From an uncultured virus (IMG/VR IMGVR_UViG_3300029977_000134) (lineage: Duplodnaviria > Heunggongvirae > Uroviricota > Caudoviricetes): DNA of 64,000 nucleotides. Below the pieces are notes generated by a model. It had not been told where the DNA came from and made no database searches. It was given only the letters and a program-made list of their open reading frames with translations. The stretch is from IMG/VR virus record IMGVR_UViG_3300029977_000134; one strand, written 5' to 3'. Position numbers and translations under genes: made by a program. Numbering within the stretch: position 1 is the first letter of the stretch; the number at the start of each line of letters is the position of its first letter. Below, one piece after another: positions 1 to 64,000 of this stretch.

Positions 1-2
1 TT

Positions 3-158
3 GGTGGGTTTAAACTTGGAAAGGATTCTAACGCTACTACCTATGAAACGAGAAGTGGAATGGAAGCAAGGGATGGAATAGCCTGGATAAAACTGTATCT
101 AAAGAAAATGGATGGTAAAGAAAACGGTCGTTATGAAATAGAAGGTTCGATTAGGTAA
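3..158 (+). CDS. 3' end of a hypothetical protein (starts before the window)
   Basis: Open frame GGFKLGKDSN...EIEGSIR to TAA 156-158, followed by the AGGAGG RBS of the next gene. Confidence 0.7.
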   Translation, partial: GGFKLGKDSNATTYETRSGMEARDGIAWIKLYLKKMDGKENGRYEIEGSIR

Positions 159-170
159 GGAGGATTTTCT

Positions 171-1193
171 ATGAATAAAACTATTTTAAAGTATGCTCAA
201 CTTGTTCCAGATGAGAAAGTGGTACAGAAAGCAAAAGAGCTTGGAATTCCTGAAGAAATGGTGTTAACCCACCATGAACCTAAGAAAGAGATTGGAGTTC
301 CTTATGTTACCGATCTAAGTCAGGTGAAGTTTGTTATTGACAGAAATAAAGCTCCAAAGTATACACCGTTTGGTATAATCCTTCCAGCTGATGAGTCAAA
401 AGGAAAGGTTGTTGATTTAAATGAAAGGAAGGTTATCGAAGGTGAAGGAACTGTTCCAGAGGGATTTTATACAGAGGTTAAAGACCTGATAGATGGAATA
501 AACAAACTGATTGGTGAGATAGAGAGTTTGAAAGAGACAACTACGAGATTAAGGGAAGAATATTCGAGAATAATTCAGCCTTATGTAAATGAGGTTAAAG
601 TAATGGAAAATGAATTAAACCGCAGAATTCTTGACCTTTTCTGGCAGCTTTACAATGCTGGGGTTAAGGCGGTAAAGGCTGGAGATATCTTTTATACTTT
701 GAAAGCTCAACTTGAAAGAACGGGTAAAGTTAATCGTGAAAAATTGAGAGATGTTCTTCAGATTCTTGCAAAGCTCATTTACAAATCTCATGGTATTCTG
801 CTTGATGTTAATACAATTCTTCAATCTGCGATGGGTAAAAAGCTGGTTGTTGAGCTTAACCGTCTTGGAGATATTACTAATGTTTTGAAGCAAACTGTAC
901 TGGAGCCTACAGCAATAACACCGACAATACCAGCAACACCAACAGCTCCAACACCACCAGTCCAAAATGTTCCAGGTGCAGCGGTTAACAGACCAACGCC
1001 TGAGACAATTTCCACACCACCTCAACCACAGAAGACTTCAAGTATAAATGTAAGTGAGGAAGACTTTGAATTGCAGAAGAAGATAGTTCTTGAAAATTTG
1101 AAGGAAGCTGAGTCTATTATCAAGGGTGCGAGCGTATTCTTTGACAACCTCTTAGTATCAGCTGAAGCTATAGTTGCATATATCGAGGAATAG
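171..1193 (+). CDS. Hypothetical protein, coiled-coil with Pro/Thr-rich linker (probable virion protein)
   Basis: 340-aa ORF with AGGAGG RBS, in the head operon. Confidence 0.75.
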   Translation: MNKTILKYAQLVPDEKVVQKAKELGIPEEMVLTHHEPKKEIGVPYVTDLSQVKFVIDRNKAPKYTPFGIILPADESKGKVVDLNERKVIEGEGTVPEGFYTEVKDLIDGINKLIGEIESLKETTTRLREEYSRIIQPYVNEVKVMENELNRRILDLFWQLYNAGVKAVKAGDIFYTLKAQLERTGKVNREKLRDVLQILAKLIYKSHGILLDVNTILQSAMGKKLVVELNRLGDITNVLKQTVLEPTAITPTIPATPTAPTPPVQNVPGAAVNRPTPETISTPPQPQKTSSINVSEEDFELQKKIVLENLKEAESIIKGASVFFDNLLVSAEAIVAYIEE

Positions 1194-1198
1194 TAAAT

Positions 1199-4100
1199 AT
1201 GAAAAAGAAAGCAGGACTTCTTGATTACATATTAACCGATCCTTTTACGACATCAAGTGATCATTGGAGAAAGGCTTTTGATGAAACATTAAATTCAATT
1301 CAAAGTGCCATTACATCTCTTGCTAAGAGTCTGCAGGATAGTGCTAGTGGGAAATTAAAACCGTCTAAAGAACAACTGCAGGCCGAGTTGAAGACTCTTG
1401 AAGCTATCATAACTTTTCTTAAAAGCTGGAAAAATGAGCCTAAATACGGCTGGGAAATTGACAAGATTGCGTTCAACCCGGATGGAACTGTAAAGACGAA
1501 ATATCTTATAGATACACTGAGTTCAAGTTTATTTTCACTTTATAGTTGTACCTTAAAGCAATTTCATGGCGAAGTTACAGCTTCAATACTTGCTTTCGGT
1601 AAAGTGAAAAAGAAAAAGGAAACTTATAAAGACTATGATGAATTTTTAGATGAGCTAGACGATATTTTCAGTGAAAAGGGTTCAGATATTGAATCGTTAC
1701 TTTACGAGATAGAAAAGAGGAAGTCTAGAATCATAAAGTTCCTTTATGAGTCTCAACTTTTGGTTTCTTCATTAGTTCTTAATAGAATCTTTGACGTTAA
1801 AAGAGAGAGGGTAGTCCTCCACCAGCTTAAATCAATCGTTAACAGTCTTGATAAGGCTCAAGTTGAAAGGGCTACTTTTGCTTTGAGGTCTTTGTTCTGT
1901 GCAATAGCAAGTGGTGGTCTTGCTGCTAATAGAGCATGTTTATTCTCTCTTGGTAGCTATCTTGGAATTCTTGGTGAGATTACGATGCTTGAAAAAGCGA
2001 TGTTGAAAAGCGGTAGAGAGGGTGGAGATGATGAAGAAGGTGGTGAGTTTGAAGACATACAAATAGAAGCATCAGCTTCTGCAAAGGGAATTGTAGTTAG
2101 AGGTGGCCGCCCCAAGAGTAGAAAAGAAGCTTTAAGCAATCCTGGTGTGGTAGAAATAGTGGAAAACATTTATAAGAAAGCTTATTCTAGGCTTCTTTTC
2201 CTTGCTCAAGCTTTGTATATACTTTATCCGGTTTACACAGAAGGGAAGGACAAATTCCCAAAGTGTGGAAGGTCTAATATAGCTCCTGCATTAGTCTTAA
2301 TGAAAACATACCTTGACAGGATTTTTAAGGATATTCCTTGGAATATTGAAGCAAACATATCTGATACACCTGAAGGAATAGCTTCTGGTGCTGCAGTTAT
2401 TTTGACTTATTTTATTGTTGATACTGTGTGGGCAAAGATTAGCGAAACCGAAACTGATAGAGTTTATTCCGAATTTTACGGTATAGCAGACTACATAACT
2501 GGGGATGTAGGTAGTGGGCTTGAGGATATAAAATCTTCTGCGAAGGCCTTTTTTGAAGAAGTTAAAACTATACTTAAGGAAATCACCGGTAGTAGAGTAA
2601 AGAAAAACACTGAACAAAGTAGAAACGTATCTGGTTCTGTTTCCAAGTTTGCCCAAGAAAGTCCAAGCGTCGGCTTTGAAACTGAAGGTGTTGATGATGA
2701 GATTGTTGAATGGATACACAGAGTAATCAAGGACGCAAATGTTAAGTCAATTCCTAAAGAGCTAGAGGACAGGGCTAATGAGATATTAAACAAGGCTTTT
2801 GGAAGTGGAGAAGATAATGTCCTGCTTTTATTCTATAGAGTTGCTGCTTACCATGTAGTCTTACAAGATATACTTAGCAAAAGACTAATACCAGATGATG
2901 TTAAGGAAAAGGTAATTGGTAATATTGAAAGATCAATTGAGCTATTTAATAACTTGAAGGCCAAGATTGAGTCTTTGCTTTTGTATATAGACAAGATAAT
3001 ACTATCAGCTGAAAAAGGTCAAGGAACCAAAGAGACTGAAAAAATAAAGAGAGCATTAGTTTCAAAGTTAAGTGAGGTCAGGAAGTTAAAAGAAAAGGCA
3101 GTAAACGAAGTTAAGTCTGTAGTTAAAAAGATTTTACCAGATTTTAGTGGAATACGGGAGTTCCCTCTAATAGATAGAAGAATTGCTACAGAAATAATAA
3201 AAAGAACTGCTGAGGGGATTCTTCGTGACCGAAGTCTTGTCGAGAAAGTAATATGTCCAGTAGTCTGTAAGCTGGATGAATGGCTTGAAACTTTAGATGC
3301 TGATGTGGAAGGGGGTACAAATATTGGATATGAAGAATTAGGGAAAAGATTGATATCTAAAGTATTTGAGGATGCCGGTAATGCTGTTGTTGAGAAAGTG
3401 CACTTAGTTGTCAATGAACTCATGGATGAAATAGATGACCCTACAGTTAGGAGGTTGCTAAGTGAATCGCTTAAAAATATTCAGCACAGTGACCTACGAG
3501 ATGCACTAAAGATTGTGTTTAAAGAAGTAATTGATAAGAAGATGTGTAAATGTATTGGTGGAAGTGGTGAAACTAAATCTGGAAGTCTCACTTTGAAAGT
3601 AGGAGAGAAGAAAGGAAAGAAGAAAGAAGAAGAGAAGAGTAAAAGGAAGGTTCGCAAATCACCAAGACCTGGTTATGATGAGGTTGTAAGGAGTGCAATT
3701 AACTTTGATAATTTTGCTAGAACCATGTTGATAGTTGGAGACGATGATGATAATATAATTAAAGCAGCATTAAAGGCAGCTGTGGTTGTTGACCCGATTC
3801 TTTACAGATTTTTCAGCAATTTGATATCCATGGAAAAAAGGTTTTCTGATCCTAAGAAGAAAGTTTCTCCAGAGGCTGTGAGGGGTACGATAAGTGGTTT
3901 AAAGCACGCTTTATTATTTTTGAGAGGTTCAGAAAGTGCTATTTTAAGTACGGGTCTTTGGGGTGGTGATTCACCTTATAGTAAAGAAGTTATAGATAAT
4001 GTGTGGAATGAGCTTACAGAAATATTGAGCGGATTTGTTGAGATATTAGAAAAATATAAAGAGCGATGGGGGAATGTTGCAGGCAGTGAAAAGGAGCCAC

Positions 4101-7100
4101 CACTTGATCCAGATGCATCGAAGAAGTGTTATGAGTTAGCGGAAAAAGCTAAGAAGGCAATTGAGGAATTTATTTCTACCGTTGCCAATTCTTATGCACA
4201 GTATTTAATTCACACACAGTATTTGATTAATCTGATTAAATCGAAAGTCGTAGAGGTGTATAAGAAGAATTCCGATAATTTGCTAAGGGAGCTGAAGAAG
4301 AAGCCATTTCCTAAGAAGCTGAAAAGTTTGAATGATTTTTCTAAAATTTTACAGGAAGCTGGTATTGATGAAGAGGGGGCTTTGTTGAATGAGATTCATA
4401 ACTTTGCGACGGGTATACTTAATGACAAAACCTTAGGAAACGTAACGAAACTTCTTGAGCCCTACAGGGATACACTTACATCATGGGTAGAAAATTTCGC
4501 AAGTTTAGTGACAGATATAATATTATCTCTAGAGGGCTTCGAGAAGGGCGAGGTTTCATTTGAAAAAGTACAAGAAAACGTAAATAAATTAGTAGAATTT
4601 GTATCTAGTCCAATAGATGAAAGCAGGGGTAAAACTTTAGAACAATTAAAAGAGGATTTAGAGGAGCTTAATATAAATAAGGTTTATGAGGTTCTTAAGG
4701 TATTGTATAGTACGGGCGAGAAGTTAAAAGAGAAGCTTAAGAACCTGGAGAGTGAGCATTCTGTATTTGGCTTTTCAAAGATTTCTATATCTGGTTCCCC
4801 CAGCGATTCTAAAACAGAAATACATATTGAGGTGCTCGATAAAGTAATTTCTCAGATTTTAGAGACTATACAGAGAATCTTGACAATTGATGAACATGAC
4901 CTACTTACATTACTGAAACAACTGAAAAATTTTGATAAAACTATCGATGCACTTGAGAAAATAGTTAAAATCAAGCAGGCATCAGTAGGAGACGATGAAG
5001 ATGATGAGACAGAGGACGAAGCGGAAGATGAAATAGAAGATGAAGCATCTGAAGAAGAAGGGCAGGAGGAAGGGCAAGAAGAAAGTGAAAAGCCAACACC
5101 TGCTAGAGGAAGAGGTAGGTCTGCACCTGCCAAGAGGAGAAGGAAACGTGATGAGGGGGAGACTGGAACAGGAAGGACTAGATCTACAGTGATGGAAGCT
5201 TTGAAGAAACTTACGGATATTCTATCTAGTGTTGGAATAGATCTTTCAAGTGTTTCAAGATTTGTAAATAATCTCCTCGATCTAAATGATTATGCAGGCA
5301 ACTTAGCAGATATTATAAAAATTCAATATAGAACTTATTTTAACCCAATATACTTCTTGATTGCAAAAGATCTTGGAATTGAGATCGACGATGTTGAAAA
5401 GTACAAAAAACTGACTTCAAAAATTTTAGATTATGTAGATCTAAAAAGTATTCAGTCTACTGAAGTTGGTGAAAGGGGTGAAGAAGGACGTGTTGAGCCA
5501 GAAAAGGTTGAGGCTCCAGAACCTGAAGTGGTAGAGGAAAGGACTACTAGGCCCGAAGAAACTGTAATTCCTGAAAGCAGAAGAGAAGAGGTCGAAGAGG
5601 AAATTACTGAACCAGAGGTGCCACAGACAGCAGAAGAAGTTGAAGAGGAAGCAGTGGAAACAGTTGAGCCCGAGGAAGTGCAGGCTCCAGAAGCTGAAGA
5701 GGTGGTTGAAGAAGAACAGGTTCAAGAAGTTGGAGAGGCACCTGAAACCAGGCCTGAAGCAGAAGAGGTTGAGGAAGGAGTTGAAGAAGAAACTACAGAG
5801 GTTAAACCTGAAGTTGAGGAAGAGGTTGAAGAGGAAGTCGTAGAAGCTGAGCCTGAGATTGAAGAAGAGGAGCAAGTACCTGAACCTATTAGTGCTGAAG
5901 AAATAGTAGAGAGCTTGCAAGAGTCTGTTGTAGGTGGTGCTACTGTTGAGGAGCTTGAGCAACTTGAGAGTGGAAGCGATGAGGATGTTATATCAAAGGT
6001 AAGTAAGGTACTTTCTGAAAAGGTTTCGAAAGGTGAAATCCCTGTTGCAACTGAGTTAAGACTTCTCTACCCAATTTTGTATGTTGTGGTGGGAAAGGAG
6101 CTTGCTGACCTTGTTGTTTCATTCTATGGTGCATCTTTTGTGAATTTTGTAAGCTTTTCTGTTGGTGTTAAAGATGAAGAGGAGTTAAGGGGTTTACTGG
6201 ATCCTGAAAACTTATCACCAGAGGAAAGGCGGGTAATTTCTGAAATACAACGCAGAATAAAAGAAGATAAAGAAATAACTGATATTCTTAGTAATACGGA
6301 AAATCTGAAAGAGAATGTTGTTTTTGTTGTTGATAAAGTGACTGGAATAGTGAGGGAATTGAAGCAGACATACGGTGATACTTTGGAAAATCTCTTCAAT
6401 AAGAGTGCTGAGCATGTATCCGTAAGCGTTAAGGTTGATGAAGGAATTGTTCCGATTATAAAGGATTACATAAGAAAGAACATCAAAATCTTAGAGTTGT
6501 CAAGAGAACTTGTTCCAGAGGGTACTGTAACCCCGACTTTTTTGGATAGTGAGGAGAAGGTTAAAGTTCTTGATGAACTCTTTAAGATCGAAGGAAATGT
6601 TCTCGAAAGATATCTTCCTAGAGCTTTTACAAGAGAGCTGGTATCAAAAGATATCTTCTTTGAGAAAGATGAGATACTGAGATTAATGAGATCTGCCTCT
6701 TCTACTTTCTATACTAAGTTCAAAGAAAGGTATGGTGAAGAAGTTCCTTCTCTTTGGCATAATGTAAGTGAGCCGAATGGTAAGATTGTTTTTGCGATGA
6801 AAAGGTATGTGACTATTTCACGGGAGGAAGAAGAAGTTCCTTCTTTCATAACAACGATATCTTCCGAAAAGTTTAAATTGCTTGCAAAAGTAATGAGGGA
6901 GAAAGGAGCTAATATTCCTGATGAAGAAGTTGAGAGAGTTTCAGAACTAATGGATACTGCTAACCTGATAGTCGAAACGGCTGAAAGTCTTGTTGACGGT
7001 GGTATATCTGAATTCTTGAAAGGAGAAAATGTTGTTAACATAATTTCAGATTCCGTTGCAAAAGGCATAAATGAAGCATATGGTCTTAAAGAGGTAAATG

Positions 7101-8653
7101 AACTTTCCGAGACAGTAAAGAGAATACCTGAAGCAAATACAAGTGATTTGGTCAAGGTAGCCTCTGATTTCAGTAATGAAGTTAAAGGTTCACTTGGTGA
7201 GGTGTTAGATAGATCTGGAATTGATATTGAAAAGATTCTTGATAAGGTTCAGAATGACCTCTTCAGTGCCTTTAAGGAATATGCAGAGAGCAAGAAGATT
7301 AAGATTTCAGAAACTATTAAGACCATTGCCGAAAGGGTTGAGAGGCTACCAGTCGGGAAAGATTTAAAGAGAGATTTGAAAGAGATATTGGAATCTGGAA
7401 AAGTTGAAGAGGAAGACCTTATATCAATTATGAGTTATTTACTCTTTGATGTTGCATTTGTAAATACTGTTATACTTAAAGAGTTGCTTAGAGCTGTGGC
7501 AAATGGAAGTGTTGCTAATAGAAAGAATGCTGAGAAGATTTTAAAAGAGGCTCTTGCTAATTCCATTCTTGCTGATGTCCCTGAGGATAAAAGAGATGTT
7601 GCTTTGAAAAACTTCATAGAAGCTATCAAGGAAGAAGGTATGATTCCACCGATTGTACTTGATTTACCAGTAGGAAGGAATACCAAGTTTGGAAAGATAT
7701 TTATTGAAGCTGGAAGGGCAAAGATTGATGAAGATGAATTTAGATTATTTGCAAAACGTGTACTTGGTGAGCTTGGTAAAATTTCTGGTAGGTTAGCTTT
7801 ATCGGGTGCTCTTGAGACTACCGGTTTTGCATCGGTATGGGGGGCGTTTAGTGATTTCTTCAGGTCCTTGCAGAAAATGTCAGCCGCACTTCTTTTAGGG
7901 TCAGTAAATAAGGATGAGGGTGTTATTAGAATCGGAAAAGAAGAATTTGTTCAAGCTAAAGAAAAGGCAGTTAATAGTTTGGAAAATATCAAAAAGCTTC
8001 TACATCAAAGGTTCGGAAAAGAAAGTAAAGCTGCAAAGGATATTACCAGAGCAATTGAAGAAGCAAAGAGAAATATCAGGGAAATTGAGGCTAAGCTTTC
8101 GGGTGTTGGTGATGTTCTTGATTTATCTAAATCGATGGAACTTTCAAGAAATCTTGTAAATATAGCCGCAATTGCACTTTCCAGATTGTTTGCAGATTTT
8201 GACGATGCTGAATTCGACGAATTCAAAGCGTTAGCTAAAAATGTTGAAAATCTTTCTAATATTCTTTATGGGTATGTTGCTTTTATAAGCAGAACGTTAA
8301 AGATGGGATTTGTAGATGATTTGCCTGAAATAGCAGCTCTCGTTGCATCTTTCTCACAGAGAGGCTCTGGAGAAAGCACAACTGCTTCACTGAAGCTTTC
8401 AATTGTCAAGAAGGCTGCAGTTGGTGACGAGATTGATCTTGAAGCTCTTGCAGAAATGCTGTACAACCTTGCTGAACAAAATAATTCAGTTGCACATTAT
8501 TACCTATTGCAGAAAGTATTGCAGGCAATAGCCATTAGAGATTCTATAGCAAACGGGCTTCCTATTGATCTTACCAGACTTCTCAAGGAATTTAAGTCAA
8601 ACAAAGTGTTCCTCGGACTTGCCACTTTACAATTCGCCATAAATAAACTATAA
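1199..8653 (+). CDS. Giant 2484-aa helical protein with acidic low-complexity linkers (probable internal virion protein)
   Basis: Uninterrupted ORF; Asp/Glu tract and Glu/Pro/Val-rich tract at ~4990-5960; no recognisable catalytic motif. Confidence 0.75.
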   Translation: MKKKAGLLDYILTDPFTTSSDHWRKAFDETLNSIQSAITSLAKSLQDSASGKLKPSKEQLQAELKTLEAIITFLKSWKNEPKYGWEIDKIAFNPDGTVKTKYLIDTLSSSLFSLYSCTLKQFHGEVTASILAFGKVKKKKETYKDYDEFLDELDDIFSEKGSDIESLLYEIEKRKSRIIKFLYESQLLVSSLVLNRIFDVKRERVVLHQLKSIVNSLDKAQVERATFALRSLFCAIASGGLAANRACLFSLGSYLGILGEITMLEKAMLKSGREGGDDEEGGEFEDIQIEASASAKGIVVRGGRPKSRKEALSNPGVVEIVENIYKKAYSRLLFLAQALYILYPVYTEGKDKFPKCGRSNIAPALVLMKTYLDRIFKDIPWNIEANISDTPEGIASGAAVILTYFIVDTVWAKISETETDRVYSEFYGIADYITGDVGSGLEDIKSSAKAFFEEVKTILKEITGSRVKKNTEQSRNVSGSVSKFAQESPSVGFETEGVDDEIVEWIHRVIKDANVKSIPKELEDRANEILNKAFGSGEDNVLLLFYRVAAYHVVLQDILSKRLIPDDVKEKVIGNIERSIELFNNLKAKIESLLLYIDKIILSAEKGQGTKETEKIKRALVSKLSEVRKLKEKAVNEVKSVVKKILPDFSGIREFPLIDRRIATEIIKRTAEGILRDRSLVEKVICPVVCKLDEWLETLDADVEGGTNIGYEELGKRLISKVFEDAGNAVVEKVHLVVNELMDEIDDPTVRRLLSESLKNIQHSDLRDALKIVFKEVIDKKMCKCIGGSGETKSGSLTLKVGEKKGKKKEEEKSKRKVRKSPRPGYDEVVRSAINFDNFARTMLIVGDDDDNIIKAALKAAVVVDPILYRFFSNLISMEKRFSDPKKKVSPEAVRGTISGLKHALLFLRGSESAILSTGLWGGDSPYSKEVIDNVWNELTEILSGFVEILEKYKERWGNVAGSEKEPPLDPDASKKCYELAEKAKKAIEEFISTVANSYAQYLIHTQYLINLIKSKVVEVYKKNSDNLLRELKKKPFPKKLKSLNDFSKILQEAGIDEEGALLNEIHNFATGILNDKTLGNVTKLLEPYRDTLTSWVENFASLVTDIILSLEGFEKGEVSFEKVQENVNKLVEFVSSPIDESRGKTLEQLKEDLEELNINKVYEVLKVLYSTGEKLKEKLKNLESEHSVFGFSKISISGSPSDSKTEIHIEVLDKVISQILETIQRILTIDEHDLLTLLKQLKNFDKTIDALEKIVKIKQASVGDDEDDETEDEAEDEIEDEASEEEGQEEGQEESEKPTPARGRGRSAPAKRRRKRDEGETGTGRTRSTVMEALKKLTDILSSVGIDLSSVSRFVNNLLDLNDYAGNLADIIKIQYRTYFNPIYFLIAKDLGIEIDDVEKYKKLTSKILDYVDLKSIQSTEVGERGEEGRVEPEKVEAPEPEVVEERTTRPEETVIPESRREEVEEEITEPEVPQTAEEVEEEAVETVEPEEVQAPEAEEVVEEEQVQEVGEAPETRPEAEEVEEGVEEETTEVKPEVEEEVEEEVVEAEPEIEEEEQVPEPISAEEIVESLQESVVGGATVEELEQLESGSDEDVISKVSKVLSEKVSKGEIPVATELRLLYPILYVVVGKELADLVVSFYGASFVNFVSFSVGVKDEEELRGLLDPENLSPEERRVISEIQRRIKEDKEITDILSNTENLKENVVFVVDKVTGIVRELKQTYGDTLENLFNKSAEHVSVSVKVDEGIVPIIKDYIRKNIKILELSRELVPEGTVTPTFLDSEEKVKVLDELFKIEGNVLERYLPRAFTRELVSKDIFFEKDEILRLMRSASSTFYTKFKERYGEEVPSLWHNVSEPNGKIVFAMKRYVTISREEEEVPSFITTISSEKFKLLAKVMREKGANIPDEEVERVSELMDTANLIVETAESLVDGGISEFLKGENVVNIISDSVAKGINEAYGLKEVNELSETVKRIPEANTSDLVKVASDFSNEVKGSLGEVLDRSGIDIEKILDKVQNDLFSAFKEYAESKKIKISETIKTIAERVERLPVGKDLKRDLKEILESGKVEEEDLISIMSYLLFDVAFVNTVILKELLRAVANGSVANRKNAEKILKEALANSILADVPEDKRDVALKNFIEAIKEEGMIPPIVLDLPVGRNTKFGKIFIEAGRAKIDEDEFRLFAKRVLGELGKISGRLALSGALETTGFASVWGAFSDFFRSLQKMSAALLLGSVNKDEGVIRIGKEEFVQAKEKAVNSLENIKKLLHQRFGKESKAAKDITRAIEEAKRNIREIEAKLSGVGDVLDLSKSMELSRNLVNIAAIALSRLFADFDDAEFDEFKALAKNVENLSNILYGYVAFISRTLKMGFVDDLPEIAALVASFSQRGSGESTTASLKLSIVKKAAVGDEIDLEALAEMLYNLAEQNNSVAHYYLLQKVLQAIAIRDSIANGLPIDLTRLLKEFKSNKVFLGLATLQFAINKL

Positions 8654-8663
8654 TAAAAAGACT

Positions 8664-9092
8664 ATGGCATTGGATGTCAATTTTGTGTTTTCCGTAACTC
8701 GCTCTGGCATTGTAGTAATTCCAGAACACAAGGACAAGTTCGTGATTTTGATATCGGCAAGTCCAAATATGGATGAAGTCTACATAGCACGAGTGGTTCC
8801 ATTTGAGATAGTAGAAACAAACCTTGACTTCACTATTCCTGACAACGTAGAGATTGACAGACCTACAATCTTTCCAGCCCTTACAAACAAAAATCTTCAC
8901 TACCAAGTACCAAAACGAACTTTAGAAAGCTTGAAAAAGCTTTATGATGAAGTTGACGGGGAACCAGTTTATGATCCGAATACAAAACTTTACTTCTCCA
9001 AAACACGTATACCTCTTCCAGATAATTATGAGTACATTGGAAGAGGGTATCTATTTGGAAAAACCTATCATATGTATTTAGGAGGTAACTAA
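8664..9092 (+). CDS. Hypothetical protein
   Basis: 142-aa ORF, tightly packed in the operon. Confidence 0.7.
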   Translation: MALDVNFVFSVTRSGIVVIPEHKDKFVILISASPNMDEVYIARVVPFEIVETNLDFTIPDNVEIDRPTIFPALTNKNLHYQVPKRTLESLKKLYDEVDGEPVYDPNTKLYFSKTRIPLPDNYEYIGRGYLFGKTYHMYLGGN

Positions 9093-9505
9093 TGTTTCAA
9101 GCCGTTTATTTACCTGATAAAGATGCTTGGCTTATAAAGGACATCATTAGTTCAAAAGATGTTTTTGAGTACACAATCGATATGGTTCCGCTTGGTTTTG
9201 TGGTTGGAGTTGCCGCTCTCAATGGTAAACTCTCGAGAGAAGATTATCAGAGATTTGTCACCACAGGTCTTGAAGAGCATGAAGTAAAGGAACTTCTCGA
9301 CTGGTTTTTACATTATTACTGGAAGTCTCCAGCAATGGGTGCAACGTTAATTGAAGACTTGAGGGAAATCATCAATGTTTATATGGGTCTTATTAAGGAA
9401 AATCAGGAGAAAGTTTCTTCAGTTGTTTCACTTGAAGAAATTGTAAAAGCAATAAGCAATGCAAGAAAATCACAAGTAGAAAAATATTTAGGAATAAAAG
9501 GCTAG
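9092..9505 (+). CDS. Hypothetical protein
   Basis: 137-aa ORF, AGGAGG RBS, TAATG overlap with upstream stop. Confidence 0.75.
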   Translation: MFQAVYLPDKDAWLIKDIISSKDVFEYTIDMVPLGFVVGVAALNGKLSREDYQRFVTTGLEEHEVKELLDWFLHYYWKSPAMGATLIEDLREIINVYMGLIKENQEKVSSVVSLEEIVKAISNARKSQVEKYLGIKG

Positions 9506-9514
9506 AGGAGCTAT

Positions 9515-10102
9515 ATGAAAGGTGAAGAGATATTCAAAGGTTGGGAAAAGTTAGAAGTAGAAGAAGACAACGCACCTGAAATAGAGCTTGCAGAACTTGT
9601 GCAGGCTCTAATAGAGGTAGCAAAGCAAGAGGGTTATGACGATTACAGAGAATACCTGATATCTGTGATGAGAGACTCTGACTTTGACTATGAAGAACAT
9701 CTTACGTCTATGATAGATGATTATTTACGAGCAATCGCTTTGAAGAAGAAAAAAGACTGGGGTGAAGGCTACTGGGACGAAAACTCTACGTTTGAAGAGT
9801 ATCTACACGAAAGAAAGATTGGACTATTAAATAACCTTGAAAGATTAGAAGAGGAAAGAAAACAAAGAATGCCCTCTTTTATTGAATATGATTATTACAG
9901 AGACAAGTTTGGTGAAAGCAATGTGCAGTTCAGCATGCCAAAGGCAGGTGAAAGCCCTGAGGCTGTGATATATGAGTTTTATGAATATATAATGAAGAAA
10001 TCCCTTGAAACAATCGACAAAGCCTTAAGGGGTGAAATAAAACCAAAACCAAGGCTTGGGATAGAAGAGGAAACTGGAGGAAGGTTAATATCTAATGATT
10101 GA
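9515..10102 (+). CDS. Hypothetical acidic protein
   Basis: 195-aa ORF with GAGGAG RBS. Confidence 0.75.
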   Translation: MKGEEIFKGWEKLEVEEDNAPEIELAELVQALIEVAKQEGYDDYREYLISVMRDSDFDYEEHLTSMIDDYLRAIALKKKKDWGEGYWDENSTFEEYLHERKIGLLNNLERLEEERKQRMPSFIEYDYYRDKFGESNVQFSMPKAGESPEAVIYEFYEYIMKKSLETIDKALRGEIKPKPRLGIEEETGGRLISND

Positions 10103-10116
10103 TTTGGAGGAGTATT

Positions 10117-11004
10117 ATGCCTAATAGAAACTCAATTTTTTGGAACCCAGGTTTAGCCAACAAGGCAAAGACTGGTACAATCAATCCAGTTGATGAAGAT
10201 AGTTATTTAATTGAAAAATTGTCTCAAGTCTTAGAGGAGGTTATATCCGGTAATGTCCAGGAAGAGGAAGAAGATTATCAGGATCCAATAGCTCGCTTTG
10301 CCTCCATTGCCCATAAGTTTTCGAGTGTAAAGAAATGGTCAGACCTTTCTAAAGTTGGTGAAGAGACTTTTCTTGAGATGCCTGGAAATAAACCCGTTGT
10401 CAATCCACCAGTTCAGACAAAGGAAATGGAAATTGAAGATGCCTCTGAAAATAACTTGCCAAAGAAATTTGCAATAGGTAAAAGGGTTGTACATCTTCCT
10501 ACAAGAAGGTATGGAGTTGTGGTTTCTCACGCTACAGACCTTCCATTATTAGCTATTGTTCAGTTTGAAGATGATAAAAGTGTTTCACTGGTTGATATGA
10601 GAGAGCTTGCTTTAGTTGAAGAATTTGAACACAGTCTTGATGAAAGGCCAACCTTTACTCCACCTGGAAAGCCTTCGAAAGATGAAGAAGCCGAAAAAAT
10701 TCTTGAGAGATATCAGATACAGGAACATCCTCAAATTGAGAACCCAATTCTCGAAAAGATAGAAAAGGTTAAAGAGGCTATTAAGGCTGTAATAACTGAT
10801 CCACTTGTTTCACAAAAAATTGTTACCTACCTCACTGAAAACGGAGTTCTAAACATAGATGTTCAGGACTTACTGAAAAATATCGACATTTTGAAGTTGT
10901 CAACCGCTCAAAAGGCTAAACTTGTCAGGGCTTTGATTGACGAGGGAGTTCTAAACAAGGAAGCTTCTATAGTTGTTCTTAAAGAAATTCTCGGGGGAAA
11001 GTAA
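10117..11004 (+). CDS. Hypothetical protein with central SH3/KOW-like domain
   Basis: ATG 10117 after GGAGG; FAIGKRVVH..RYGVVV..IVQFED pattern resembles an SH3-like barrel. Confidence 0.65.
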   Translation: MPNRNSIFWNPGLANKAKTGTINPVDEDSYLIEKLSQVLEEVISGNVQEEEEDYQDPIARFASIAHKFSSVKKWSDLSKVGEETFLEMPGNKPVVNPPVQTKEMEIEDASENNLPKKFAIGKRVVHLPTRRYGVVVSHATDLPLLAIVQFEDDKSVSLVDMRELALVEEFEHSLDERPTFTPPGKPSKDEEAEKILERYQIQEHPQIENPILEKIEKVKEAIKAVITDPLVSQKIVTYLTENGVLNIDVQDLLKNIDILKLSTAQKAKLVRALIDEGVLNKEASIVVLKEILGGK

Positions 11005-11625
11005 ATGGTGACGAGGAGTTTGTTTACATATACAGGCAATGAAGGTGAAAAGACCTTCAAAATTACGGTTTATGAGGTAGTAGATGACCCCGTGGTTAAA
11101 TATGTTATTAAGGTTAACAAGAACGGAAAGGAGGTCTCTGCAAAGCACACTACTCTCGACAGCGTTATAAATCAGATAAAGCTTTACGGCACAGACGTTT
11201 ATGAAGCTTTCATTAATAAAGTTAAAGACAGACTTGAAAGTTCAGATGTATCCGAAACTAGTGTTCCTGAAAGTCAAGCGGATGTTATATTATCTCTTGC
11301 TATCAATAGTTATTATTCAAAGATGGACATAAAGGCTGCTCCAGTACCTGGTGATATTGTTGAGGATGTCTATTCAAAGAGACTTGGAGTAGTGGAATAT
11401 GTAGAGTATGTTGGTGCAAATCACTTCCCGATTTACCAGGTTCGTTGGGAAGATGGGACTCGCAGTACGAGGGTGTCAATGCAACTGAGAGTTGTAGTTC
11501 CGAGGGAAGATGCTACTATTAACGATATAGATTTCGAAAGGATTAAAGAAGATTTACTAAGTGGTGATATAAAACCGCTTGATGGTTATACAAACTTTAG
11601 GAGAAAGAAAGATGATGAGAGGTGA
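11005..11625 (+). CDS. Hypothetical protein with C-terminal SH3-like domain
   Basis: PGDIVED..RLGVVEYV..YQVRWEDG pattern. Confidence 0.65.
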   Translation: MVTRSLFTYTGNEGEKTFKITVYEVVDDPVVKYVIKVNKNGKEVSAKHTTLDSVINQIKLYGTDVYEAFINKVKDRLESSDVSETSVPESQADVILSLAINSYYSKMDIKAAPVPGDIVEDVYSKRLGVVEYVEYVGANHFPIYQVRWEDGTRSTRVSMQLRVVVPREDATINDIDFERIKEDLLSGDIKPLDGYTNFRRKKDDER

Positions 11626-13027
11626 TTACAATTTAGAAGAGGTTCTCAAAAAACTAAGATCGAGAAGCAGAGACGTCAACAACTTTTCACCAATACCAAC
11701 GGATAGTTTACCATTTATTGAACAAGTTGTAGAAGGTCTTAGTCCTATTACTGAGGTAAGAGACAAAGGTGGAATGTCAACAAGACTTGACACTCCAGGT
11801 AGTGTTCCGAATAAAGATGAGCAGATAAGACAGTGGCAAGATTTGATGAGGGAGACTAGACCTGGAGCTGAATTTGAAAATGAGCTATTCTTCAGGGATG
11901 GTCCAAGAGACCAGTGGGGATATGATGAGTTCTTTGACAAGATGAATGAAGACCCGAATGCTATGGCAGATATTTCCTACCTTGAAGGTATGGAAAATCC
12001 AGATACCCTGATGCCACTTAGGGAACTCGAAACCCTTGAAGAAGTGAAATCGAAATTTGATAAGGAATTGGAAAGAATAGAAAAGGAAACCCGTAGAAAA
12101 CCAAAAAGAGGTAGTGATGAGGATGAGAATTTAGAGTTAATTGAAGAAATTGAAAAGATATCTTCTATTCTTCGAATTGCTCAAGAAGGTGGTGGTGAAG
12201 GTGGAGGTTTAGACCTTGGTGATTTAGGTGGTTTAGGTGGAGGTGGTTTAGGTGGAGGCGATCCGTTATCAGACTTACTTGGAGGTGGCGGGCTTGATTT
12301 AGGTGGAGGTGGTGGAGACCTTGGATTAGGTAGAGATGAAGGAAAGCCTAAAGGTAAAGGAAAAGGTGGAGATGAAGGTCCTCAACTTTTAACTGATATA
12401 AACCCCCAAATCCTTGAAAACCTTGATGAACAGAGCAAAAGGTCTTTGGTGAAAGCCGTTTCAGATCTTAAAGTTTTATTATCAACTCCAATTGATAGCA
12501 TCTCAACATCACAACTTAAAGCAGTGTTTAATAATATACTCTCACTTGTTAGCAGGGCAAAGGAAAGATTTAGGGAGAAAGTTGTTGGTAGTGAACCAGA
12601 GTTTGATAAATCAAGATTAGAGAATGCAAACAGGTATGTCGGTGCAAGCTATGTCCCAAGAAGACTTCATCCAGATACATATTATTTAATCAATGCTTAC
12701 AATGAGCTTGCAAAACTTGGTGTCAAAATAAACAACATTTACGTTATAGACAAAAGTGTTAATGATGGAACTATTAAAATATCTGCAACCATTGAATATT
12801 ACCATCCAACTCCAATGCAATCGGATGCTTTTAAATCAAAGCTCATTCCACTTATAGTCATTTATGATGCCATCAAAGACAAACCAGTTAAACTTTCTAC
12901 ATTGGGCGGTAGAGAGTTAGAGTTTACAAAAGAGGCAATGCAACAGCTAATAGAAGAAAACAAATATCCCGTTGACTTCTTCTTCGGGTATTATAATCCT
13001 CAATTTATGAAGAAAAAGAAGAGTTAA
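11612..13027 (+). CDS. Hypothetical protein with Gly-rich linker (probable head protein)
   Basis: ATG 11612 after AGGAG; GGGLDLGDLGGLGGGG tract; immediately upstream of the portal. Confidence 0.7.
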   Translation: MMRGDYNLEEVLKKLRSRSRDVNNFSPIPTDSLPFIEQVVEGLSPITEVRDKGGMSTRLDTPGSVPNKDEQIRQWQDLMRETRPGAEFENELFFRDGPRDQWGYDEFFDKMNEDPNAMADISYLEGMENPDTLMPLRELETLEEVKSKFDKELERIEKETRRKPKRGSDEDENLELIEEIEKISSILRIAQEGGGEGGGLDLGDLGGLGGGGLGGGDPLSDLLGGGGLDLGGGGGDLGLGRDEGKPKGKGKGGDEGPQLLTDINPQILENLDEQSKRSLVKAVSDLKVLLSTPIDSISTSQLKAVFNNILSLVSRAKERFREKVVGSEPEFDKSRLENANRYVGASYVPRRLHPDTYYLINAYNELAKLGVKINNIYVIDKSVNDGTIKISATIEYYHPTPMQSDAFKSKLIPLIVIYDAIKDKPVKLSTLGGRELEFTKEAMQQLIEENKYPVDFFFGYYNPQFMKKKKS

Positions 13028-13046
13028 ACTAATTTGGGGGTAATAT

Positions 13047-14858
13047 ATGCCAAGGAAAAAGACTGGCGAAACTTCAGGAAGTTCGAAGGTTCAAAATCCA
13101 TTTAAAGGAATACCACGTGATTTAATACCTTATGTTATTTATTACGGTTTAAGTCAAAGCAATAGTAAGTCAGCAAGGGAAATACTTGCAAGCATTCTTG
13201 ATGGAAATCAATCCAACCAAGGGTTCCCAGCCAGAGTAGTTACACCAGAAAGTAGTGAAGGTGGATTTGTTAAGACCGCTCAATCGGATGTTGGTGGTGA
13301 TGTTACATTCTATCCGCCTCGTTGGTTCTCTCCAATGCTCTCCTGGGTACACTTCTACATGCCTACCGACCTCAAGACAACCCTCACCTGGGTTAGACAC
13401 TGGGACACATTCCATCCACTTGTAGGTAATGCAATTGACCTTCACTCACTTTTAACTCTTGGAAAATTTCAACTTAGACTTGATGGGGATCCAGTTATTA
13501 GAAGAATTTACGAAGAAGCTTGGGAAGCCTGTGGTGGAATTCTATTCCTTTATGATGTAATTAGAGAATACTATCTAACTGGTGAAGTGTTTTATTATCT
13601 AAAGTTTGATGATGAAACGGGGATATTTATTGACGCTATTCCGCTTCCACCTGAAGATATTTATGTTGACAAAGATACAATGTATGAGTATGGAAGGGAA
13701 GTTCAGTTCAAGTTGCAAGTAGCTCAAAGAGACTTTAACCCTGAAATGAACTCTCTTGATAAGTTCCTGCTTGAAAAGGCTCCAGTTGATGTTATTGAAG
13801 CTATCAATAGAAATGAACCTATTCCACTTCCAAACCAGTTCTTATTTGTGATACAAAGGAAGCAATCGGCTTATCAGCTCAGAGGGACTTCATTAGTGCT
13901 TCGTGTAATGAAAGACCTTCTCTATGAGGATAAAATTAGGGAAGCTCAGTATGCTATTGCTCAAAGGCATATTAATCCAAAGGAAATTTGGAAGGTTGGT
14001 AGTGATACATTCCCTGCAACCCAGCAACAGATAGACACAATTGCCGATATGATTAGAACTGCAGAACAGAACCCACTCTTTACAATGGTTACAACTCATA
14101 CGGTATCAGTTGAATATCTATTTGGTAATCAAGGTTTATCTCCACTTAAGGATGAGTTTGACTGGATCGAAAACCGTGTGCTTTCAGCAATGTTTACTAA
14201 CAAGGCAATTGTTCACGGTGAAGGTCCTACGTATGCAAACGCTACCGTAGCTTATCGTGCAATGATGGCAAGGTATATTGCTGTAAGAGCTCTAATTGAA
14301 AGGGCTCTAATGGAGAAATTCTTTAAACCAATTGCCGAACTTCACGGATTTTACAAGGCAACTCCAGCCGAACTGGCCCATAACATTCAAAGACCATTTG
14401 CCTTTAGAGAACTCATTTTACCTCAAATTGATTGGGGTGGAACGAAGTCTTCAATATTTGAAGGTAGAGATGTATTCCAAACCGCAAAGAGTTTAAGGGA
14501 AATGGGTATTCCAATGAAAACCATTTTGGAATATATTGGAGACTTTGATTATGATACTATTTTAAAGCAGAAGAAAGAGGAAGAAGGAACACCATTCGAT
14601 CCACTTTATGAAAAATGGAGAGAACAATACGCTCAAACATTACCTCCACCAATACATACATCTTCGGTAAAAGAAACATTTAAGGTTCCAGTAATGGATG
14701 TAGATACTGGGGAGATAAAGGAACTTGAACTATCATGGCCAAACAGTCAGAGGATAATGGCAAAAGCCAAGATAGCTTCAGCTATAGAGAAGCTAAGAAA
14801 AGAAGGAAAACCAATACCGCTTCAAAACTTGTTTGGAGTAATTAAGTTGAATAAGTAA
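13047..14858 (+). CDS. Phage portal protein
   Basis: 603 aa; HPLVGNAIDLH, EYYLTGEVFYY..G..IPLPPEDI, Y..RGTSLV..KDL..EDKIREAQ..IAQRH..P..IWKVG, as in portals of large phages of the Bxz1-like lineage (recognised by recall). Confidence 0.8.
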   Translation: MPRKKTGETSGSSKVQNPFKGIPRDLIPYVIYYGLSQSNSKSAREILASILDGNQSNQGFPARVVTPESSEGGFVKTAQSDVGGDVTFYPPRWFSPMLSWVHFYMPTDLKTTLTWVRHWDTFHPLVGNAIDLHSLLTLGKFQLRLDGDPVIRRIYEEAWEACGGILFLYDVIREYYLTGEVFYYLKFDDETGIFIDAIPLPPEDIYVDKDTMYEYGREVQFKLQVAQRDFNPEMNSLDKFLLEKAPVDVIEAINRNEPIPLPNQFLFVIQRKQSAYQLRGTSLVLRVMKDLLYEDKIREAQYAIAQRHINPKEIWKVGSDTFPATQQQIDTIADMIRTAEQNPLFTMVTTHTVSVEYLFGNQGLSPLKDEFDWIENRVLSAMFTNKAIVHGEGPTYANATVAYRAMMARYIAVRALIERALMEKFFKPIAELHGFYKATPAELAHNIQRPFAFRELILPQIDWGGTKSSIFEGRDVFQTAKSLREMGIPMKTILEYIGDFDYDTILKQKKEEEGTPFDPLYEKWREQYAQTLPPPIHTSSVKETFKVPVMDVDTGEIKELELSWPNSQRIMAKAKIASAIEKLRKEGKPIPLQNLFGVIKLNK

Positions 14859-14875
14859 AGGGAGGTTATTTCAAA

Positions 14876-16339
14876 ATGCCAAAAAATTTCAATGAAGTCC
14901 TTGAACTAGTAAAAAAGGTACTCGAAGAGTCTGGATTTGACAACATTGAAGTAAGCATACAAGGAAAATCAGATGACAACACTTATATGATTAAAGTTGT
15001 AACTAAAGAGAATGACCAGGACATAGATCTCGGATTAGCTCCGATTTCTTTTGATACCATTGGTGGTGAGCTTGCTGTAGTCCTTCCAGATGATGTTACG
15101 ATAAGTCAACTTGCTGCAAGGGCTGGGCTTAAAAAGTACAAAGTTGCGGGTAGGATGGTTTATGCTTCATCTGAGAAAGAGGCTTTGAGGAAGGTTGCTG
15201 CAAAAATCAAATACCCATATGTTACACTGAATGGTGATGTTTTACGTACACCTGAAGAATTCTTTAATTATTTCTCGAACGTTTTAGACCAAGCAAAGAA
15301 GGCTAGTGTAGAGGCTTCGGATTTGGATGAAACGGAGAAATTGTTACTTGAAATTGAAAAAGAGGCTAGTTCAGAAAAAGTTGAAGTAACCGATTTTGAG
15401 ACCCTTGAAAAACTTGCAGACACTATTCTTTCGAAAGTTGGTGAATGGGGAATGAGTTCAATACCTGTAAAAAGTATCCGTGAAAGGTTAGAAGAAGCTA
15501 TTGAACTTGCAAAGTCCGACCCGACTTATAGAAGGCTTGCAAGGAAGATGAAAGAGAAAGGTGGATTTTTACCACTTGACCTTAAGATGAGTGCGGCTAT
15601 TATTTACCATGAGGATGGTAGTGTAGATTTTATTGACTATGATGTATATCAGCCTCCTTTGTGGAATGAACCTAGAATTGGTGAAGAGGAAAAAAGGCTC
15701 TTGGCTGAACTTGAAAGAATTATTAGCAGTGATAAAACCTCCAGCGTCAATGCTGAAGAGCGTCTCATAGATGAACTTTTAGACCTCGCTCAGAAAGAAG
15801 ATGTAACTGGAATTTTCTCAGATAATACGAAAGATATTGAAGAAGTTCTTGAAGGTGCTCTTGGAGTTGGAAGAGATGTAAATTTGGTCGCTTCGAAGGT
15901 AGTTGCTTCCATAAAGGAAACGGCATCTCAATTTGGAATAGATAAAGAAATTAAGTTCACTCCAAGAAGGGTGAAGAGGGAAAAAGGTATCCTTTACATT
16001 GATGGTGAGGTTTCGGTAGGAAATAATCTTGTGACCTATGCTGCAGTTAGAGCTGATAAGAATGGAATAGTAGTTGATACTCCAGTTGTTGACATCTTCA
16101 TTAAAGAGTACAACTTGAAGAAATACAAACTCGGCTCCGTTGAAGGTTACGCCTCATCTGAAGAGGAATTCCTCTCCAGAGTCTTTGATGAGGTTGAGGA
16201 AGAGGTCAAAGAGGCTAACCTCAAACCCATTCACATTATAGGGAATGATAATGACTCCAAAGTTACTCTATGGCAAATAAAAGAAGAAAACGGTAAGTAT
16301 TATCTTCAAAGGCTTGATGGTCAAACGTTAATTCAATAA
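14876..16339 (+). CDS. Hypothetical protein (probable head/scaffold-associated)
   Basis: 487-aa ORF between portal and protease; several K-x-A motifs. Confidence 0.7.
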   Translation: MPKNFNEVLELVKKVLEESGFDNIEVSIQGKSDDNTYMIKVVTKENDQDIDLGLAPISFDTIGGELAVVLPDDVTISQLAARAGLKKYKVAGRMVYASSEKEALRKVAAKIKYPYVTLNGDVLRTPEEFFNYFSNVLDQAKKASVEASDLDETEKLLLEIEKEASSEKVEVTDFETLEKLADTILSKVGEWGMSSIPVKSIRERLEEAIELAKSDPTYRRLARKMKEKGGFLPLDLKMSAAIIYHEDGSVDFIDYDVYQPPLWNEPRIGEEEKRLLAELERIISSDKTSSVNAEERLIDELLDLAQKEDVTGIFSDNTKDIEEVLEGALGVGRDVNLVASKVVASIKETASQFGIDKEIKFTPRRVKREKGILYIDGEVSVGNNLVTYAAVRADKNGIVVDTPVVDIFIKEYNLKKYKLGSVEGYASSEEEFLSRVFDEVEEEVKEANLKPIHIIGNDNDSKVTLWQIKEENGKYYLQRLDGQTLIQ

Positions 16340-16350
16340 GGAGGTGGGCT

Positions 16351-16566
16351 ATGGCTATTATAAAGAAAGGAATTGGTGGAAAAGTTGTAAGAATTTTAGG
16401 TACTGAGGAAGTCAAAGATACAATTGAAAAGAGGGCTTCCGAGGAAAGTCAGGAGCAATCTCAGACAACATCTAAGAGAAAGAAGAAATCTTCTCAAGAG
16501 ACTTCTGAAGGAGAAACTGGAACTACAGAGAACACTGAAACTGGAGAACCTGGTAATGAAAATTAA
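16351..16566 (+). CDS. Small hypothetical protein
   Basis: 71 aa, AGGAGGT RBS, low-complexity C-terminus. Confidence 0.65.
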   Translation: MAIIKKGIGGKVVRILGTEEVKDTIEKRASEESQEQSQTTSKRKKKSSQETSEGETGTTENTETGEPGNEN

Positions 16567-18232
16567 GAGGGCATACTTTGTTAACAATTTTAAGATTACT
16601 CCGAAGCAAATAGAGGAAAACGATATTTTCCCGAAGTATGTCGGGAGAATAAATGGGCTTCCAATTCTCGAGATAGATTTCAAAGATACCCCCCAAAACC
16701 GAAAGTTATTGGTTAACTCTTCACTTGTTTCAAAACTTCCAAGGGGCTTCAATTCACTTGCATCTTTCTTTTCGAAGGTAGCTGAAGAAGAAGGAATTAA
16801 TCCTATTGAGGTTGGAGAAATCTCTTACAATGGTTCTCCAATTCTCGATACGAATTTTCTATCTAACCTTCTCTGGGCTGCAATAAGAAAGTTGCAGGAT
16901 TATAGACGTGAAAACAGGTTAGATAAATTATACGTTGGGGCTGAAGTAATAAAGAAGATAGTTTCATATTTATCCCAATCTCTTGAGGTTGGGTCTTCAA
17001 GCCCCACGCTTTCTTTAACGGAACCTTCTATTTATGAGTTTAATCCAAGTCAGGTTGCTGAAGACTTTTCCAATGAGATGGCTGAAACTATTGATTTGGA
17101 ATTTCAAAGGAGTGAAATTCCTCAGCTTGACTTTAGACCTGTAAGATATTCGTCTTTGAACAAGGTAGCGTCTATAATTGAGAAGTATTCAAAGATATAC
17201 CCATTCCTTTACAATTCCCTTGCAAAGTTTGCAAATAAGTACGCATCAATCTTTTTAAATCCAGTAGACCCAACCCTTGGACCGAAGAACCTTTATTATA
17301 CAAAACTTGGTTCAATTGCAACCATTGAAGATTCTTATACCACTGACAAGGGTACAATCTTAAGGTATAAACTTGACAAGAAAGCTATTTACAATGAAGT
17401 TTCAAAAGAACTCTTCGACTTAATAAAGAGGGCCCATATCAGGTATATTCCAAATTTGATGCCAAGCCTCAGCAAAGGAAAGAGAAATCATTGTATAGTT
17501 TCCTCAAAAGGTAAAGTGCTTGCCTGCTACAAGAATGAGGCTGAGGCAACGAAGGCTCTTCTTGGAAAGCTTGGAACCTACATTCCAAAGAACAAAAAGT
17601 TTTATGTAGTTTCATATGGGCATAACCCAATATTAATAACTGCAAACAAGAAGGAGGCTCTGGAAGCTTATACCCGTGTGAACAACTTTGCCAATTATCT
17701 CAGGTATCTTACAATTCATGCAAGTTTAAATAGAAACTTAACTATAGATGAACTTGGAAGGGCTATAAAGCTTGGAACCCTGTTTTACCTTGCAAACATA
17801 CCTTACACTATTACAGCAATCGATGAAGCGGCAAAGTCTTTTGCAGAATTTGCTGAAAGGATTGAAGATGTCCTTTCAAGATATGGAGTTTCAGGTAAAG
17901 CTACGTTTACCGTTCAAATCCCAACAAGTGATACCCAGGTCTTTTCAGTTAAAAATTCTGCAAACTTTAGAGAGTATATAAATGAAAATCTCGATGGGTT
18001 TGAGGAAGTTGGAACTGCTGGGACGGGTGCTTACATATCTTATGTAAAGAGTTTTGAGTTTGAAGGGAGCGGTGAAGGGGATGTTAATAAGGTCAAGGAA
18101 GAGATAGAGAAATTGATTAATGAGTATGGAGTTAGAGACCGTGGAAAATTCCCGCCACATATCTTTTCGTTTGCTATCAATATTGAGGAACCCGAAAGGG
18201 TTTTAATAACTGACGAGAAGGAGGAAGAATAA
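16556..18232 (+). CDS. Hypothetical protein (probable virion protein)
   Basis: ATG 16556 after GGAG is more plausible than 16424; TAATG coupling to the protease gene. Confidence 0.7.
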   Translation: MKIKRAYFVNNFKITPKQIEENDIFPKYVGRINGLPILEIDFKDTPQNRKLLVNSSLVSKLPRGFNSLASFFSKVAEEEGINPIEVGEISYNGSPILDTNFLSNLLWAAIRKLQDYRRENRLDKLYVGAEVIKKIVSYLSQSLEVGSSSPTLSLTEPSIYEFNPSQVAEDFSNEMAETIDLEFQRSEIPQLDFRPVRYSSLNKVASIIEKYSKIYPFLYNSLAKFANKYASIFLNPVDPTLGPKNLYYTKLGSIATIEDSYTTDKGTILRYKLDKKAIYNEVSKELFDLIKRAHIRYIPNLMPSLSKGKRNHCIVSSKGKVLACYKNEAEATKALLGKLGTYIPKNKKFYVVSYGHNPILITANKKEALEAYTRVNNFANYLRYLTIHASLNRNLTIDELGRAIKLGTLFYLANIPYTITAIDEAAKSFAEFAERIEDVLSRYGVSGKATFTVQIPTSDTQVFSVKNSANFREYINENLDGFEEVGTAGTGAYISYVKSFEFEGSGEGDVNKVKEEIEKLINEYGVRDRGKFPPHIFSFAINIEEPERVLITDEKEEE

Positions 18233-19731
18233 TGATAAAGTTTGGAAAAGCTAAAATTCAGCAGGCTGGAGAATTAAAAGAATTTTTGAGTGGTGAGGGT
18301 GATATTTTAAAAAGAAAGATTGCAAAGTACGCCTCTGAAGGCGTTGGAATTTTTAAGCAAATCCAGCTTGACCCTTACCGTTATTTATACGTGAGAAACA
18401 GAGCCATATCGGCTGAAGAATACTTTGGACCAAATGATAACGGTGACGCTTTTCCTGAGGCTGAGTTAAGGAAATCTTATGCAACCTTTATTGGAAAGCC
18501 TGTGACCATTGACCACAAAGGTATTCTCAAAATAGGTGTAGTTCTTGATTCAACTTACATTGAACCCGTTGACCCAACAAACCCAATGACGGGTAATTTC
18601 GTAATGAACATATGGGCTATAGACAAAGACCTTGCCGAAAAGACAAGACCAGGTCTTATTGATCACATCCTTTCAGGAAAAGTAGTTGACACTTCAATGG
18701 GAGTTTCCGTTGAGTATTCTGAATGTTCAGCCTGTGGGCATATAGCTCATACGGAAGACGAGTATTGCTCGCATATTAGGCATCATAAGATGTCTACAAT
18801 TAAAGTTGGTTCTAAATATGTTCAGGTCTATGAGAGATGCTTTGGTCTTAATTTCTTTGAAGATTCGCTCATTATACCGCTTGAGCTTGGTGGGCTTGCA
18901 GGTGGAAGGGGTGCAGATAGATTTGCAGAGATAAAGGAAATATTTACCATTCCAACACCGTCTTATAAGTTATCCACAGTTCAAAAAAGAGCAGAAGATT
19001 ACAAACCCAATATTGACAAGTATGTCAAAGACCAGAAGCACGATGATGTCAAAGGTCCTCAGGACTTCATGAAAGATAAGCCCAAAGGTAACGAAAATAC
19101 CCAAACTCAAGAAGGTAAGGGTAAGAGGTATGAGCTTCCAGAGCCGAACAATGAAGAATATGTCAAAGAGAGGTATCACGCTATAGAAGACCTTGGTAAG
19201 GAAATGTCAACATTAAAGGTTGATGAGGTTCCTAGTCTTTTCAGTGCCTTAAGTGCAGAGGAGCAGTCTGAATTACAGAAAAACCTAATGCAACTATTCA
19301 GTTCTGCTAAAGCTGTTCTTGCAGCCATCTGTCCTCGTCGGAAAAGAGGTGCAGCTCCGTTGGACATTCAAGATTTTGACCAAGGAATTGGTATGGAGCC
19401 AGGTGTTGGTCAGGAGCTTGGTGAAGAGAATTGTGGACCTTATGATGTTTCGCTTGAGTATTATTTTGACAAGTTAATCGATATGATTTATAAGCATAAC
19501 ATTCCATTTGGTCTTGCTATTCAATCCATTTATGATGAGTATACTTCAGATACAGAGTTTAAACCGATTGACAAAGCCCTTGACCTTGAAGAAGACCTTG
19601 GGTTTGAAAGCATGGAAGTTTCAGATGAAACTTATTCAGATATTTACAGTCCAAAGATGCTTCCGCCAGTTGAAACAGAAGACTTTGATATAAATGAGCT
19701 CTACGAAGAGGTAGAGCAAGAGTACTTATAA
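18232..19731 (+). CDS. Capsid maturation (prohead) protease with Zn-binding insert and acidic C-terminal extension
   Basis: NDNGDAF..EL..Y.TFIGKPV.IDH (candidate catalytic His), DTSMG (candidate Ser), CSACGH..YCSH, F.E.S pattern; downstream of the portal. Confidence 0.75.
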   Translation: MIKFGKAKIQQAGELKEFLSGEGDILKRKIAKYASEGVGIFKQIQLDPYRYLYVRNRAISAEEYFGPNDNGDAFPEAELRKSYATFIGKPVTIDHKGILKIGVVLDSTYIEPVDPTNPMTGNFVMNIWAIDKDLAEKTRPGLIDHILSGKVVDTSMGVSVEYSECSACGHIAHTEDEYCSHIRHHKMSTIKVGSKYVQVYERCFGLNFFEDSLIIPLELGGLAGGRGADRFAEIKEIFTIPTPSYKLSTVQKRAEDYKPNIDKYVKDQKHDDVKGPQDFMKDKPKGNENTQTQEGKGKRYELPEPNNEEYVKERYHAIEDLGKEMSTLKVDEVPSLFSALSAEEQSELQKNLMQLFSSAKAVLAAICPRRKRGAAPLDIQDFDQGIGMEPGVGQELGEENCGPYDVSLEYYFDKLIDMIYKHNIPFGLAIQSIYDEYTSDTEFKPIDKALDLEEDLGFESMEVSDETYSDIYSPKMLPPVETEDFDINELYEEVEQEYL

Positions 19732-19823
19732 TTCACTTTGGGCGGGAGCTATTCAAGGCCCTCGCCTATCTTTATTTCCCTTATAATCTTTTAAACCTTG
19801 AGTGCCCTTTTCCTAAATCATTA

Positions 19824-19985
19824 GTAATTATTAATAAAAATTTAAGTTATTTGCTCCCAACAACTTATTAATTCATTGTTAATTATTAACAACAATTAAC
19901 AATAATTATTAATAATTAACAACAATTTAAGTTCTAGAGTGTCAGTAGTTTATTAATTCATTGTTAATTTTTAATAACAATTTAA
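19824..19985. repeat. Very AT-rich tract with direct repeats
   Basis: TTATTAATTCATTGTTAATT at 19865-19884 and 19950-19969, plus repeated TTAACAACAATT. Confidence 0.7.
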
Positions 19986-19999
19986 AACTTACCAAAATA

Positions 20000-20029
20000 A
20001 AAAGGGGTGCCAATTTAGGCACCCCTTTT
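20000..20029. terminator. Bidirectional intrinsic terminator between convergent blocks
   Basis: AAAAGGGGTGCC-aattta-GGCACCCCTTTT hairpin with A/T tails on both sides. Confidence 0.85.
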
Positions 20030-20052
20030 CAGTTTATGCGTTATTATCTATA

Positions 20053-20514
20053 TTACTCTGTTCTGTAGTCGTAATCACGAAGCCTTTCTCTTAAGTAATC
20101 AGAAGCCTCCTGTATAGCATTTTCGTACATAGTCTCTTCAAACTCCTCTCTATCTATAACGTGGCATTCCTTATGTCCTTCTCCAGGCTCTCCAAATATC
20201 ATTGCGACATAATCACTATCACCTACAGCACGGTGTATGTAGTCAAAAAGTATTTCGCTAACTATGTCATCCAACCTAAGGTAAATTTCCCCACTCGGGT
20301 CAACAATTACATCACCTTCACTCGCAAACTCTTCAAGCACCCGATCCACACCTTTTGCTACCGCTTCACCTATCCATTCATACATATCATCCTCGAATAC
20401 ACCCGCTACGGTTCTTATTACTCCTTCCCAACCTTCTGGATCTTCAGGGGCGGCCTTTTTGTGCCTTCTCCATCTTAGTTCTAGTTTCCGTCTCAGGTTT
20501 TTTCTTTCCTTCAT
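20053..20514 (-). CDS. Acidic hypothetical protein, paralog family F
   Basis: ATG 20514 after GGAGG; basic leader ending KKAA, then a D-x-x-E-W...YVA..G...EEF..MY domain. Confidence 0.75.
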   Translation of the reverse strand: MKERKNLRRKLELRWRRHKKAAPEDPEGWEGVIRTVAGVFEDDMYEWIGEAVAKGVDRVLEEFASEGDVIVDPSGEIYLRLDDIVSEILFDYIHRAVGDSDYVAMIFGEPGEGHKECHVIDREEFEETMYENAIQEASDYLRERLRDYDYRTE

Positions 20515-20616
20515 ACTTTGCACCTCCCATGATAACCAGTATAATTTAACTTAATACCTTTGTTTTGCGTTAGAATTTGACATTGTATTCTTTTCATAAA
20601 ATTTCTAAAAGCCTCC

Positions 20617-21369
20617 TTATAAGAGCTCAAAAGCTCTATCACTAACCACTACATAAAGGTCAACAATAAAATCTCTAGTGGGAGCAAGTTGACAGTTTCC
20701 ACGTAAGTCATAGTAATCCAGGCTACCCTCGAAGATATTGACATATTGACTACCCATTTCTTTGAGTTTCTGATTAATACGCTCTACCACTTTTTCTACT
20801 TCTTTTTCGACGGCATCATAAAGCGATACCTCAGGGTCATAAAGTTTTTCTCTAGGTCCGGTTTTACTTAAGACTTTTTCGGCTACCCCTTGGGCTACCT
20901 CTTCTACCCATTCATATATATCCTCATCCGCTACTAAAGGTATAGGATGGGTTAGAGCCTCCTCAAGGGAGGGCTCTTCAGGGCCTTTACCTAACCCTCC
21001 GCCTTCCTCACCCCATTCACCCCTAGCCTCTTCTCTATATAATCTACCTCTGAGGTCATTATATAATTCATCAAGGAATTCGCTGGTGGGCATAATTCGG
21101 CAATTTCTCCTCTCGAAGCCAAACTCACCCTCGACCAAGGCAATGTATCTATACCTACCTACACCTATTTTCTGATCAATTCGGTCTATTTCCTCTTCTA
21201 TCATTTGGTCAATAGAGATTGTATCCTCCGAGCCCCGTCCCCGGGTAGTTAACATATTACCTACCCTTTGGGCTACTTCATCCACCCACGCATCGATCTG
21301 ACTGGCGAATACCGTCGCTATGGGACGGATCAATACCCACCCAAGATTAGCCAGTTTATCTTCACTCAT
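20617..21369 (-). CDS. Acidic hypothetical protein, family F (two copies of the domain)
   Basis: Internal duplication: PIATVF..IDAWVDEVAQ..C.I.PT.EF versus PIPLVA..IYEWVEEVAQ..C.L.PT.DF. Confidence 0.75.
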   Translation of the reverse strand: MSEDKLANLGWVLIRPIATVFASQIDAWVDEVAQRVGNMLTTRGRGSEDTISIDQMIEEEIDRIDQKIGVGRYRYIALVEGEFGFERRNCRIMPTSEFLDELYNDLRGRLYREEARGEWGEEGGGLGKGPEEPSLEEALTHPIPLVADEDIYEWVEEVAQGVAEKVLSKTGPREKLYDPEVSLYDAVEKEVEKVVERINQKLKEMGSQYVNIFEGSLDYYDLRGNCQLAPTRDFIVDLYVVVSDRAFELL

Positions 21370-21464
21370 ATATTTTTACCTCCATATAGACGGATTGTAA
21401 TTTGACTGGATACCTTTGATTTTATAGAACTCAAACGCCTTTATAACTTTAATAAACTTTACCA

Positions 21465-21860
21465 TTAATCCTGAGGCAAAACGATATCTAATAACCTATC
21501 TAAAGCTATTTTATAAAGGTCATCAAGGAATTCTTCAACGCTTTCAATCTGAAAAGTCCCTCTCCGATTAGCGTCAAATCCCCCCGACGCTACCGCTACA
21601 TACGAACTACCTAACCGCTTAATCTTCGGTGCAAGCCTATCTATCTCGGACCTTATAGCTTCCTGACTGGCCTGTAATAGGTTATTTACGCTTTTAATCC
21701 GTTCTTCCCAATTCTCTACACCTAATAACGCTCCACCACCTATCTTACTATGCACCTGCTCAAGTACCTCATTTACCCATTCCTCTATATCTTCATCGAA
21801 TATCAGTACTATAGGGCTTCCTAACCTTTCCTCAATACTAGCCCGCTTGCCTCTACTCAT
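21465..21860 (-). CDS. Acidic hypothetical protein, family F
   Basis: PIVLIFDEDIEEWVNEV..YVAV..G.F..EEFLDDLY; AGGAGG RBS. Confidence 0.75.
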   Translation of the reverse strand: MSRGKRASIEERLGSPIVLIFDEDIEEWVNEVLEQVHSKIGGGALLGVENWEERIKSVNNLLQASQEAIRSEIDRLAPKIKRLGSSYVAVASGGFDANRRGTFQIESVEEFLDDLYKIALDRLLDIVLPQD

Positions 21861-21917
21861 TTCCTATTTGCCTCCTTATCTTTATATCTTTCTAATATTT
21901 TACACATTGCTGGCTTA

Positions 21918-21946
21918 AATATAGTATCATCCACTCGAATTGTCAA
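21918..21946 (-). promoter_or_regulatory. sigma70-type promoter (leftward)
   Basis: TTGACA-17-TATATT on - strand. Confidence 0.75.
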
Positions 21947-21970
21947 GCTCCCAACTATCATAACTTACAT

Positions 21971-21999
21971 ATTATAATCCAACTACCTCGGATTGTCAA
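21971..21999 (-). promoter_or_regulatory. sigma70-type promoter (leftward, perfect consensus)
   Basis: TTGACA-17-TATAAT on - strand. Confidence 0.85.
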
Positions 22000-22209
22000 G
22001 TCTCATATTACCTTAACCCGCATATTTATAACCCAACTACCTCGAATGGTAAATACCCATTACTCCCTCTTTGTACCTCTGCATCCCATCAAAGTTTTTC
22101 TACAGGGTTCCGGCTTTATTCAGTATTTTCGACCTTCCCCTTATACCAACCTTTTAACCCGTTCTACCCAATCCTTTCCACGCCCTTTCTCCCTTCCTGT
22201 AAAACCGTT

Positions 22210-22935
22210 ATCTCTAACTACCATTTTTTACCACCTTCCACCACCTACTACCACTATATACCACCTTGTACCATACCTTATTACCTTACACCTTTATATA
22301 ATATACCCGACCTTACTATATACTACTTACTACCACCTTTTACCACTATATACCACCTTATAACCGTTTATACCACTACTGACCATCTGTACTACTATTA
22401 ACCGTTAATACCATTACCTACCGTTTATACCTTTTTACCGTTATAACCGTTTTACCTTTGTTAGCTGTCTGTACCATTATTAACCGTTAATACCATTACC
22501 TACCGTTTATACCTTTTTACCGTTTTGACCATTATAACCATTTACAACCGTTAATACCATTGCCGACCGTCTGTACCAGATTATAACCGTTTACACCTGA
22601 TAATACTGTCATTGACCGTTTAACATTAATACTAACCGCTTACACCTTTTACCGTTTTGAACTGTTTAACCGTTTATAACCGTTTACCCTGTTATAACCG
22701 TTTTATATGTATTGGCTGTCTGGATTGCTGTTAACCATTTGTACAATTGTTTACCATTAATACCACTATAACCGTTTGTAACCGTGTGACCCATTATAAC
22801 CGTTATAACCGTTTTTACTCTGGTGACCTGTTATAACCGTTTTACCTGGGTGACCGTTTACACCGTTTACCCTGTTATAACCGTTTTACCTGGGTGAAAG
22901 TGGAAACCGGTAAACCGGTGAAACTGGGAAACCGC
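22210..22935. repeat. Non-coding degenerate repeat tract rich in (T)ATAACCGTT/TACC
   Basis: Dozens of ACC(G/A)TT cores; perfect 47-bp direct repeat 22396-22442/22478-22524 and 27-bp repeat 22827-22853/22871-22897. Confidence 0.85.
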
Positions 22936-23114
22936 CCACGCCACACCCGTTCGCATTACGAACAATTTAAAACCGTTGATACGCAAGGCTTTCAAGCGTT
23001 AATTTTTACTCAATTTTTTAAACTTTTCAAGTTAAGTTAAAAAACCTTGCAAGTTATTGATTTTCAATTATTTAGATAAACTAAAAAATTGCAATTTTGA
23101 AGTTAAACCGAATT

Positions 23115-23162
23115 CCTTGATTTTTCAAGGCATTTGACAATCTATGGGTGGGGCTTTATAAT
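23115..23162 (+). promoter_or_regulatory. sigma70 promoter with upstream palindrome CCTTGA-N4-TCAAGG
   Basis: Palindrome 23115-23130, TTGACA 23134, 17-nt spacer, TATAAT 23157. Confidence 0.9.
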
Positions 23163-23216
23163 TTTATTGCTTGCAAAAGCAAGCAATAAAACTAAAACCA
23201 AAAAAGGAGGGTAAAA

Positions 23217-23537
23217 ATGAGGACAGTAAAGACAATAAAAAAACAAGTAAAAAGAGAAGTGGTAGAGACACTAAAAGAATACCAAAGAATCAAAAGACTG
23301 ATGAGTGAGCTTGAGGAAAAGGTAAAGAAAATAAAGGAAGAGTTTTCAGAAGTGGATGGGATCGTAGAACTGGTCTATAGGGGATCGCTGATAGGTAAAA
23401 TACAAGTAGTTGAAACGACAAGACTTTCTATCCCTGATGAACTTAAAGCTGAATTAATAAAGAAGTATGGTGTAAAAGAAAAGCAGTTAAGGTTAATGAT
23501 AAACCTCCCTACTCCTCCTTCTTCTAAGGAGGAGTAG
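23217..23537 (+). CDS. Small coiled-coil/beta protein, paralog family D
   Basis: Similar to ORFs at 39351 and 43772 (Y[RK]G..I[GA]K[IV]..V...R); AGGAGG RBS. Confidence 0.8.
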   Translation: MRTVKTIKKQVKREVVETLKEYQRIKRLMSELEEKVKKIKEEFSEVDGIVELVYRGSLIGKIQVVETTRLSIPDELKAELIKKYGVKEKQLRLMINLPTPPSSKEE

Positions 23538-23545
23538 GAAATCGA

Positions 23546-23578
23546 GCCCCTGCCCTTGGAGGGGGCGGGGGTTTTTTA
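23546..23578 (+). terminator. Intrinsic terminator
   Basis: GC-rich hairpin GCCCCTGCCCT..GGGGCGGGGG followed by a T-run. Confidence 0.8.
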
Positions 23579-23612
23579 TTTTTTAAAAAATTTATTTTTT
23601 TGAAAATTTTTT

Positions 23613-23754
23613 ATACTGTGAAAAGATTTTTATCTTTTCACAGTATGTTTATTTTTTATCTAATCAAAAGTTAAAAACTTTTGATTAGATAAAAATTTTA
23701 TTTTTTATTTTCTATCCTTAAGACGGTTAAAAATTTTTAACCGTCTTAAGGATA
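23613..23754. repeat. Cluster of long inverted repeats (module 1)
   Basis: 15-bp arms 23613-23646, 20-bp arms 23653-23695, perfect 42-bp palindrome 23713-23754. Confidence 0.9.
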
Positions 23755-23813
23755 TAATCATTACAATTTTGTAATCATTACATTTTTGTAATGATTACAA
23801 GGTTAAACGGTTT

Positions 23814-23966
23814 TCAATTTTAAAACCGTTCCAAGTTTGAAATCTTTTCAATTTTAAAATCTTTCCAAGTTTAAAACCTTTTCAATTTTGAAATTAAACC
23901 AAGTTTGAACTTTTTTCAATTTTGAACTTTTTTCAATTCTGGATCCTCTTCAGTTTTGGAATTGTT
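23814..23966. repeat. Degenerate tandem array, 9 x 17 bp
   Basis: YCAA(T/G)TTT(G/A)AA-type units start every 17 nt: 23814, 23831, 23848, 23865, 23882, 23899, 23916, 23933, 23950. Confidence 0.85.
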
Positions 23967-24110
23967 GCATTCCCTGGGCTTGTAGTCAATCCGTTTAGTT
24001 ATATGGCTTTTTATATCCTTATTCGTTAGTATAAGAAATTAGGTTAATAAGCTTAAAACTTACTTAACGGTTTAGGGTCGATCGTGGAATTCCTTGGTAA
24101 ATAAAGGAAT

Positions 24111-24139
24111 TTGACAATCCAAGTTTAACGGTGTATAAT
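24111..24139 (+). promoter_or_regulatory. sigma70 promoter
   Basis: TTGACA-17-TATAAT; upstream CCTTGGTAAATAAAGG. Confidence 0.9.
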
Positions 24140-24171
24140 TTTATCACTAACAAACAAAAAGGAGGTATAAA

Positions 24172-24657
24172 ATGATTGATGTAATCAATACAAGATATGG
24201 GGATATAGCAATAGAGGATGTAGTATGGCATAGAGGAATTATTCCCTTACCAAGAGGGACAATGGAAGTAAGCGACAAGGTAGTCGAAAAACTGGCTAAA
24301 GCATACGGGCTCGACAAAAAATGGGATCTCGTTAGGGAGTTTCTTGAATACTGCAATATATTCATATACTCTGTTGATTTTTCTACAAGTTATACTGAGT
24401 TTCTGTATCCTGGTGGTCCTGATCTTGGTTTTAATTGTGTGGTGGATTGGGTTGAAGAAAGCATTTCTGATGATGATATAGAGGATTTTTCGCAATATGT
24501 GTCTTCTCGGGATAGAAAGTTCCTAAAGGAAAATAAGAAGAATATTGAGGATTTTCTTGAGGGGATCAACGACATCTACTACAAAATGTTAGGTTATCTT
24601 GATGATTACATAGAATCATTGAAGGAAGAATTATACAACGAAGAGGAAGGCGATTAA
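24172..24657 (+). CDS. Acidic hypothetical protein, paralog family E
   Basis: Clear paralog of 59377-60012 (WHRG.IPLP.GTM, EFLEYC, SYTEFL.PG.PDLG). Confidence 0.8.
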   Translation: MIDVINTRYGDIAIEDVVWHRGIIPLPRGTMEVSDKVVEKLAKAYGLDKKWDLVREFLEYCNIFIYSVDFSTSYTEFLYPGGPDLGFNCVVDWVEESISDDDIEDFSQYVSSRDRKFLKENKKNIEDFLEGINDIYYKMLGYLDDYIESLKEELYNEEEGD

Positions 24658-24664
24658 TTAGGGG

Positions 24665-24699
24665 GGAGGCGAGGCTTTTTGCCTCGCCTCCATTTTTTT
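24665..24699 (+). terminator. Intrinsic terminator
   Basis: GGAGGCGAGGC-TTTTT-GCCTCGCCTCC followed by a T-run. Confidence 0.85.
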
Positions 24700-24730
24700 G
24701 GGAATGTGTTGCATTGTGTTTTAATAGTTT

Positions 24731-24935
24731 TAAATTTTAAAACGGTTTATTTTATCAACCGTTTTAAAATTTACAGGATAAAACCTAAACTCCATAAAGT
24801 TTTTGTAAAAACTTTATGGAGTTTATTTTAAGAAAGCATTAAATCTATACAATAGTTTATAAACACTTGTATAGATTTAATGCTTTTATTCTTAAATACT
24901 TTATAATCATTACAAACTTGTAATGATTATAAAGT
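24731..24935. repeat. Cluster of long inverted repeats (module 2)
   Basis: Arms of 17 bp (24731-24773), 19 bp (24786-24825), 20 bp (24833-24886) and 18 bp (24898-24935). Confidence 0.9.
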
Positions 24936-24945
24936 TCAACGGTTT

Positions 24946-25132
24946 TCAATTTTAAACTGATTCCAATCCTCAACTCATTCCAACCCTGCAACCGTTTCAA
25001 CTTTGCAACCATTCTAATTTTGTAATCATTTCAACCTTGCAACCATTCCAACCTTTCAATTATTATAGTTTTTAAGTTCCTTCAATTTTTAAACCGCTTC
25101 AATTCTGAACCTATTACAATTTTAAACTTTAT
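24946..25132. repeat. Degenerate tandem array, about 11 x 17 bp
   Basis: YCAA-type units start every 17 nt from 24946 to 25116. Confidence 0.8.
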
Positions 25133-25241
25133 CAAGGCTTATTAAATGTAAACCTTTGTTATACTTTAAGGCGGGTGCTTACCTGTTTAAGGTTTTAAGG
25201 GTGTAAGGTCAATCTTGGAATTCCTTGATAAATAAAGCTAT

Positions 25242-25270
25242 TTGACAATCCACCTTCAAGGCTTTATACT
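25242..25270 (+). promoter_or_regulatory. sigma70 promoter
   Basis: TTGACA-17-TATACT; upstream CCTTGATAAATAAAGC. Confidence 0.85.
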
Positions 25271-25300
25271 TTTAGCATAACAAAACAAGGAGGTTAAAAA

Positions 25301-25684
25301 ATGAAAATATATAAACCAAAAAAACTAAGTAAAGATGATATAGAGTTTATTGACACATGGGGGAGCTTGGGACGGGTTGATGATTTCGTTTATGCGGTTC
25401 TGAGGGTTGGTTTAGAATGCCCTTTAGACATTGAAGGGTGTGACGATGATGTTTGTGACGACGCCTTCTGGATAGAGTGGTTCGACAAGCAATATTATAG
25501 AATGATAAACTTCGACAGGTTCGCTGCAAGAATGGCTCTAAAGATCTTGGAGTTTAATAAGGACATCTTACAGCAAAACGGGTTTAAATATGAGTTAATA
25601 GATATTTCAGGGCTTACTTCAAAACTTAAAGAAAAACTCGATGATATATGGGATTTTGTTAAATTAGTAAAAAAGGAGGTGTAA
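25301..25684 (+). CDS. Hypothetical protein
   Basis: 127 aa, AGGAGG RBS, own promoter. Confidence 0.8.
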   Translation: MKIYKPKKLSKDDIEFIDTWGSLGRVDDFVYAVLRVGLECPLDIEGCDDDVCDDAFWIEWFDKQYYRMINFDRFAARMALKILEFNKDILQQNGFKYELIDISGLTSKLKEKLDDIWDFVKLVKKEV

Positions 25685-25960
25685 AATGTAAAAAGACCTT
25701 GCTAAAAAGGCGGACCGCTCTAAACGGGCGGTCCGCCTGTCAACCGTTGATAATGGGGCTTGCTTTTATAATTGTTTAAAGGATTATAGAAGCAAGCCCC
25801 CCCTTTTAATGTTGAGATCCCTTTTACTTTTTTACCATTATACCTTTTTTAGTTTTTAACTTTTAAAACAATTGTTTGTAATGCGAACGGTTCAACACTC
25901 TAACGGTTTTAACTGTTATTATGGGTTCAACCCTTTAAATCTATTGATAAATAAAGGAAT

Positions 25961-25989
25961 TTGACAATACGGGTTTAAGGGTGTATAAT
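25961..25989 (+). promoter_or_regulatory. sigma70 promoter
   Basis: TTGACA-17-TATAAT. Confidence 0.9.
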
Positions 25990-26018
25990 TTTACCATAAC
26001 AAAACAGGAGGTTTTAAA

Positions 26019-26268
26019 ATGAGAGTAAGAAAAATAAAACTGAGTAAGAAAAGTCCAATAAAGACCCTCCTAAAGAATTATGGAGTAGGGGGGGTCTGAG
26101 AATTATGAGTGGGAACAGATAAACGGCGTGCTTCAAGGAATAAAGCTTATCCTTGAGAATACGGGTTCTATTGAACTCTACCAAGTCGCTAAAATCTTAA
26201 TGAAACTGAGCGACTATCCATTAGTGGTGGAAACCGCTTTAGAGGAACTTGAGGAATGGGGGCTGTGA
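26019..26268 (+). pseudogene. Small gene (about 82 aa) frameshifted at a G7 tract
   Basis: AGGAGG + ATG 26019; frame stops at 26097-26099, but removing one G from 26088-26094 gives a continuous ORF to TGA 26266-26268, just before a terminator. Confidence 0.65.
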
Positions 26269-26285
26269 GGATAGAAAAAAGGAAT

Positions 26286-26320
26286 GGGGGCTGGGCTTTA
26301 AGGCTCAGCCCCCTTTTTTG
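26286..26320 (+). terminator. Intrinsic terminator
   Basis: GGGGGCTGGGC..GCTCAGCCCCC followed by a T-run. Confidence 0.8.
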
Positions 26321-26383
26321 TTTTAAGGGGGTGCTATGTCAATTAATTATGTAAACCTTAAAACCGTTGAAAAATCAAGGCAT

Positions 26384-26412
26384 TTGACAATCCATTTTTT
26401 AGGGTGTATAAT
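26384..26412 (+). promoter_or_regulatory. sigma70 promoter
   Basis: TTGACA-17-TATAAT; upstream CGTTGAAAAATCAAGG. Confidence 0.9.
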
Positions 26413-26443
26413 TTATAAACTAACAAAACAGGAGGGTTAGAAA

Positions 26444-26638
26444 ATGGTAAGCAAGATAAAAAAGCTGATCATCCTCTACTCTGAGGATGATCAAGAACTA
26501 AAAGATATGCCCCTTTATAAGCTTGAAGGGGCTTGTGACCTCTGTAAGAAGGAGAGTGATGTTATGTATGTTCTGAGGCTTTACGATGGGAATATTTATG
26601 TTGTCTGTGAAAACTGTTTTAACAAGTTAAACTTTTAG
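26444..26638 (+). CDS. Small zinc-ribbon protein
   Basis: 64 aa with CDLC...CENC; RBS and promoter. Confidence 0.7.
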   Translation: MVSKIKKLIILYSEDDQELKDMPLYKLEGACDLCKKESDVMYVLRLYDGNIYVVCENCFNKLNF

Positions 26639-26664
26639 GAATGGTTTAAGAAAGGGGGTGTAAA

Positions 26665-26949
26665 ATGAAAAACTATAAAAAAGCTTATATACTGTCAACA
26701 GTTCACGGCACAGTGCAGATCGGGACGGTTGTTTATTGTGTCCCGACTGGTGAAAGGTTTAAGGCTTCAATGAAAGGGCTTAAAAATTATCCCTATGTCT
26801 TGGTGGATGGGAATGGTTTTGAGGCGGCAAAAACGGCTTTACGGGTTTACGGTTCTATTGATTTATCAAGGAATTTGACAAGACGGGTTTTGAGGTGTAT
26901 AATTTATAAACTAACAAAACAAAAAGGAGGTTTAGAATGGAAAAATTGA
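26665..26949 (+). CDS. Hypothetical protein (3' end overlaps the next promoter)
   Basis: GGGGGTG RBS + ATG; C-terminus reads through promoter DNA, so it may be truncated. Confidence 0.5.
   Translation: MKNYKKAYILSTVHGTVQIGTVVYCVPTGERFKASMKGLKNYPYVLVDGNGFEAAKTALRVYGSIDLSRNLTRRVLRCIIYKLTKQKGGLEWKN
26875..26903 (+). promoter_or_regulatory. sigma70 promoter
   Basis: TTGACA-17-TATAAT; upstream TTGATTTATCAAGG. Confidence 0.9.
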
Positions 26950-27839
26950 ACAAGGTAAGTATAAAAAAGAATGAGAACCCTTTAGTGGTGATGCATAACA
27001 TCCTATCCTCTGTTTTCCCTCAAGGTGAGATCAAGTTCCGTAAGGTTAACATAACTGACTTTGTTAAAGATGATTCCTTACGCAGTAAGTTTAGTGAGCA
27101 CCCCGCCTATGTCCATAGGAACGATAAAAGGTATGCCGCAGAGTATTTAATGGACTCAACCACCTTTGAAAAACAAGACCTTATACTCACAACATCCCTA
27201 TTAGGGTTTAACATAACGGGCAAGTTTACCTTTATGGGTGAGGTCTCAAGGTTTTACATTCCTGCGGGTCTTGTATATTCCATAATTAATAATAGGATAG
27301 AGACTTCAATTCCGAAGGATGTAATTAACCTAATAGCAATAATAGATAACCCCGCTGTGGTGGTCTTTGATATGGACGGTGGTGGGGAGTATATGGGCGT
27401 TGATAAAAAGTTTTATATAGGATCTCTTACCTATCTTTTCAAAGAAAGTGGTAAATACCTTGTGGTTGCTCCGTTTAACGGTTTTGACTACAACACACCG
27501 CAAGCGAAGTCTACCGCTTTAAGGTTCTTTGAGTTTTTCCTTAATTTAACTCAATTCTTTAATGAGAATAAAAAGGTAACCCCGTTTTGCTATGAGATTT
27601 TAAAACCTAAACTCCTTACAAGACCATTAATTGAAAAGTTTTTAGGTCGTTATTATTCCGACCCTGCACACGAACACAGTTTAGGGGTGGTTGGGGCGGT
27701 AAATGTGGCTGTAAATGAGTATATAATAAATAAGGTAAATGAGGCTTACTCGAAGGCAAGGAATTCCTTTAACTTTCTTGGTCAAGACCCGATAGAGGCT
27801 TTAGAGAACTTCATTGAACTTCTAAAGGTTTTAGGTTGA
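26937..27839 (+). CDS. Paralog superfamily, subfamily C (about 300 aa)
   Basis: YSIINNRIETSIP, LRFFEFFLNLTQF and FLGQDPIEALENF shared with 32048 and 44977. Confidence 0.85.
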   Translation: MEKLNKVSIKKNENPLVVMHNILSSVFPQGEIKFRKVNITDFVKDDSLRSKFSEHPAYVHRNDKRYAAEYLMDSTTFEKQDLILTTSLLGFNITGKFTFMGEVSRFYIPAGLVYSIINNRIETSIPKDVINLIAIIDNPAVVVFDMDGGGEYMGVDKKFYIGSLTYLFKESGKYLVVAPFNGFDYNTPQAKSTALRFFEFFLNLTQFFNENKKVTPFCYEILKPKLLTRPLIEKFLGRYYSDPAHEHSLGVVGAVNVAVNEYIINKVNEAYSKARNSFNFLGQDPIEALENFIELLKVLG

Positions 27840-27884
27840 GGGGGAACTGTTATGATGGTTAAAACCGTTGAAAAATCAAGGTAT

Positions 27885-27913
27885 TTGACAATACACCCTA
27901 AAAGGTGTATAAT
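27885..27913 (+). promoter_or_regulatory. sigma70 promoter
   Basis: TTGACA-17-TATAAT; upstream CGTTGAAAAATCAAGG. Confidence 0.9.
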
Positions 27914-27951
27914 TTTAACACTAACAAAAAACAATAAAAGGAGGTGTAAAA

Positions 27952-28962
27952 ATGGCTGTGTATACCCTAAATGAAGCGAAGGAAGTGGTAAAAAAGCTCC
28001 ACCCATTGGGAATACCTATCCTCCTCAATGGTGGGACAGGTGTCGGTAAGACCTCACTTGTGAGGGAACTCTCTGAAGAGCTCGGACTCCCTCTCATTGA
28101 TATAAGGCTTGCAACAGAGCTCCCTGAAAATGTCGGCGGTGTCCCTCAGGTGGTTGACAGCTCTTACTTTATAAAGGTTCTGAATAAGGACTTCGCCCCC
28201 GCTTTTGAAAATGGGGCTATCCTATTTTTTGATGAGATTAACCGCTCTATCTCATGGGTAAGGAATGCTGCAATGAGTGTCTTCTTTGAAAGGACGCTTG
28301 GTGGAAGGAAGCTCCACCCTAACACACTTGTTATAGGTGCAACTAATATGGGGATCGACTTTAAGGACACCGATGTTCTGGATAAGGCTCTGCTTGCAAG
28401 GTTTGCTATACTGAACATTGTTACTGATGCTGAGGAGCTTGTCAATTACCTCGATGCAAGGTATCCACTTTCCGCCTCAGTTGTGGCTTCTAAACTTCAG
28501 GTTCTTTCTAACAAGCTGTATGAGGAGAACAGGTATGACCAACTTGTCCCGACCTTTACACCAAGAAATGTTGAGTTCGCCGCTAAAGTCATTGAGACTT
28601 ACCATAATGACCCACTTCTAAGAAAGATACTGTATGCGGTTATCTCTCCCGATATTGCGGATATTTTGCTTGCTGACCTTGACTTTACCACTGTTAGAAA
28701 AATCCTTGCTGGCGAGGATGTTGAGGTCGAGGATGCCAAGATACCAACCATCCTTGCGGTTATCTCTTCTATGAAGCTGAATGAGAATGAGTTTATGAAT
28801 GCTCTGAAGTTCGCTAAGAAAGTGTTTGAAAAATTCAAAGTCGAGGACAGCATAGTTGGTTTTCTTTCTAATCTTGGCAGGAAGAATAGGGAGCTTGTCA
28901 TAAAGAACATCTCGACAATAAATAAGGAATTTCCTAATTTGAAGAATGCTTTGACACTGTAA
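27952..28962 (+). CDS. MoxR-like AAA+ ATPase (copy 1)
   Basis: Walker A GGTGVGKT, Walker B LFFDEINR, sensor GATN, ALLARF, TPR. Confidence 0.9.
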   Translation: MAVYTLNEAKEVVKKLHPLGIPILLNGGTGVGKTSLVRELSEELGLPLIDIRLATELPENVGGVPQVVDSSYFIKVLNKDFAPAFENGAILFFDEINRSISWVRNAAMSVFFERTLGGRKLHPNTLVIGATNMGIDFKDTDVLDKALLARFAILNIVTDAEELVNYLDARYPLSASVVASKLQVLSNKLYEENRYDQLVPTFTPRNVEFAAKVIETYHNDPLLRKILYAVISPDIADILLADLDFTTVRKILAGEDVEVEDAKIPTILAVISSMKLNENEFMNALKFAKKVFEKFKVEDSIVGFLSNLGRKNRELVIKNISTINKEFPNLKNALTL

Positions 28963-28971
28963 GGAGGCAAA

Positions 28972-30399
28972 ATGGATATTTTGTTAGACAAAAACATAGA
29001 CATTGAAGAAGTGAGGAGGCGGACTTTACAGTTCGCCTCCTCAATGAAGAGGATGTTGGTTCTGCTTGAGAAGATGGACTTTTACTCCTTCTTCTATTTC
29101 ATCTGCGCTGAGGATTTTGACCCTAAAGTCCCGATAATGGCTATGAGTTATAGGGATATGATTTCCTTCGCTTTACCGACGGTTGTTTATGGAACTGGGC
29201 TTATACCTTTTATTGAGAAAGCCCTTGAGAGAGACCCTCACATTGCTGACAGCTTTGTAAAGGAAGTGAAGAAGGCGAGAACTGTAAGCAAAGAGAATGA
29301 AGAGTTGTTAAAGCGGTTCTTTATCTTCAGAGAACTTGTAAAGCATGAGGTAATTCATTATATTAACTTGCACTTACCAAGAACCATTGAATTTTTCAAA
29401 AAGAAAGGTTTTCAACAGATCCCTGAACCACTTTTTATGATGTCTAACATTGCGGCTGACAGTATTTGTAATATTTACCTCGACAAGAAGGTTGTTGAAA
29501 AAGTAGGGTTAGTTCCACCGCTTGACAAGGAAGTTCAACTTGAGAAGTTGCTTGAAGAACTGCTGAAAGATACCAAGTTTAAGATGGTTTTTATGGGGGG
29601 CGGTTCAGGATCAGGTAATAAAGATAACAAAGGGAATGGCGGTGGTGGGGCTGTTGAAGATTTTAAGAATGGGGATAAAGGTTTTCCCGACCTATCTTAT
29701 GATGACTTACGGGATCTTTCAAAACATGACCTTGAGAGGCTTAAGGAAGTAATGGGACAGGTGGTTGAAAAGACTATTGGGGATTACAAAAAATCTAATA
29801 AGACCATAGGCAGTATCCCTGGTGAGGTTGAGGAGACCATTAAGTGGCTTAAAAAGAAAAGGATTAAGTTTAGGATTATAGGTGATGACAACATATTTGG
29901 ATTGTTCAGGGAGGTTGAAAGAACCTATTTAGCTTATAATCCTCTGAATAGTAATAAAAATGGGCTGGTTTTCCCTTCCTATAGACCGCTTGGTGGCTTT
30001 ATAGTTGCGGTTATAGTTGATACTTCGGGTTCTATGGGTGCTGAGGAACTTGGTTATTCGCTTGACCTTATAAATGGACTTATTAAACAGGCGGAGACTT
30101 ACCTTGTAGAGATTGACACAACCATTCAACAGGTTAGAAAGGTTGGACAGGTAAAAGAAGAATTTACCTTTAAGGGTAGAGGTGGAACTTCCTTTACCGA
30201 CCTTGAGAGGTTAAATAAACTTTTACCCGCAAGGGAGGTTAAGGTTTGTATACTTCTTACGGATGGTTATGTTAATGAGTTTCCTAAACAAAACCCATTG
30301 CCTGGTGCTAAATGGATAGGTGTAACAACTTCGCAAGTCCCTAAAAACTCTCCAAGCTGGATAACCTGGTTTAAGGTTGAGGAAGTTATAGAAGATTAA
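28972..30399 (+). CDS. HExxH metallopeptidase-like + VWA domain protein (DUF2201-like, copy 1)
   Basis: KHEVIH..H, Gly-rich linker, MIDAS DTSGS, GRGGT, LTDG; follows the MoxR ATPase. Confidence 0.85.
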   Translation: MDILLDKNIDIEEVRRRTLQFASSMKRMLVLLEKMDFYSFFYFICAEDFDPKVPIMAMSYRDMISFALPTVVYGTGLIPFIEKALERDPHIADSFVKEVKKARTVSKENEELLKRFFIFRELVKHEVIHYINLHLPRTIEFFKKKGFQQIPEPLFMMSNIAADSICNIYLDKKVVEKVGLVPPLDKEVQLEKLLEELLKDTKFKMVFMGGGSGSGNKDNKGNGGGGAVEDFKNGDKGFPDLSYDDLRDLSKHDLERLKEVMGQVVEKTIGDYKKSNKTIGSIPGEVEETIKWLKKKRIKFRIIGDDNIFGLFREVERTYLAYNPLNSNKNGLVFPSYRPLGGFIVAVIVDTSGSMGAEELGYSLDLINGLIKQAETYLVEIDTTIQQVRKVGQVKEEFTFKGRGGTSFTDLERLNKLLPAREVKVCILLTDGYVNEFPKQNPLPGAKWIGVTTSQVPKNSPSWITWFKVEEVIED

Positions 30400-30418
30400 A
30401 AACAATAGGAGGGTTAAA

Positions 30419-31081
30419 ATGAAAAGCTTTAAACTCGATTTTCAAAACTTGGTGGGGGGAGCAGTTGCTCTGCTCCCCCTTATGGAAGATAAAAATATTC
30501 CTTCAGTGATAAACATTAAAAACCTTCAATACCTTGTAATTCCAAAAGCTTTATTATTCTTTGATTATTTCACTAAACCTATTTTTAAATCCCCTAAAAT
30601 TTCAGAGAGTTCTATTATCACCATTGAAGACTTTAACACTTACGATATTGTCAAGGTTGAAAAAGCTCATATAAACCTTTTTTCAGCTGTAAAAATGATA
30701 TTAAGTATTGACCTTTTTGTTGACCCTTCCGATAGGTCTTTTTTAGTGGGAACTTTAAAATCACACCCGATCACTGAAGTGTTCCCCCCTTATAGATATT
30801 TAACAGAGGTTTTACCTTTCGACCTCAGCAATAAAGCGGATAATAGAATTTTAAATGTTGTCAGTTCTTCACTTCAGGTTATTTCATTTTCAACCGCTTT
30901 ACTGACTTTCCTTTATACTATGTATAACCTGGATGGCGGTATTAAGATTATAAGCAACACCGATGGGAGCGGGAGGGCTGTTGATTATATATATGCGGTA
31001 AGGGATAGGTTAAAGGTTGTAGGCGGGAATTTCATTGAGGCGGTAGAGAATTTAAGGATCTTACACACTGTCTTATTATAA
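30419..31081 (+). CDS. Paralog superfamily, subfamily B (about 220 aa)
   Basis: LP(F/Y)DL, T.LYT.YN and G.NFIEAVENL motifs shared with 45898-48640 and 51976. Confidence 0.8.
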   Translation: MKSFKLDFQNLVGGAVALLPLMEDKNIPSVINIKNLQYLVIPKALLFFDYFTKPIFKSPKISESSIITIEDFNTYDIVKVEKAHINLFSAVKMILSIDLFVDPSDRSFLVGTLKSHPITEVFPPYRYLTEVLPFDLSNKADNRILNVVSSSLQVISFSTALLTFLYTMYNLDGGIKIISNTDGSGRAVDYIYAVRDRLKVVGGNFIEAVENLRILHTVLL

Positions 31082-31146
31082 AGTTTTAAGCTTTTTAACC
31101 ATTTTATTTGTAAAACTTGTAAGTGGTTTAAAGTGGGGGGTTTAAA

Positions 31147-31959
31147 ATGGCTTTAGTAAAAATAGGCGAGACGGAAGGTATAGAATTGCAAGATGTTATA
31201 CATTTATACAATTTTTTAGGTAATGTCTTAAAGTGGGATAGGGAGGAATTTAGAAAGTATTCAAAGAACAAGTTTCCCTGGTGTTCAAGTTTGACCTGTC
31301 AGGTTATGATGCATCCAAAGTTTATACTTCTTCCAAAGTATACTTATTCACATCTTCCCTATGGAGTTATGGAACTTGTTAGAAAAGGGGTATTAGATAT
31401 TAAGTTTGCGGATAAGATAGAACCTAAATACTTTACGACCTATGATATTTACCGTTTTGAACCTTCGGAAGACCCTTGCGACCTTGTAGGTGGGTTTGAG
31501 ATTGAACTCAGGTTTAACCCTTCAGATGAAGATAAAGAAAAGGTGGAATTGTCAAGTATGTATACGGGGATAATTGGTTATGAGGTAAAGGGGGATTGCA
31601 AGGATAAAAGGATATGTCGGGGCAACTTTTACCTCGAGTTCTTTGGTTATAGAAACTGGATTATTAACCTTAAAAGTGGTGTCGAGGTATTGTCAATGGT
31701 TATTGGTGAGGGTTACTCTAAATATAGAAGGGATGGCTTTTATTCACATAAAAACAAGGTTTCAAAAGGGGCTGAAGATGTTGAATATACCCTTTTAAAC
31801 CTTCTTAACCTTACCTATATTCTTTATACTGAAGGGTTCGATAAAAGTATACCTGAATATAAACTCTTTGAGCCGATTATTAAGCTGTTCAGGGAATTTG
31901 GCAACACTTTCGACAAGGTTATAGCTTCTATACGGGCTTTTTCACACATAATAGACTGA
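31147..31959 (+). CDS. Paralog superfamily, subfamily A1
   Basis: Close paralog of 39925 and 50277 (LSSMYTGI, GNFYL, LFEP..GNTF). Confidence 0.85.
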   Translation: MALVKIGETEGIELQDVIHLYNFLGNVLKWDREEFRKYSKNKFPWCSSLTCQVMMHPKFILLPKYTYSHLPYGVMELVRKGVLDIKFADKIEPKYFTTYDIYRFEPSEDPCDLVGGFEIELRFNPSDEDKEKVELSSMYTGIIGYEVKGDCKDKRICRGNFYLEFFGYRNWIINLKSGVEVLSMVIGEGYSKYRRDGFYSHKNKVSKGAEDVEYTLLNLLNLTYILYTEGFDKSIPEYKLFEPIIKLFREFGNTFDKVIASIRAFSHIID

Positions 31960-31988
31960 CAATGGAACTCCTCTATAAATCAGGGAAT

Positions 31989-32017
31989 TTGACAATCCAA
32001 GCTTGACAGTGTATAAT
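31989..32017 (+). promoter_or_regulatory. sigma70 promoter
   Basis: TTGACA-17-TATAAT. Confidence 0.9.
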
Positions 32018-32047
32018 TTAATCACTAACAAAACAGGAGGTTAAAAA

Positions 32048-32965
32048 ATGAATAAAATAAACAGTAAAACTGTGAAAGTGCTTGGTGGGGTAGAAAATGT
32101 GTTGATGGATGCACTCTCCCCTGTATTTCCAAAGGATACCCTGGCTTTCTATACTGTTAGAATTGAGGAGTTCGCAAAGCTTTCAAAGTATAGGGCTATG
32201 TTTAAAGACCATCCACTTTACTATGGAACTTATAGTAAGACTGAAGAGGAATTAAGACAGGGTGTAGGTATTATACTTGATTCAATTTCTTTCGACAAGT
32301 GGGAACTTACACTCTCGGTTTTATTCAAAGGCTTTAAGGTTACGGGGGACGCTTCTTTCATTGGTGATGTAAGTAAATTTTACATACCTGGCGGACTTAT
32401 CTATTCCATAATCAATAACAGGATAGAGACTTCAATTCCTAAGGACTTCCTTAATACCATAGTTGAAGTTAACATACCTGCGGTGGCTTCCTTTGGTATG
32501 CATGAGACCTCAACCGCTTACGGTAAAAAGTTTTTAGTTATGCACATTACTTATCTGTTTAAAGGCTTTAATAGATACCTTACCGTAAAACCATTTGTAT
32601 ACTCAGGTTATCATGGATCGCTTGAGGATAAGACCATTACCTTAAGGTTTTTTGAGTTCTTCCTGAATTTAACACAGTTTTTCAATGAGAATGAAAAAGT
32701 AGAACCTTACTTCTGGGGTGTCAGAGAACCTGAAGTTCTTACTGACCTTATCTTTGAACACTTCAAAGATTATAGCTCAATAGACTTTGTTCATGAGCAT
32801 GGAGCAAAGATTATACCGCAATTAAACCTTATTACCTCTGACCCCTTTGTCGTAGAACAGGTTAACAAGGCTTACACAAGGGCAAGGACTTCTTTTCCTT
32901 TCCTTGGACAAGACCCTATAGAGGCTTTAGAAAACTTTGTTAGGTTGATAAAGCTTGTAGGATAA
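32048..32965 (+). CDS. Paralog superfamily, subfamily C
   Basis: Same conserved blocks as 26937. Confidence 0.85.
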   Translation: MNKINSKTVKVLGGVENVLMDALSPVFPKDTLAFYTVRIEEFAKLSKYRAMFKDHPLYYGTYSKTEEELRQGVGIILDSISFDKWELTLSVLFKGFKVTGDASFIGDVSKFYIPGGLIYSIINNRIETSIPKDFLNTIVEVNIPAVASFGMHETSTAYGKKFLVMHITYLFKGFNRYLTVKPFVYSGYHGSLEDKTITLRFFEFFLNLTQFFNENEKVEPYFWGVREPEVLTDLIFEHFKDYSSIDFVHEHGAKIIPQLNLITSDPFVVEQVNKAYTRARTSFPFLGQDPIEALENFVRLIKLVG

Positions 32966-32977
32966 CAAGGGGGTAAA

Positions 32978-33739
32978 ATGAAAGTTGAAAAAACTGGACA
33001 GGTTGTAAAGGTGGACATAAATTACACACCTAACCTTCATAAGTTTATTGACTCGATAAGCTGGAATGTGGAAGATTTCATTAACCTTGCTGGGAACAAA
33101 GTAAGTCCAAGCTCTCGCATAGAACTTCAGGTTGTTATTGAACCTGACTTTCTTTTACTTCCCGCTTATAAGTATTTACCTATACCTAATGAGTTTGTTT
33201 TATCTAAAATTGAGTTTGAACCTAAGTATGAAGACAGGATAAAAATTGAAAACCTTTCAACTTTCGAGGTATGCAAAGTTGTAAATAATTTTAATGATGT
33301 TAACATAACAATTGAGGTAGGGCTTCATTTAAGTTCTGGGATTGTAAAACCATGGATGGTAGGGGTTAACTTTGAATTCGGACCTAAAAATGATTATAGG
33401 TGGTTCTTTGAATACAGTTATGCAAGTTCGCTTGATACAAGTTTTGTACGGTATGAGGATTATTTTAAAACTTTAAGGTGGGCAAGGGGTAGAAGGTATT
33501 CGAATTTTGCTCGGCTGGGTTGCAATTCTAATGTATTTCACAACCTTTATAGTATTGAAAAACTCGCCTTTGCTTTTACAAACTTCCTTTATACTCTATA
33601 CATTCTGGACACTTCTAAAGATAAGGCTTCCTTTGAATACAACCTTTTTAAACCTTATGCTGACCTTTTACGGAGTTATGGGAATACCTTTGAGGGGGCT
33701 TTGTCAATTGTAAATGAGGCAATGGTTCTTATGGTTTAA
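32978..33739 (+). CDS. Paralog superfamily, subfamily A
   Basis: MKVEKTG, LLP.Y.Y, ENLS.F, LRWARGR.YS, NFLYTLY, YGNTFE. Confidence 0.85.
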   Translation: MKVEKTGQVVKVDINYTPNLHKFIDSISWNVEDFINLAGNKVSPSSRIELQVVIEPDFLLLPAYKYLPIPNEFVLSKIEFEPKYEDRIKIENLSTFEVCKVVNNFNDVNITIEVGLHLSSGIVKPWMVGVNFEFGPKNDYRWFFEYSYASSLDTSFVRYEDYFKTLRWARGRRYSNFARLGCNSNVFHNLYSIEKLAFAFTNFLYTLYILDTSKDKASFEYNLFKPYADLLRSYGNTFEGALSIVNEAMVLMV

Positions 33740-33757
33740 GGTAAAAGGAGGGTAAGA

Positions 33758-34528
33758 ATGAAAGTTGAAAAAACAGGTAAGGTGGTAGTTGTAAAACCTG
33801 AAGATGTAATACCGCTCCATAGGTTTATGTATAGACTTATGGAACTTGACCCCGATTTTTACCTTAACACTATAGGTAAAGTTAGAGAACCTAATTCAAA
33901 GTTAAGCATTGACCACATAGCTCCGACTAAACCCCGATACCTTTTAATTCCATTTTATAGGTATTTTCCGCTTCCTGCGGATGAGGTTGTAGAAAGGCTT
34001 GGTGTTGAATTTCAGACTGAAGATAAGATAAAGCTTGAGAACCTTTCAGTTTTCAATGTGTATAAGGTTATTGAAGGTGGGGATAACAGTATTGATGTTT
34101 TCCTTGAGGTTTTGTTTGAACTTGGACACAAGATGGAGAAGGCGAGGGTATGGGGAACTTGGATTTACTTTATAATATACGGTAAAGAGAATGACAGGCG
34201 GCATTATAATGGAGTTGCAACAGATGTAGGGCTTTCATTTTATAGCGATTATTTAAGGACTTTAAGGTGGGCGAGGGGTAGAAAGTATTCGAGTTTTTCT
34301 TATGGGAATAATACGGGTTCAAAGGTTATCAATAGTATTCACAATTTAGGGACTAATCTATTCGCACTTGTAAATCTTTTTTATAATCTATACATTGGTG
34401 ACTGGCTTGAGGTTAGTGAGACTAATTATAAGCTTATTAAACCTTTTTCCGACCTTTTACGGAGTTACGGCAATACCTTTGAAGAAGTTTTATCAACTAT
34501 AAGGGAAGTTACGGTTATTGTAGATTAA
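33758..34528 (+). CDS. Paralog superfamily, subfamily A
   Basis: Same motifs as 32978. Confidence 0.85.
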   Translation: MKVEKTGKVVVVKPEDVIPLHRFMYRLMELDPDFYLNTIGKVREPNSKLSIDHIAPTKPRYLLIPFYRYFPLPADEVVERLGVEFQTEDKIKLENLSVFNVYKVIEGGDNSIDVFLEVLFELGHKMEKARVWGTWIYFIIYGKENDRRHYNGVATDVGLSFYSDYLRTLRWARGRKYSSFSYGNNTGSKVINSIHNLGTNLFALVNLFYNLYIGDWLEVSETNYKLIKPFSDLLRSYGNTFEEVLSTIREVTVIVD

Positions 34529-34553
34529 ATTTTTAATTAAAAAGGGGGTAAAA

Positions 34554-35323
34554 ATGAAAGTTGAAAAAACAGGTAAGGTTATAAAAGCCGAACCAAGATA
34601 CGCTAAAGTTTTGAGTAAGTTTTTGGCGGACTTCTTTGAATGGGACATTAATGACTATCTTAACCTCACCAAGAAGAAAGCTGAACCCGATGGAACTATA
34701 AGTCATACTTTCTATATTAAACCTGACTTTCTTTTACTCCCCGCTTACAGGTATTCACCTATACCTAATAGTAAAATTGTAAATGAAATTGGGGTTGAGC
34801 CTAAATATGATGATATAATAAGAATTGAGAACCTTTCGCTTTTTGATGAATACCGAATTGTTAATAAGTATAGTAAAGTTTCTGATATTGAAATTAAAGT
34901 TTGGGCTTCTTCCTGTTTTGAGTGTAAAAAAGTGAAGATATGGGGTGATGTTGGGGTTGAATTTACAATTGTCTCTGATGGTATTTATGAATCTTGCAGT
35001 TACGGAGTCAGCACTGGCTTAAGTCTTGCGTTCTTTGATGAGAATTTCAAAACATTGAGGTGGGCGAGGGGTAGAAAGTATTCAGACTTTTTATGGAAGA
35101 GTGAGGGTAGGTCACAGGTAGTCCACAGTTTATATAATATTGAATTTATCATGTTTTCCCTTTTAAACTTTTTTTTTACACTTTATATAATGGGAATGGG
35201 TTTAGACCTAATACTGCTGAATACAACCTTTTCAAACCTTATATAGACCTTTTACAAAGTTATGGCAACACTTTTGAGGAGGTGTTGTCAACTATAAATG
35301 AGGCAATGGTTTTTACTTGGTAA
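34554..35323 (+). pseudogene. Paralog superfamily, subfamily A, frameshifted at a T9 tract
   Basis: Conserved C-terminus (YTLYNG..EYNLFKPY.DLLQSYGNTFEEVLST) lies in another frame after T9 at 35169-35177 and ends at TAA 35321-35323. Confidence 0.75.
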
Positions 35324-35357
35324 AGTTTTTGACCTTTAAACTGAAAAAGGAGGAAGT

Positions 35358-36098
35358 ATGGGAGAAATCATAAAAGTAGAACCAAGAGACCTTGTATACA
35401 TTTATCCCTTTATAAGGGATACTTTTATGTGGGTGGGTGAAGAAAATTACAAGCTTGCTGAAAAGCTTGCAAGGAGTATTGAACTTCGAGGCATTTACAG
35501 AATTCAACTCACACCAAGTTTTATCTTGCTCCCTCAGTATAGGTATTCAGACTCCGCTTTGAGGGATAGGTTTGGTTTTGATGTTAAGTATGATAGTATA
35601 ATAAAACTTGAAAACCTTTCTACTTTTACAGTTCAAAGGCTTCCCGATGACTTGGACTATAAAATAGATATGTTGCTTGATACGGGTTATGATTATACCC
35701 GTAACGACTGGTGGGTGAGGCTGTGGAAGCTGGAGGTTATGGTTAAACCAAAGATTAGAGATAGTAGAGAACCATTTTACAATTGGATATTTTTAAACCT
35801 GGATGTTGAACGCATTGACCTCGAGAAAATACTTAAAACTGTGAACTGGGCTCAAGGTAAACTCTATTCTAAATTCTCGAGTAGAGCGAATTCTTTAGTG
35901 GTTGATAGAATTGACTTTGTTGAGAGATCCCTTTTTATTTTTCTAAACTTTCTTTATACCCTTTATACCGACACATTTAGCAAAGAAGACCCTGAACACA
36001 AACTTTTTGATCCTTTTGTTGAGACCTTAAGAGGTTATGGTGATACTTTTGAAGACTTGTTATTTACCATAAAGGAATTAATGATTTTCACTGGATAA
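35358..36098 (+). CDS. Paralog superfamily, subfamily A
   Basis: LLPQYRYS, ENLS.F, NFLYTLY, YGDTFE. Confidence 0.85.
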   Translation: MGEIIKVEPRDLVYIYPFIRDTFMWVGEENYKLAEKLARSIELRGIYRIQLTPSFILLPQYRYSDSALRDRFGFDVKYDSIIKLENLSTFTVQRLPDDLDYKIDMLLDTGYDYTRNDWWVRLWKLEVMVKPKIRDSREPFYNWIFLNLDVERIDLEKILKTVNWAQGKLYSKFSSRANSLVVDRIDFVERSLFIFLNFLYTLYTDTFSKEDPEHKLFDPFVETLRGYGDTFEDLLFTIKELMIFTG

Positions 36099-36146
36099 GG
36101 TTTTTAACTTTTAAACTGTGGGATACGGATTTACCTTAATAAAACG

Positions 36147-36192
36147 ATAACCCGAAGAGGTTCTATCCGACCTATCTCGGGTTATTTTTTTT
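36147..36192. terminator. Probable terminator between convergent genes
   Basis: ATAACCCGA..TCGGGTTAT hairpin followed by a T-run. Confidence 0.6.
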
Positions 36193-36245
36193 AAGGAATT
36201 TACCAACTTAACTCTTTAAGATAGTTATCCCGATAGCCGAGTTAA

Positions 36246-36569
36246 TTACATAACCTCGACCTTCATTATCTTATAGGGTAAGCTTTTTATCTCCTCTTCA
36301 GTTAAAACCTTACCCTCTTCAAGCCTCTTTAGGAGCTGGAATACTATTAATACATCACCTTTTTGAAGCTTTACTTCAATTCTGTTGAAAAGAACGGGAA
36401 TGTCAAGTAGTTTAGAGAGAATGTCAGCGGTTGCCTGGTGACCTACCGCACTGATAAAACCACCTGATAGGATGTTTTTTGCCTCCTGTAAGGAGATTTC
36501 AGAGACTTTTAGTTGAACTTCAGAAGCATTTAGCATATTTAGAGAGAATGCATTACCAAGATATACCAT
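36246..36569 (-). CDS. acrIII-1: Anti-CRISPR viral ring nuclease AcrIII-1 (DUF1874 / STIV B116 / SIRV1 gp29 family)
   Basis: YLGNAFSLNML, SAVGH (catalytic His), NR.E.KL, RLEEGKVLT match the family signature (SIRV1 gp29: YLANAFSINML..SIGH..NRVEIKL..RLEEGKILT). Confidence 0.92.
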   Translation of the reverse strand: MVYLGNAFSLNMLNASEVQLKVSEISLQEAKNILSGGFISAVGHQATADILSKLLDIPVLFNRIEVKLQKGDVLIVFQLLKRLEEGKVLTEEEIKSLPYKIMKVEVM

Positions 36570-36592
36570 TTTACACCCCCTTTTAAAAAACT

Positions 36593-36763
36593 TTATTCTT
36601 CATCTTGTGAATAAATGATAGCCGCACAAAAAACCATAATTACAATAGCTATCACAAAACTTATGAAAGCCTCAACAAAGTTATGTCTTGAGAAGAAAAA
36701 GAAACTTCTCCAAAGCATACCAAGGAAGCATATTAGCAGTGCATAGAAAATTGCTGTTTCCAT
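36593..36763 (-). CDS. Small membrane protein (56 aa, two hydrophobic helices)
   Basis: GGAGG RBS + ATG 36763; lies between the promoter and acrIII-1. Confidence 0.7.
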   Translation of the reverse strand: METAIFYALLICFLGMLWRSFFFFSRHNFVEAFISFVIAIVIMVFCAAIIYSQDEE

Positions 36764-36788
36764 CTTGCCTCCTTTGTTAAGTGTGTAT

Positions 36789-36817
36789 ATTATAATTGAC
36801 AAGGTATGGATTGTCAA
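36789..36817 (-). promoter_or_regulatory. sigma70 promoter for the acrIII-1 cassette
   Basis: TTGACA-17-TATAAT on - strand. Confidence 0.85.
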
Positions 36818-36908
36818 GTTACCGCTTCTTACCTTGGATTCCATGGGGTGGTTGACAAACCACTACCTTTACCACATAAGTTACACAGACAATCAAGGAG
36901 GTCAAAAG

Positions 36909-37682
36909 ATGATAAACCTCGAGAAAACTGGAAAAACAATAAATATAGACCTTGTCGATACTATTCCAATTGTTAGGTTTCTTAAGGATCTCTTAGTGTG
37001 GGATATAGTGGATGGATACCTTAGTTTTTCAGGGGAGAAAGCAGTTCCAATACCTTCTCCATCCCCGATACCTGAAGAGTATTCCTTTGCTTTTTATCCA
37101 AGGTCTATATTAATTCCTACAACTCGATATTCTTACTATCTTGGGGAAGTTGGGAAAAACCTTAGAGTTCATATTGAGAGGGAAGGGGTTATAAAAGCCT
37201 ACAGTCCATTACAACTCGACGCCTACAGATTTAACGGGGAATTTCACGGTGGGAATCCGAAGGTTGAAATAAAGCTTAACATTGAACTTGGTATAGACAA
37301 AAGTAAAGCTTGGGCTTGGGGAATAACGATTAGGGCTAAGGCAAAAAATGAACTTGAATCTTATTATTATCCATTGTTTTTCTATGCTACAAATATTGAA
37401 ATAAAATACCTTGAAGAAAGTTTGAATACACTGATACGATCGGATGGAATGTGGTATAGAGATTTAGAAAAGGAAAGCCCCTCTTCAGCAATTGCGATTG
37501 GAAACCTTGAAAACATCTTGTTTGTCTCTATAAACTTCCTTTACTCCATCTACAACGGTGAATTTGAGGAAGATACCAATGAGTATAAGGTTCTTGCTCC
37601 AATTACAAAACTTCTTCACACTTACGGTGAAGATTTTGAGACGGTGCTGTCAGTTGTAAAAGAGGTCGCAACGATTTTATAA
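36909..37682 (+). CDS. Paralog superfamily, subfamily A
   Basis: ATG 36909 after AGGAGG; close paralog of 52692 (IVDGYLS..GEK). Confidence 0.85.
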   Translation: MINLEKTGKTINIDLVDTIPIVRFLKDLLVWDIVDGYLSFSGEKAVPIPSPSPIPEEYSFAFYPRSILIPTTRYSYYLGEVGKNLRVHIEREGVIKAYSPLQLDAYRFNGEFHGGNPKVEIKLNIELGIDKSKAWAWGITIRAKAKNELESYYYPLFFYATNIEIKYLEESLNTLIRSDGMWYRDLEKESPSSAIAIGNLENILFVSINFLYSIYNGEFEEDTNEYKVLAPITKLLHTYGEDFETVLSVVKEVATIL

Positions 37683-37703
37683 TAGATAAGCAGGAGATAT
37701 AAG

Positions 37704-38471
37704 ATGGAAAATGTTGAAAAAACGATAAGAGTAAATCCAAACGATATTGTTAAGATTTCTAAGTTCATTGGCAGAGTTTTCGAATGTAGCAAGGATGAGT
37801 ATCTTGATGTGATGGAGGGTGTTGCAAAGAAAAGGGAAGGGGATAAGAGACTATTTTCAATCAGGATTATACCTAACTTTTTACTTGCTCCGATGTGTAG
37901 TTATTCGTTATATCCTTCAGAGATATTTACAAGAGTTCTCAGGTTTAAAATTTCATTCTGGGACGAAATAAACCCCGATAAATTTTTACCGTTCAAAGTC
38001 CTTAAAATTCCAAACTGGGTTAACGGGAGAATTGATGTAGTTGTCAGACCAGATTTTGGGGGAAAGGGGAGCGGGGTATTAAAATTGTGGGAAGTAAGTC
38101 TTGTTGTCGAGAGCGAATCCGTTGAAGAGAATGATAATATAGATCTTTCTGCTTATTTTGGAAGTCAGAGAGATGTTGAAATGCTTGAAACTTATTTAAA
38201 AATGTTTCATGAAAACAATGGTAAAAGCTTTTTCAGGATTAACCACTTTGACGCTCCAAGCGTCGGCTATGCAATTTACAGAATTGAAGAGTATACATTT
38301 GTTGCAATTAACTTCCTCTACACTTTGTATACGGGCGAATATGTCGGGGAATTTGGCGAAGAAGACCCACAGGTCAAATTTTTAGAACCGATTGTGGGAA
38401 TTTTAAAGGGTTATGGTAAAACATTTGAGGAGGTATTAGATTCTGTAAAAGTGGCTTCGGTTTTTGTATAA
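37704..38471 (+). CDS. Paralog superfamily, subfamily A
   Basis: Close paralog of 53482 (IIPNFLL, LYTLYTGEY, EVLDS...ASVF). Confidence 0.85.
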   Translation: MENVEKTIRVNPNDIVKISKFIGRVFECSKDEYLDVMEGVAKKREGDKRLFSIRIIPNFLLAPMCSYSLYPSEIFTRVLRFKISFWDEINPDKFLPFKVLKIPNWVNGRIDVVVRPDFGGKGSGVLKLWEVSLVVESESVEENDNIDLSAYFGSQRDVEMLETYLKMFHENNGKSFFRINHFDAPSVGYAIYRIEEYTFVAINFLYTLYTGEYVGEFGEEDPQVKFLEPIVGILKGYGKTFEEVLDSVKVASVFV

Positions 38472-38488
38472 CCGTTAAAGGGGGTTGA

Positions 38489-39169
38489 ATGAAAGTAAAA
38501 ATAGAGCTGACGGATGTCAAGGTTATCTTCAGGTTTATAAGAAACTTCTTAATATTTGATGAGGAAAAATTAATATCATTACGCACACCGAGAGTGTACA
38601 AACTTACAATCTACCCTAATTACCTGTTAGTTCCACTTTACAGGTATTCACATACACCTTTATTGAAAATACCCTGGGCTAAAGTCAAACATAAAAATAA
38701 GATAGACCCTGAAAACCTTTCGTATTTTAGAGTTGTCAAGCTTCCTGAAAATTCCAATGTAAAAATTGAGCTAAGTCTTGAACCCGACAACAATGGAAAA
38801 GATGCGACGGTTTGGGCGATGAGGATCAATATTGGAGATCCAACTTACCAGTTTACCGCTGTAATCGACAATGATGCAAACCCAGATTTCTTTGATGAGG
38901 ACCTTAGTGTGGTAAAATGGGCTAAGGGGAGGAGCTACGCTAAATATTCAAAGAAGACGGGTTCAAAGGTTGCTGACAGTATATACCGTTTTGAAGAGTT
39001 TCTCTTTATTGCTTCCAATTTATTGTATACTTTGTATAGTGGAGAATACCGTAAAGATGGAAAAATAGACAAGCTTCTTGCACCTTTCACAGAGCTTTTG
39101 CAAAGTTATGGTAAGACATTTGACGAAGCCTTGTCAACTATAAGGGAAACTATGGCACTAATGCTTTGA
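38489..39169 (+). CDS. Paralog superfamily, subfamily A
   Basis: Close paralog of 54271 (ENLSYFRVVKLPENS, WAKGRSY). Confidence 0.85.
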   Translation: MKVKIELTDVKVIFRFIRNFLIFDEEKLISLRTPRVYKLTIYPNYLLVPLYRYSHTPLLKIPWAKVKHKNKIDPENLSYFRVVKLPENSNVKIELSLEPDNNGKDATVWAMRINIGDPTYQFTAVIDNDANPDFFDEDLSVVKWAKGRSYAKYSKKTGSKVADSIYRFEEFLFIASNLLYTLYSGEYRKDGKIDKLLAPFTELLQSYGKTFDEALSTIRETMALML

Positions 39170-39292
39170 TTGTTTTTACCAAAAATGTTTTATTTTACCT
39201 ATTCCATTCGGCAAAATCGATCGACTTTACCAATCCGTTTCGATAAAAACCGACAACTTTTGGACTGCAAAGCAGTTGAAGAATCGGGAGGC

Positions 39293-39321
39293 TTGACAAA
39301 CCGCATCTTTAGGCATATAAT
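39293..39321 (+). promoter_or_regulatory. sigma70 promoter
   Basis: TTGACA-17-TATAAT. Confidence 0.9.
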
Positions 39322-39350
39322 CTATATACTAACAAAACAGGAGGTCAAAA

Positions 39351-39785
39351 ATGAGGCAAAGGAGATTAACCAAAGAAGAGTATTCCCTGATAAGGGAATA
39401 CATAGAGGTAAGAGAAAAATACGAGGCACTCAGGCAAGCTATAGAGGGTCTGAAGCTGGAGATGGAAGAGGATACCGAGTTAACCTATAAAGGGTTTGTC
39501 ATTGGTAAGGTTTCAATGGTTAAGTCTCGCAGGATTGATTTTTCAAAGATACCCCCTCAATTAAAGGAGGAACTTAACAGGTTCTATGTTGAGAAGCCCG
39601 AGAAGAGGCTTATAATTACGGGAATTTCAACTCAACCCAAACCCGATAAAGTTTTAAAAACGGGAGGTTTTCTTTTGAAAAAATTTCACTCTTTTGAACG
39701 GGGAGCGTTTGTGGAAACAAAACGGGTAAATTCGGGGTGCTTGCGGGGGCTTCGGTTGGCGAGAGTTTTTGGCGTCAGGTTGTAA
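39351..39785 (+). CDS. Paralog family D protein (C-terminal about 45 aa may be read-through)
   Basis: Similar to 23217 and 43772 up to KRLIITGI; those paralogs stop shortly after this point. Confidence 0.7.
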   Translation: MRQRRLTKEEYSLIREYIEVREKYEALRQAIEGLKLEMEEDTELTYKGFVIGKVSMVKSRRIDFSKIPPQLKEELNRFYVEKPEKRLIITGISTQPKPDKVLKTGGFLLKKFHSFERGAFVETKRVNSGCLRGLRLARVFGVRL

Positions 39786-39866
39786 AATGCGGAGATACCT
39801 TTTTACGGGAATACGGTGAAAAGTTGTTTGACCCTGATAGTGGAATTTGTTGGTATTACTTGTTAT

Positions 39867-39895
39867 TTGACAAATCACCTTTTTGGCTGTATAAT
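39867..39895 (+). promoter_or_regulatory. sigma70 promoter
   Basis: TTGACA-17-TATAAT. Confidence 0.9.
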
Positions 39896-39924
39896 TTTAT
39901 TACTTACAAACAAGGAAACTTAAA

Positions 39925-40734
39925 ATGGCTTTGATGAAAATAGGTGAAATTTCAAATATAAAGTTAATGGATGTTGTCCACTTATACACCTTCTTCAGTG
40001 AAACATTGAGGTGGAAAGAAGATGAGTTTGTAAAACGCACAAAGAACAAATTTGATGGGTGTTTGAATTCGGTTTGTCAAGTCTCGATAAGTTCAAATTT
40101 TATTCTTCTTCCAAAACATTTTTATTTATACCCTCCTCGATGTATTAGAGACCTTATGGAAAAAGGAATAATAGACACCAAGCTTGCGGAGAGGATAGAA
40201 CCTGAACACTTTACAATTTATAATGTTTATGAGTTCAAATCTTCCAAAGACAGTTGCGATCTTATAGGTGAAGCCGAGATTAATATCAAGTTTGAGCGTT
40301 TGTCAGAGGATAAAGGAAAGGTTGGCTTGTCAAGTATGTATACGGGGATTACCATTTATGACTTCGATGAAAACTGTAAGTATAAAGGAATACAGACAGG
40401 GAATATTTATCTTGATTTTCTGCGTTATAGAAGGTTGGCTATTATTCTCCGAGATGACATTGAAACCCTGTCAAAGGTTATGGGTGAGGATTACATGGAA
40501 TACAGATATGATGTGTTCTCGAGTTCAAACGAGGTTCTCCTTGGTGCAGAGGAGATTGAACGCACATTTTTAAACTTCCTCAACCTTGCTTACGCTTTAT
40601 ACACTGGAGGGGTTAATGTGAATGCGCCTGAATATGCACTCTTTGAACCTGTTATTGAGGTTTTCAGGGAAGCTGGAAACACCTTTGAAGATGTGATAGC
40701 AACAATACGGGCGTTTGCAACCATAATGATATAA
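39925..40734 (+). CDS. Paralog superfamily, subfamily A1
   Basis: Paralog of 31147 and 50277. Confidence 0.85.
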   Translation: MALMKIGEISNIKLMDVVHLYTFFSETLRWKEDEFVKRTKNKFDGCLNSVCQVSISSNFILLPKHFYLYPPRCIRDLMEKGIIDTKLAERIEPEHFTIYNVYEFKSSKDSCDLIGEAEINIKFERLSEDKGKVGLSSMYTGITIYDFDENCKYKGIQTGNIYLDFLRYRRLAIILRDDIETLSKVMGEDYMEYRYDVFSSSNEVLLGAEEIERTFLNFLNLAYALYTGGVNVNAPEYALFEPVIEVFREAGNTFEDVIATIRAFATIMI

Positions 40735-40811
40735 CGATGAAACGGGTTTTCGACCTTTACATGATAAAGCAGGTTAGTCTGTCTCATAAAAGCCTTGATA
40801 AACCTAACGAC

Positions 40812-40840
40812 TTGACAACCCGTATGTTTTGCTGTATAAT
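40812..40840 (+). promoter_or_regulatory. sigma70 promoter
   Basis: TTGACA-17-TATAAT. Confidence 0.85.
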
Positions 40841-40946
40841 TTATACACTAACAAAGATGATAAACAAAATGACAATAAAAAAATATAAGGTAGTAAAAAG
40901 GTCAGTCAAGGGTCTCTCTTTGGAGACCCTTGATAATGCTATTCAC

Positions 40947-40975
40947 TTGACAGCACGCCTTTTTGGCTGTATAAT
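40947..40975 (+). promoter_or_regulatory. sigma70 promoter
   Basis: TTGACA-17-TATAAT, tandem with 40812. Confidence 0.9.
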
Positions 40976-41002
40976 TTTAGCAGAACAAAAGGAGGTAAAA
41001 AG

Positions 41003-42022
41003 ATGATAAGGTTCAACCTAAACGAAACAAAAGAGGCCATAAAAAAGCTATACCCCCTCAGAGTCCCCATACTCCTCAATGGGGCTTCGGGGGTAGGCAA
41101 GACCACCATTGTCAGAGAGGTAGCGAAAGAACTCAATATGCCTCTTATTGATATCAGGCTTTCGACGGAAGTTCCAGAAAATGTCGGTGGAATACCCCGA
41201 CCCGACCCATCCAACCCTGATGAGTTCTTCATAAAGATCTTCAATAAGAGCTATGAACCCGCCTTCAAGGGTGGGGCGGTATTGTTCTTCGATGAGCTTA
41301 ACCGTTCCAACCTGTGGATTAGAAATGCGGTTATGAGTGCTTTCTTCGAGAGAACCCTTGGCGGAAGGGAATTGGATTCAAAAACTCTCATAATTGGTGC
41401 AATTAATAGTGGTATTGAGTATAAGGATGCGGAGGTAATGGATAGGGCTTTATTAGCCCGTTTTGCAATAATCAATGTTGCAACCGATATGGAAGAACTC
41501 ATTAGTTTTATGTCAGGTAATTACCCGCTTTTTGCTTCCATTCTTGCTTCAAAATCTCAAGCTGTTGAGAATAGGCTGAGTGCTGAAAATGGTTATACTC
41601 CAATAAAACCAACCCTTACTCCAAGGAATCTCGAGTTTGCCGCAAAGATAGTAGAGACTTACCACGATGACCCATTTATGAGAAAACTTCTTTACGCCGT
41701 TGTAGACCCTGAAGTTGCTGACCTTTTACTTGCCGATATTGACTTTAGAATGATAAGAACGATTTTAGATGGTGGGGAGGTTACAGTTGATATTGAAAGG
41801 TTGCCTGTGACAATGGCGATACTTTCTAATATGACTTTGAATGAAGAGGAACTTATTAATGTTATAAGGTTTGCGAAAAAGGTTTATACCCAGTATGACC
41901 TTGAGGATAGTGTTGTTGGCTTCCTTTCTAACCTCGCCAGCAGAAACAAAGAACTATTTATAAAGAACATTACTCTTATTAATAAAGAGTTTCCTAACCT
42001 TAAGAAACTTGTTACCCTGTAA
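41003..42022 (+). CDS. MoxR-like AAA+ ATPase (copy 2)
   Basis: GASGVGKT, LFFDELNR, ALLARF; paralog of 27952. Confidence 0.9.
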   Translation: MIRFNLNETKEAIKKLYPLRVPILLNGASGVGKTTIVREVAKELNMPLIDIRLSTEVPENVGGIPRPDPSNPDEFFIKIFNKSYEPAFKGGAVLFFDELNRSNLWIRNAVMSAFFERTLGGRELDSKTLIIGAINSGIEYKDAEVMDRALLARFAIINVATDMEELISFMSGNYPLFASILASKSQAVENRLSAENGYTPIKPTLTPRNLEFAAKIVETYHDDPFMRKLLYAVVDPEVADLLLADIDFRMIRTILDGGEVTVDIERLPVTMAILSNMTLNEEELINVIRFAKKVYTQYDLEDSVVGFLSNLASRNKELFIKNITLINKEFPNLKKLVTL

Positions 42023-42038
42023 AATGGAGGGAAGTAAA

Positions 42039-43637
42039 ATGGCGGATATAGAAAAATACTTACTTGAGGAGGAGAGCACTCCCCAGTCTGAAGATATAAG
42101 GGGAAAAGTTTTGCGGTATGTGGGAAAGATGAGAAGAATATCCCTTCTCCTCGGAAAGGTTGACTACTACACTTACTTTTATATCTCCTGTGTTGATGAT
42201 TTTGACCCCAATGTAGATGTAATGGCTATGACTTATAAAGATTTGACTACACTCTATATGCCGAAGATAGTTCACGGACCTAACCTTATACCCTTTATTG
42301 AAAGGGTTCTCGAAGAACGCCCCAATATAGCTGACAAGTTTATAAAGGAAATGGATTTAGAAAAACTCCCTCCTGAAGCCAAAGAAGTCGTAAAAAGGTA
42401 TTATGTCTTTAAGGAAATTGTAAAGCACGAAATCATTCATTATGTGAATATGCATTTGCCAAGAATAATGGAATTCTTCAAGAAAAAAGGTTTTACTACC
42501 GTTCCACCCGATATACTCGAGGCCGCTAATATATACGCTGACAGTATTTGCAACATTTACCTTGACAAAAATATTGTTGAGACAGGTGGACTTATTCCTC
42601 CCCTTCCACATGAAGTTCGACTTGAGGACCTTTTAGAGAAAATAGATACCCGAAACCCTAAAAAACAACTTCCAATCCCAAATCAACAGCAAGAGGGCTC
42701 AGGCCAACAACAAGAACAGGAAACTCCCCAAGGCGGTGGAGGAGGAGGACAGCAAAGAAAAGATAAATCAAAGGGAAGGGGTAAAGGTCAAGGAATGGGT
42801 AAAGAAAAGTCTGAAAGCGATAAAGGTAAAGATGAGTCTGAGGGGGGACAAGGCGGTGAAGGTAAAAAAACCAGAAAATCAAACCCCGCTCAAGAGTATG
42901 GACAATACAAAGACTTATTACCCAGAGAGGTTAGAGAAGTTGAAAAGCATAACCTCGACCATGTTAAGGATGTCCTGAAAAAGGTTTTAGATCATATCAC
43001 TGATAAATACAAGGGGAATCCCAGAGCCATTGGAACTGTTCCAGACGAAATTGAGGAAGCCATTGAGTGGTTGAGTAAGAGAACGGTAAAGCATAAGCTT
43101 GTAGGTGAAGGCGATGTATATGGAATCTTTAAAGACATTCAACAGACCTATATGTATTATAACCCTAAAAATGAAAACCCATACGGGTATATATTCCCTT
43201 CATACAAGCCTTTAACGGGACCTATGGTTGCAGTTATTGTAGATACTTCGGGTTCTATGGACCCTGAAAGACTTTCTTATGCCATTGATATTATAAATAG
43301 TGTTGTAACCAAAGCCGAAGCTTACCTTGTTGAAGTTGACGCTAAAATACAGAGAGTCTCAAAGGTTAACCAAATAAAAAATGAATTTACCTTTAAAGGT
43401 AGGGGTGGAACGGAATTTGACGACCTTGAGAGATTGCCTCAGCTTATCCCTGTAGCGAACATTAAAACCTGTATTATACTTACTGATGGTGGTATATACT
43501 CATTCCCTGCAAAGAATCCTATACCTTGGGCTCAATGGATTGGTATTACTACTGATGTAATACCTGAAAACTCTCCAAGTTGGATTAAGTGGATGAAAGT
43601 TGAAGATGTTATTGAAGACGAAGAAGACAGTAAGTAA
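42039..43637 (+). CDS. HExxH metallopeptidase-like + VWA domain protein (copy 2)
   Basis: KHEIIH..H, Gln/Gly/Lys linker, DTSGS, GRGGT, LTDG. Confidence 0.85.
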   Translation: MADIEKYLLEEESTPQSEDIRGKVLRYVGKMRRISLLLGKVDYYTYFYISCVDDFDPNVDVMAMTYKDLTTLYMPKIVHGPNLIPFIERVLEERPNIADKFIKEMDLEKLPPEAKEVVKRYYVFKEIVKHEIIHYVNMHLPRIMEFFKKKGFTTVPPDILEAANIYADSICNIYLDKNIVETGGLIPPLPHEVRLEDLLEKIDTRNPKKQLPIPNQQQEGSGQQQEQETPQGGGGGGQQRKDKSKGRGKGQGMGKEKSESDKGKDESEGGQGGEGKKTRKSNPAQEYGQYKDLLPREVREVEKHNLDHVKDVLKKVLDHITDKYKGNPRAIGTVPDEIEEAIEWLSKRTVKHKLVGEGDVYGIFKDIQQTYMYYNPKNENPYGYIFPSYKPLTGPMVAVIVDTSGSMDPERLSYAIDIINSVVTKAEAYLVEVDAKIQRVSKVNQIKNEFTFKGRGGTEFDDLERLPQLIPVANIKTCIILTDGGIYSFPAKNPIPWAQWIGITTDVIPENSPSWIKWMKVEDVIEDEEDSK

Positions 43638-43712
43638 GGGGGGATAATGGTAAAAGGGGGTGGGTGTATGATTGCCAGTTTGACCTTTAAAACCCTTAAC
43701 ATTCCTTGCGAC

Positions 43713-43741
43713 TTGACAACCCACCCCCAAAGCTGTATAAT
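43713..43741 (+). promoter_or_regulatory. sigma70 promoter
   Basis: TTGACA-17-TATAAT. Confidence 0.9.
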
Positions 43742-43771
43742 TTTTACACTTGCAAAACAAGGAGGTTGAAG

Positions 43772-44083
43772 ATGGAGAGAAAAATCAAAAAAGTGGCGGT
43801 AGAAAAAGACATAGCGAATGCCCTCGAAAACTATTTAAGGGCAAAATCTGAATATGAAAAATCCCTTAGAGAAGTAGAGAAAATAAAACTCGAATTCACT
43901 GATGAGGAACCTGAAGTTGTTGAAATTTTATACAAAGGTTCAGTAATTGCTAAAATTGAGGTTGTTAAGTCGAAGAGGGTTGAGGTTGGGAAACTCCCAC
44001 CTGAAATCAGAAATATGTATACTACCGAAAAATTAGAGAAACGGCTTATAGTTACAGGTATTCCTACCCCTTCTGATGACTGA
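43772..44083 (+). CDS. Paralog family D protein
   Basis: ATG 43772 after AGGAGG; similar to 23217 and 39351. Confidence 0.8.
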   Translation: MERKIKKVAVEKDIANALENYLRAKSEYEKSLREVEKIKLEFTDEEPEVVEILYKGSVIAKIEVVKSKRVEVGKLPPEIRNMYTTEKLEKRLIVTGIPTPSDD

Positions 44084-44157
44084 ATGGAAATTAGGAGAAA
44101 TTCAGACCCCCCGCTTTGGAGGAGCGGGGGGATTGTATTTAAAAGGAGGGTAACAAA

Positions 44158-44877
44158 ATGGAAAATGAACTCGTAAGAATTGAAGTCTCCTTCCTTCCAC
44201 ATTTATACAGGTTTTTAAGGAGAGTTTTGACCCTTGACCCTTCGTTGGTTCCAGAACCTCAGAAAAACTTCTTTAGATTAACTATTTACCCATCCGCTTT
44301 AGTCCTCTCAATTTACAAATATTCTATCCTTTCTACGAGAAGGGAAAAGGAACTCAGGGCGTTTCTCGGAGCAAACTACAACCATTTTGATATTATAAGT
44401 TGTGGAGCTATGTCAATGTTTAAACCAGTTGAAATCAAAGAAAATGAAAATGTCAGAATAGACCTTGATTATCACCGAAGTCCCAACAACATTTTCAAAA
44501 TTGGAAACATCTACTTTCGCCTTGCACCGATCACAGGTAGCCCTTATTCGGAATACAATACACAGATGGAAGTCTACTTTAATGCAGAATTGCTGGATGA
44601 AGCATTTAAAATGTTGAATAAAGTTGAAGGCAAAAGAACTCAAATTTACTTAAGGAAACTGAAATCCAAAATAGAAGATACTCTTTACTTTTTTGAATCA
44701 AGCCTAACCATAATTGGTAATGTTCTTTATTCATTATATAAAGATAAGTATAGAAGCAATATTCAGGTTCCCGAACTCACCAAATTTGCAGACCTTATCA
44801 AGACCTATGGCAATACCTTTAATGAAGTAATTGAAAATATAGTTGCCCTATCAAGGATTTCCCATTGGTCATATTGA
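44158..44877 (+). CDS. Paralog superfamily, subfamily A (divergent)
   Basis: LYRFL, NVLYSLY, DLIKTYGNTFNEV. Confidence 0.8.
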   Translation: MENELVRIEVSFLPHLYRFLRRVLTLDPSLVPEPQKNFFRLTIYPSALVLSIYKYSILSTRREKELRAFLGANYNHFDIISCGAMSMFKPVEIKENENVRIDLDYHRSPNNIFKIGNIYFRLAPITGSPYSEYNTQMEVYFNAELLDEAFKMLNKVEGKRTQIYLRKLKSKIEDTLYFFESSLTIIGNVLYSLYKDKYRSNIQVPELTKFADLIKTYGNTFNEVIENIVALSRISHWSY

Positions 44878-44918
44878 ATGAAAAATTATCTTCCAAAACC
44901 CTTGATATTACTTGCGAC

Positions 44919-44947
44919 TTGACAACCCGTCTTTTATACTGTATAAT
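44919..44947 (+). promoter_or_regulatory. sigma70 promoter
   Basis: TTGACA-17-TATAAT. Confidence 0.9.
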
Positions 44948-44976
44948 TTTTACACTTGCAAAACAGGGAGGTTAAA

Positions 44977-45882
44977 ATGGGTAGACTAACCAAAAACAAG
45001 ATAAAAGCCCTCGGTGGGGTTGACAAGGCTTTGGTTGGGACCTTGTCAACCTTGTTCCCCGTAGAAAAAATAAAAGTCCATGGGGTTGGGGTAGATGTAT
45101 ATGTAAAGGGGGAAAGTCTTCGCCGTTCCTTTTACGAACACCCAGTATATTTGACGGAAGATGAAAGATACTATCATAAATACGCTGCCTACATAATATT
45201 GAATTCCACTGCCTTTGAAAAGGAAAGTTTGAAAATTGAAACCGAGATTTTTGGTTTTAAAATAGTTGGCAAGTATTCCTTTATGGGTGAAGTTAGTAAG
45301 TTCTATATGCCAGGCGGGCTTATATACTCAATCATTAACAATAGAGTTGAGACCGCAATTCCAAGTGAAATCCTCAACACAATAATAGAAATTGAAACTC
45401 CCGCTGTGGCTATCTTCAATCTTGGTGGCGGGTATCTAAATTCCGACAGAAAATTCTACATAAGGTCTATCACTTATTTGTTCAAAGAGAATGGGAAACA
45501 ACTTACAGTTAAGCCTTTCGACTATGTAGGTTATAACACCCCTGCAAATAAAACCACGGCTTTAAGGTTTTTCGAGTTCTTCTTAAACCTTACACAATTT
45601 TACAATGAAAACGAAAAAGTTACCCCTTACGCTTATGATATTATTGAACCTTATGTTCTCACTGGGTCAATCTCCAGCGGCTCTCGTTCTATTTCAGGCG
45701 ACCCCGCTCATCCCCGTGAGTCAAAGGTTATAGGACCTATAAATGTTGTATGTAATGAGCAAGTGGTTAACAAAGTGAATGAGGTCTACACAAAGGCGAG
45801 AAATTCCTTCCAATTCCTTGGGCAACATCCTATAGAGGCTTTAGAAAATTTCCTTTCCTTTATGCGAATTATAATACACTAA
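44977..45882 (+). CDS. Paralog superfamily, subfamily C
   Basis: ATG 44977 after GGAGG; blocks shared with 26937 and 32048. Confidence 0.85.
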   Translation: MGRLTKNKIKALGGVDKALVGTLSTLFPVEKIKVHGVGVDVYVKGESLRRSFYEHPVYLTEDERYYHKYAAYIILNSTAFEKESLKIETEIFGFKIVGKYSFMGEVSKFYMPGGLIYSIINNRVETAIPSEILNTIIEIETPAVAIFNLGGGYLNSDRKFYIRSITYLFKENGKQLTVKPFDYVGYNTPANKTTALRFFEFFLNLTQFYNENEKVTPYAYDIIEPYVLTGSISSGSRSISGDPAHPRESKVIGPINVVCNEQVVNKVNEVYTKARNSFQFLGQHPIEALENFLSFMRIIIH

Positions 45883-45897
45883 AGATGGAAGTGTGGA

Positions 45898-46560
45898 ATG
45901 AAAAAGTTTGAAGTGGAATTTAACAAGGTTTTGGAGGCTTCAAGGGTTTTATTGGAAATCTTACGGAATGAAGCTTCTAATATGTCAGGGGTTATAATTG
46001 AAAATGTTTACCGTATTGTAGTTCCAGAAACCGCTAAATCCCTGAGGGCGTTTTACATACCTATTTTTGGTTCGGAATTCAAAGGAAAGGATATTATCAC
46101 CGCTGAAGACTTTAACCGCTTTGAAGTTGTAAATATTGACCGTTCCCGTTTTAGTATTTCTCTACACAGCAACAATGAGATTTACATACACCTAACTATG
46201 GGTCAGGAATGGCCTTATACAATAGGTGAGGTTAGTTTTTATACATTAAATGGTTTGTTCTATTTTTATTATAATGAATTCCCTGAAGGGCTTCCATTTA
46301 ACCTTACAAATAGGAAAGATGTAAACTTTTTCTATATGCTTAACCGTATTTCAGATATTACCCGCCTCGCAATTGCTACCGTAAGTTTGATTTATACCCT
46401 CTATAACTTTAAAGGAAGCTTTCAGGTAAAAGGTAAATACCCTGAAGATATGCCATTTGCTTCAAACTATGTTCATTCCATAAAAGAGAAGATAAGAGCC
46501 CTCGGGGATAATTTTGTTGAAGTAATTGAAAAGCTTTGTGGTTTTGGTATCTTTGTGTAA
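45898..46560 (+). CDS. Paralog superfamily, subfamily B
   Basis: EDFN.FEVV, LPFNL, LIYTLYN, LGDNFVEVIEKL. Confidence 0.8.
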   Translation: MKKFEVEFNKVLEASRVLLEILRNEASNMSGVIIENVYRIVVPETAKSLRAFYIPIFGSEFKGKDIITAEDFNRFEVVNIDRSRFSISLHSNNEIYIHLTMGQEWPYTIGEVSFYTLNGLFYFYYNEFPEGLPFNLTNRKDVNFFYMLNRISDITRLAIATVSLIYTLYNFKGSFQVKGKYPEDMPFASNYVHSIKEKIRALGDNFVEVIEKLCGFGIFV

Positions 46561-46592
46561 CCCTATGAAAGCAATTCGAAAAATTGGTTCAC

Positions 46593-46621
46593 TTGACAAT
46601 TCGAGTTCTTCCCAATATAAT
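46593..46621 (+). promoter_or_regulatory. sigma70 promoter
   Basis: TTGACA-17-TATAAT. Confidence 0.9.
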
Positions 46622-46650
46622 TTTATAAAACACAAAACAGGAGGTTTAAA

Positions 46651-47301
46651 ATGGAAAGGTTTAAAATGGAATCTGAAAATATTATGAGGGCAATAAGGAG
46701 TTTATTTAGGATTTTGGGGCCTAACAATAATCAACCTTTCTCTTTTAGCGTTGAAGGTTTTAACCATGTTGTAATTCCACAGGCTGCTTATAAGACATTA
46801 GAACTATTTAGACCCGATAAAATGTATAACGCCATTGTTACAGAAGAAGATTTCTACAATTTTGAGGTTGTTGAAACTGAAAAAGCTGAATTTAGTATTT
46901 CCATAAACGATAGACCAGGTTTGATTTCGATTGAACTACTTTCTGAATACAGGGGGCTTCGCCGTATTATTGGAGAATTCAGCTCGTCTTATCTTGGTTC
47001 GATGTTCAAGCAATATAATTCAGTTATAAACCATACTCCGCTTGACTTTAGCGAAAGAGGAGATAAAAAGGAACCCGTTGTCAGATATTATTGCCTTTTT
47101 ATCACTATGTATATGGTTACAGGTTTAACCCTTATCTACAACTTTCTAAATTATGGCGACAAATTAAAAGTAAATGGAGAAAGGAATGAAGAGAAGGCTT
47201 TGGAATACTTCCATTCCGTTGTAGAAAAGATGAAGAGAATTGGGGATAGTTTCATTGAAGCGGTTGAGAATTTATCTGTTTTAGATATACTTTGGATGTA
47301 A
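46651..47301 (+). CDS. Paralog superfamily, subfamily B
   Basis: IGDSFIEAVENL C-terminus. Confidence 0.8.
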   Translation: MERFKMESENIMRAIRSLFRILGPNNNQPFSFSVEGFNHVVIPQAAYKTLELFRPDKMYNAIVTEEDFYNFEVVETEKAEFSISINDRPGLISIELLSEYRGLRRIIGEFSSSYLGSMFKQYNSVINHTPLDFSERGDKKEPVVRYYCLFITMYMVTGLTLIYNFLNYGDKLKVNGERNEEKALEYFHSVVEKMKRIGDSFIEAVENLSVLDILWM

Positions 47302-47302
47302 A

Positions 47303-47956
47303 ATGAAGTGTTTTGTATTTGAAACTTCAAGGGCTTTAAATGCCTCAAAAATCCTGCTTGACTTAATGATAAACGATAAGATGGTTCCATTTGTTAGACT
47401 TGATAACCTTTCACACATAATACTTCCAAGGGTTGCAAGGCTTCTTCCTTATTTTAGAGATAATATATTCGGTGGGGTTAAACCTTCAAGAAGGGTAAAT
47501 CTCCTTTTCAAAGACTTTAATATTCTCGATATTGTTAAAGTGGATAAGGCTCATATTGATTTCCACTCAAAACCGAATAATAATTTGATTGTGGAATTAT
47601 ATATAGACCAAGACAATTCTTCAGTTCTGGCTGGAGCCTTAGGCTTTTACCCTATGTATATGCTACTTAAAGATTACAATTACTTAACGGAAATGTTGCC
47701 TTATGATTTGAGAGAAGGAGGCGGTGTCACATTCAATGTCGTCTCGAGTTCTCAGAAAATTGTTGCTAATTCGATCGTTACTTTTACCTTATTTTATACC
47801 TTGTTCAATTTTGACAGGAAGATTACAATTGATGGTGATAGGTATCAAAAAGAAGCTATTGACTATATTAACCATTTGATGGGGAGGTTTAAGGAGTTTG
47901 GCGATAATTTTTATGAAGCAATTGAAAATTTAAAAGCCTTTGCTACCATATTATAG
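47303..47956 (+). CDS. Paralog superfamily, subfamily B
   Basis: FGDNFYEAIENL; close to 47966 and 30419. Confidence 0.8.
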   Translation: MKCFVFETSRALNASKILLDLMINDKMVPFVRLDNLSHIILPRVARLLPYFRDNIFGGVKPSRRVNLLFKDFNILDIVKVDKAHIDFHSKPNNNLIVELYIDQDNSSVLAGALGFYPMYMLLKDYNYLTEMLPYDLREGGGVTFNVVSSSQKIVANSIVTFTLFYTLFNFDRKITIDGDRYQKEAIDYINHLMGRFKEFGDNFYEAIENLKAFATIL

Positions 47957-47965
47957 GGAGGTAAA

Positions 47966-48640
47966 ATGAAATGCTTTACATTTGAATTTCCTAAGGCTAT
48001 AAAGATTTCAAAAGTTTTGCTTACTTTAGCCTCAAATGAGAAAATGGTTCCACTTGCTGGTCTCTACGATATTCCATATATAATAATTCCAAGGGCAGCG
48101 AATTTCATACCTTTTTACAAAGAAGACATATTAAGAAATACCACATATTCAGAGAGAAAAAGTGTCCTGTATAAGGATTACAACATTTACAACTTCTTTA
48201 AAGTCAGGGGTGCTTATATTACCATTTCGATGGAAACGGAAGATAAGGTAAAAATAGAATTGTTTGCCAATGTTGGTAGGACTTATTATTTGATTGGAAC
48301 TCTTGGTTTTGAGCCTATGAGCAAGTTGATTGAAAGTAGTAATAATCTGCTTGAGATGTTACCTTACAATCTGAGAAAGACGACTGGGAATTTTCTTGTT
48401 GACAGTGAAAACAAGCTTAGATTTGTATCATCTTCCTACAGAATCGTTAGCGCCCTTATTGTTACTTTTACCACCATCTACGCTTTGCTTAATCTGGGTA
48501 ACAAAGTTAATGTTGGTGGAGGTATGTATGGTGGAGATGCTATTGAGTATATTAATTATCTGGCTGGGAAGATTAAGGAACTTGGTAATGACTTCTACGA
48601 GGTAGTAGAAAACTTGAAATCCCTGTCCACCATATTATAA
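47966..48640 (+). CDS. Paralog superfamily, subfamily B
   Basis: LGNDFYEVVENL; tandem paralog of 47303. Confidence 0.8.
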   Translation: MKCFTFEFPKAIKISKVLLTLASNEKMVPLAGLYDIPYIIIPRAANFIPFYKEDILRNTTYSERKSVLYKDYNIYNFFKVRGAYITISMETEDKVKIELFANVGRTYYLIGTLGFEPMSKLIESSNNLLEMLPYNLRKTTGNFLVDSENKLRFVSSSYRIVSALIVTFTTIYALLNLGNKVNVGGGMYGGDAIEYINYLAGKIKELGNDFYEVVENLKSLSTIL

Positions 48641-48653
48641 AGAGGTGTAGAAT

Positions 48654-49400
48654 ATGGAGATATTAACAATTAACCCTTATAACATCACTCTCCTATATAC
48701 ATTCTTGAGGAACTTACTTGTTATGAATGAAAAGGACTATGATAACTTCACGGATTTAAAGCTCAAGAATTCAAGGTATAACACCAATAGTATTGAGGTA
48801 ACTCCACATAACTTTTTAATACCTGTGCGGGCATATTCAACCTACACTTTTGAGTTTTTGGTAGAGAATTTAGGTGTAAGTGTTGAAAAACAGGAATGCG
48901 TTGGAGTTGAAAGTCTTTCACAGTTTACGGTTTACAACCTATCGAGTAGTGGTAAGGATATAGAAGCTAAAATTAATTTTAGACTTTCACCATCCCACTC
49001 GGAGCCTTGGAGAAATGTAGCAAAGCTTGAAGGAATAGATATTATTCTTGAGACATTGAAAGATAATACCATTAAGCGACAAGAATTTAGTAGAACCTTT
49101 GACAGGTATGACGATTCAGAGATAGCCAGAATGGATTCTAAACTTAGAATGTTTAGTTTAGCTAAAGGTAAGAAGTTTTCAAACATAAGTAAAAGGAATA
49201 ACAGAGTTGCATTCGGTATTTTAGATTTTGAGGAAGACTGGTTTATAATCACCAATGCACTTTATACCCTTTATTCGGGATTTAAGGGCTATGATATTGA
49301 TAGCAAAGCTTTAGAACCATTTGCGGATTTTGTCAGGGGTCTTGGGAATACCTTTGAAGAAGCTTTAGAAAAAGTAGTAGCAATTTTAATGCCATTATAG
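48654..49400 (+). CDS. Paralog superfamily, subfamily A
   Basis: FLIPV..YS, AKGK.FS, NALYTLY, LGNTFEEAL. Confidence 0.8.
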   Translation: MEILTINPYNITLLYTFLRNLLVMNEKDYDNFTDLKLKNSRYNTNSIEVTPHNFLIPVRAYSTYTFEFLVENLGVSVEKQECVGVESLSQFTVYNLSSSGKDIEAKINFRLSPSHSEPWRNVAKLEGIDIILETLKDNTIKRQEFSRTFDRYDDSEIARMDSKLRMFSLAKGKKFSNISKRNNRVAFGILDFEEDWFIITNALYTLYSGFKGYDIDSKALEPFADFVRGLGNTFEEALEKVVAILMPL

Positions 49401-49413
49401 TAAGGGGGGTAAA

Positions 49414-50187
49414 ATGGGAACTTTAATTAAAACTGGAAAAGTTGTAGAAATAGAACCAGACAAGGTTGTTCATTTTTACAGATTCCTGAAAAACTTCGCA
49501 AACTGGGATTTAAACGATTTTGTGTCTCAATATAAGAGAGTAGGGGGAACTGGAACCATTTTTCCAGTTTCTACTATTCTTACAACTGTTTTAATTCCTG
49601 AATATAGGTATTCATACATTCCAAAGTTTTTTAAGTATTACACTGATATCAAGCGGGCGGATAAAATAGATTACAAGAACTTTTCTCGTTTCAACATTTA
49701 CAAAATTGACATTAATGATATAGGCGGTCCTCATATTGAATTGAGGGTTGAGTTTGCATATGATAAATGGATCAACAAAGTAAGAGTCACAGGAGTTGAA
49801 CTTGAACTAACACACTATTCTCGACCTCGTATGCCTCATAGTTATAAGTTTAAGACACTTATTTTACCTGACAATACTTTTGTAAAAAAGCTTATGGAAG
49901 GTTTGGAGTTATTGAGGTCTTTAAAGGGTAAGGCGTATTCACAATTACCTGAAGAACAGAGAAAACAAGTTGCTGAAAGTTTTTGTGCTATTGAAAATAA
50001 TATGGTTATTTTTGCTAATTTGTTTTATCCTTTGTATATGGGGGAACTTGAGTGGTATGGTTCCACTGGTGAAGTAGGTAGATGGGCTTTTTCATCAGTT
50101 TATGAATTCCTCCGTCAATATGGAGCTGACTTCGATGATGCTCTACGGACTATAGAGGGGGTTTCAAGATTGACTTGGGCGATATAA
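49414..50187 (+). CDS. Paralog superfamily, subfamily A
   Basis: LIKTGKVV, LIPEYRYS, YGADFDDAL. Confidence 0.8.
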   Translation: MGTLIKTGKVVEIEPDKVVHFYRFLKNFANWDLNDFVSQYKRVGGTGTIFPVSTILTTVLIPEYRYSYIPKFFKYYTDIKRADKIDYKNFSRFNIYKIDINDIGGPHIELRVEFAYDKWINKVRVTGVELELTHYSRPRMPHSYKFKTLILPDNTFVKKLMEGLELLRSLKGKAYSQLPEEQRKQVAESFCAIENNMVIFANLFYPLYMGELEWYGSTGEVGRWAFSSVYEFLRQYGADFDDALRTIEGVSRLTWAI

Positions 50188-50219
50188 TGAAAATGGAAAC
50201 CTTTGATAAATCTATTGAC

Positions 50220-50248
50220 TTGACAATCTACCTTTCAGGCTTTATAAT
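50220..50248 (+). promoter_or_regulatory. sigma70 promoter
   Basis: TTGACA-17-TATAAT. Confidence 0.9.
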
Positions 50249-50276
50249 TTTAACACTTTGAAACGAGGTGTCTGAA

Positions 50277-51089
50277 ATGGCCTTAGTAAAAACAGGTGAA
50301 TTAACAGAAATAAACTTGGAGGATGTCGCTCATCTTTATAATTTCTTCAGTGATGTTTTAAGATGGGACAGAAAAGAGTTCGAGAAATACTCAAAAGCCA
50401 AGTTTCCATGGTGTCTAAATTCGGACTGCATAATTGACATACATCCGAAGTTCATACTTCTTCCAAGATTTACCTACTCGTATCTTCCTTACTGCGTTAC
50501 GAAGCTTGTAAAAATGGGGAAACTAAATATCGAACTTATGGACAAAATAGAACCCAAATACTTTACAACTTATGATATTTACAGGTTTGAACCTTCCGAA
50601 GATCTTTGCGACCTTATAGGTGGAATTGAGGTTGAACTCAGACTCAAGCGGTCAAGGGAAGATGAAGAAAAAATAGAACTTTCGAGTATTTACACTGGGA
50701 TTATCGGGTATGAAGTTGAAGAAAGTTGTAAACATAAAGAAATATGTAGAGGTAATTTCTATCTTGATTTTCTGAATTATAAAAAATGGCTCACTAACAT
50801 TAGAGACGGTATTAAAACCTTATCAGAAGTTATTGGTGAAGACTGTTCTAAACATAGAGACAGTGGGTTTTACTCACAACCAAATAAGGTTTCAAGGCGT
50901 ATTTATAATATCGAACTTACATTTATAAACTTCCTCAACCTTGCTTATGTTCTTTATACTGAAGGGTTCGACAAAAGTATACCTGAATACATACTCTTTG
51001 AACCAATTACCAAGATGCTCAGGGAACTTGGTGACACTTTTGAAGGGGTCATAGCTTCTATACGGGCTTTTTCTCTCATAATGGGATGA
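50277..51089 (+). CDS. Paralog superfamily, subfamily A1
   Basis: ATG 50277; closest paralog of 31147. Confidence 0.85.
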   Translation: MALVKTGELTEINLEDVAHLYNFFSDVLRWDRKEFEKYSKAKFPWCLNSDCIIDIHPKFILLPRFTYSYLPYCVTKLVKMGKLNIELMDKIEPKYFTTYDIYRFEPSEDLCDLIGGIEVELRLKRSREDEEKIELSSIYTGIIGYEVEESCKHKEICRGNFYLDFLNYKKWLTNIRDGIKTLSEVIGEDCSKHRDSGFYSQPNKVSRRIYNIELTFINFLNLAYVLYTEGFDKSIPEYILFEPITKMLRELGDTFEGVIASIRAFSLIMG

Positions 51090-51118
51090 CTATGAAACTC
51101 TTTTGTAAATCAAGGAAT

Positions 51119-51147
51119 TTGACTTTCCACACTTCTTATCATATAAT
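51119..51147 (+). promoter_or_regulatory. sigma70 promoter
   Basis: TTGACT-17-TATAAT; upstream ..TAAATCAAGG. Confidence 0.85.
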
Positions 51148-51175
51148 TATAATACTAACAAACAGGAGGTAAAAA

Positions 51176-51955
51176 ATGAAACTTGAAAAAACAGGAGAGG
51201 TCATTGAAATAAATCCCGAATATATTGTTCCATTACACAGGTTCTTAACAGATTTTGTAAAGTGGAACCCCGATGAATACTTAAAATCCGTTGCTAAAGA
51301 GGATGTAAGGTGGCGTCCTGTTGGTAGCCCTGCTGTTGAGTATTTAGATTACAAAGCGGTCATTAAACCGAAATCCCTCTTATTCCCCGTTTACAGGTAT
51401 TCTTCAATTCCAAAACATACTGTTGCTGAAAGATTAGGTGTTGAGTTTGAAAGAGACGAACGCATAAAAATTGAAAACCTTTCACTCTTCAACATATACC
51501 GTATTGTTGAGGATGTTGACCCTGAAGTTGAGATTACAATTTCTACCGAAACCTTACCTGAAATTACACAAAGTAATGAAAAGATAGCAAGGCTTTTCGA
51601 CATAACTATTAATTTCAGAATTGGTTCCAAGAATGACTATTACTGTGTCATAATAATATGGAGTATCTGGTATAACAATTACCTGAAAACTTTACGATGG
51701 GCAAGGGGTAGAAAGTATTTGAACTTTGCAAGTAAAGGAGTTCTCCATTCCAAAGTTTTGAGCCATCTATACGCTATTGAAAACGGTATGTTCGTTTTCC
51801 TGAACTTTCTTTATGCATTATACAATGAACATTTTGAAGATGACACGGTTGAAAGTAGACTTTTTAAACCCCTCTCGGATCTTTTGCGAAGCTACGGGAA
51901 TACCTTTGAGGATATGTTGTCAACTATAAAAGAGATAGTTGTTTTGGCTGGATAA
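51176..51955 (+). CDS. Paralog superfamily, subfamily A
   Basis: MKLEKTG, LRWARGRKY, DLLRSYGNTFE. Confidence 0.85.
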   Translation: MKLEKTGEVIEINPEYIVPLHRFLTDFVKWNPDEYLKSVAKEDVRWRPVGSPAVEYLDYKAVIKPKSLLFPVYRYSSIPKHTVAERLGVEFERDERIKIENLSLFNIYRIVEDVDPEVEITISTETLPEITQSNEKIARLFDITINFRIGSKNDYYCVIIIWSIWYNNYLKTLRWARGRKYLNFASKGVLHSKVLSHLYAIENGMFVFLNFLYALYNEHFEDDTVESRLFKPLSDLLRSYGNTFEDMLSTIKEIVVLAG

Positions 51956-51975
51956 ATTATTAAATTGGAGGTAAT

Positions 51976-52677
51976 ATGATTGATAACAAGACAAAGGAGT
52001 TAAAGATGGGACTCGAATTCAGATTTGAACTTCCAAGAGTTCTACCAACTGCTGGTGTTATTTATAAGATGATAGATAATCTACCAAATACTGAGACTGT
52101 TAAAATATGTGGAATTCCATATGTTTTACTTCCGAAGGCAGCAAGATATTTTGATGAAGACACAAAGAATATTTTTGGTGTTCCAACTGAAAAAAAGAAA
52201 ATCTTTACACTTGACGATTATGAGATCCTTGAAGTTGTGAAAGTTGATAACCCTGAAGATGCAAGACTTTATATATTTAAGCTGCCTGGTGGTAATGGAA
52301 TTTATAATATTGCTGTGATTATAAAAGATATTTATCATTTTAATGCTACTTGCAGTATTTTTGATGTTTGGTGGCTTGAAGAAGATAAATTCAAGTTTGT
52401 TATGGAAAGACTTCCTTTCAACATGAAGAATGCAGATGAGAAAGAAAAATCAGATTTCATATGGGCTTCTGCCCATATTGCTCGTCGCTCAATAGCAGTT
52501 GCTACCCTTCTTTACACTTTTATCAATTTCGATTTTGAAGGTGTAAACCCACAGCTAAGGTTATGTAGTGAAAATTCTCGAGATTATGCGATTTCTGTAA
52601 AGGAAAAAATTAAGAGTCTTGGAAGTAATCTTACTGAGGCAATTGAAAATCTTGAAGTATTAGACCATTTCATATAA
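51976..52677 (+). CDS. Paralog superfamily, subfamily B
   Basis: LPFN, TLLYTF.N, LGSNLTEAIENL (start may be 52006). Confidence 0.8.
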   Translation: MIDNKTKELKMGLEFRFELPRVLPTAGVIYKMIDNLPNTETVKICGIPYVLLPKAARYFDEDTKNIFGVPTEKKKIFTLDDYEILEVVKVDNPEDARLYIFKLPGGNGIYNIAVIIKDIYHFNATCSIFDVWWLEEDKFKFVMERLPFNMKNADEKEKSDFIWASAHIARRSIAVATLLYTFINFDFEGVNPQLRLCSENSRDYAISVKEKIKSLGSNLTEAIENLEVLDHFI

Positions 52678-52691
52678 AGGAAGGTTGAACG

Positions 52692-53453
52692 ATGAAAGTA
52701 AGAAAGACGGGAAAATCCTTAAATATAAACCTTGCAGACACGATTAAGCTTTTGAGATTTCTTGAAAACTTTATGTTCTTTGGTATAGTAGATGGATACC
52801 TCAGCTATTTAGGTGAAAAATTAGTTCCATTGTCTTCAATTAAAAGTGATACACTTACCATTTACCCTAAGTATGTATTGGTTCCAACAACTCAGTATTA
52901 CCTTTCTTTCATTGATGTAGAAGCAAACCTTGAAGGAGTTAGAATTGTGCGTAAGCGTGATATAGAGATTGACAAACCTGTTCAATTTGATGAGTATGAG
53001 TTTATTGAATATTCTTGGGGTCCATGGTCTAAAGTTGAAATTGGCTTTCATATTTCATTTTATGAAAATGAAAAGAAAATAGGAGTGGGTGGAGTATCAA
53101 TTAAAGTTAAGTCTTATACTGGGTTTGGCACTTATTATTATACATTGTATTTCAATAAAGATTTTGCTACGTTGAGGTATGTTGAGGAAGGTTTAAAAGC
53201 GTTTATAGAGTCAAATGGAAAGAAGTTTGAAGAGGTGGAACGGGAAAGTCCTGCCGCAGCACTTAGAATAGGGGTTCTTGAAGATGCTATGTTTTTGTCT
53301 CTTAATGTTCTCTATTCTATTTACAATGGGGTAATTAAAGAGGATACTACTGAATACAAGATTTTTGCTCCATTTACAAAAATCCTTCATAGTTATGGTA
53401 AAGATTTTGAAGAAGTGTTGTCAATTATAAAAGAATTTTCGATGATTTTGTGA
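52692..53453 (+). CDS. Paralog superfamily, subfamily A
   Basis: Close paralog of 36909. Confidence 0.85.
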   Translation: MKVRKTGKSLNINLADTIKLLRFLENFMFFGIVDGYLSYLGEKLVPLSSIKSDTLTIYPKYVLVPTTQYYLSFIDVEANLEGVRIVRKRDIEIDKPVQFDEYEFIEYSWGPWSKVEIGFHISFYENEKKIGVGGVSIKVKSYTGFGTYYYTLYFNKDFATLRYVEEGLKAFIESNGKKFEEVERESPAAALRIGVLEDAMFLSLNVLYSIYNGVIKEDTTEYKIFAPFTKILHSYGKDFEEVLSIIKEFSMIL

Positions 53454-53481
53454 TAATTTTTAAAACAAAAAGGAGGGTAAA

Positions 53482-54258
53482 ATGGAAGAAATAGAGAAGA
53501 AAATAATAAAAATGAACCAAGTGGAAATTCTTGGGTTTAGTAGATTTCTTCGTAATGCTTTCGAATTAGGTTTTGATGGGTATATTAATTCGCTGAAAAA
53601 GGTTGTGAAGTCGAAGGAAGTTTATCCAATGATATTAAAAATTGAGATTATACCTAACTTTCTACTTGTTCCAGTTTACAGTTATTTCTTTTTCAAAGAC
53701 CCAATTATAGAACACTTTGGGTTCAAGGTTGAGTATAAAGATGAGATACACAATGAAAACCTTTTACAGTATGGGATTTACAAGCTTCCAGACAATGCTG
53801 ACAGGAGAATAGTATTACACCTTATACCTTACCCAGAAATGGTTCAAGGTGTGAGATTGGAACAGTTATCAGTGGAAATTAACCTCAAAGCTAAGGATAG
53901 AGAGGATATTAAAGATACAACTCTCAGATTATTTGTTTCACAAAGAATTCTTAATGCAGCTGATATACATTCAAGAATAAAAACCTTAAATGAATTACAA
54001 GGTAAAAGTTTTGATGAACTTCTTCACTCAGAGCCCCGTGAGGTTTTTACAACGGTTCACTATTTTGAACAGAGAATGTTTGTCATTGTCAATCTTCTCT
54101 ATACTTTGTATACAGGTGAGTATAATGTAAAACTTGATGGAGAAGGTCCAAGAAGTAAACATAAGGTTCTTATTCCCGTTGTTGAGCTTCTGAGAAGCTA
54201 TGGCAATGACTTTCAAGAGGTATTAGATTCTATAAGGATAGCTTCAGTATTTATATAA
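53482..54258 (+). CDS. Paralog superfamily, subfamily A
   Basis: Close paralog of 37704. Confidence 0.85.
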   Translation: MEEIEKKIIKMNQVEILGFSRFLRNAFELGFDGYINSLKKVVKSKEVYPMILKIEIIPNFLLVPVYSYFFFKDPIIEHFGFKVEYKDEIHNENLLQYGIYKLPDNADRRIVLHLIPYPEMVQGVRLEQLSVEINLKAKDREDIKDTTLRLFVSQRILNAADIHSRIKTLNELQGKSFDELLHSEPREVFTTVHYFEQRMFVIVNLLYTLYTGEYNVKLDGEGPRSKHKVLIPVVELLRSYGNDFQEVLDSIRIASVFI

Positions 54259-54270
54259 AGGAGGTGTAAA

Positions 54271-54954
54271 ATGGAAGTAAGAATAAACCCAGAAGATGTA
54301 ACAATTTTCATCAGGTTTGTGAGGAACTTCTTTAAGTTTGATGAAGATAAACTAATAGCTCTTCGTAATCCAAAGTTTTACGAATTTTCAATCTTTCCAA
54401 CCAGTCTATTAGTTCCAGTTTACAGATATTCCCCAACACCTTTGGGTAAAAAACTTGGAATTGAACTTAAATACGAAGATAAAATAAACATTGAAAATCT
54501 TTCATATTTCAGAGTTGTCAAACTCCCTGAAAATTCTGACATAAAGATTACCTTAAGCCTCGAGTTAACTGAACGTGATAATGAAGCAATAATCTGGGGA
54601 GTAAGGGTTAACCTTAATGACCCGAGTTACCGTTTCAAAGCATTGGTTGACGGAAGTCTGGATGATAATGGTTTTAACGAAGACTTAAAAACCGTACGGT
54701 GGGCAAAGGGTAGAAGTTACTCAAGACATTCAAAGAGTTTTGTTTCTAAAGTTACAGGGAGCATACTCCGTATAGAGGAATACCTGTTTGCTCTTTCTAA
54801 TCTGTTATATGTTGTGTATAGCGGGGAATACCGCAAGGATAAGAAGGAAGCCGAACTTCTCGCTCCGTTTACAGAGATTTTGAAGAGTTATGGTAATACT
54901 TTTGAAGATGCGTTGTCATCTATAAAAATAGCTACACTGTTTGCATTTCAGTAA
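54271..54954 (+). CDS. Paralog superfamily, subfamily A
   Basis: Close paralog of 38489. Confidence 0.85.
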   Translation: MEVRINPEDVTIFIRFVRNFFKFDEDKLIALRNPKFYEFSIFPTSLLVPVYRYSPTPLGKKLGIELKYEDKINIENLSYFRVVKLPENSDIKITLSLELTERDNEAIIWGVRVNLNDPSYRFKALVDGSLDDNGFNEDLKTVRWAKGRSYSRHSKSFVSKVTGSILRIEEYLFALSNLLYVVYSGEYRKDKKEAELLAPFTEILKSYGNTFEDALSSIKIATLFAFQ

Positions 54955-55063
54955 TGAGTATGCAATGTTCTATTTTAACCAACCCGTTTGGCAAAACCGA
55001 TCGGTTTTGCCGATTTGTTTCGGTAAAAACCGACAATTTAACATAAATTGTATAGGAGGTAAT

Positions 55064-55267
55064 ATGAAAGATATAGAAAAGTATAAAGAGGAACAAAAGG
55101 CTCTGGTATTACACCACCAGAGCGGTACATCTTTTGTAGAAAAGAAAACCGAAAAAATGGGTATTGCAAGTGCAAATATTTCTGGAAAAGCGTGTATTCC
55201 GTTTACAAAAAATAATAAATCCATTGAAAAACATGGAGGCAAAAATGGAAGTCTTAACCAAGACTAA
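55064..55267 (+). CDS. Small hypothetical protein
   Basis: AGGAGGT RBS + ATG 55064; 67 aa. Confidence 0.45.
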   Translation: MKDIEKYKEEQKALVLHHQSGTSFVEKKTEKMGIASANISGKACIPFTKNNKSIEKHGGKNGSLNQD

Positions 55268-55943
55268 AAACATAATAAAAGTGGACCCGAGAGATATTGT
55301 TCACTTTGCTCGTTTTATAAGGGATTTTATAGCTTGGAAAAGAGAAGAAAGAGATAAGGCAGACATAAACCTGTATGTGTCTTGGGCTGAGCCTTCGGTC
55401 ATTCTTGTCCCTGTGTACAGGTATTCCGCCTTTTCCTTGGGTGGAAAGTTAATACCTGACCTCAAATATAAAGACATTATAAAACTTGAAAACCTTTCCT
55501 ACTACAGACCTTTTACCCTACCAAAAAAGAGTAAGGTTAGATTTAAGGTAACCGTTGATGATGGTCCCGAAATTATGAGAGCCAGTTCCTTAGGAATTAG
55601 CGTTAGTCACCCAACGATTTATGGTTATACAATGTACCTTGAACCCGATGACATTGATATGGAATTTTTTGAAAGGGATTTTAGAATACTGAGTTTGGCT
55701 GAAGGTAAGGATTACTCAAAATCTTTAGATTTTGCTAACTCGGAAATCATAGATTGTTTACATCACCTTGAAGACAGTATGTTTATCGTTCTCAGCTTTC
55801 TGTATATGATTTATAGTGGTGGGTATACTGACTATGCCGAAAACAAGTTTTTCTTTCCATTTACTGAAATTTTTCGAAGCTACGGTGAAACTTTCGAGGA
55901 GGCTTTGTTTGTTGCGAAAGAAGTGTCAATGTTTATTGGGTAG
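55245..55943 (+). CDS. Paralog superfamily, subfamily A
   Basis: ATG 55245 after GGAGG; LVPVYRYS, ENLS, YGETFEEAL. Confidence 0.85.
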   Translation: MEVLTKTKNIIKVDPRDIVHFARFIRDFIAWKREERDKADINLYVSWAEPSVILVPVYRYSAFSLGGKLIPDLKYKDIIKLENLSYYRPFTLPKKSKVRFKVTVDDGPEIMRASSLGISVSHPTIYGYTMYLEPDDIDMEFFERDFRILSLAEGKDYSKSLDFANSEIIDCLHHLEDSMFIVLSFLYMIYSGGYTDYAENKFFFPFTEIFRSYGETFEEALFVAKEVSMFIG

Positions 55944-55965
55944 AATTGAAACGGAGGAGTGAAAA

Positions 55966-56763
55966 ATGGGTTCCTTAATTAAGACAGGTGAAGTAGTAAA
56001 AGTAGACCCGAGGGATATTATTTACCTTTACAGATTTATAAGAGAGTGTATAACCTGGAACTTGGATGATTACCATAACTTCTTAGACAAAGTAGGCAAG
56101 AGGAACTCTGATTATTACCAAGCCACCCTTACACTCAATTTTTTATTAGTACCTAAATTTAGGTATTCTACGCCTCATGAAAAGATTAAAAATACTGAAG
56201 TTCAGCAAGCGGATAAAGTTAAATACGAAAATTTTTCCAACTTTGATGTCTATCAATTTGACCCTAACTCTAATGGAGAAATCTTGGAAATTAAATTTGA
56301 ATCAGGAATTAGACATAGTAACACCAGGGCGGTAGCCAGAGTTTGGTGGTTAGATCTTGTTGTAGTTGAAACTGGATTTCATTGTTCAGTAGGGAACACT
56401 GATATAAATGCCGCCAGCGTTGAATACTGTCATTCTGGGACGCTTATTCATGAAACCAATAGTGATATAGAAGACCTTCAAGGATATTTGAGAACCTTAA
56501 GATGGACACAGGGTAAAAGTTATCTGGAACTTTCCAAACGTTCCAAACCTAATGAAACTGGAGTTGTATACAAAATAAGACACTTTGAGGAAAATTTCTT
56601 CCTTTTTGTAAACTTCCTTTACACTTTATATACAGGTGGTTTTAAAAAGGATAGCCCTGAACACACACTTTTTGAACCGTTTACCGAACTTTTAAAGACT
56701 TATGGTAATACCTTTGAGGAAATGTTGTCAACTGTGAAAGAAGTAATGATGTTTGTTGAGTAG
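55966..56763 (+). CDS. Paralog superfamily, subfamily A
   Basis: LIKTGEVV, NFLYTLYTG, YGNTFEEML. Confidence 0.85.
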   Translation: MGSLIKTGEVVKVDPRDIIYLYRFIRECITWNLDDYHNFLDKVGKRNSDYYQATLTLNFLLVPKFRYSTPHEKIKNTEVQQADKVKYENFSNFDVYQFDPNSNGEILEIKFESGIRHSNTRAVARVWWLDLVVVETGFHCSVGNTDINAASVEYCHSGTLIHETNSDIEDLQGYLRTLRWTQGKSYLELSKRSKPNETGVVYKIRHFEENFFLFVNFLYTLYTGGFKKDSPEHTLFEPFTELLKTYGNTFEEMLSTVKEVMMFVE

Positions 56764-56784
56764 AGTAAAAGCAAGGAGATTATA

Positions 56785-57090
56785 ATGGACACTAAAAAAA
56801 TTGAAGAAGCGTTGAAATCACGGTTTACTGGTAACTATCCAAAGGCACAATTTGAAGTTATACTTGACGAGCAGAACAATTTACTAACAGTAAAAACAAA
56901 CCTATTGCGTAAAATTGACGACCAAGGATGTGATAAAGATGAAGATTGTTGTATGAAAGTAGTTTTGAATAAGACTGTAAGGGAAGTTGTTATTATGGCT
57001 TTGAAGGGATTTTTTGATGTTTATCAAGACAAAAAAACTAAACAAATTTTAGCTAATAGAAACATAATGGTAAACATTGAGCCGATGTAA
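56785..57090 (+). CDS. Hypothetical protein
   Basis: 101 aa, AGGAG RBS. Confidence 0.7.
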   Translation: MDTKKIEEALKSRFTGNYPKAQFEVILDEQNNLLTVKTNLLRKIDDQGCDKDEDCCMKVVLNKTVREVVIMALKGFFDVYQDKKTKQILANRNIMVNIEPM

Positions 57091-57110
57091 TATAAGGAGG
57101 TAGAGTTATT

Positions 57111-58391
57111 ATGACGAACAACAATGAGATTTCTTTATATGAGGAAACATTAGATGCTTATGCAAAGGAATTTGCTAACTATATTACTCCAAAAGGAGAC
57201 ACTATATTTGGTTTCTGGATGCAAACATTGGCGGATTTGGAATTTTTGGATTTGGAATTACAAGGTTTAACTGATGAGTATAAAATTGATGCGGTAAATA
57301 GGGTGGTTAATTTCAAGGGCGACGATGATTTTATAAGATTAAGAATTGCTCACCTTGAAAAAGTAAAAGGAAAAACGACTCTCTATACTGAATTTGTGGA
57401 TAAATTCGGAGATACTAATGCTTATGCATTCCATAATCTTTACCCATACAAAGGAAAATTTTATCCGAGAGTTGTGAGAACTCTAATTAATGCCTTCAAG
57501 CTTGATAGTAATTCACTTCTCTTGGACCCTTTTAATGGCTCTGGAACCACCACACATGAAGCTTCGATTATGGGGATTAAAAGTGTTGGTATAGATGTTA
57601 CTCCAATGGGTGTTATACTATCGGAATTGAAAAATGATTTACTTTTTGCAGATGAAGAGAAGTTGAACTTTTCACAAGAGGATTTGCAAGATATTTTGCA
57701 AGCGATAGAAAATAGACAATGGGAACATAGCGACCCTCTGATATACAAATTAATGCTTGTGGTGTACTTTGATACGGTTGATGCATTCGCAAGAACTTCG
57801 AGGTATAATAAAAAGGGTAAGATTGGACTTTTTGTGGAGAAATTCAATTACATAAGAGATTGCTACAGGAAAACTAAAGAAATAAAAGAAAAGTACGGAC
57901 TTAAATTTGAGCCCGCTAAAATAATAGAAGGGGATGTCATGGAGCTCAAAAATATGAGTGAGTTTGAAGGGAAATTTGATGCGTGCATTACAAGTCCACC
58001 TTACTATTTTTCGATAGATTATGTAGGGAAAGATAAAATTGCCTATGATTATTTGGGGATTGATATGAAAAAGATTGAATCAAAATACTTGGGAATGAAA
58101 GAGGGAACACCAAGTGGTAATTATAGCGGACTGCCTACAAAAGTTGCTATGTATTACGAAGACTTGAAAGAATCCATTAAGAATATTTACTGGGCATTAA
58201 AACCCGGTGGTAAGTTGGCAATCATAGTTGGAGATAGTACCGTCAATGGTAAGAAAATTCCGACAACGATGATGACCAAGAGATTTTGTGAAGAGGTAGG
58301 ATTTAGATTTGAAAGGTTAATATTCAATCCACTTTTAGGTGCTCGTAATAGGGCAATAAGAGGAGAAAGTGTGATAATTTGTAAAAAATAA
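57111..58391 (+). CDS. DNA amino-methyltransferase (SPPY, probably N4-cytosine)
   Basis: HNLYPYKGKF, motif I DPFNGSGTT, motif IV TSPPY, LKPGG. Confidence 0.9.
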   Translation: MTNNNEISLYEETLDAYAKEFANYITPKGDTIFGFWMQTLADLEFLDLELQGLTDEYKIDAVNRVVNFKGDDDFIRLRIAHLEKVKGKTTLYTEFVDKFGDTNAYAFHNLYPYKGKFYPRVVRTLINAFKLDSNSLLLDPFNGSGTTTHEASIMGIKSVGIDVTPMGVILSELKNDLLFADEEKLNFSQEDLQDILQAIENRQWEHSDPLIYKLMLVVYFDTVDAFARTSRYNKKGKIGLFVEKFNYIRDCYRKTKEIKEKYGLKFEPAKIIEGDVMELKNMSEFEGKFDACITSPPYYFSIDYVGKDKIAYDYLGIDMKKIESKYLGMKEGTPSGNYSGLPTKVAMYYEDLKESIKNIYWALKPGGKLAIIVGDSTVNGKKIPTTMMTKRFCEEVGFRFERLIFNPLLGARNRAIRGESVIICKK

Positions 58392-58402
58392 ATGCTCCTA
58401 AC

Positions 58403-58431
58403 TTGACAGCTCAAAAGGAATGCCTTATAAT
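58403..58431 (+). promoter_or_regulatory. sigma70 promoter
   Basis: TTGACA-17-TATAAT. Confidence 0.85.
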
Positions 58432-58462
58432 TAGATACGTTAAAACTAAGCAGGAGGTAAAA

Positions 58463-59275
58463 ATGTCAAACAAAATCAATGATATAGACCTTTCAAGGTG
58501 GAAAGAATACGACGAAATAATTACTGATAGTCTCTGGGTTTTCAATAGAAGAGACACTTCAGGAGCTCACTCGGGTTGGTATTGGGGAAACTTTATCCCA
58601 CAAATTCCCCGTCAAATGATGTTAAGATACACAAAGAAAGGTGACTGGGTGTTGGACCCCTTTGTTGGAAGTGGAACAACTTTGATTGAATGTAGAAGGT
58701 TAGGAAGAAACGGAATTGGTATAGAGTTAAATCCAGATGTAGCCCAGAAAGCAAGGGAATTAGTAGAAACCGAGCAGAACATTGATAATGTGATTACAGA
58801 AATAGTTGTTGGGGATAGCAGAACAGTTGATATAAAGCAGGTCTTATCAAAATATGGTATTGACAAAGTTCAATTAGTTATTATGCACCCTCCATACCAT
58901 GATATTATCAAATTTTCTAATGATAAACGAGACCTCTCTAATGCAGAAAGTATAGAGGAATTCCTGCAGATGTTTGGACAGGTTGTTGAAAACGTTACTC
59001 CATTTTTAGAAGAAGAAAGATACCTTGCTTCAGTAATTGGTGATAAGTATTCCAAGAGTGAATGGATACCGCTTGGGTTTTATTGTATGAATGAAGTTTT
59101 GAAGAGGGGATATATGTTAAAAAGTATAGTTGTAAAAAACTTTGAGGAAACAAGAGGGAAGAAGAACCAAAGAGAACTCTGGAGATATAGGGCACTGGCT
59201 AATGGTTTTTATGTTTTTAAACACGAGTATATTATGATTTTCAAGAAAAACAAAGAAAACCGTAAGGAGGAGTAA
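58463..59275 (+). CDS. DNA amino-methyltransferase (HPPY)
   Basis: GNFIPQIP, DPFVGSGTT, GIELN, MHPPY, KHEYIMIFKK. Confidence 0.9.
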   Translation: MSNKINDIDLSRWKEYDEIITDSLWVFNRRDTSGAHSGWYWGNFIPQIPRQMMLRYTKKGDWVLDPFVGSGTTLIECRRLGRNGIGIELNPDVAQKARELVETEQNIDNVITEIVVGDSRTVDIKQVLSKYGIDKVQLVIMHPPYHDIIKFSNDKRDLSNAESIEEFLQMFGQVVENVTPFLEEERYLASVIGDKYSKSEWIPLGFYCMNEVLKRGYMLKSIVVKNFEETRGKKNQRELWRYRALANGFYVFKHEYIMIFKKNKENRKEE

Positions 59276-59322
59276 AATGATAGAAATAGGAAATAGTATG
59301 GATACAGGAAAAACTTTCTTAC

Positions 59323-59351
59323 TTGACAATTCGGTAAGAATATGCTATAAT
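59323..59351 (+). promoter_or_regulatory. sigma70 promoter
   Basis: TTGACA-17-TATAAT. Confidence 0.85.
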
Positions 59352-59376
59352 TTTGCATAACTAAAGGAGGTGCAAA

Positions 59377-60012
59377 ATGGTTGACGTGCTTGATACAAAG
59401 TATGGAGAAGTAGAAATAAAAGAAGTAGATTGGCATAGGGGTATGATCCCCTTACCAAGTGGTACAATGATAATAGATGATAAAGTGGTTCAAAAGATAG
59501 CACGGGAGTATGGGCTTGATAAAAAGTTGGATCTAGTAGAGGAGTTTCTCGAGTACTGTGGAATAAATATATATTCTATGGACTTCTCCTCCAGTTACAC
59601 AGAATTTTTGCATCCTGGTAGTCCTGATTTGGGGTATAATTTTCATGTAGATTGGATCGATACAGAGATTGAAGATTCTGATATAGAAGATTTTTCAGAA
59701 GACTTATCTCCAGAAGATAAAAGGTTTCTTTTACAAAAGAAAGAAGATATTGAAGGATTCCTCGATAGTATTAATGATATATATGATAAAATGCTTGACT
59801 ATGTAGATTCATATGTTCAATCACTGGAAGAGGAAGCACGTTATGGTGACTCAGAAGAGGGAGATGATGAATTAGAAGAATATGATGAGCCTGAGTTTGA
59901 TGAAGATACTGAGCCTGATTTTGATGAAGATGATGAATCTGGGCTTGACGAAGTTTATGAACCTGAGCTTGATGAAGGCGATGAACCTGAGTTTGATGAA
60001 GATGATTGGTAA
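59377..60012 (+). CDS. Highly acidic protein, paralog family E, with C-terminal 8-aa acidic repeats
   Basis: Paralog of 24172; xxEPEFDE-like unit about 5 times (24-bp repeats at ~59880-60005). Confidence 0.8.
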   Translation: MVDVLDTKYGEVEIKEVDWHRGMIPLPSGTMIIDDKVVQKIAREYGLDKKLDLVEEFLEYCGINIYSMDFSSSYTEFLHPGSPDLGYNFHVDWIDTEIEDSDIEDFSEDLSPEDKRFLLQKKEDIEGFLDSINDIYDKMLDYVDSYVQSLEEEARYGDSEEGDDELEEYDEPEFDEDTEPDFDEDDESGLDEVYEPELDEGDEPEFDEDDW

Positions 60013-60081
60013 TAACTTTTAAGTAGTTTTCTACTTCCTTAAAAACAAGATTATTAAAACAAACAAAATCGTGAGGGTAAA

Positions 60082-60237
60082 ATGATAGAAATAACATTAG
60101 AGGATTATCTTGAATATGAAAAACCACAACCACATAACAACAATTTTCATCTTATAGCCCACGAACATCTATTCGTCTTTAGAAAGCCAGGAAGAGACGA
60201 AAAAATTTCAAAGTTTAGGAAAAGCACAAAATGGTAA
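60082..60237 (+). pseudogene. Probable internally deleted remnant of a DNA methyltransferase
   Basis: 51 aa MIEITLEDYLEY..FHLIAHEHLFVFRKP; the tail resembles the MTase C-terminus (compare FYVFKHEYIMIFKK in 58463). Confidence 0.55.
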
Positions 60238-60287
60238 CCCTAAACAAATTGCTTTCCAGTCTGTCAAAAGTTATTCAAGGGGTAGGA

Positions 60288-60809
60288 ATGAAAAAAGAGA
60301 AGTATATGATTACCGACGCAGAAGGTATAAGGGTAGTACATGACTACCTTATGGAAAAGTTCAATCCATCTGTAGAAGTTGAAATCGAGTTTGTTGAAGG
60401 CGATGATTACAGTGGTCTCTTTGAAATCTATGTTATACCGCTTGACGATGGGGCAATAACTTTAATGGGAAAGATAACTCTGGCGGGTGTAGATGGAACT
60501 TACAGCATACCTCACTATATGCACGAATTTGCCCATCTTTACAAATTTTCAAAAAGTGGTGAAGATTTTGAATATGCTGGCGAAGACTACCATCCAAAGG
60601 AGTTTTATAAAGTTTTAAATGAAGTTATAAAGGCTATAAAAGAAGTTATTCCAGATTTTGAATACCCGCTGGGGTTTGAATACCCAGGGGCAAAACAAAT
60701 GCTTGAAGAAACAAAAAGGAAACGTGGAAGGAGATTAACAAGGAGGGACTATGATAAAAGTAAGGAGAAAACTTGTGGACAAATCGACTGGTGCGATTAC
60801 GATCTCTGA
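60288..60809 (+). CDS. HExxH zinc-metalloprotease-like (SprT-like) protein
   Basis: MHEFAH..HPKEF; ATG 60288 after GGGGTAGGA. Confidence 0.65.
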   Translation: MKKEKYMITDAEGIRVVHDYLMEKFNPSVEVEIEFVEGDDYSGLFEIYVIPLDDGAITLMGKITLAGVDGTYSIPHYMHEFAHLYKFSKSGEDFEYAGEDYHPKEFYKVLNEVIKAIKEVIPDFEYPLGFEYPGAKQMLEETKRKRGRRLTRRDYDKSKEKTCGQIDWCDYDL

Positions 60810-60996
60810 ATCAAACCTTTCCTGTCTTGGATGCTTAGTTAATGACTATACAGCAATCAAGTCAATTATTAGTACCCTTGGGAATGTCACATTCATAGAC
60901 AAACCAAATGGTTTTAATGCTTACTTAGTAAACCCTGATGGAAGTAGCCAGTTAATTGCAGAGTATAGAGTTGTACAGTTTGATATAATGGATTAA
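60751..60996 (+). CDS. Hypothetical protein
   Basis: 81 aa, GGAGG RBS. Confidence 0.6.
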   Translation: MIKVRRKLVDKSTGAITISESNLSCLGCLVNDYTAIKSIISTLGNVTFIDKPNGFNAYLVNPDGSSQLIAEYRVVQFDIMD

Positions 60997-61002
60997 AAAA
61001 CA

Positions 61003-61416
61003 ATGTCAGTTCTAATTGTTAGAACCAAAGAGAAACCACCTTATGCATATCAGCTTAAGTATGATGGAAAAACAATATATGTCAGATTACTTGACTCCGA
61101 AACCTACCGAACCAAGTTGGAACTCGAAGTCTATCGAAGCAAGGAAGATAAGAAAATCTACCTTATAGAAAGAAAATTCTTAGACAGAACCTCAGTAAAA
61201 GAGCGTAAATACCTCTACAAAGGTGAAAGAATTCCCTCCGTTGGAGATGCAGACCCATTCGAGCTTTTCAACCTCATTTCAGGAAAGAAAGGTGCCATCC
61301 GTTGGTGTGCAGGGTGGCAAAAACAAAATGAGGTACTTGACAATTCAAACCATAACTATTATAACTATAACACAACAAAAAGGAGGTGTAACCATGGGTA
61401 TCAGATACATATATGA
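61003..61416 (+). CDS. Hypothetical protein (3' end overlaps the next promoter)
   Basis: 137-aa ORF in operon. Confidence 0.55.
   Translation: MSVLIVRTKEKPPYAYQLKYDGKTIYVRLLDSETYRTKLELEVYRSKEDKKIYLIERKFLDRTSVKERKYLYKGERIPSVGDADPFELFNLISGKKGAIRWCAGWQKQNEVLDNSNHNYYNYNTTKRRCNHGYQIHI
61337..61365 (+). promoter_or_regulatory. sigma70 promoter
   Basis: TTGACA-17-TATAAC. Confidence 0.7.
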
Positions 61417-61621
61417 TAAGTATGGTAACATAAAAGCAGTGATAGATGAGGATGACTACACCGCAACAGTAATCGATGTCCATAAAGGTGTAGTCGGTAA
61501 TGTCGTGAAAGGCAAAGGTGGAATCAGAGCGATGGCTAACTCATTCAAAAAAGGTATAGTCGGTTACGCTGACAATGATGACGACGCTATCGCAATGCTT
61601 CTTGATGATGACGATGATTGA
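61394..61621 (+). CDS. Small protein with acidic tail
   Basis: AGGAGGT + ATG 61394; 75 aa ending LLDDDDD. Confidence 0.75.
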   Translation: MGIRYIYDKYGNIKAVIDEDDYTATVIDVHKGVVGNVVKGKGGIRAMANSFKKGIVGYADNDDDAIAMLLDDDDD

Positions 61622-61986
61622 AAACGAAAATGATTATCTACGACTACAAACGAAAGGTAAGAAAAACAAACTCCAAGAGTGAACCGATGAAATACAAAAT
61701 GGTAAACAAGTTGAAGGAGGTAGTAGGAAGGCTGATAGAGAATAACTTCGAACCGATAAAGGGCGACTTCCATCCAAGGACTGTAAGGAGACTTTCAAGA
61801 ATTAAGGTCTTTGCTTACAGCCTTGGATGGGGTCGCCTCATCCAAGTTCGTAAGGGTAAGATATACCCAACTAAATTTTTGAAGAAGATTGTCAAGCTGA
61901 AGATTTGGAAACAAAGTGTAAGAAACAAAAAACTGAAGAATAGGAGGAGACATGAAAATGAGCATAAAACCATTAATAGTAACTGA
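61618..61986 (+). CDS. Basic hypothetical protein (start uncertain)
   Basis: Lys/Arg-rich ORF filling the gap between neighbours. Confidence 0.5.
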   Translation: MKTKMIIYDYKRKVRKTNSKSEPMKYKMVNKLKEVVGRLIENNFEPIKGDFHPRTVRRLSRIKVFAYSLGWGRLIQVRKGKIYPTKFLKKIVKLKIWKQSVRNKKLKNRRRHENEHKTINSN

Positions 61987-62869
61987 AAATTTGAACCTGT
62001 ATCCTGAGAAAATATGTGGAGATGTAGTCCACGGAACTGCAATACTAACAAAAGGTAATGAAAAAACCATTAAGTTTTTCACAATAAAACTGTATCCAAC
62101 AAAAAAGTATGAACCGCCCATAGAATATCAACCTGACCCGTCTATAATTAGTGAGCGAAACTGTTCCTATACGATTTCAAAGGATGACTTCAACAACATA
62201 CTATCAGTAATTAAGGAAAAGGCTTCAAGATTTTTAACAGTTACTTTTGATAACTTTGAGCTTGGGAAGGACGATATTGAAAAACTTCATCCAACATTTA
62301 AGCAATACAGAAACTTACTCAGAGTATATCTATCGGATGAGTCTTATTCACTTTGGAGTGAAGATTACACTGTCAGACACGTTCCAAGAACTTTCAGGAT
62401 GGAAGTTTTGCATAAGGGAAAACTTCTTTTCTGGGTTCCAAAGGTGGAAACAGTATCAACTCCACCCGCAAGGGAACTTCAGGATGGAAGAACAATATAT
62501 GAGCTTATCAGCAATAGGTTTTTCATTATCGTTGTGGAGAATGGAAACGAAATTGAGAAAGGAATTTATTGGAGATGGAATTCAGATTTCCAGGTAAAGT
62601 TTTTCAAAAACGGTGAAGTAGAATACATCTTCCATTCAGACACAATCCGCAGAAATGACCTCTTTAACGTGAAAGAATATTTAGCCAATATTGAAGTCGT
62701 TGAAAAGAATGGAAAACGACTTCTAACTTTGGAAAGAAAGAATTTACCTAAAAATGTGAAATCATTCCTTGATAGTTTAGCACCACATTCTTTGAAAATC
62801 GATGGGAAATATATCTTCATACCTGATGAGTGGACAGTAAAAAATTATAACTTTGCAAAAGGGGAATAG
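61952..62869 (+). CDS. Hypothetical protein
   Basis: 305 aa, AGGAGG RBS. Confidence 0.75.
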   Translation: MKMSIKPLIVTENLNLYPEKICGDVVHGTAILTKGNEKTIKFFTIKLYPTKKYEPPIEYQPDPSIISERNCSYTISKDDFNNILSVIKEKASRFLTVTFDNFELGKDDIEKLHPTFKQYRNLLRVYLSDESYSLWSEDYTVRHVPRTFRMEVLHKGKLLFWVPKVETVSTPPARELQDGRTIYELISNRFFIIVVENGNEIEKGIYWRWNSDFQVKFFKNGEVEYIFHSDTIRRNDLFNVKEYLANIEVVEKNGKRLLTLERKNLPKNVKSFLDSLAPHSLKIDGKYIFIPDEWTVKNYNFAKGE

Positions 62870-62937
62870 GTTTGAAAGCCCTCCAGTTCGAACCAATAGT
62901 GGATATAATCTCTATCAAGCCTGGGAGGTTGGATGAA

Positions 62938-63285
62938 GTGAAAAGACTGGGGGTACATATCATATTCGAACTATACGGGTGTGACCCAGACACCCTGAAG
63001 GATAAGAACTATGTGGAAGAAGTTATGCTCAGAGCGGCTCGTGAATCCAATGCCCACGCCATTGGTTCTTTCTTCCATCAATTCAAGCCCCATGGAGTAT
63101 CAGGTGTAATTATCATTGAGGAGTCTCACCTTTCTATCCATACCTGGCCTGAGCACAGTTATGCAGCTATAGACTTCTTTTATTGTTCAGATGATGTAGA
63201 ACCGTTAAAAGCAATGAAAGTATTTTCAGAAAGTTTTAAACCACAAGCAATAGAAAAACAAGTAATTGATAGGGGGTTGGTTTGA
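62938..63285 (+). CDS. speD: S-adenosylmethionine decarboxylase proenzyme (class 1B)
   Basis: GTG 62938 after GGAGG; LG.H, FHQFKPHGVSGV, E-S-H autocleavage site in EESHLSIHTWPE, AAID..C. Confidence 0.92.
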   Translation: MKRLGVHIIFELYGCDPDTLKDKNYVEEVMLRAARESNAHAIGSFFHQFKPHGVSGVIIIEESHLSIHTWPEHSYAAIDFFYCSDDVEPLKAMKVFSESFKPQAIEKQVIDRGLV

Positions 63286-63329
63286 CCCCAAAAAATTAAA
63301 CCAAAACTTTAAAAAGGAGGTAATACAAC

Positions 63330-64000
63330 ATGAAACTTGGTATAGACCTTGGATTTGGGTTCACGAAAATAGCGTATGCTACGCCTGATGGGAATATCAC
63401 TACTTTAAAGTTCCCTTCCTGGGTAGCATACTTTGAAAGAACCCCAATGAGCCAAATAGAACCTATTGAAGTGGACGGAATTGAATATGTTGTAGGTGAA
63501 TACGCTAAATATGAAAGACAGAAGCTTGAGATGGCTTCCATTGAAGAATTTGTCAAGCTTTCTCCAATTCTGGTCAAGGAAGCTATTAGAAGAACTGGAA
63601 GCCCTACGGAAATGGTTGTTGGAATAGCTCCAAAATTTAAAGATTACCGCTCAGAGATTGAAAAGCGTATTCATAGTACAATTCCTGGAAACTATGAACT
63701 TTCAGTAATGCCTCAGGGGTTCGGGGCTTACATTGATTTAATTGATACAAAACCTGAACTTACTCAAGAAGATATTCTTATTGTTGACATTGGATTTAAC
63801 ACAGTAGATTACATTCTTATCTCCAATGGTAAAAGAATCAAAGGAAACACAATTGAAAAACTTGGAATGACTGAAGCTGTAAACATTTTCCGTTCACTTA
63901 TTCCACCTTCATACTCTCAATTACAAAACTATTCACCTTCAAGACTTTTACAGATTTTTGAATCCCCAAAGGGTGAAGTTCTCGTTATGGGAAGTACATT
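63330..64000 (+). CDS. ParM/StbA-family actin-like ATPase (partial, runs off the window; absent from the ORF track)
   Basis: AGGAGG + ATG 63330; MKLGIDLGFGFTK (phosphate 1), KFPS, YVVG, VMPQGFGA (connect), LIVDIGFNTVD (phosphate 2). Confidence 0.88.
   Translation, partial: MKLGIDLGFGFTKIAYATPDGNITTLKFPSWVAYFERTPMSQIEPIEVDGIEYVVGEYAKYERQKLEMASIEEFVKLSPILVKEAIRRTGSPTEMVVGIAPKFKDYRSEIEKRIHSTIPGNYELSVMPQGFGAYIDLIDTKPELTQEDILIVDIGFNTVDYILISNGKRIKGNTIEKLGMTEAVNIFRSLIPPSYSQLQNYSPSRLLQIFESPKGEVLVMGST

Follow-up and report, generated by a model that had tools for sequence, protein, structure and literature searches.

A diverged array of orphan paralogs interleaved with duplicated AAA+/VWA pairs in an uncultured phage: a candidate family of early, host-directed proteins

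Main finding

A 30-kb section (positions 26937 to 56763) of an uncultured virus of the Caudoviricetes (IMGVR_UViG_3300029977_000134; the window analyzed here spans 64,000 nucleotides) is largely given over to 28 small orphan genes of three families, A, B, and C. Our preferred reading, which we hold tentatively, is that the array is an expanded early family of host-directed, putative binding proteins that serve counter-defense or host takeover. It would represent a multigene family specific to its lineage and of ancient duplication, whose soluble, non-enzymatic products, expressed early with the host RNA polymerase, act on the host cell.

Organization of the array

All-versus-all blastp of 42 ORFs separated 19 A, 6 B, and 3 C genes into three closed groups with no cross-group match at an E value of ≤1e-3, and together with frame analysis this upheld the counts of the preliminary description, including its one frameshifted A gene. 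Family genes occupy 71% of the 29,827 bp (∼21 kb), i.e., most of the stretch, as had been claimed, and two chaperone-like AAA/VWA pairs occupy a further 17%. The reported size range of 216 to 305 amino acids (aa) is close to that of the ORFs as listed, 216 to 308 aa; four listed starts lay too far upstream and were moved, on promoter and alignment evidence, to 36909, 44977, 50277, and 55245.

Genes are on the plus strand unless indicated otherwise. The array opens with C1 (26937 to 27839; 300 aa) behind a consensus promoter (26875 to 26903), followed by the first AAA+ ATPase (MoxR-like and N4 gp24-like; 27952 to 28962; promoter, 27885 to 27913), its HExxH-plus-VWA (DUF2201) partner (28972 to 30399), a B gene (30419 to 31081; 220 aa), and an A gene (31147 to 31959; 270 aa) that is 65% identical to that at 50277 to 51089 and 51% identical to that at 39925 to 40734. 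C2 (32048 to 32965; 305 aa; promoter, 31989 to 32017) precedes A genes at 32978 to 33739, 33758 to 34528, 34554 to 35320, and 35358 to 36098. The third of these changes frame at a T9 run (35169 to 35177), its tail being encoded in 35144 to 35320, and has an unbroken 255-aa relative (P0013; 96.7% identity over 211 aa). An AcrIII-1/DUF1874 homologue on the minus strand (36246 to 36569) is accompanied by a small hydrophobic ORF (36593 to 36766) with a consensus promoter (36817 to 36789). Three A genes follow (36909 to 37682, with the start corrected from 36765; 37704 to 38471; and 38489 to 39169), then a small paralog (39351 to 39785; promoter, 39293 to 39321) with relatives at 23217 to 23537 and 43772 to 44083, and another A gene (39925 to 40734; promoter, 39867 to 39895).

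The second AAA+ ATPase (41003 to 42022; promoter, 40947 to 40975) and its HExxH-plus-VWA (DUF2201) partner (42009 to 43637), which carries a Gly/Lys/Gln-rich insert, are followed by the small paralog at 43772 to 44083 (start corrected), a terminator-like hairpin (44107 to 44131), a divergent A gene (44158 to 44877), C3 (44977 to 45882; start corrected; promoter, 44919 to 44947), and a B gene (45898 to 46560). Three further B genes (46651 to 47301, 47303 to 47956, and 47966 to 48640) stand behind a promoter at 46593 to 46621 and lead into A genes at 48654 to 49400, 49414 to 50187, 50277 to 51089 (start corrected; promoter, 50220 to 50248), and 51176 to 51955 (promoter with one mismatch, 51119 to 51147). 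The last B gene (51976 to 52677) precedes A genes at 52692 to 53453, 53482 to 54258, 54271 to 54954, 55245 to 55943 (start corrected), and 55966 to 56763, the copy modeled below.

The paralogs are mutually 22 to 65% identical yet are kept as distinct lineages across contigs. Clustering at 60% identity gave 77 clusters from 134 pooled family sequences, a pool that was not de-duplicated and in which six database proteins repeat window ORFs; each window paralog fell into its own cluster except those at 31147 and 50277. The order of the A genes from 52692 to 54954 repeats that of their closest paralogs at 36909 to 39169 (43, 34, and 56% identity), which points to an old segmental duplication. Elsewhere on the contig, portal and protease genes lie ∼7 kb before the array start, and several paralog sets exist besides A, B, and C. 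Acidic proteins encoded at 24172 and 59377 are 61% identical, two methyltransferases and three small paralogs are present, and a further family occupies the minus strand at 20053 to 21860.

Relationships among families A, B, and C

Profile comparison indicates that A and B are true homologues: their profiles align with an hhalign probability of 95.4 (E value of 1.8e-8; 168 columns), rising to 96.0 (4.1e-9; 68 columns) when the profiles comprise 62 A and 17 B sequences, and tail-only HMMs of the two match each other at 6e-5 to 4e-3 across 1,292 ORFs. The similarity of C to B is confined to 18 to 21 tail residues (E values of 0.05 to 0.09), and C and A profiles do not match (0.48 to 0.63). In the same 1,292 ORFs, the 14 best out-of-family matches of the C tail HMM included no B protein and one A fragment (E value of 0.22), and the best out-of-family matches of the A and B tail HMMs included no C protein. 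The proposal of a single 28-member superfamily is therefore supported for A and B and not for C, which the tail HMMs link to neither and which may be a second early family of separate evolution within the array. The original description of the tail motifs and of the N-x-L-Y-x-L-Y helix holds.

Fold and conservation of the A family

The predicted structure of the A protein encoded at 55966 to 56763 (AlphaFold2 [AF2]; pLDDT, 82.4; pTM, 0.84) has conserved parts at both ends, an N-terminal element and a C-terminal unit of three helices, together with a beta-sheet that varies. This confident model has no structural relative in PDB or BFVD, and no virion protein matches its fold at a Z score above 4.3; the AF2 model of C is unusable (pLDDT, 34). 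Pfam searches gave no family for A, B, or C at an E value of ≤0.01, no family hit more than one of the 18 A members scanned at ≤10, and the three families have neither a PHROG family nor a PHROG structural match. The claim of novelty is borne out by these searches.

Sequence entropy in A is lowest at residues 211 to 220 and 241 to 260 and highest at residues 101 to 170. Positions conserved in ≥80% of 62 A sequences hold only F, L, P, Y, I, G, E, or N; His, Cys, Ser, and Asp are absent from this set, leaving no conserved residues of catalytic type, and no transmembrane segment is predicted. We infer that the proteins bind rather than catalyze. The A/B scaffold would combine an N-terminal beta-alpha-beta-alpha element with a C-terminal three-helix unit that carries the N-x-x-Y-x-x-Y and G-x-x-F-E-E helices, and it would present the fast-evolving beta-sheet (approximately residues 100 to 170) as a putative target-binding surface, with separate paralogs directed at separate, probably host, targets. 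The tail is, in the model, the last helix of the integral three-helix unit and is well packed (pLDDT of ∼96), so that it could be plain fold core rather than a docking peptide.

Distribution and selection

Searching 1.84 billion representatives returned 67 family matches, all in one metagenomic phage clade. No family match was found in 185,579 species genomes, and the A protein at 55966 to 56763, the sole A protein searched against a phage collection of 50,697 records, had no match there. Across 13 pairs of window genes and relatives from A, B, and C, dN/dS was 0.13 to 0.63 (0.10 for the AAA gene), and by this measure the orthologues are under purifying selection. The regional values for 17 independent A pairs (N terminus, 0.31; middle, 0.52; linker, 0.23; C terminus, 0.21) identify the variable sheet as the fastest-evolving part and, like the entropy profile, agree with the earlier account of variable bodies on a conserved C-terminal end. 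Pooled dN/dS is <1 in every A region, an arms race thus not being demonstrated, and the sheet could just be a mutation-tolerant region.

Promoters and the AcrIII-1 homologue

Matches to TTGACA-N17-TATAAT with at most one mismatch number 25, against 0.89 expected by chance. Inside the array there are eleven perfect promoters and one with a single mismatch, and one more lies just upstream (13 in total); the structural module (1 to 20 kb) has only 2 of the 25, each deviating at one position. A leader and a strong AGGAGG site are common to the array promoters, and promoter-leader modules of ∼75 nt recur. From the promoter consensus we infer that the array is expressed early.

Cleavage of cyclic tetra-adenylate is a biochemical property expected of AcrIII-1/DUF1874 members. 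The minus-strand ORF at 36246 to 36569 matches essentially the full PF08960 (STIV_B116-like) profile (E value of 7.9e-28; 97 bits against a cutoff of 26; ORF residues 2 to 100 and profile positions 1 to 100 of 101) and may accordingly be assigned to this group, which is described as a viral ring nuclease (10.1101/778746). It is 95% conserved in the same place in two related contigs (L001 and L014). Although it is a neighbor inside the array and not a member of A, B, or C, it fits, together with the consensus sigma-70 promoters, the early-looking setting with an embedded anti-CRISPR that had been noted.

AAA+/VWA pairs

The two AAA+/DUF2201 pairs are complete, as first reported, and their copies are 58% and 43 to 45% identical, respectively. 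In Pfam, ATPase copy 1 matches AAA (43.6 bits; cutoff, 21.2), AAA_3 (31.7; cutoff, 27), and AAA_5 (30.1; cutoff, 22), and copy 2 matches AAA (41.3) and AAA_5 (31.6), its AAA_3 score of 24.3 lying under the cutoff of 27; both match phrog_1297 (E values of 1.6e-35 and 7.3e-33). The VWA partners match PF09967 (DUF2201) at 44.8 and 40.1 bits (cutoff, 26.4). The MIDAS is intact (D-T-S-x-S, G-G-T, and T-D-G), and it and the H-E-x-x-H-x-x-x-x-H motif are invariant in all five aligned sequences; the DUF2201_N metallopeptidase family (PF13203) was hit by copy 2 only, at 16.0 bits and under its cutoff of 23.2. AAA homologues occur in 532 records of the 50,697-record phage collection (tblastn), and proteins annotated "N4 gp24-like" match the window ATPases at 26.8 to 32.4% identity among the 25 matches listed. 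The VWA protein is very divergent, with matches in 3 phage records at an E value of ≤1e-5.

Of 22 related contigs, 13 have an AAA and/or VWA homologue adjoining the array. The remaining nine carry neither: seven are shorter than 5 kb, the L006 contig breaks off within its array, and L003 (11,050 bp) and L007 (11,129 bp), although long, span only the array and upstream genes. Because all 22 contigs belong to one phage clade, this adjacency may be mere synteny. In the window, a B gene and then an A gene come after the first pair, the successive gaps measuring 19 and 65 bp and holding no consensus promoter, as suspected of a cotranscribed unit; in 11 of the 13 contigs, however, the pair is encoded on the other strand and converges with the array, and cotranscription is therefore not a conserved feature. 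In five contigs (L004, L005, L010, L011, and L015), the pair is followed by homologues of the window genes at 61.2 to 62 kb. The adjacency is left unexplained by the host-binder reading on its own.

Alternative explanations

The array might instead be a library of adaptors or substrates for the phage MoxR-VWA-metallopeptidase, which we regard as unlikely, although it can coexist with host binding. The HExxH or VWA protein would be the putative partner on which the three-helix unit of A and B (perhaps also the C tail) docks, with a conserved Glu possibly filling out the MIDAS, and the AAA+ ring would remodel, or the peptidase cleave, either the paralog itself or a host protein held by its sheet. 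The adjacency, the close spacing behind the first pair, duplication of the pair within the array, the intact HExxH and MIDAS motifs, and an acidic position (E251) conserved in 84% of 62 A sequences all favor such docking, as does the account in PMC7159879, in which VWA domains bind peptides via the MIDAS and MoxR-vWA pairs can have a variable third partner. Against it stand the convergent orientation in most relatives and the genes that follow the pair in five of them, the restriction to one clade, in which synteny is not independent co-occurrence, the many AAA-bearing records in a collection where the one A protein searched has none, and the modeling of the tail as an integral helix. A programmable remodeling or proteolysis hub would ask for more, and we consider it decidedly improbable: two MoxR-VWA-metallopeptidase machines would be served by at least 25 interchangeable putative adaptors of a previously unseen fold, with a common three-helix dock and a variable sheet presenting differing host proteins (e.g., a defense component) for unfolding or cleavage, making the array the early-acting equivalent, in a virus, of the MoxR-vWA ternary conflict systems of bacteria.

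It is hardly likely, too, that the genes serve phage-phage competition or superinfection exclusion, or are largely dispensable, duplicated cargo that recombination between the repeated promoter modules maintains, with no paralog-specific host targets. The contig does hold several other paralog sets, the repeated promoter-leader modules could drive unequal recombination, the best orthologues of adjacent window genes are found on separate contigs (dS, 0.15 to 1.8), and one A copy is frameshifted. However, each of the 13 orthologue pairs that could be measured in A, B, and C has a dN/dS of <1, and the paralogs persist as distinct lineages, which argues for retained, individual functions. Most improbable, in our judgment, is a packaged or assembly role, in which the C-terminal unit would be a targeting or assembly signal and the polymorphic set would be loaded into the virion, perhaps injected, or chaperoned by the MoxR-vWA-peptidase. 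According to PMC7824862, MoxR-vWA with an N-terminal metallopeptidase has been proposed to act in virion assembly and processing in group 2.2 jumbo phages, and a work cited there gives MoxR-vWA a role in tail development of the Acidianus two-tailed virus; in addition, the array begins ∼7 kb beyond the portal and protease genes. Yet the array sits in a separate block of perfect host-type promoters of which the structural module has none, PHROG and fold searches gave no structural or virion match, and 28 divergent copies are unexpected for a stoichiometric structural part.

Comparison with known systems

Phage genomes are compact, and the upkeep of 25 to 28 diverged orphan copies, ∼21 kb of a 75,317-bp contig, therefore implies strong, sustained selection. 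If the copies are host-directed binders, they would constitute a ready-made catalogue of counter-defense or takeover specificities on a new scaffold, and phages would then have their equivalent of the multigene families known from large DNA viruses of eukaryotes, e.g., the African swine fever virus (ASFV) MGF families and poxvirus host-range expansions. These, like the array, are tandem, anciently diverged paralogs that fill a large share of a variable region, with a repertoire that varies between related viruses; they differ in virus realm, proteins, and hosts. Among the papers listed by a literature search, we found no phage multigene family of comparable size.

The VMAP-type MoxR-vWA ternary conflict systems described in PMC7159879 likewise join MoxR and vWA to a third protein that is conserved at its C-terminal end and highly variable elsewhere, and that source also reports fast-diverging proteins, partnered with a metallopeptidase, in which a C-terminal peptide stays conserved. 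There they are cellular defense systems with one VMAP per locus and fused effector domains, whereas the window is of a phage and has 25 to 28 separate small proteins with no recognizable effector domain; the likeness is one of logic only.

MoxR-vWA pairs are widespread in phages, N4 gp24/gp25-like proteins included, and their own role is only proposed; if the array proteins work with the adjacent AAA+/VWA-peptidase, they would give a first functional handle on it. The window ATPases resemble those of the N4 gp24/gp25-like pairs through Pfam AAA/AAA_5 and phrog_1297, and their partners have the same architecture, an N-terminal HExxH and a C-terminal VWA, as that described for group 2.2 jumbo phages in PMC7824862. 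What sets the window apart from these phage pairs is that its pair is duplicated, is embedded among 28 orphan paralogs, and includes a very divergent VWA protein.

Composition of the array and relationship of its families

All-versus-all blastp of 42 ORFs resolved three closed groups of 19 (A), 6 (B) and 3 (C) genes, reproducing the counts of the preliminary description of the array (26937 to 56763). Each gene matched 13 to 18 other members within A, 5 within B and 2 within C, and no match between groups was found at an E value of ≤1e-3. Family genes occupy 71% of the 29,827 bp, and two AAA/VWA pairs, each consisting of a MoxR-like AAA+ ATPase and an HExxH/VWA partner, occupy another 17%. The tail motifs and N-x-L-Y-x-L-Y helix were present as described. 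Four start codons (genes are named by start coordinate) were moved downstream, to 36909, 44977, 50277 and 55245, on the basis of promoter positions and alignment. The reported frameshift in one A gene was located in gene 34554, which switches frame at a T9 homopolymer (35169 to 35177), the conserved tail being read in another frame (35144 to 35320). An intact 255-aa relative was found, and the frameshift could reflect misassembly, pseudogene formation or switching by slippage. A third paralog family, of small proteins (106 to 144 aa) with a coiled-coil-like N terminus, has copies at 23217 to 23537, 39351 to 39785 and 43772 to 44083, every one behind a separate consensus promoter; the array itself encloses two of them, which flank the second AAA/VWA pair.

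The proposal of a single 28-member superfamily was supported for A and B but not for C. Profiles of the window copies alone aligned A with B over 168 columns (hhalign probability, 95.4; E, 1.8e-8), and profiles of 62 A and 17 B sequences aligned over the C-terminal 68 columns (probability, 96.0; E, 4.1e-9). HMMs built from the last 26 residues of A and B likewise recovered members of the other family (E, 6e-5 to 4e-3 among 1,292 ORFs), and by these profile comparisons A and B are homologous. Similarity of C to B was confined to 18 to 21 tail residues (E, 0.05 to 0.09), even with 20 C sequences, and no similarity of A to C was found by profile comparison, including these 20 sequences; the tail HMMs gave no link of C to A or B among the matches listed for the 1,292 ORFs. 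A glycine lies 18 to 19 residues from the C terminus in A, B and C alike, and the C tail resembles that of B by eye, a likeness that did not exceed chance in the tests run. The AlphaFold2 model of C (pLDDT, 34) was unusable. Homology of the A and B profiles, together with no link of C beyond a short tail, supports a 25-member A+B superfamily and a separate 3-member C family.

Structure and conservation of the A proteins

The A model (55966 to 56763, built from 18 paralogs; pLDDT, 82.4; pTM, 0.84) has an N-terminal strand-helix-strand-helix element, a middle multistranded β-sheet with a disordered loop at 137 to 148, and three C-terminal helices (200 to 223, 231 to 245 and 250 to 263). The tail corresponds to the last helix and the preceding glycine turn (pLDDT about 96) and, in the model, is an integral part of the three-helix unit rather than a floppy peptide. 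Entropy across 62 A sequences was highest at 101 to 170 and lowest at 211 to 220 and 241 to 260, which bears out the description of divergent middles with a shared C-terminal tail. Residues kept in at least 80% of these sequences (F24, L61, P63, Y67, I85, F93, G183, E208, N216, Y219, Y222, P238, G247, F250 and E251) include no catalytic-type His/Cys/Ser/Asp set. Transmembrane segments are absent from all copies, and their pI values span 4.9 to 9.1.

Searches with the A model, whose rows cover mainly residues 36 to 220 and barely touch the N-terminal 35 and last 45 residues, recognized no fold in the PDB with Foldseek (best E, 0.12), found none of 48,161 chains at a Z of ≥5 with VIA-align (best, 4.3) and reached a best E of 0.074 in BFVD. 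PDB searches by sequence gave one match for A (E, 0.38) and four for C (E, 0.1 to 0.31), all judged to be chance. Pfam and PHROGs contained no family for the array paralogs, and no Pfam family recurred among 18 A members at an E of ≤10. An ESM Atlas lead linking A to the ApeA N-terminal domain (0.90; 160 to 171 shared features) fell within the tool's stated chance range, had no Pfam backing and was rejected; the Atlas returned nothing usable for C. The families, originally described as unknown, are thus new at the sequence level and without a recognizable fold, and no description of them was found in the literature on DUF2201 in phages or on tandem arrays of paralogs among early phage genes.

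Promoters and neighboring genes

TTGACA-N17-TATAAT, with at most one mismatch, occurs 25 times in the window, against 0.89 expected; 19 matches are perfect, and 23 fall in the interval from 21.9 to 61.4 kb. The array contains eleven perfect sites and one with a single mismatch, with a further site just upstream at 26875, whereas the structural module has only two, each with one mismatch. The promoters share an upstream element, a conserved ACTAACAAAACAGGAGG leader and often a TG-extended −10. They form a repeated module of about 75 nt, at 23 sites from 21900 to 61400 (e.g., 24111, 27885, 31989 and 46593), in which a CCTTGATAAAT-like upstream element is followed by TTGACAAT, the TG-extended TATAAT and the ACTAACAAAACAGGAGG leader; recombination or a common regulator may act on this module. 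These consensus promoters point to a bacterial host. Of the early promoters proposed previously, the host-type sites are present in the array, but early transcription by the host polymerase is something that we infer from the promoters. Terminator-like sites were not enriched (18 versus 15.9 expected). In the window phage, a B gene and then an A gene come after the first AAA/VWA pair, with gaps of 19 and 65 bp and no consensus promoter in between, an arrangement consistent with the cotranscription suggested for these genes.

The anti-CRISPR gene noted inside the array (36246 to 36569, minus strand, with its own consensus promoter) encodes a full-length match to PF08960 (STIV_B116-like, DUF1874), a family reported as the AcrIII-1 ring-nuclease anti-CRISPR (10.1101/778746), and is predicted to share that activity. 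Two related metagenomic contigs (L001 and L014) encode a protein 95% identical to it at this position, and the flanking A genes there are less conserved. A small hydrophobic ORF (36593 to 36766, minus strand; 84 to 88% identity in the same contigs) lies between the minus-strand promoter and this gene.

Genes for a tape-measure-like protein (1199 to 8653; phrog_167; E, 1.2e-10), a portal (13047 to 14858) and a prohead-protease-like protein (18232 to 19731) lie upstream, and the virus is therefore a tailed phage; the 2,484-aa tape-measure-like protein implies a very long tail. The window proteins are assigned to a metagenomic contig of 75,317 bp. Two DNA methyltransferase genes (57111 to 59275) lie downstream of the array, as do, just beyond, those for S-adenosylmethionine decarboxylase (62872 to 63285; PF02675; E, 2e-40) and an actin-like protein N-terminal domain (63330 to 63998; PF17989; E, 7.5e-9). 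Two paralogous proteins with 61% identity (24172 to 24657 and 59377 to 60012), each behind a consensus promoter, bracket the early region; the second has a long C-terminal tail rich in Asp and Glu, and a homologue adjoins an A gene in contig L018. A further paralog set (20053 to 21860, minus strand) has two minus-strand consensus promoters at 21918 to 21999 and homologues in contig L017; its 250-aa protein (20617 to 21369) contains the 131-aa unit encoded at 21465 to 21860 in duplicate (33% identity; E, 2e-17 and 1e-10).

Distribution and evolution

The A profile retrieved 67 proteins at an E of ≤0.001 from 1.84 billion representatives; 65 had a blastp match to window A proteins and 6 were the window's own. 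The ten A clusters examined had 1 to 3 members each, all metagenomic and unnamed or "hypothetical." Database proteins numbered 20 for C and 7 for B. Megablast against 50,697 phage records gave no DNA-level relative of 40900 to 44000, scans of viral contigs with C and two database relatives (P0003 and P0024) as queries gave no relatives, and neither did a scan of single genomes representing 185,579 species. Three DNA sequencing runs contained just a small share of the sequence words (0.07 to 0.11). One metagenome scan yielded 22 contigs, each with an A array; B genes also occur on 8 of them and C genes on 2.

Window paralogs share 22 to 65% identity. Many have counterparts 62 to 89% identical on other contigs, and the duplications are therefore older than the divergence of these phages. 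Gene triplets at 36909 to 39169 and 52692 to 54954 are in the same order (identities of 43%, 34% and 56%), which indicates segmental duplication. The 134 pooled family sequences, a redundant set in which six database proteins duplicate window ORFs, formed 77 clusters at 60% identity. The dN/dS ratios for 13 A/B/C orthologue pairs were 0.13 to 0.63 (AAA, 0.10); by region, 17 independent A pairs gave 0.31 for the N terminus, 0.52 for the middle sheet, 0.23 for the linker and 0.21 for the C terminus. Judged by these ratios, the array members are genuine genes kept by purifying selection, the middle evolving faster, and none of the ratios points to positive selection.

AAA/VWA pairs and interpretation

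Both AAA/VWA pairs (27952 to 30399 and 41003 to 43637) are present, as first described. Each ATPase hits phrog_1297 as well as Pfam AAA and AAA_5 (copy 1 also AAA_3), the partners match DUF2201 (VWA-like), and the H-E-x-x-H and D-x-S-x-S/T/D MIDAS set are invariant in all five aligned sequences. The second VWA protein (42009 to 43637) carries a low-complexity Gly/Gln/Lys/Glu-rich insert at about residues 215 to 300, between the HExxH region and the VWA domain, where the L001 protein has an Asn/Gly/Ala-rich insert.

In 13 of the 22 contigs the array has an AAA and/or VWA homologue beside it, which in 11 lies on the opposite strand, convergent on the array; five of these 11 continue with homologues of window genes at 61.2 to 62 kb. 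Among the other nine, seven are <5 kb, L006 stops inside its array, and two are long (L003, 11,050 bp; L007, 11,129 bp covered) but contain only the array and upstream genes. All 22 belong to one clade, and the adjacency is therefore conserved synteny rather than independent co-occurrence. Homologues of the AAA turn up in 532 phage records, several with an N4 gp24-like annotation. A tblastn search of this collection (50,697 records) with one A protein gave no match.

We tentatively interpret the array, at somewhat less than an even chance, as an expanded early family of nonenzymatic, host-directed binding proteins on a new scaffold. A reading that can coexist with this one, and that we consider unlikely though far from negligible, is that the paralogs serve the MoxR-VWA-metallopeptidase as adaptors or substrates; VWA MIDAS sites are described as binding peptides, and MoxR-vWA systems as sometimes including a variable third partner (PMC7159879). 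A role in competition between phages, or none beyond that of dispensable cargo, is less probable for the array. We give the least credence to packaged or assembly proteins, for which the jumbo-phage metallopeptidase-vWA/MoxR pair, proposed to act in virion assembly (PMC7824862), provides a precedent.

Host-directed binding remains our preferred reading, and the adaptor or substrate role is the most interesting one. For a phage, the array is unusually large. Accessory genes are known to expand within particular lineages. If the A and B paralogs dock on the AAA/VWA machine via their common C-terminal unit, each presenting a different host protein, the array would be categorically new.
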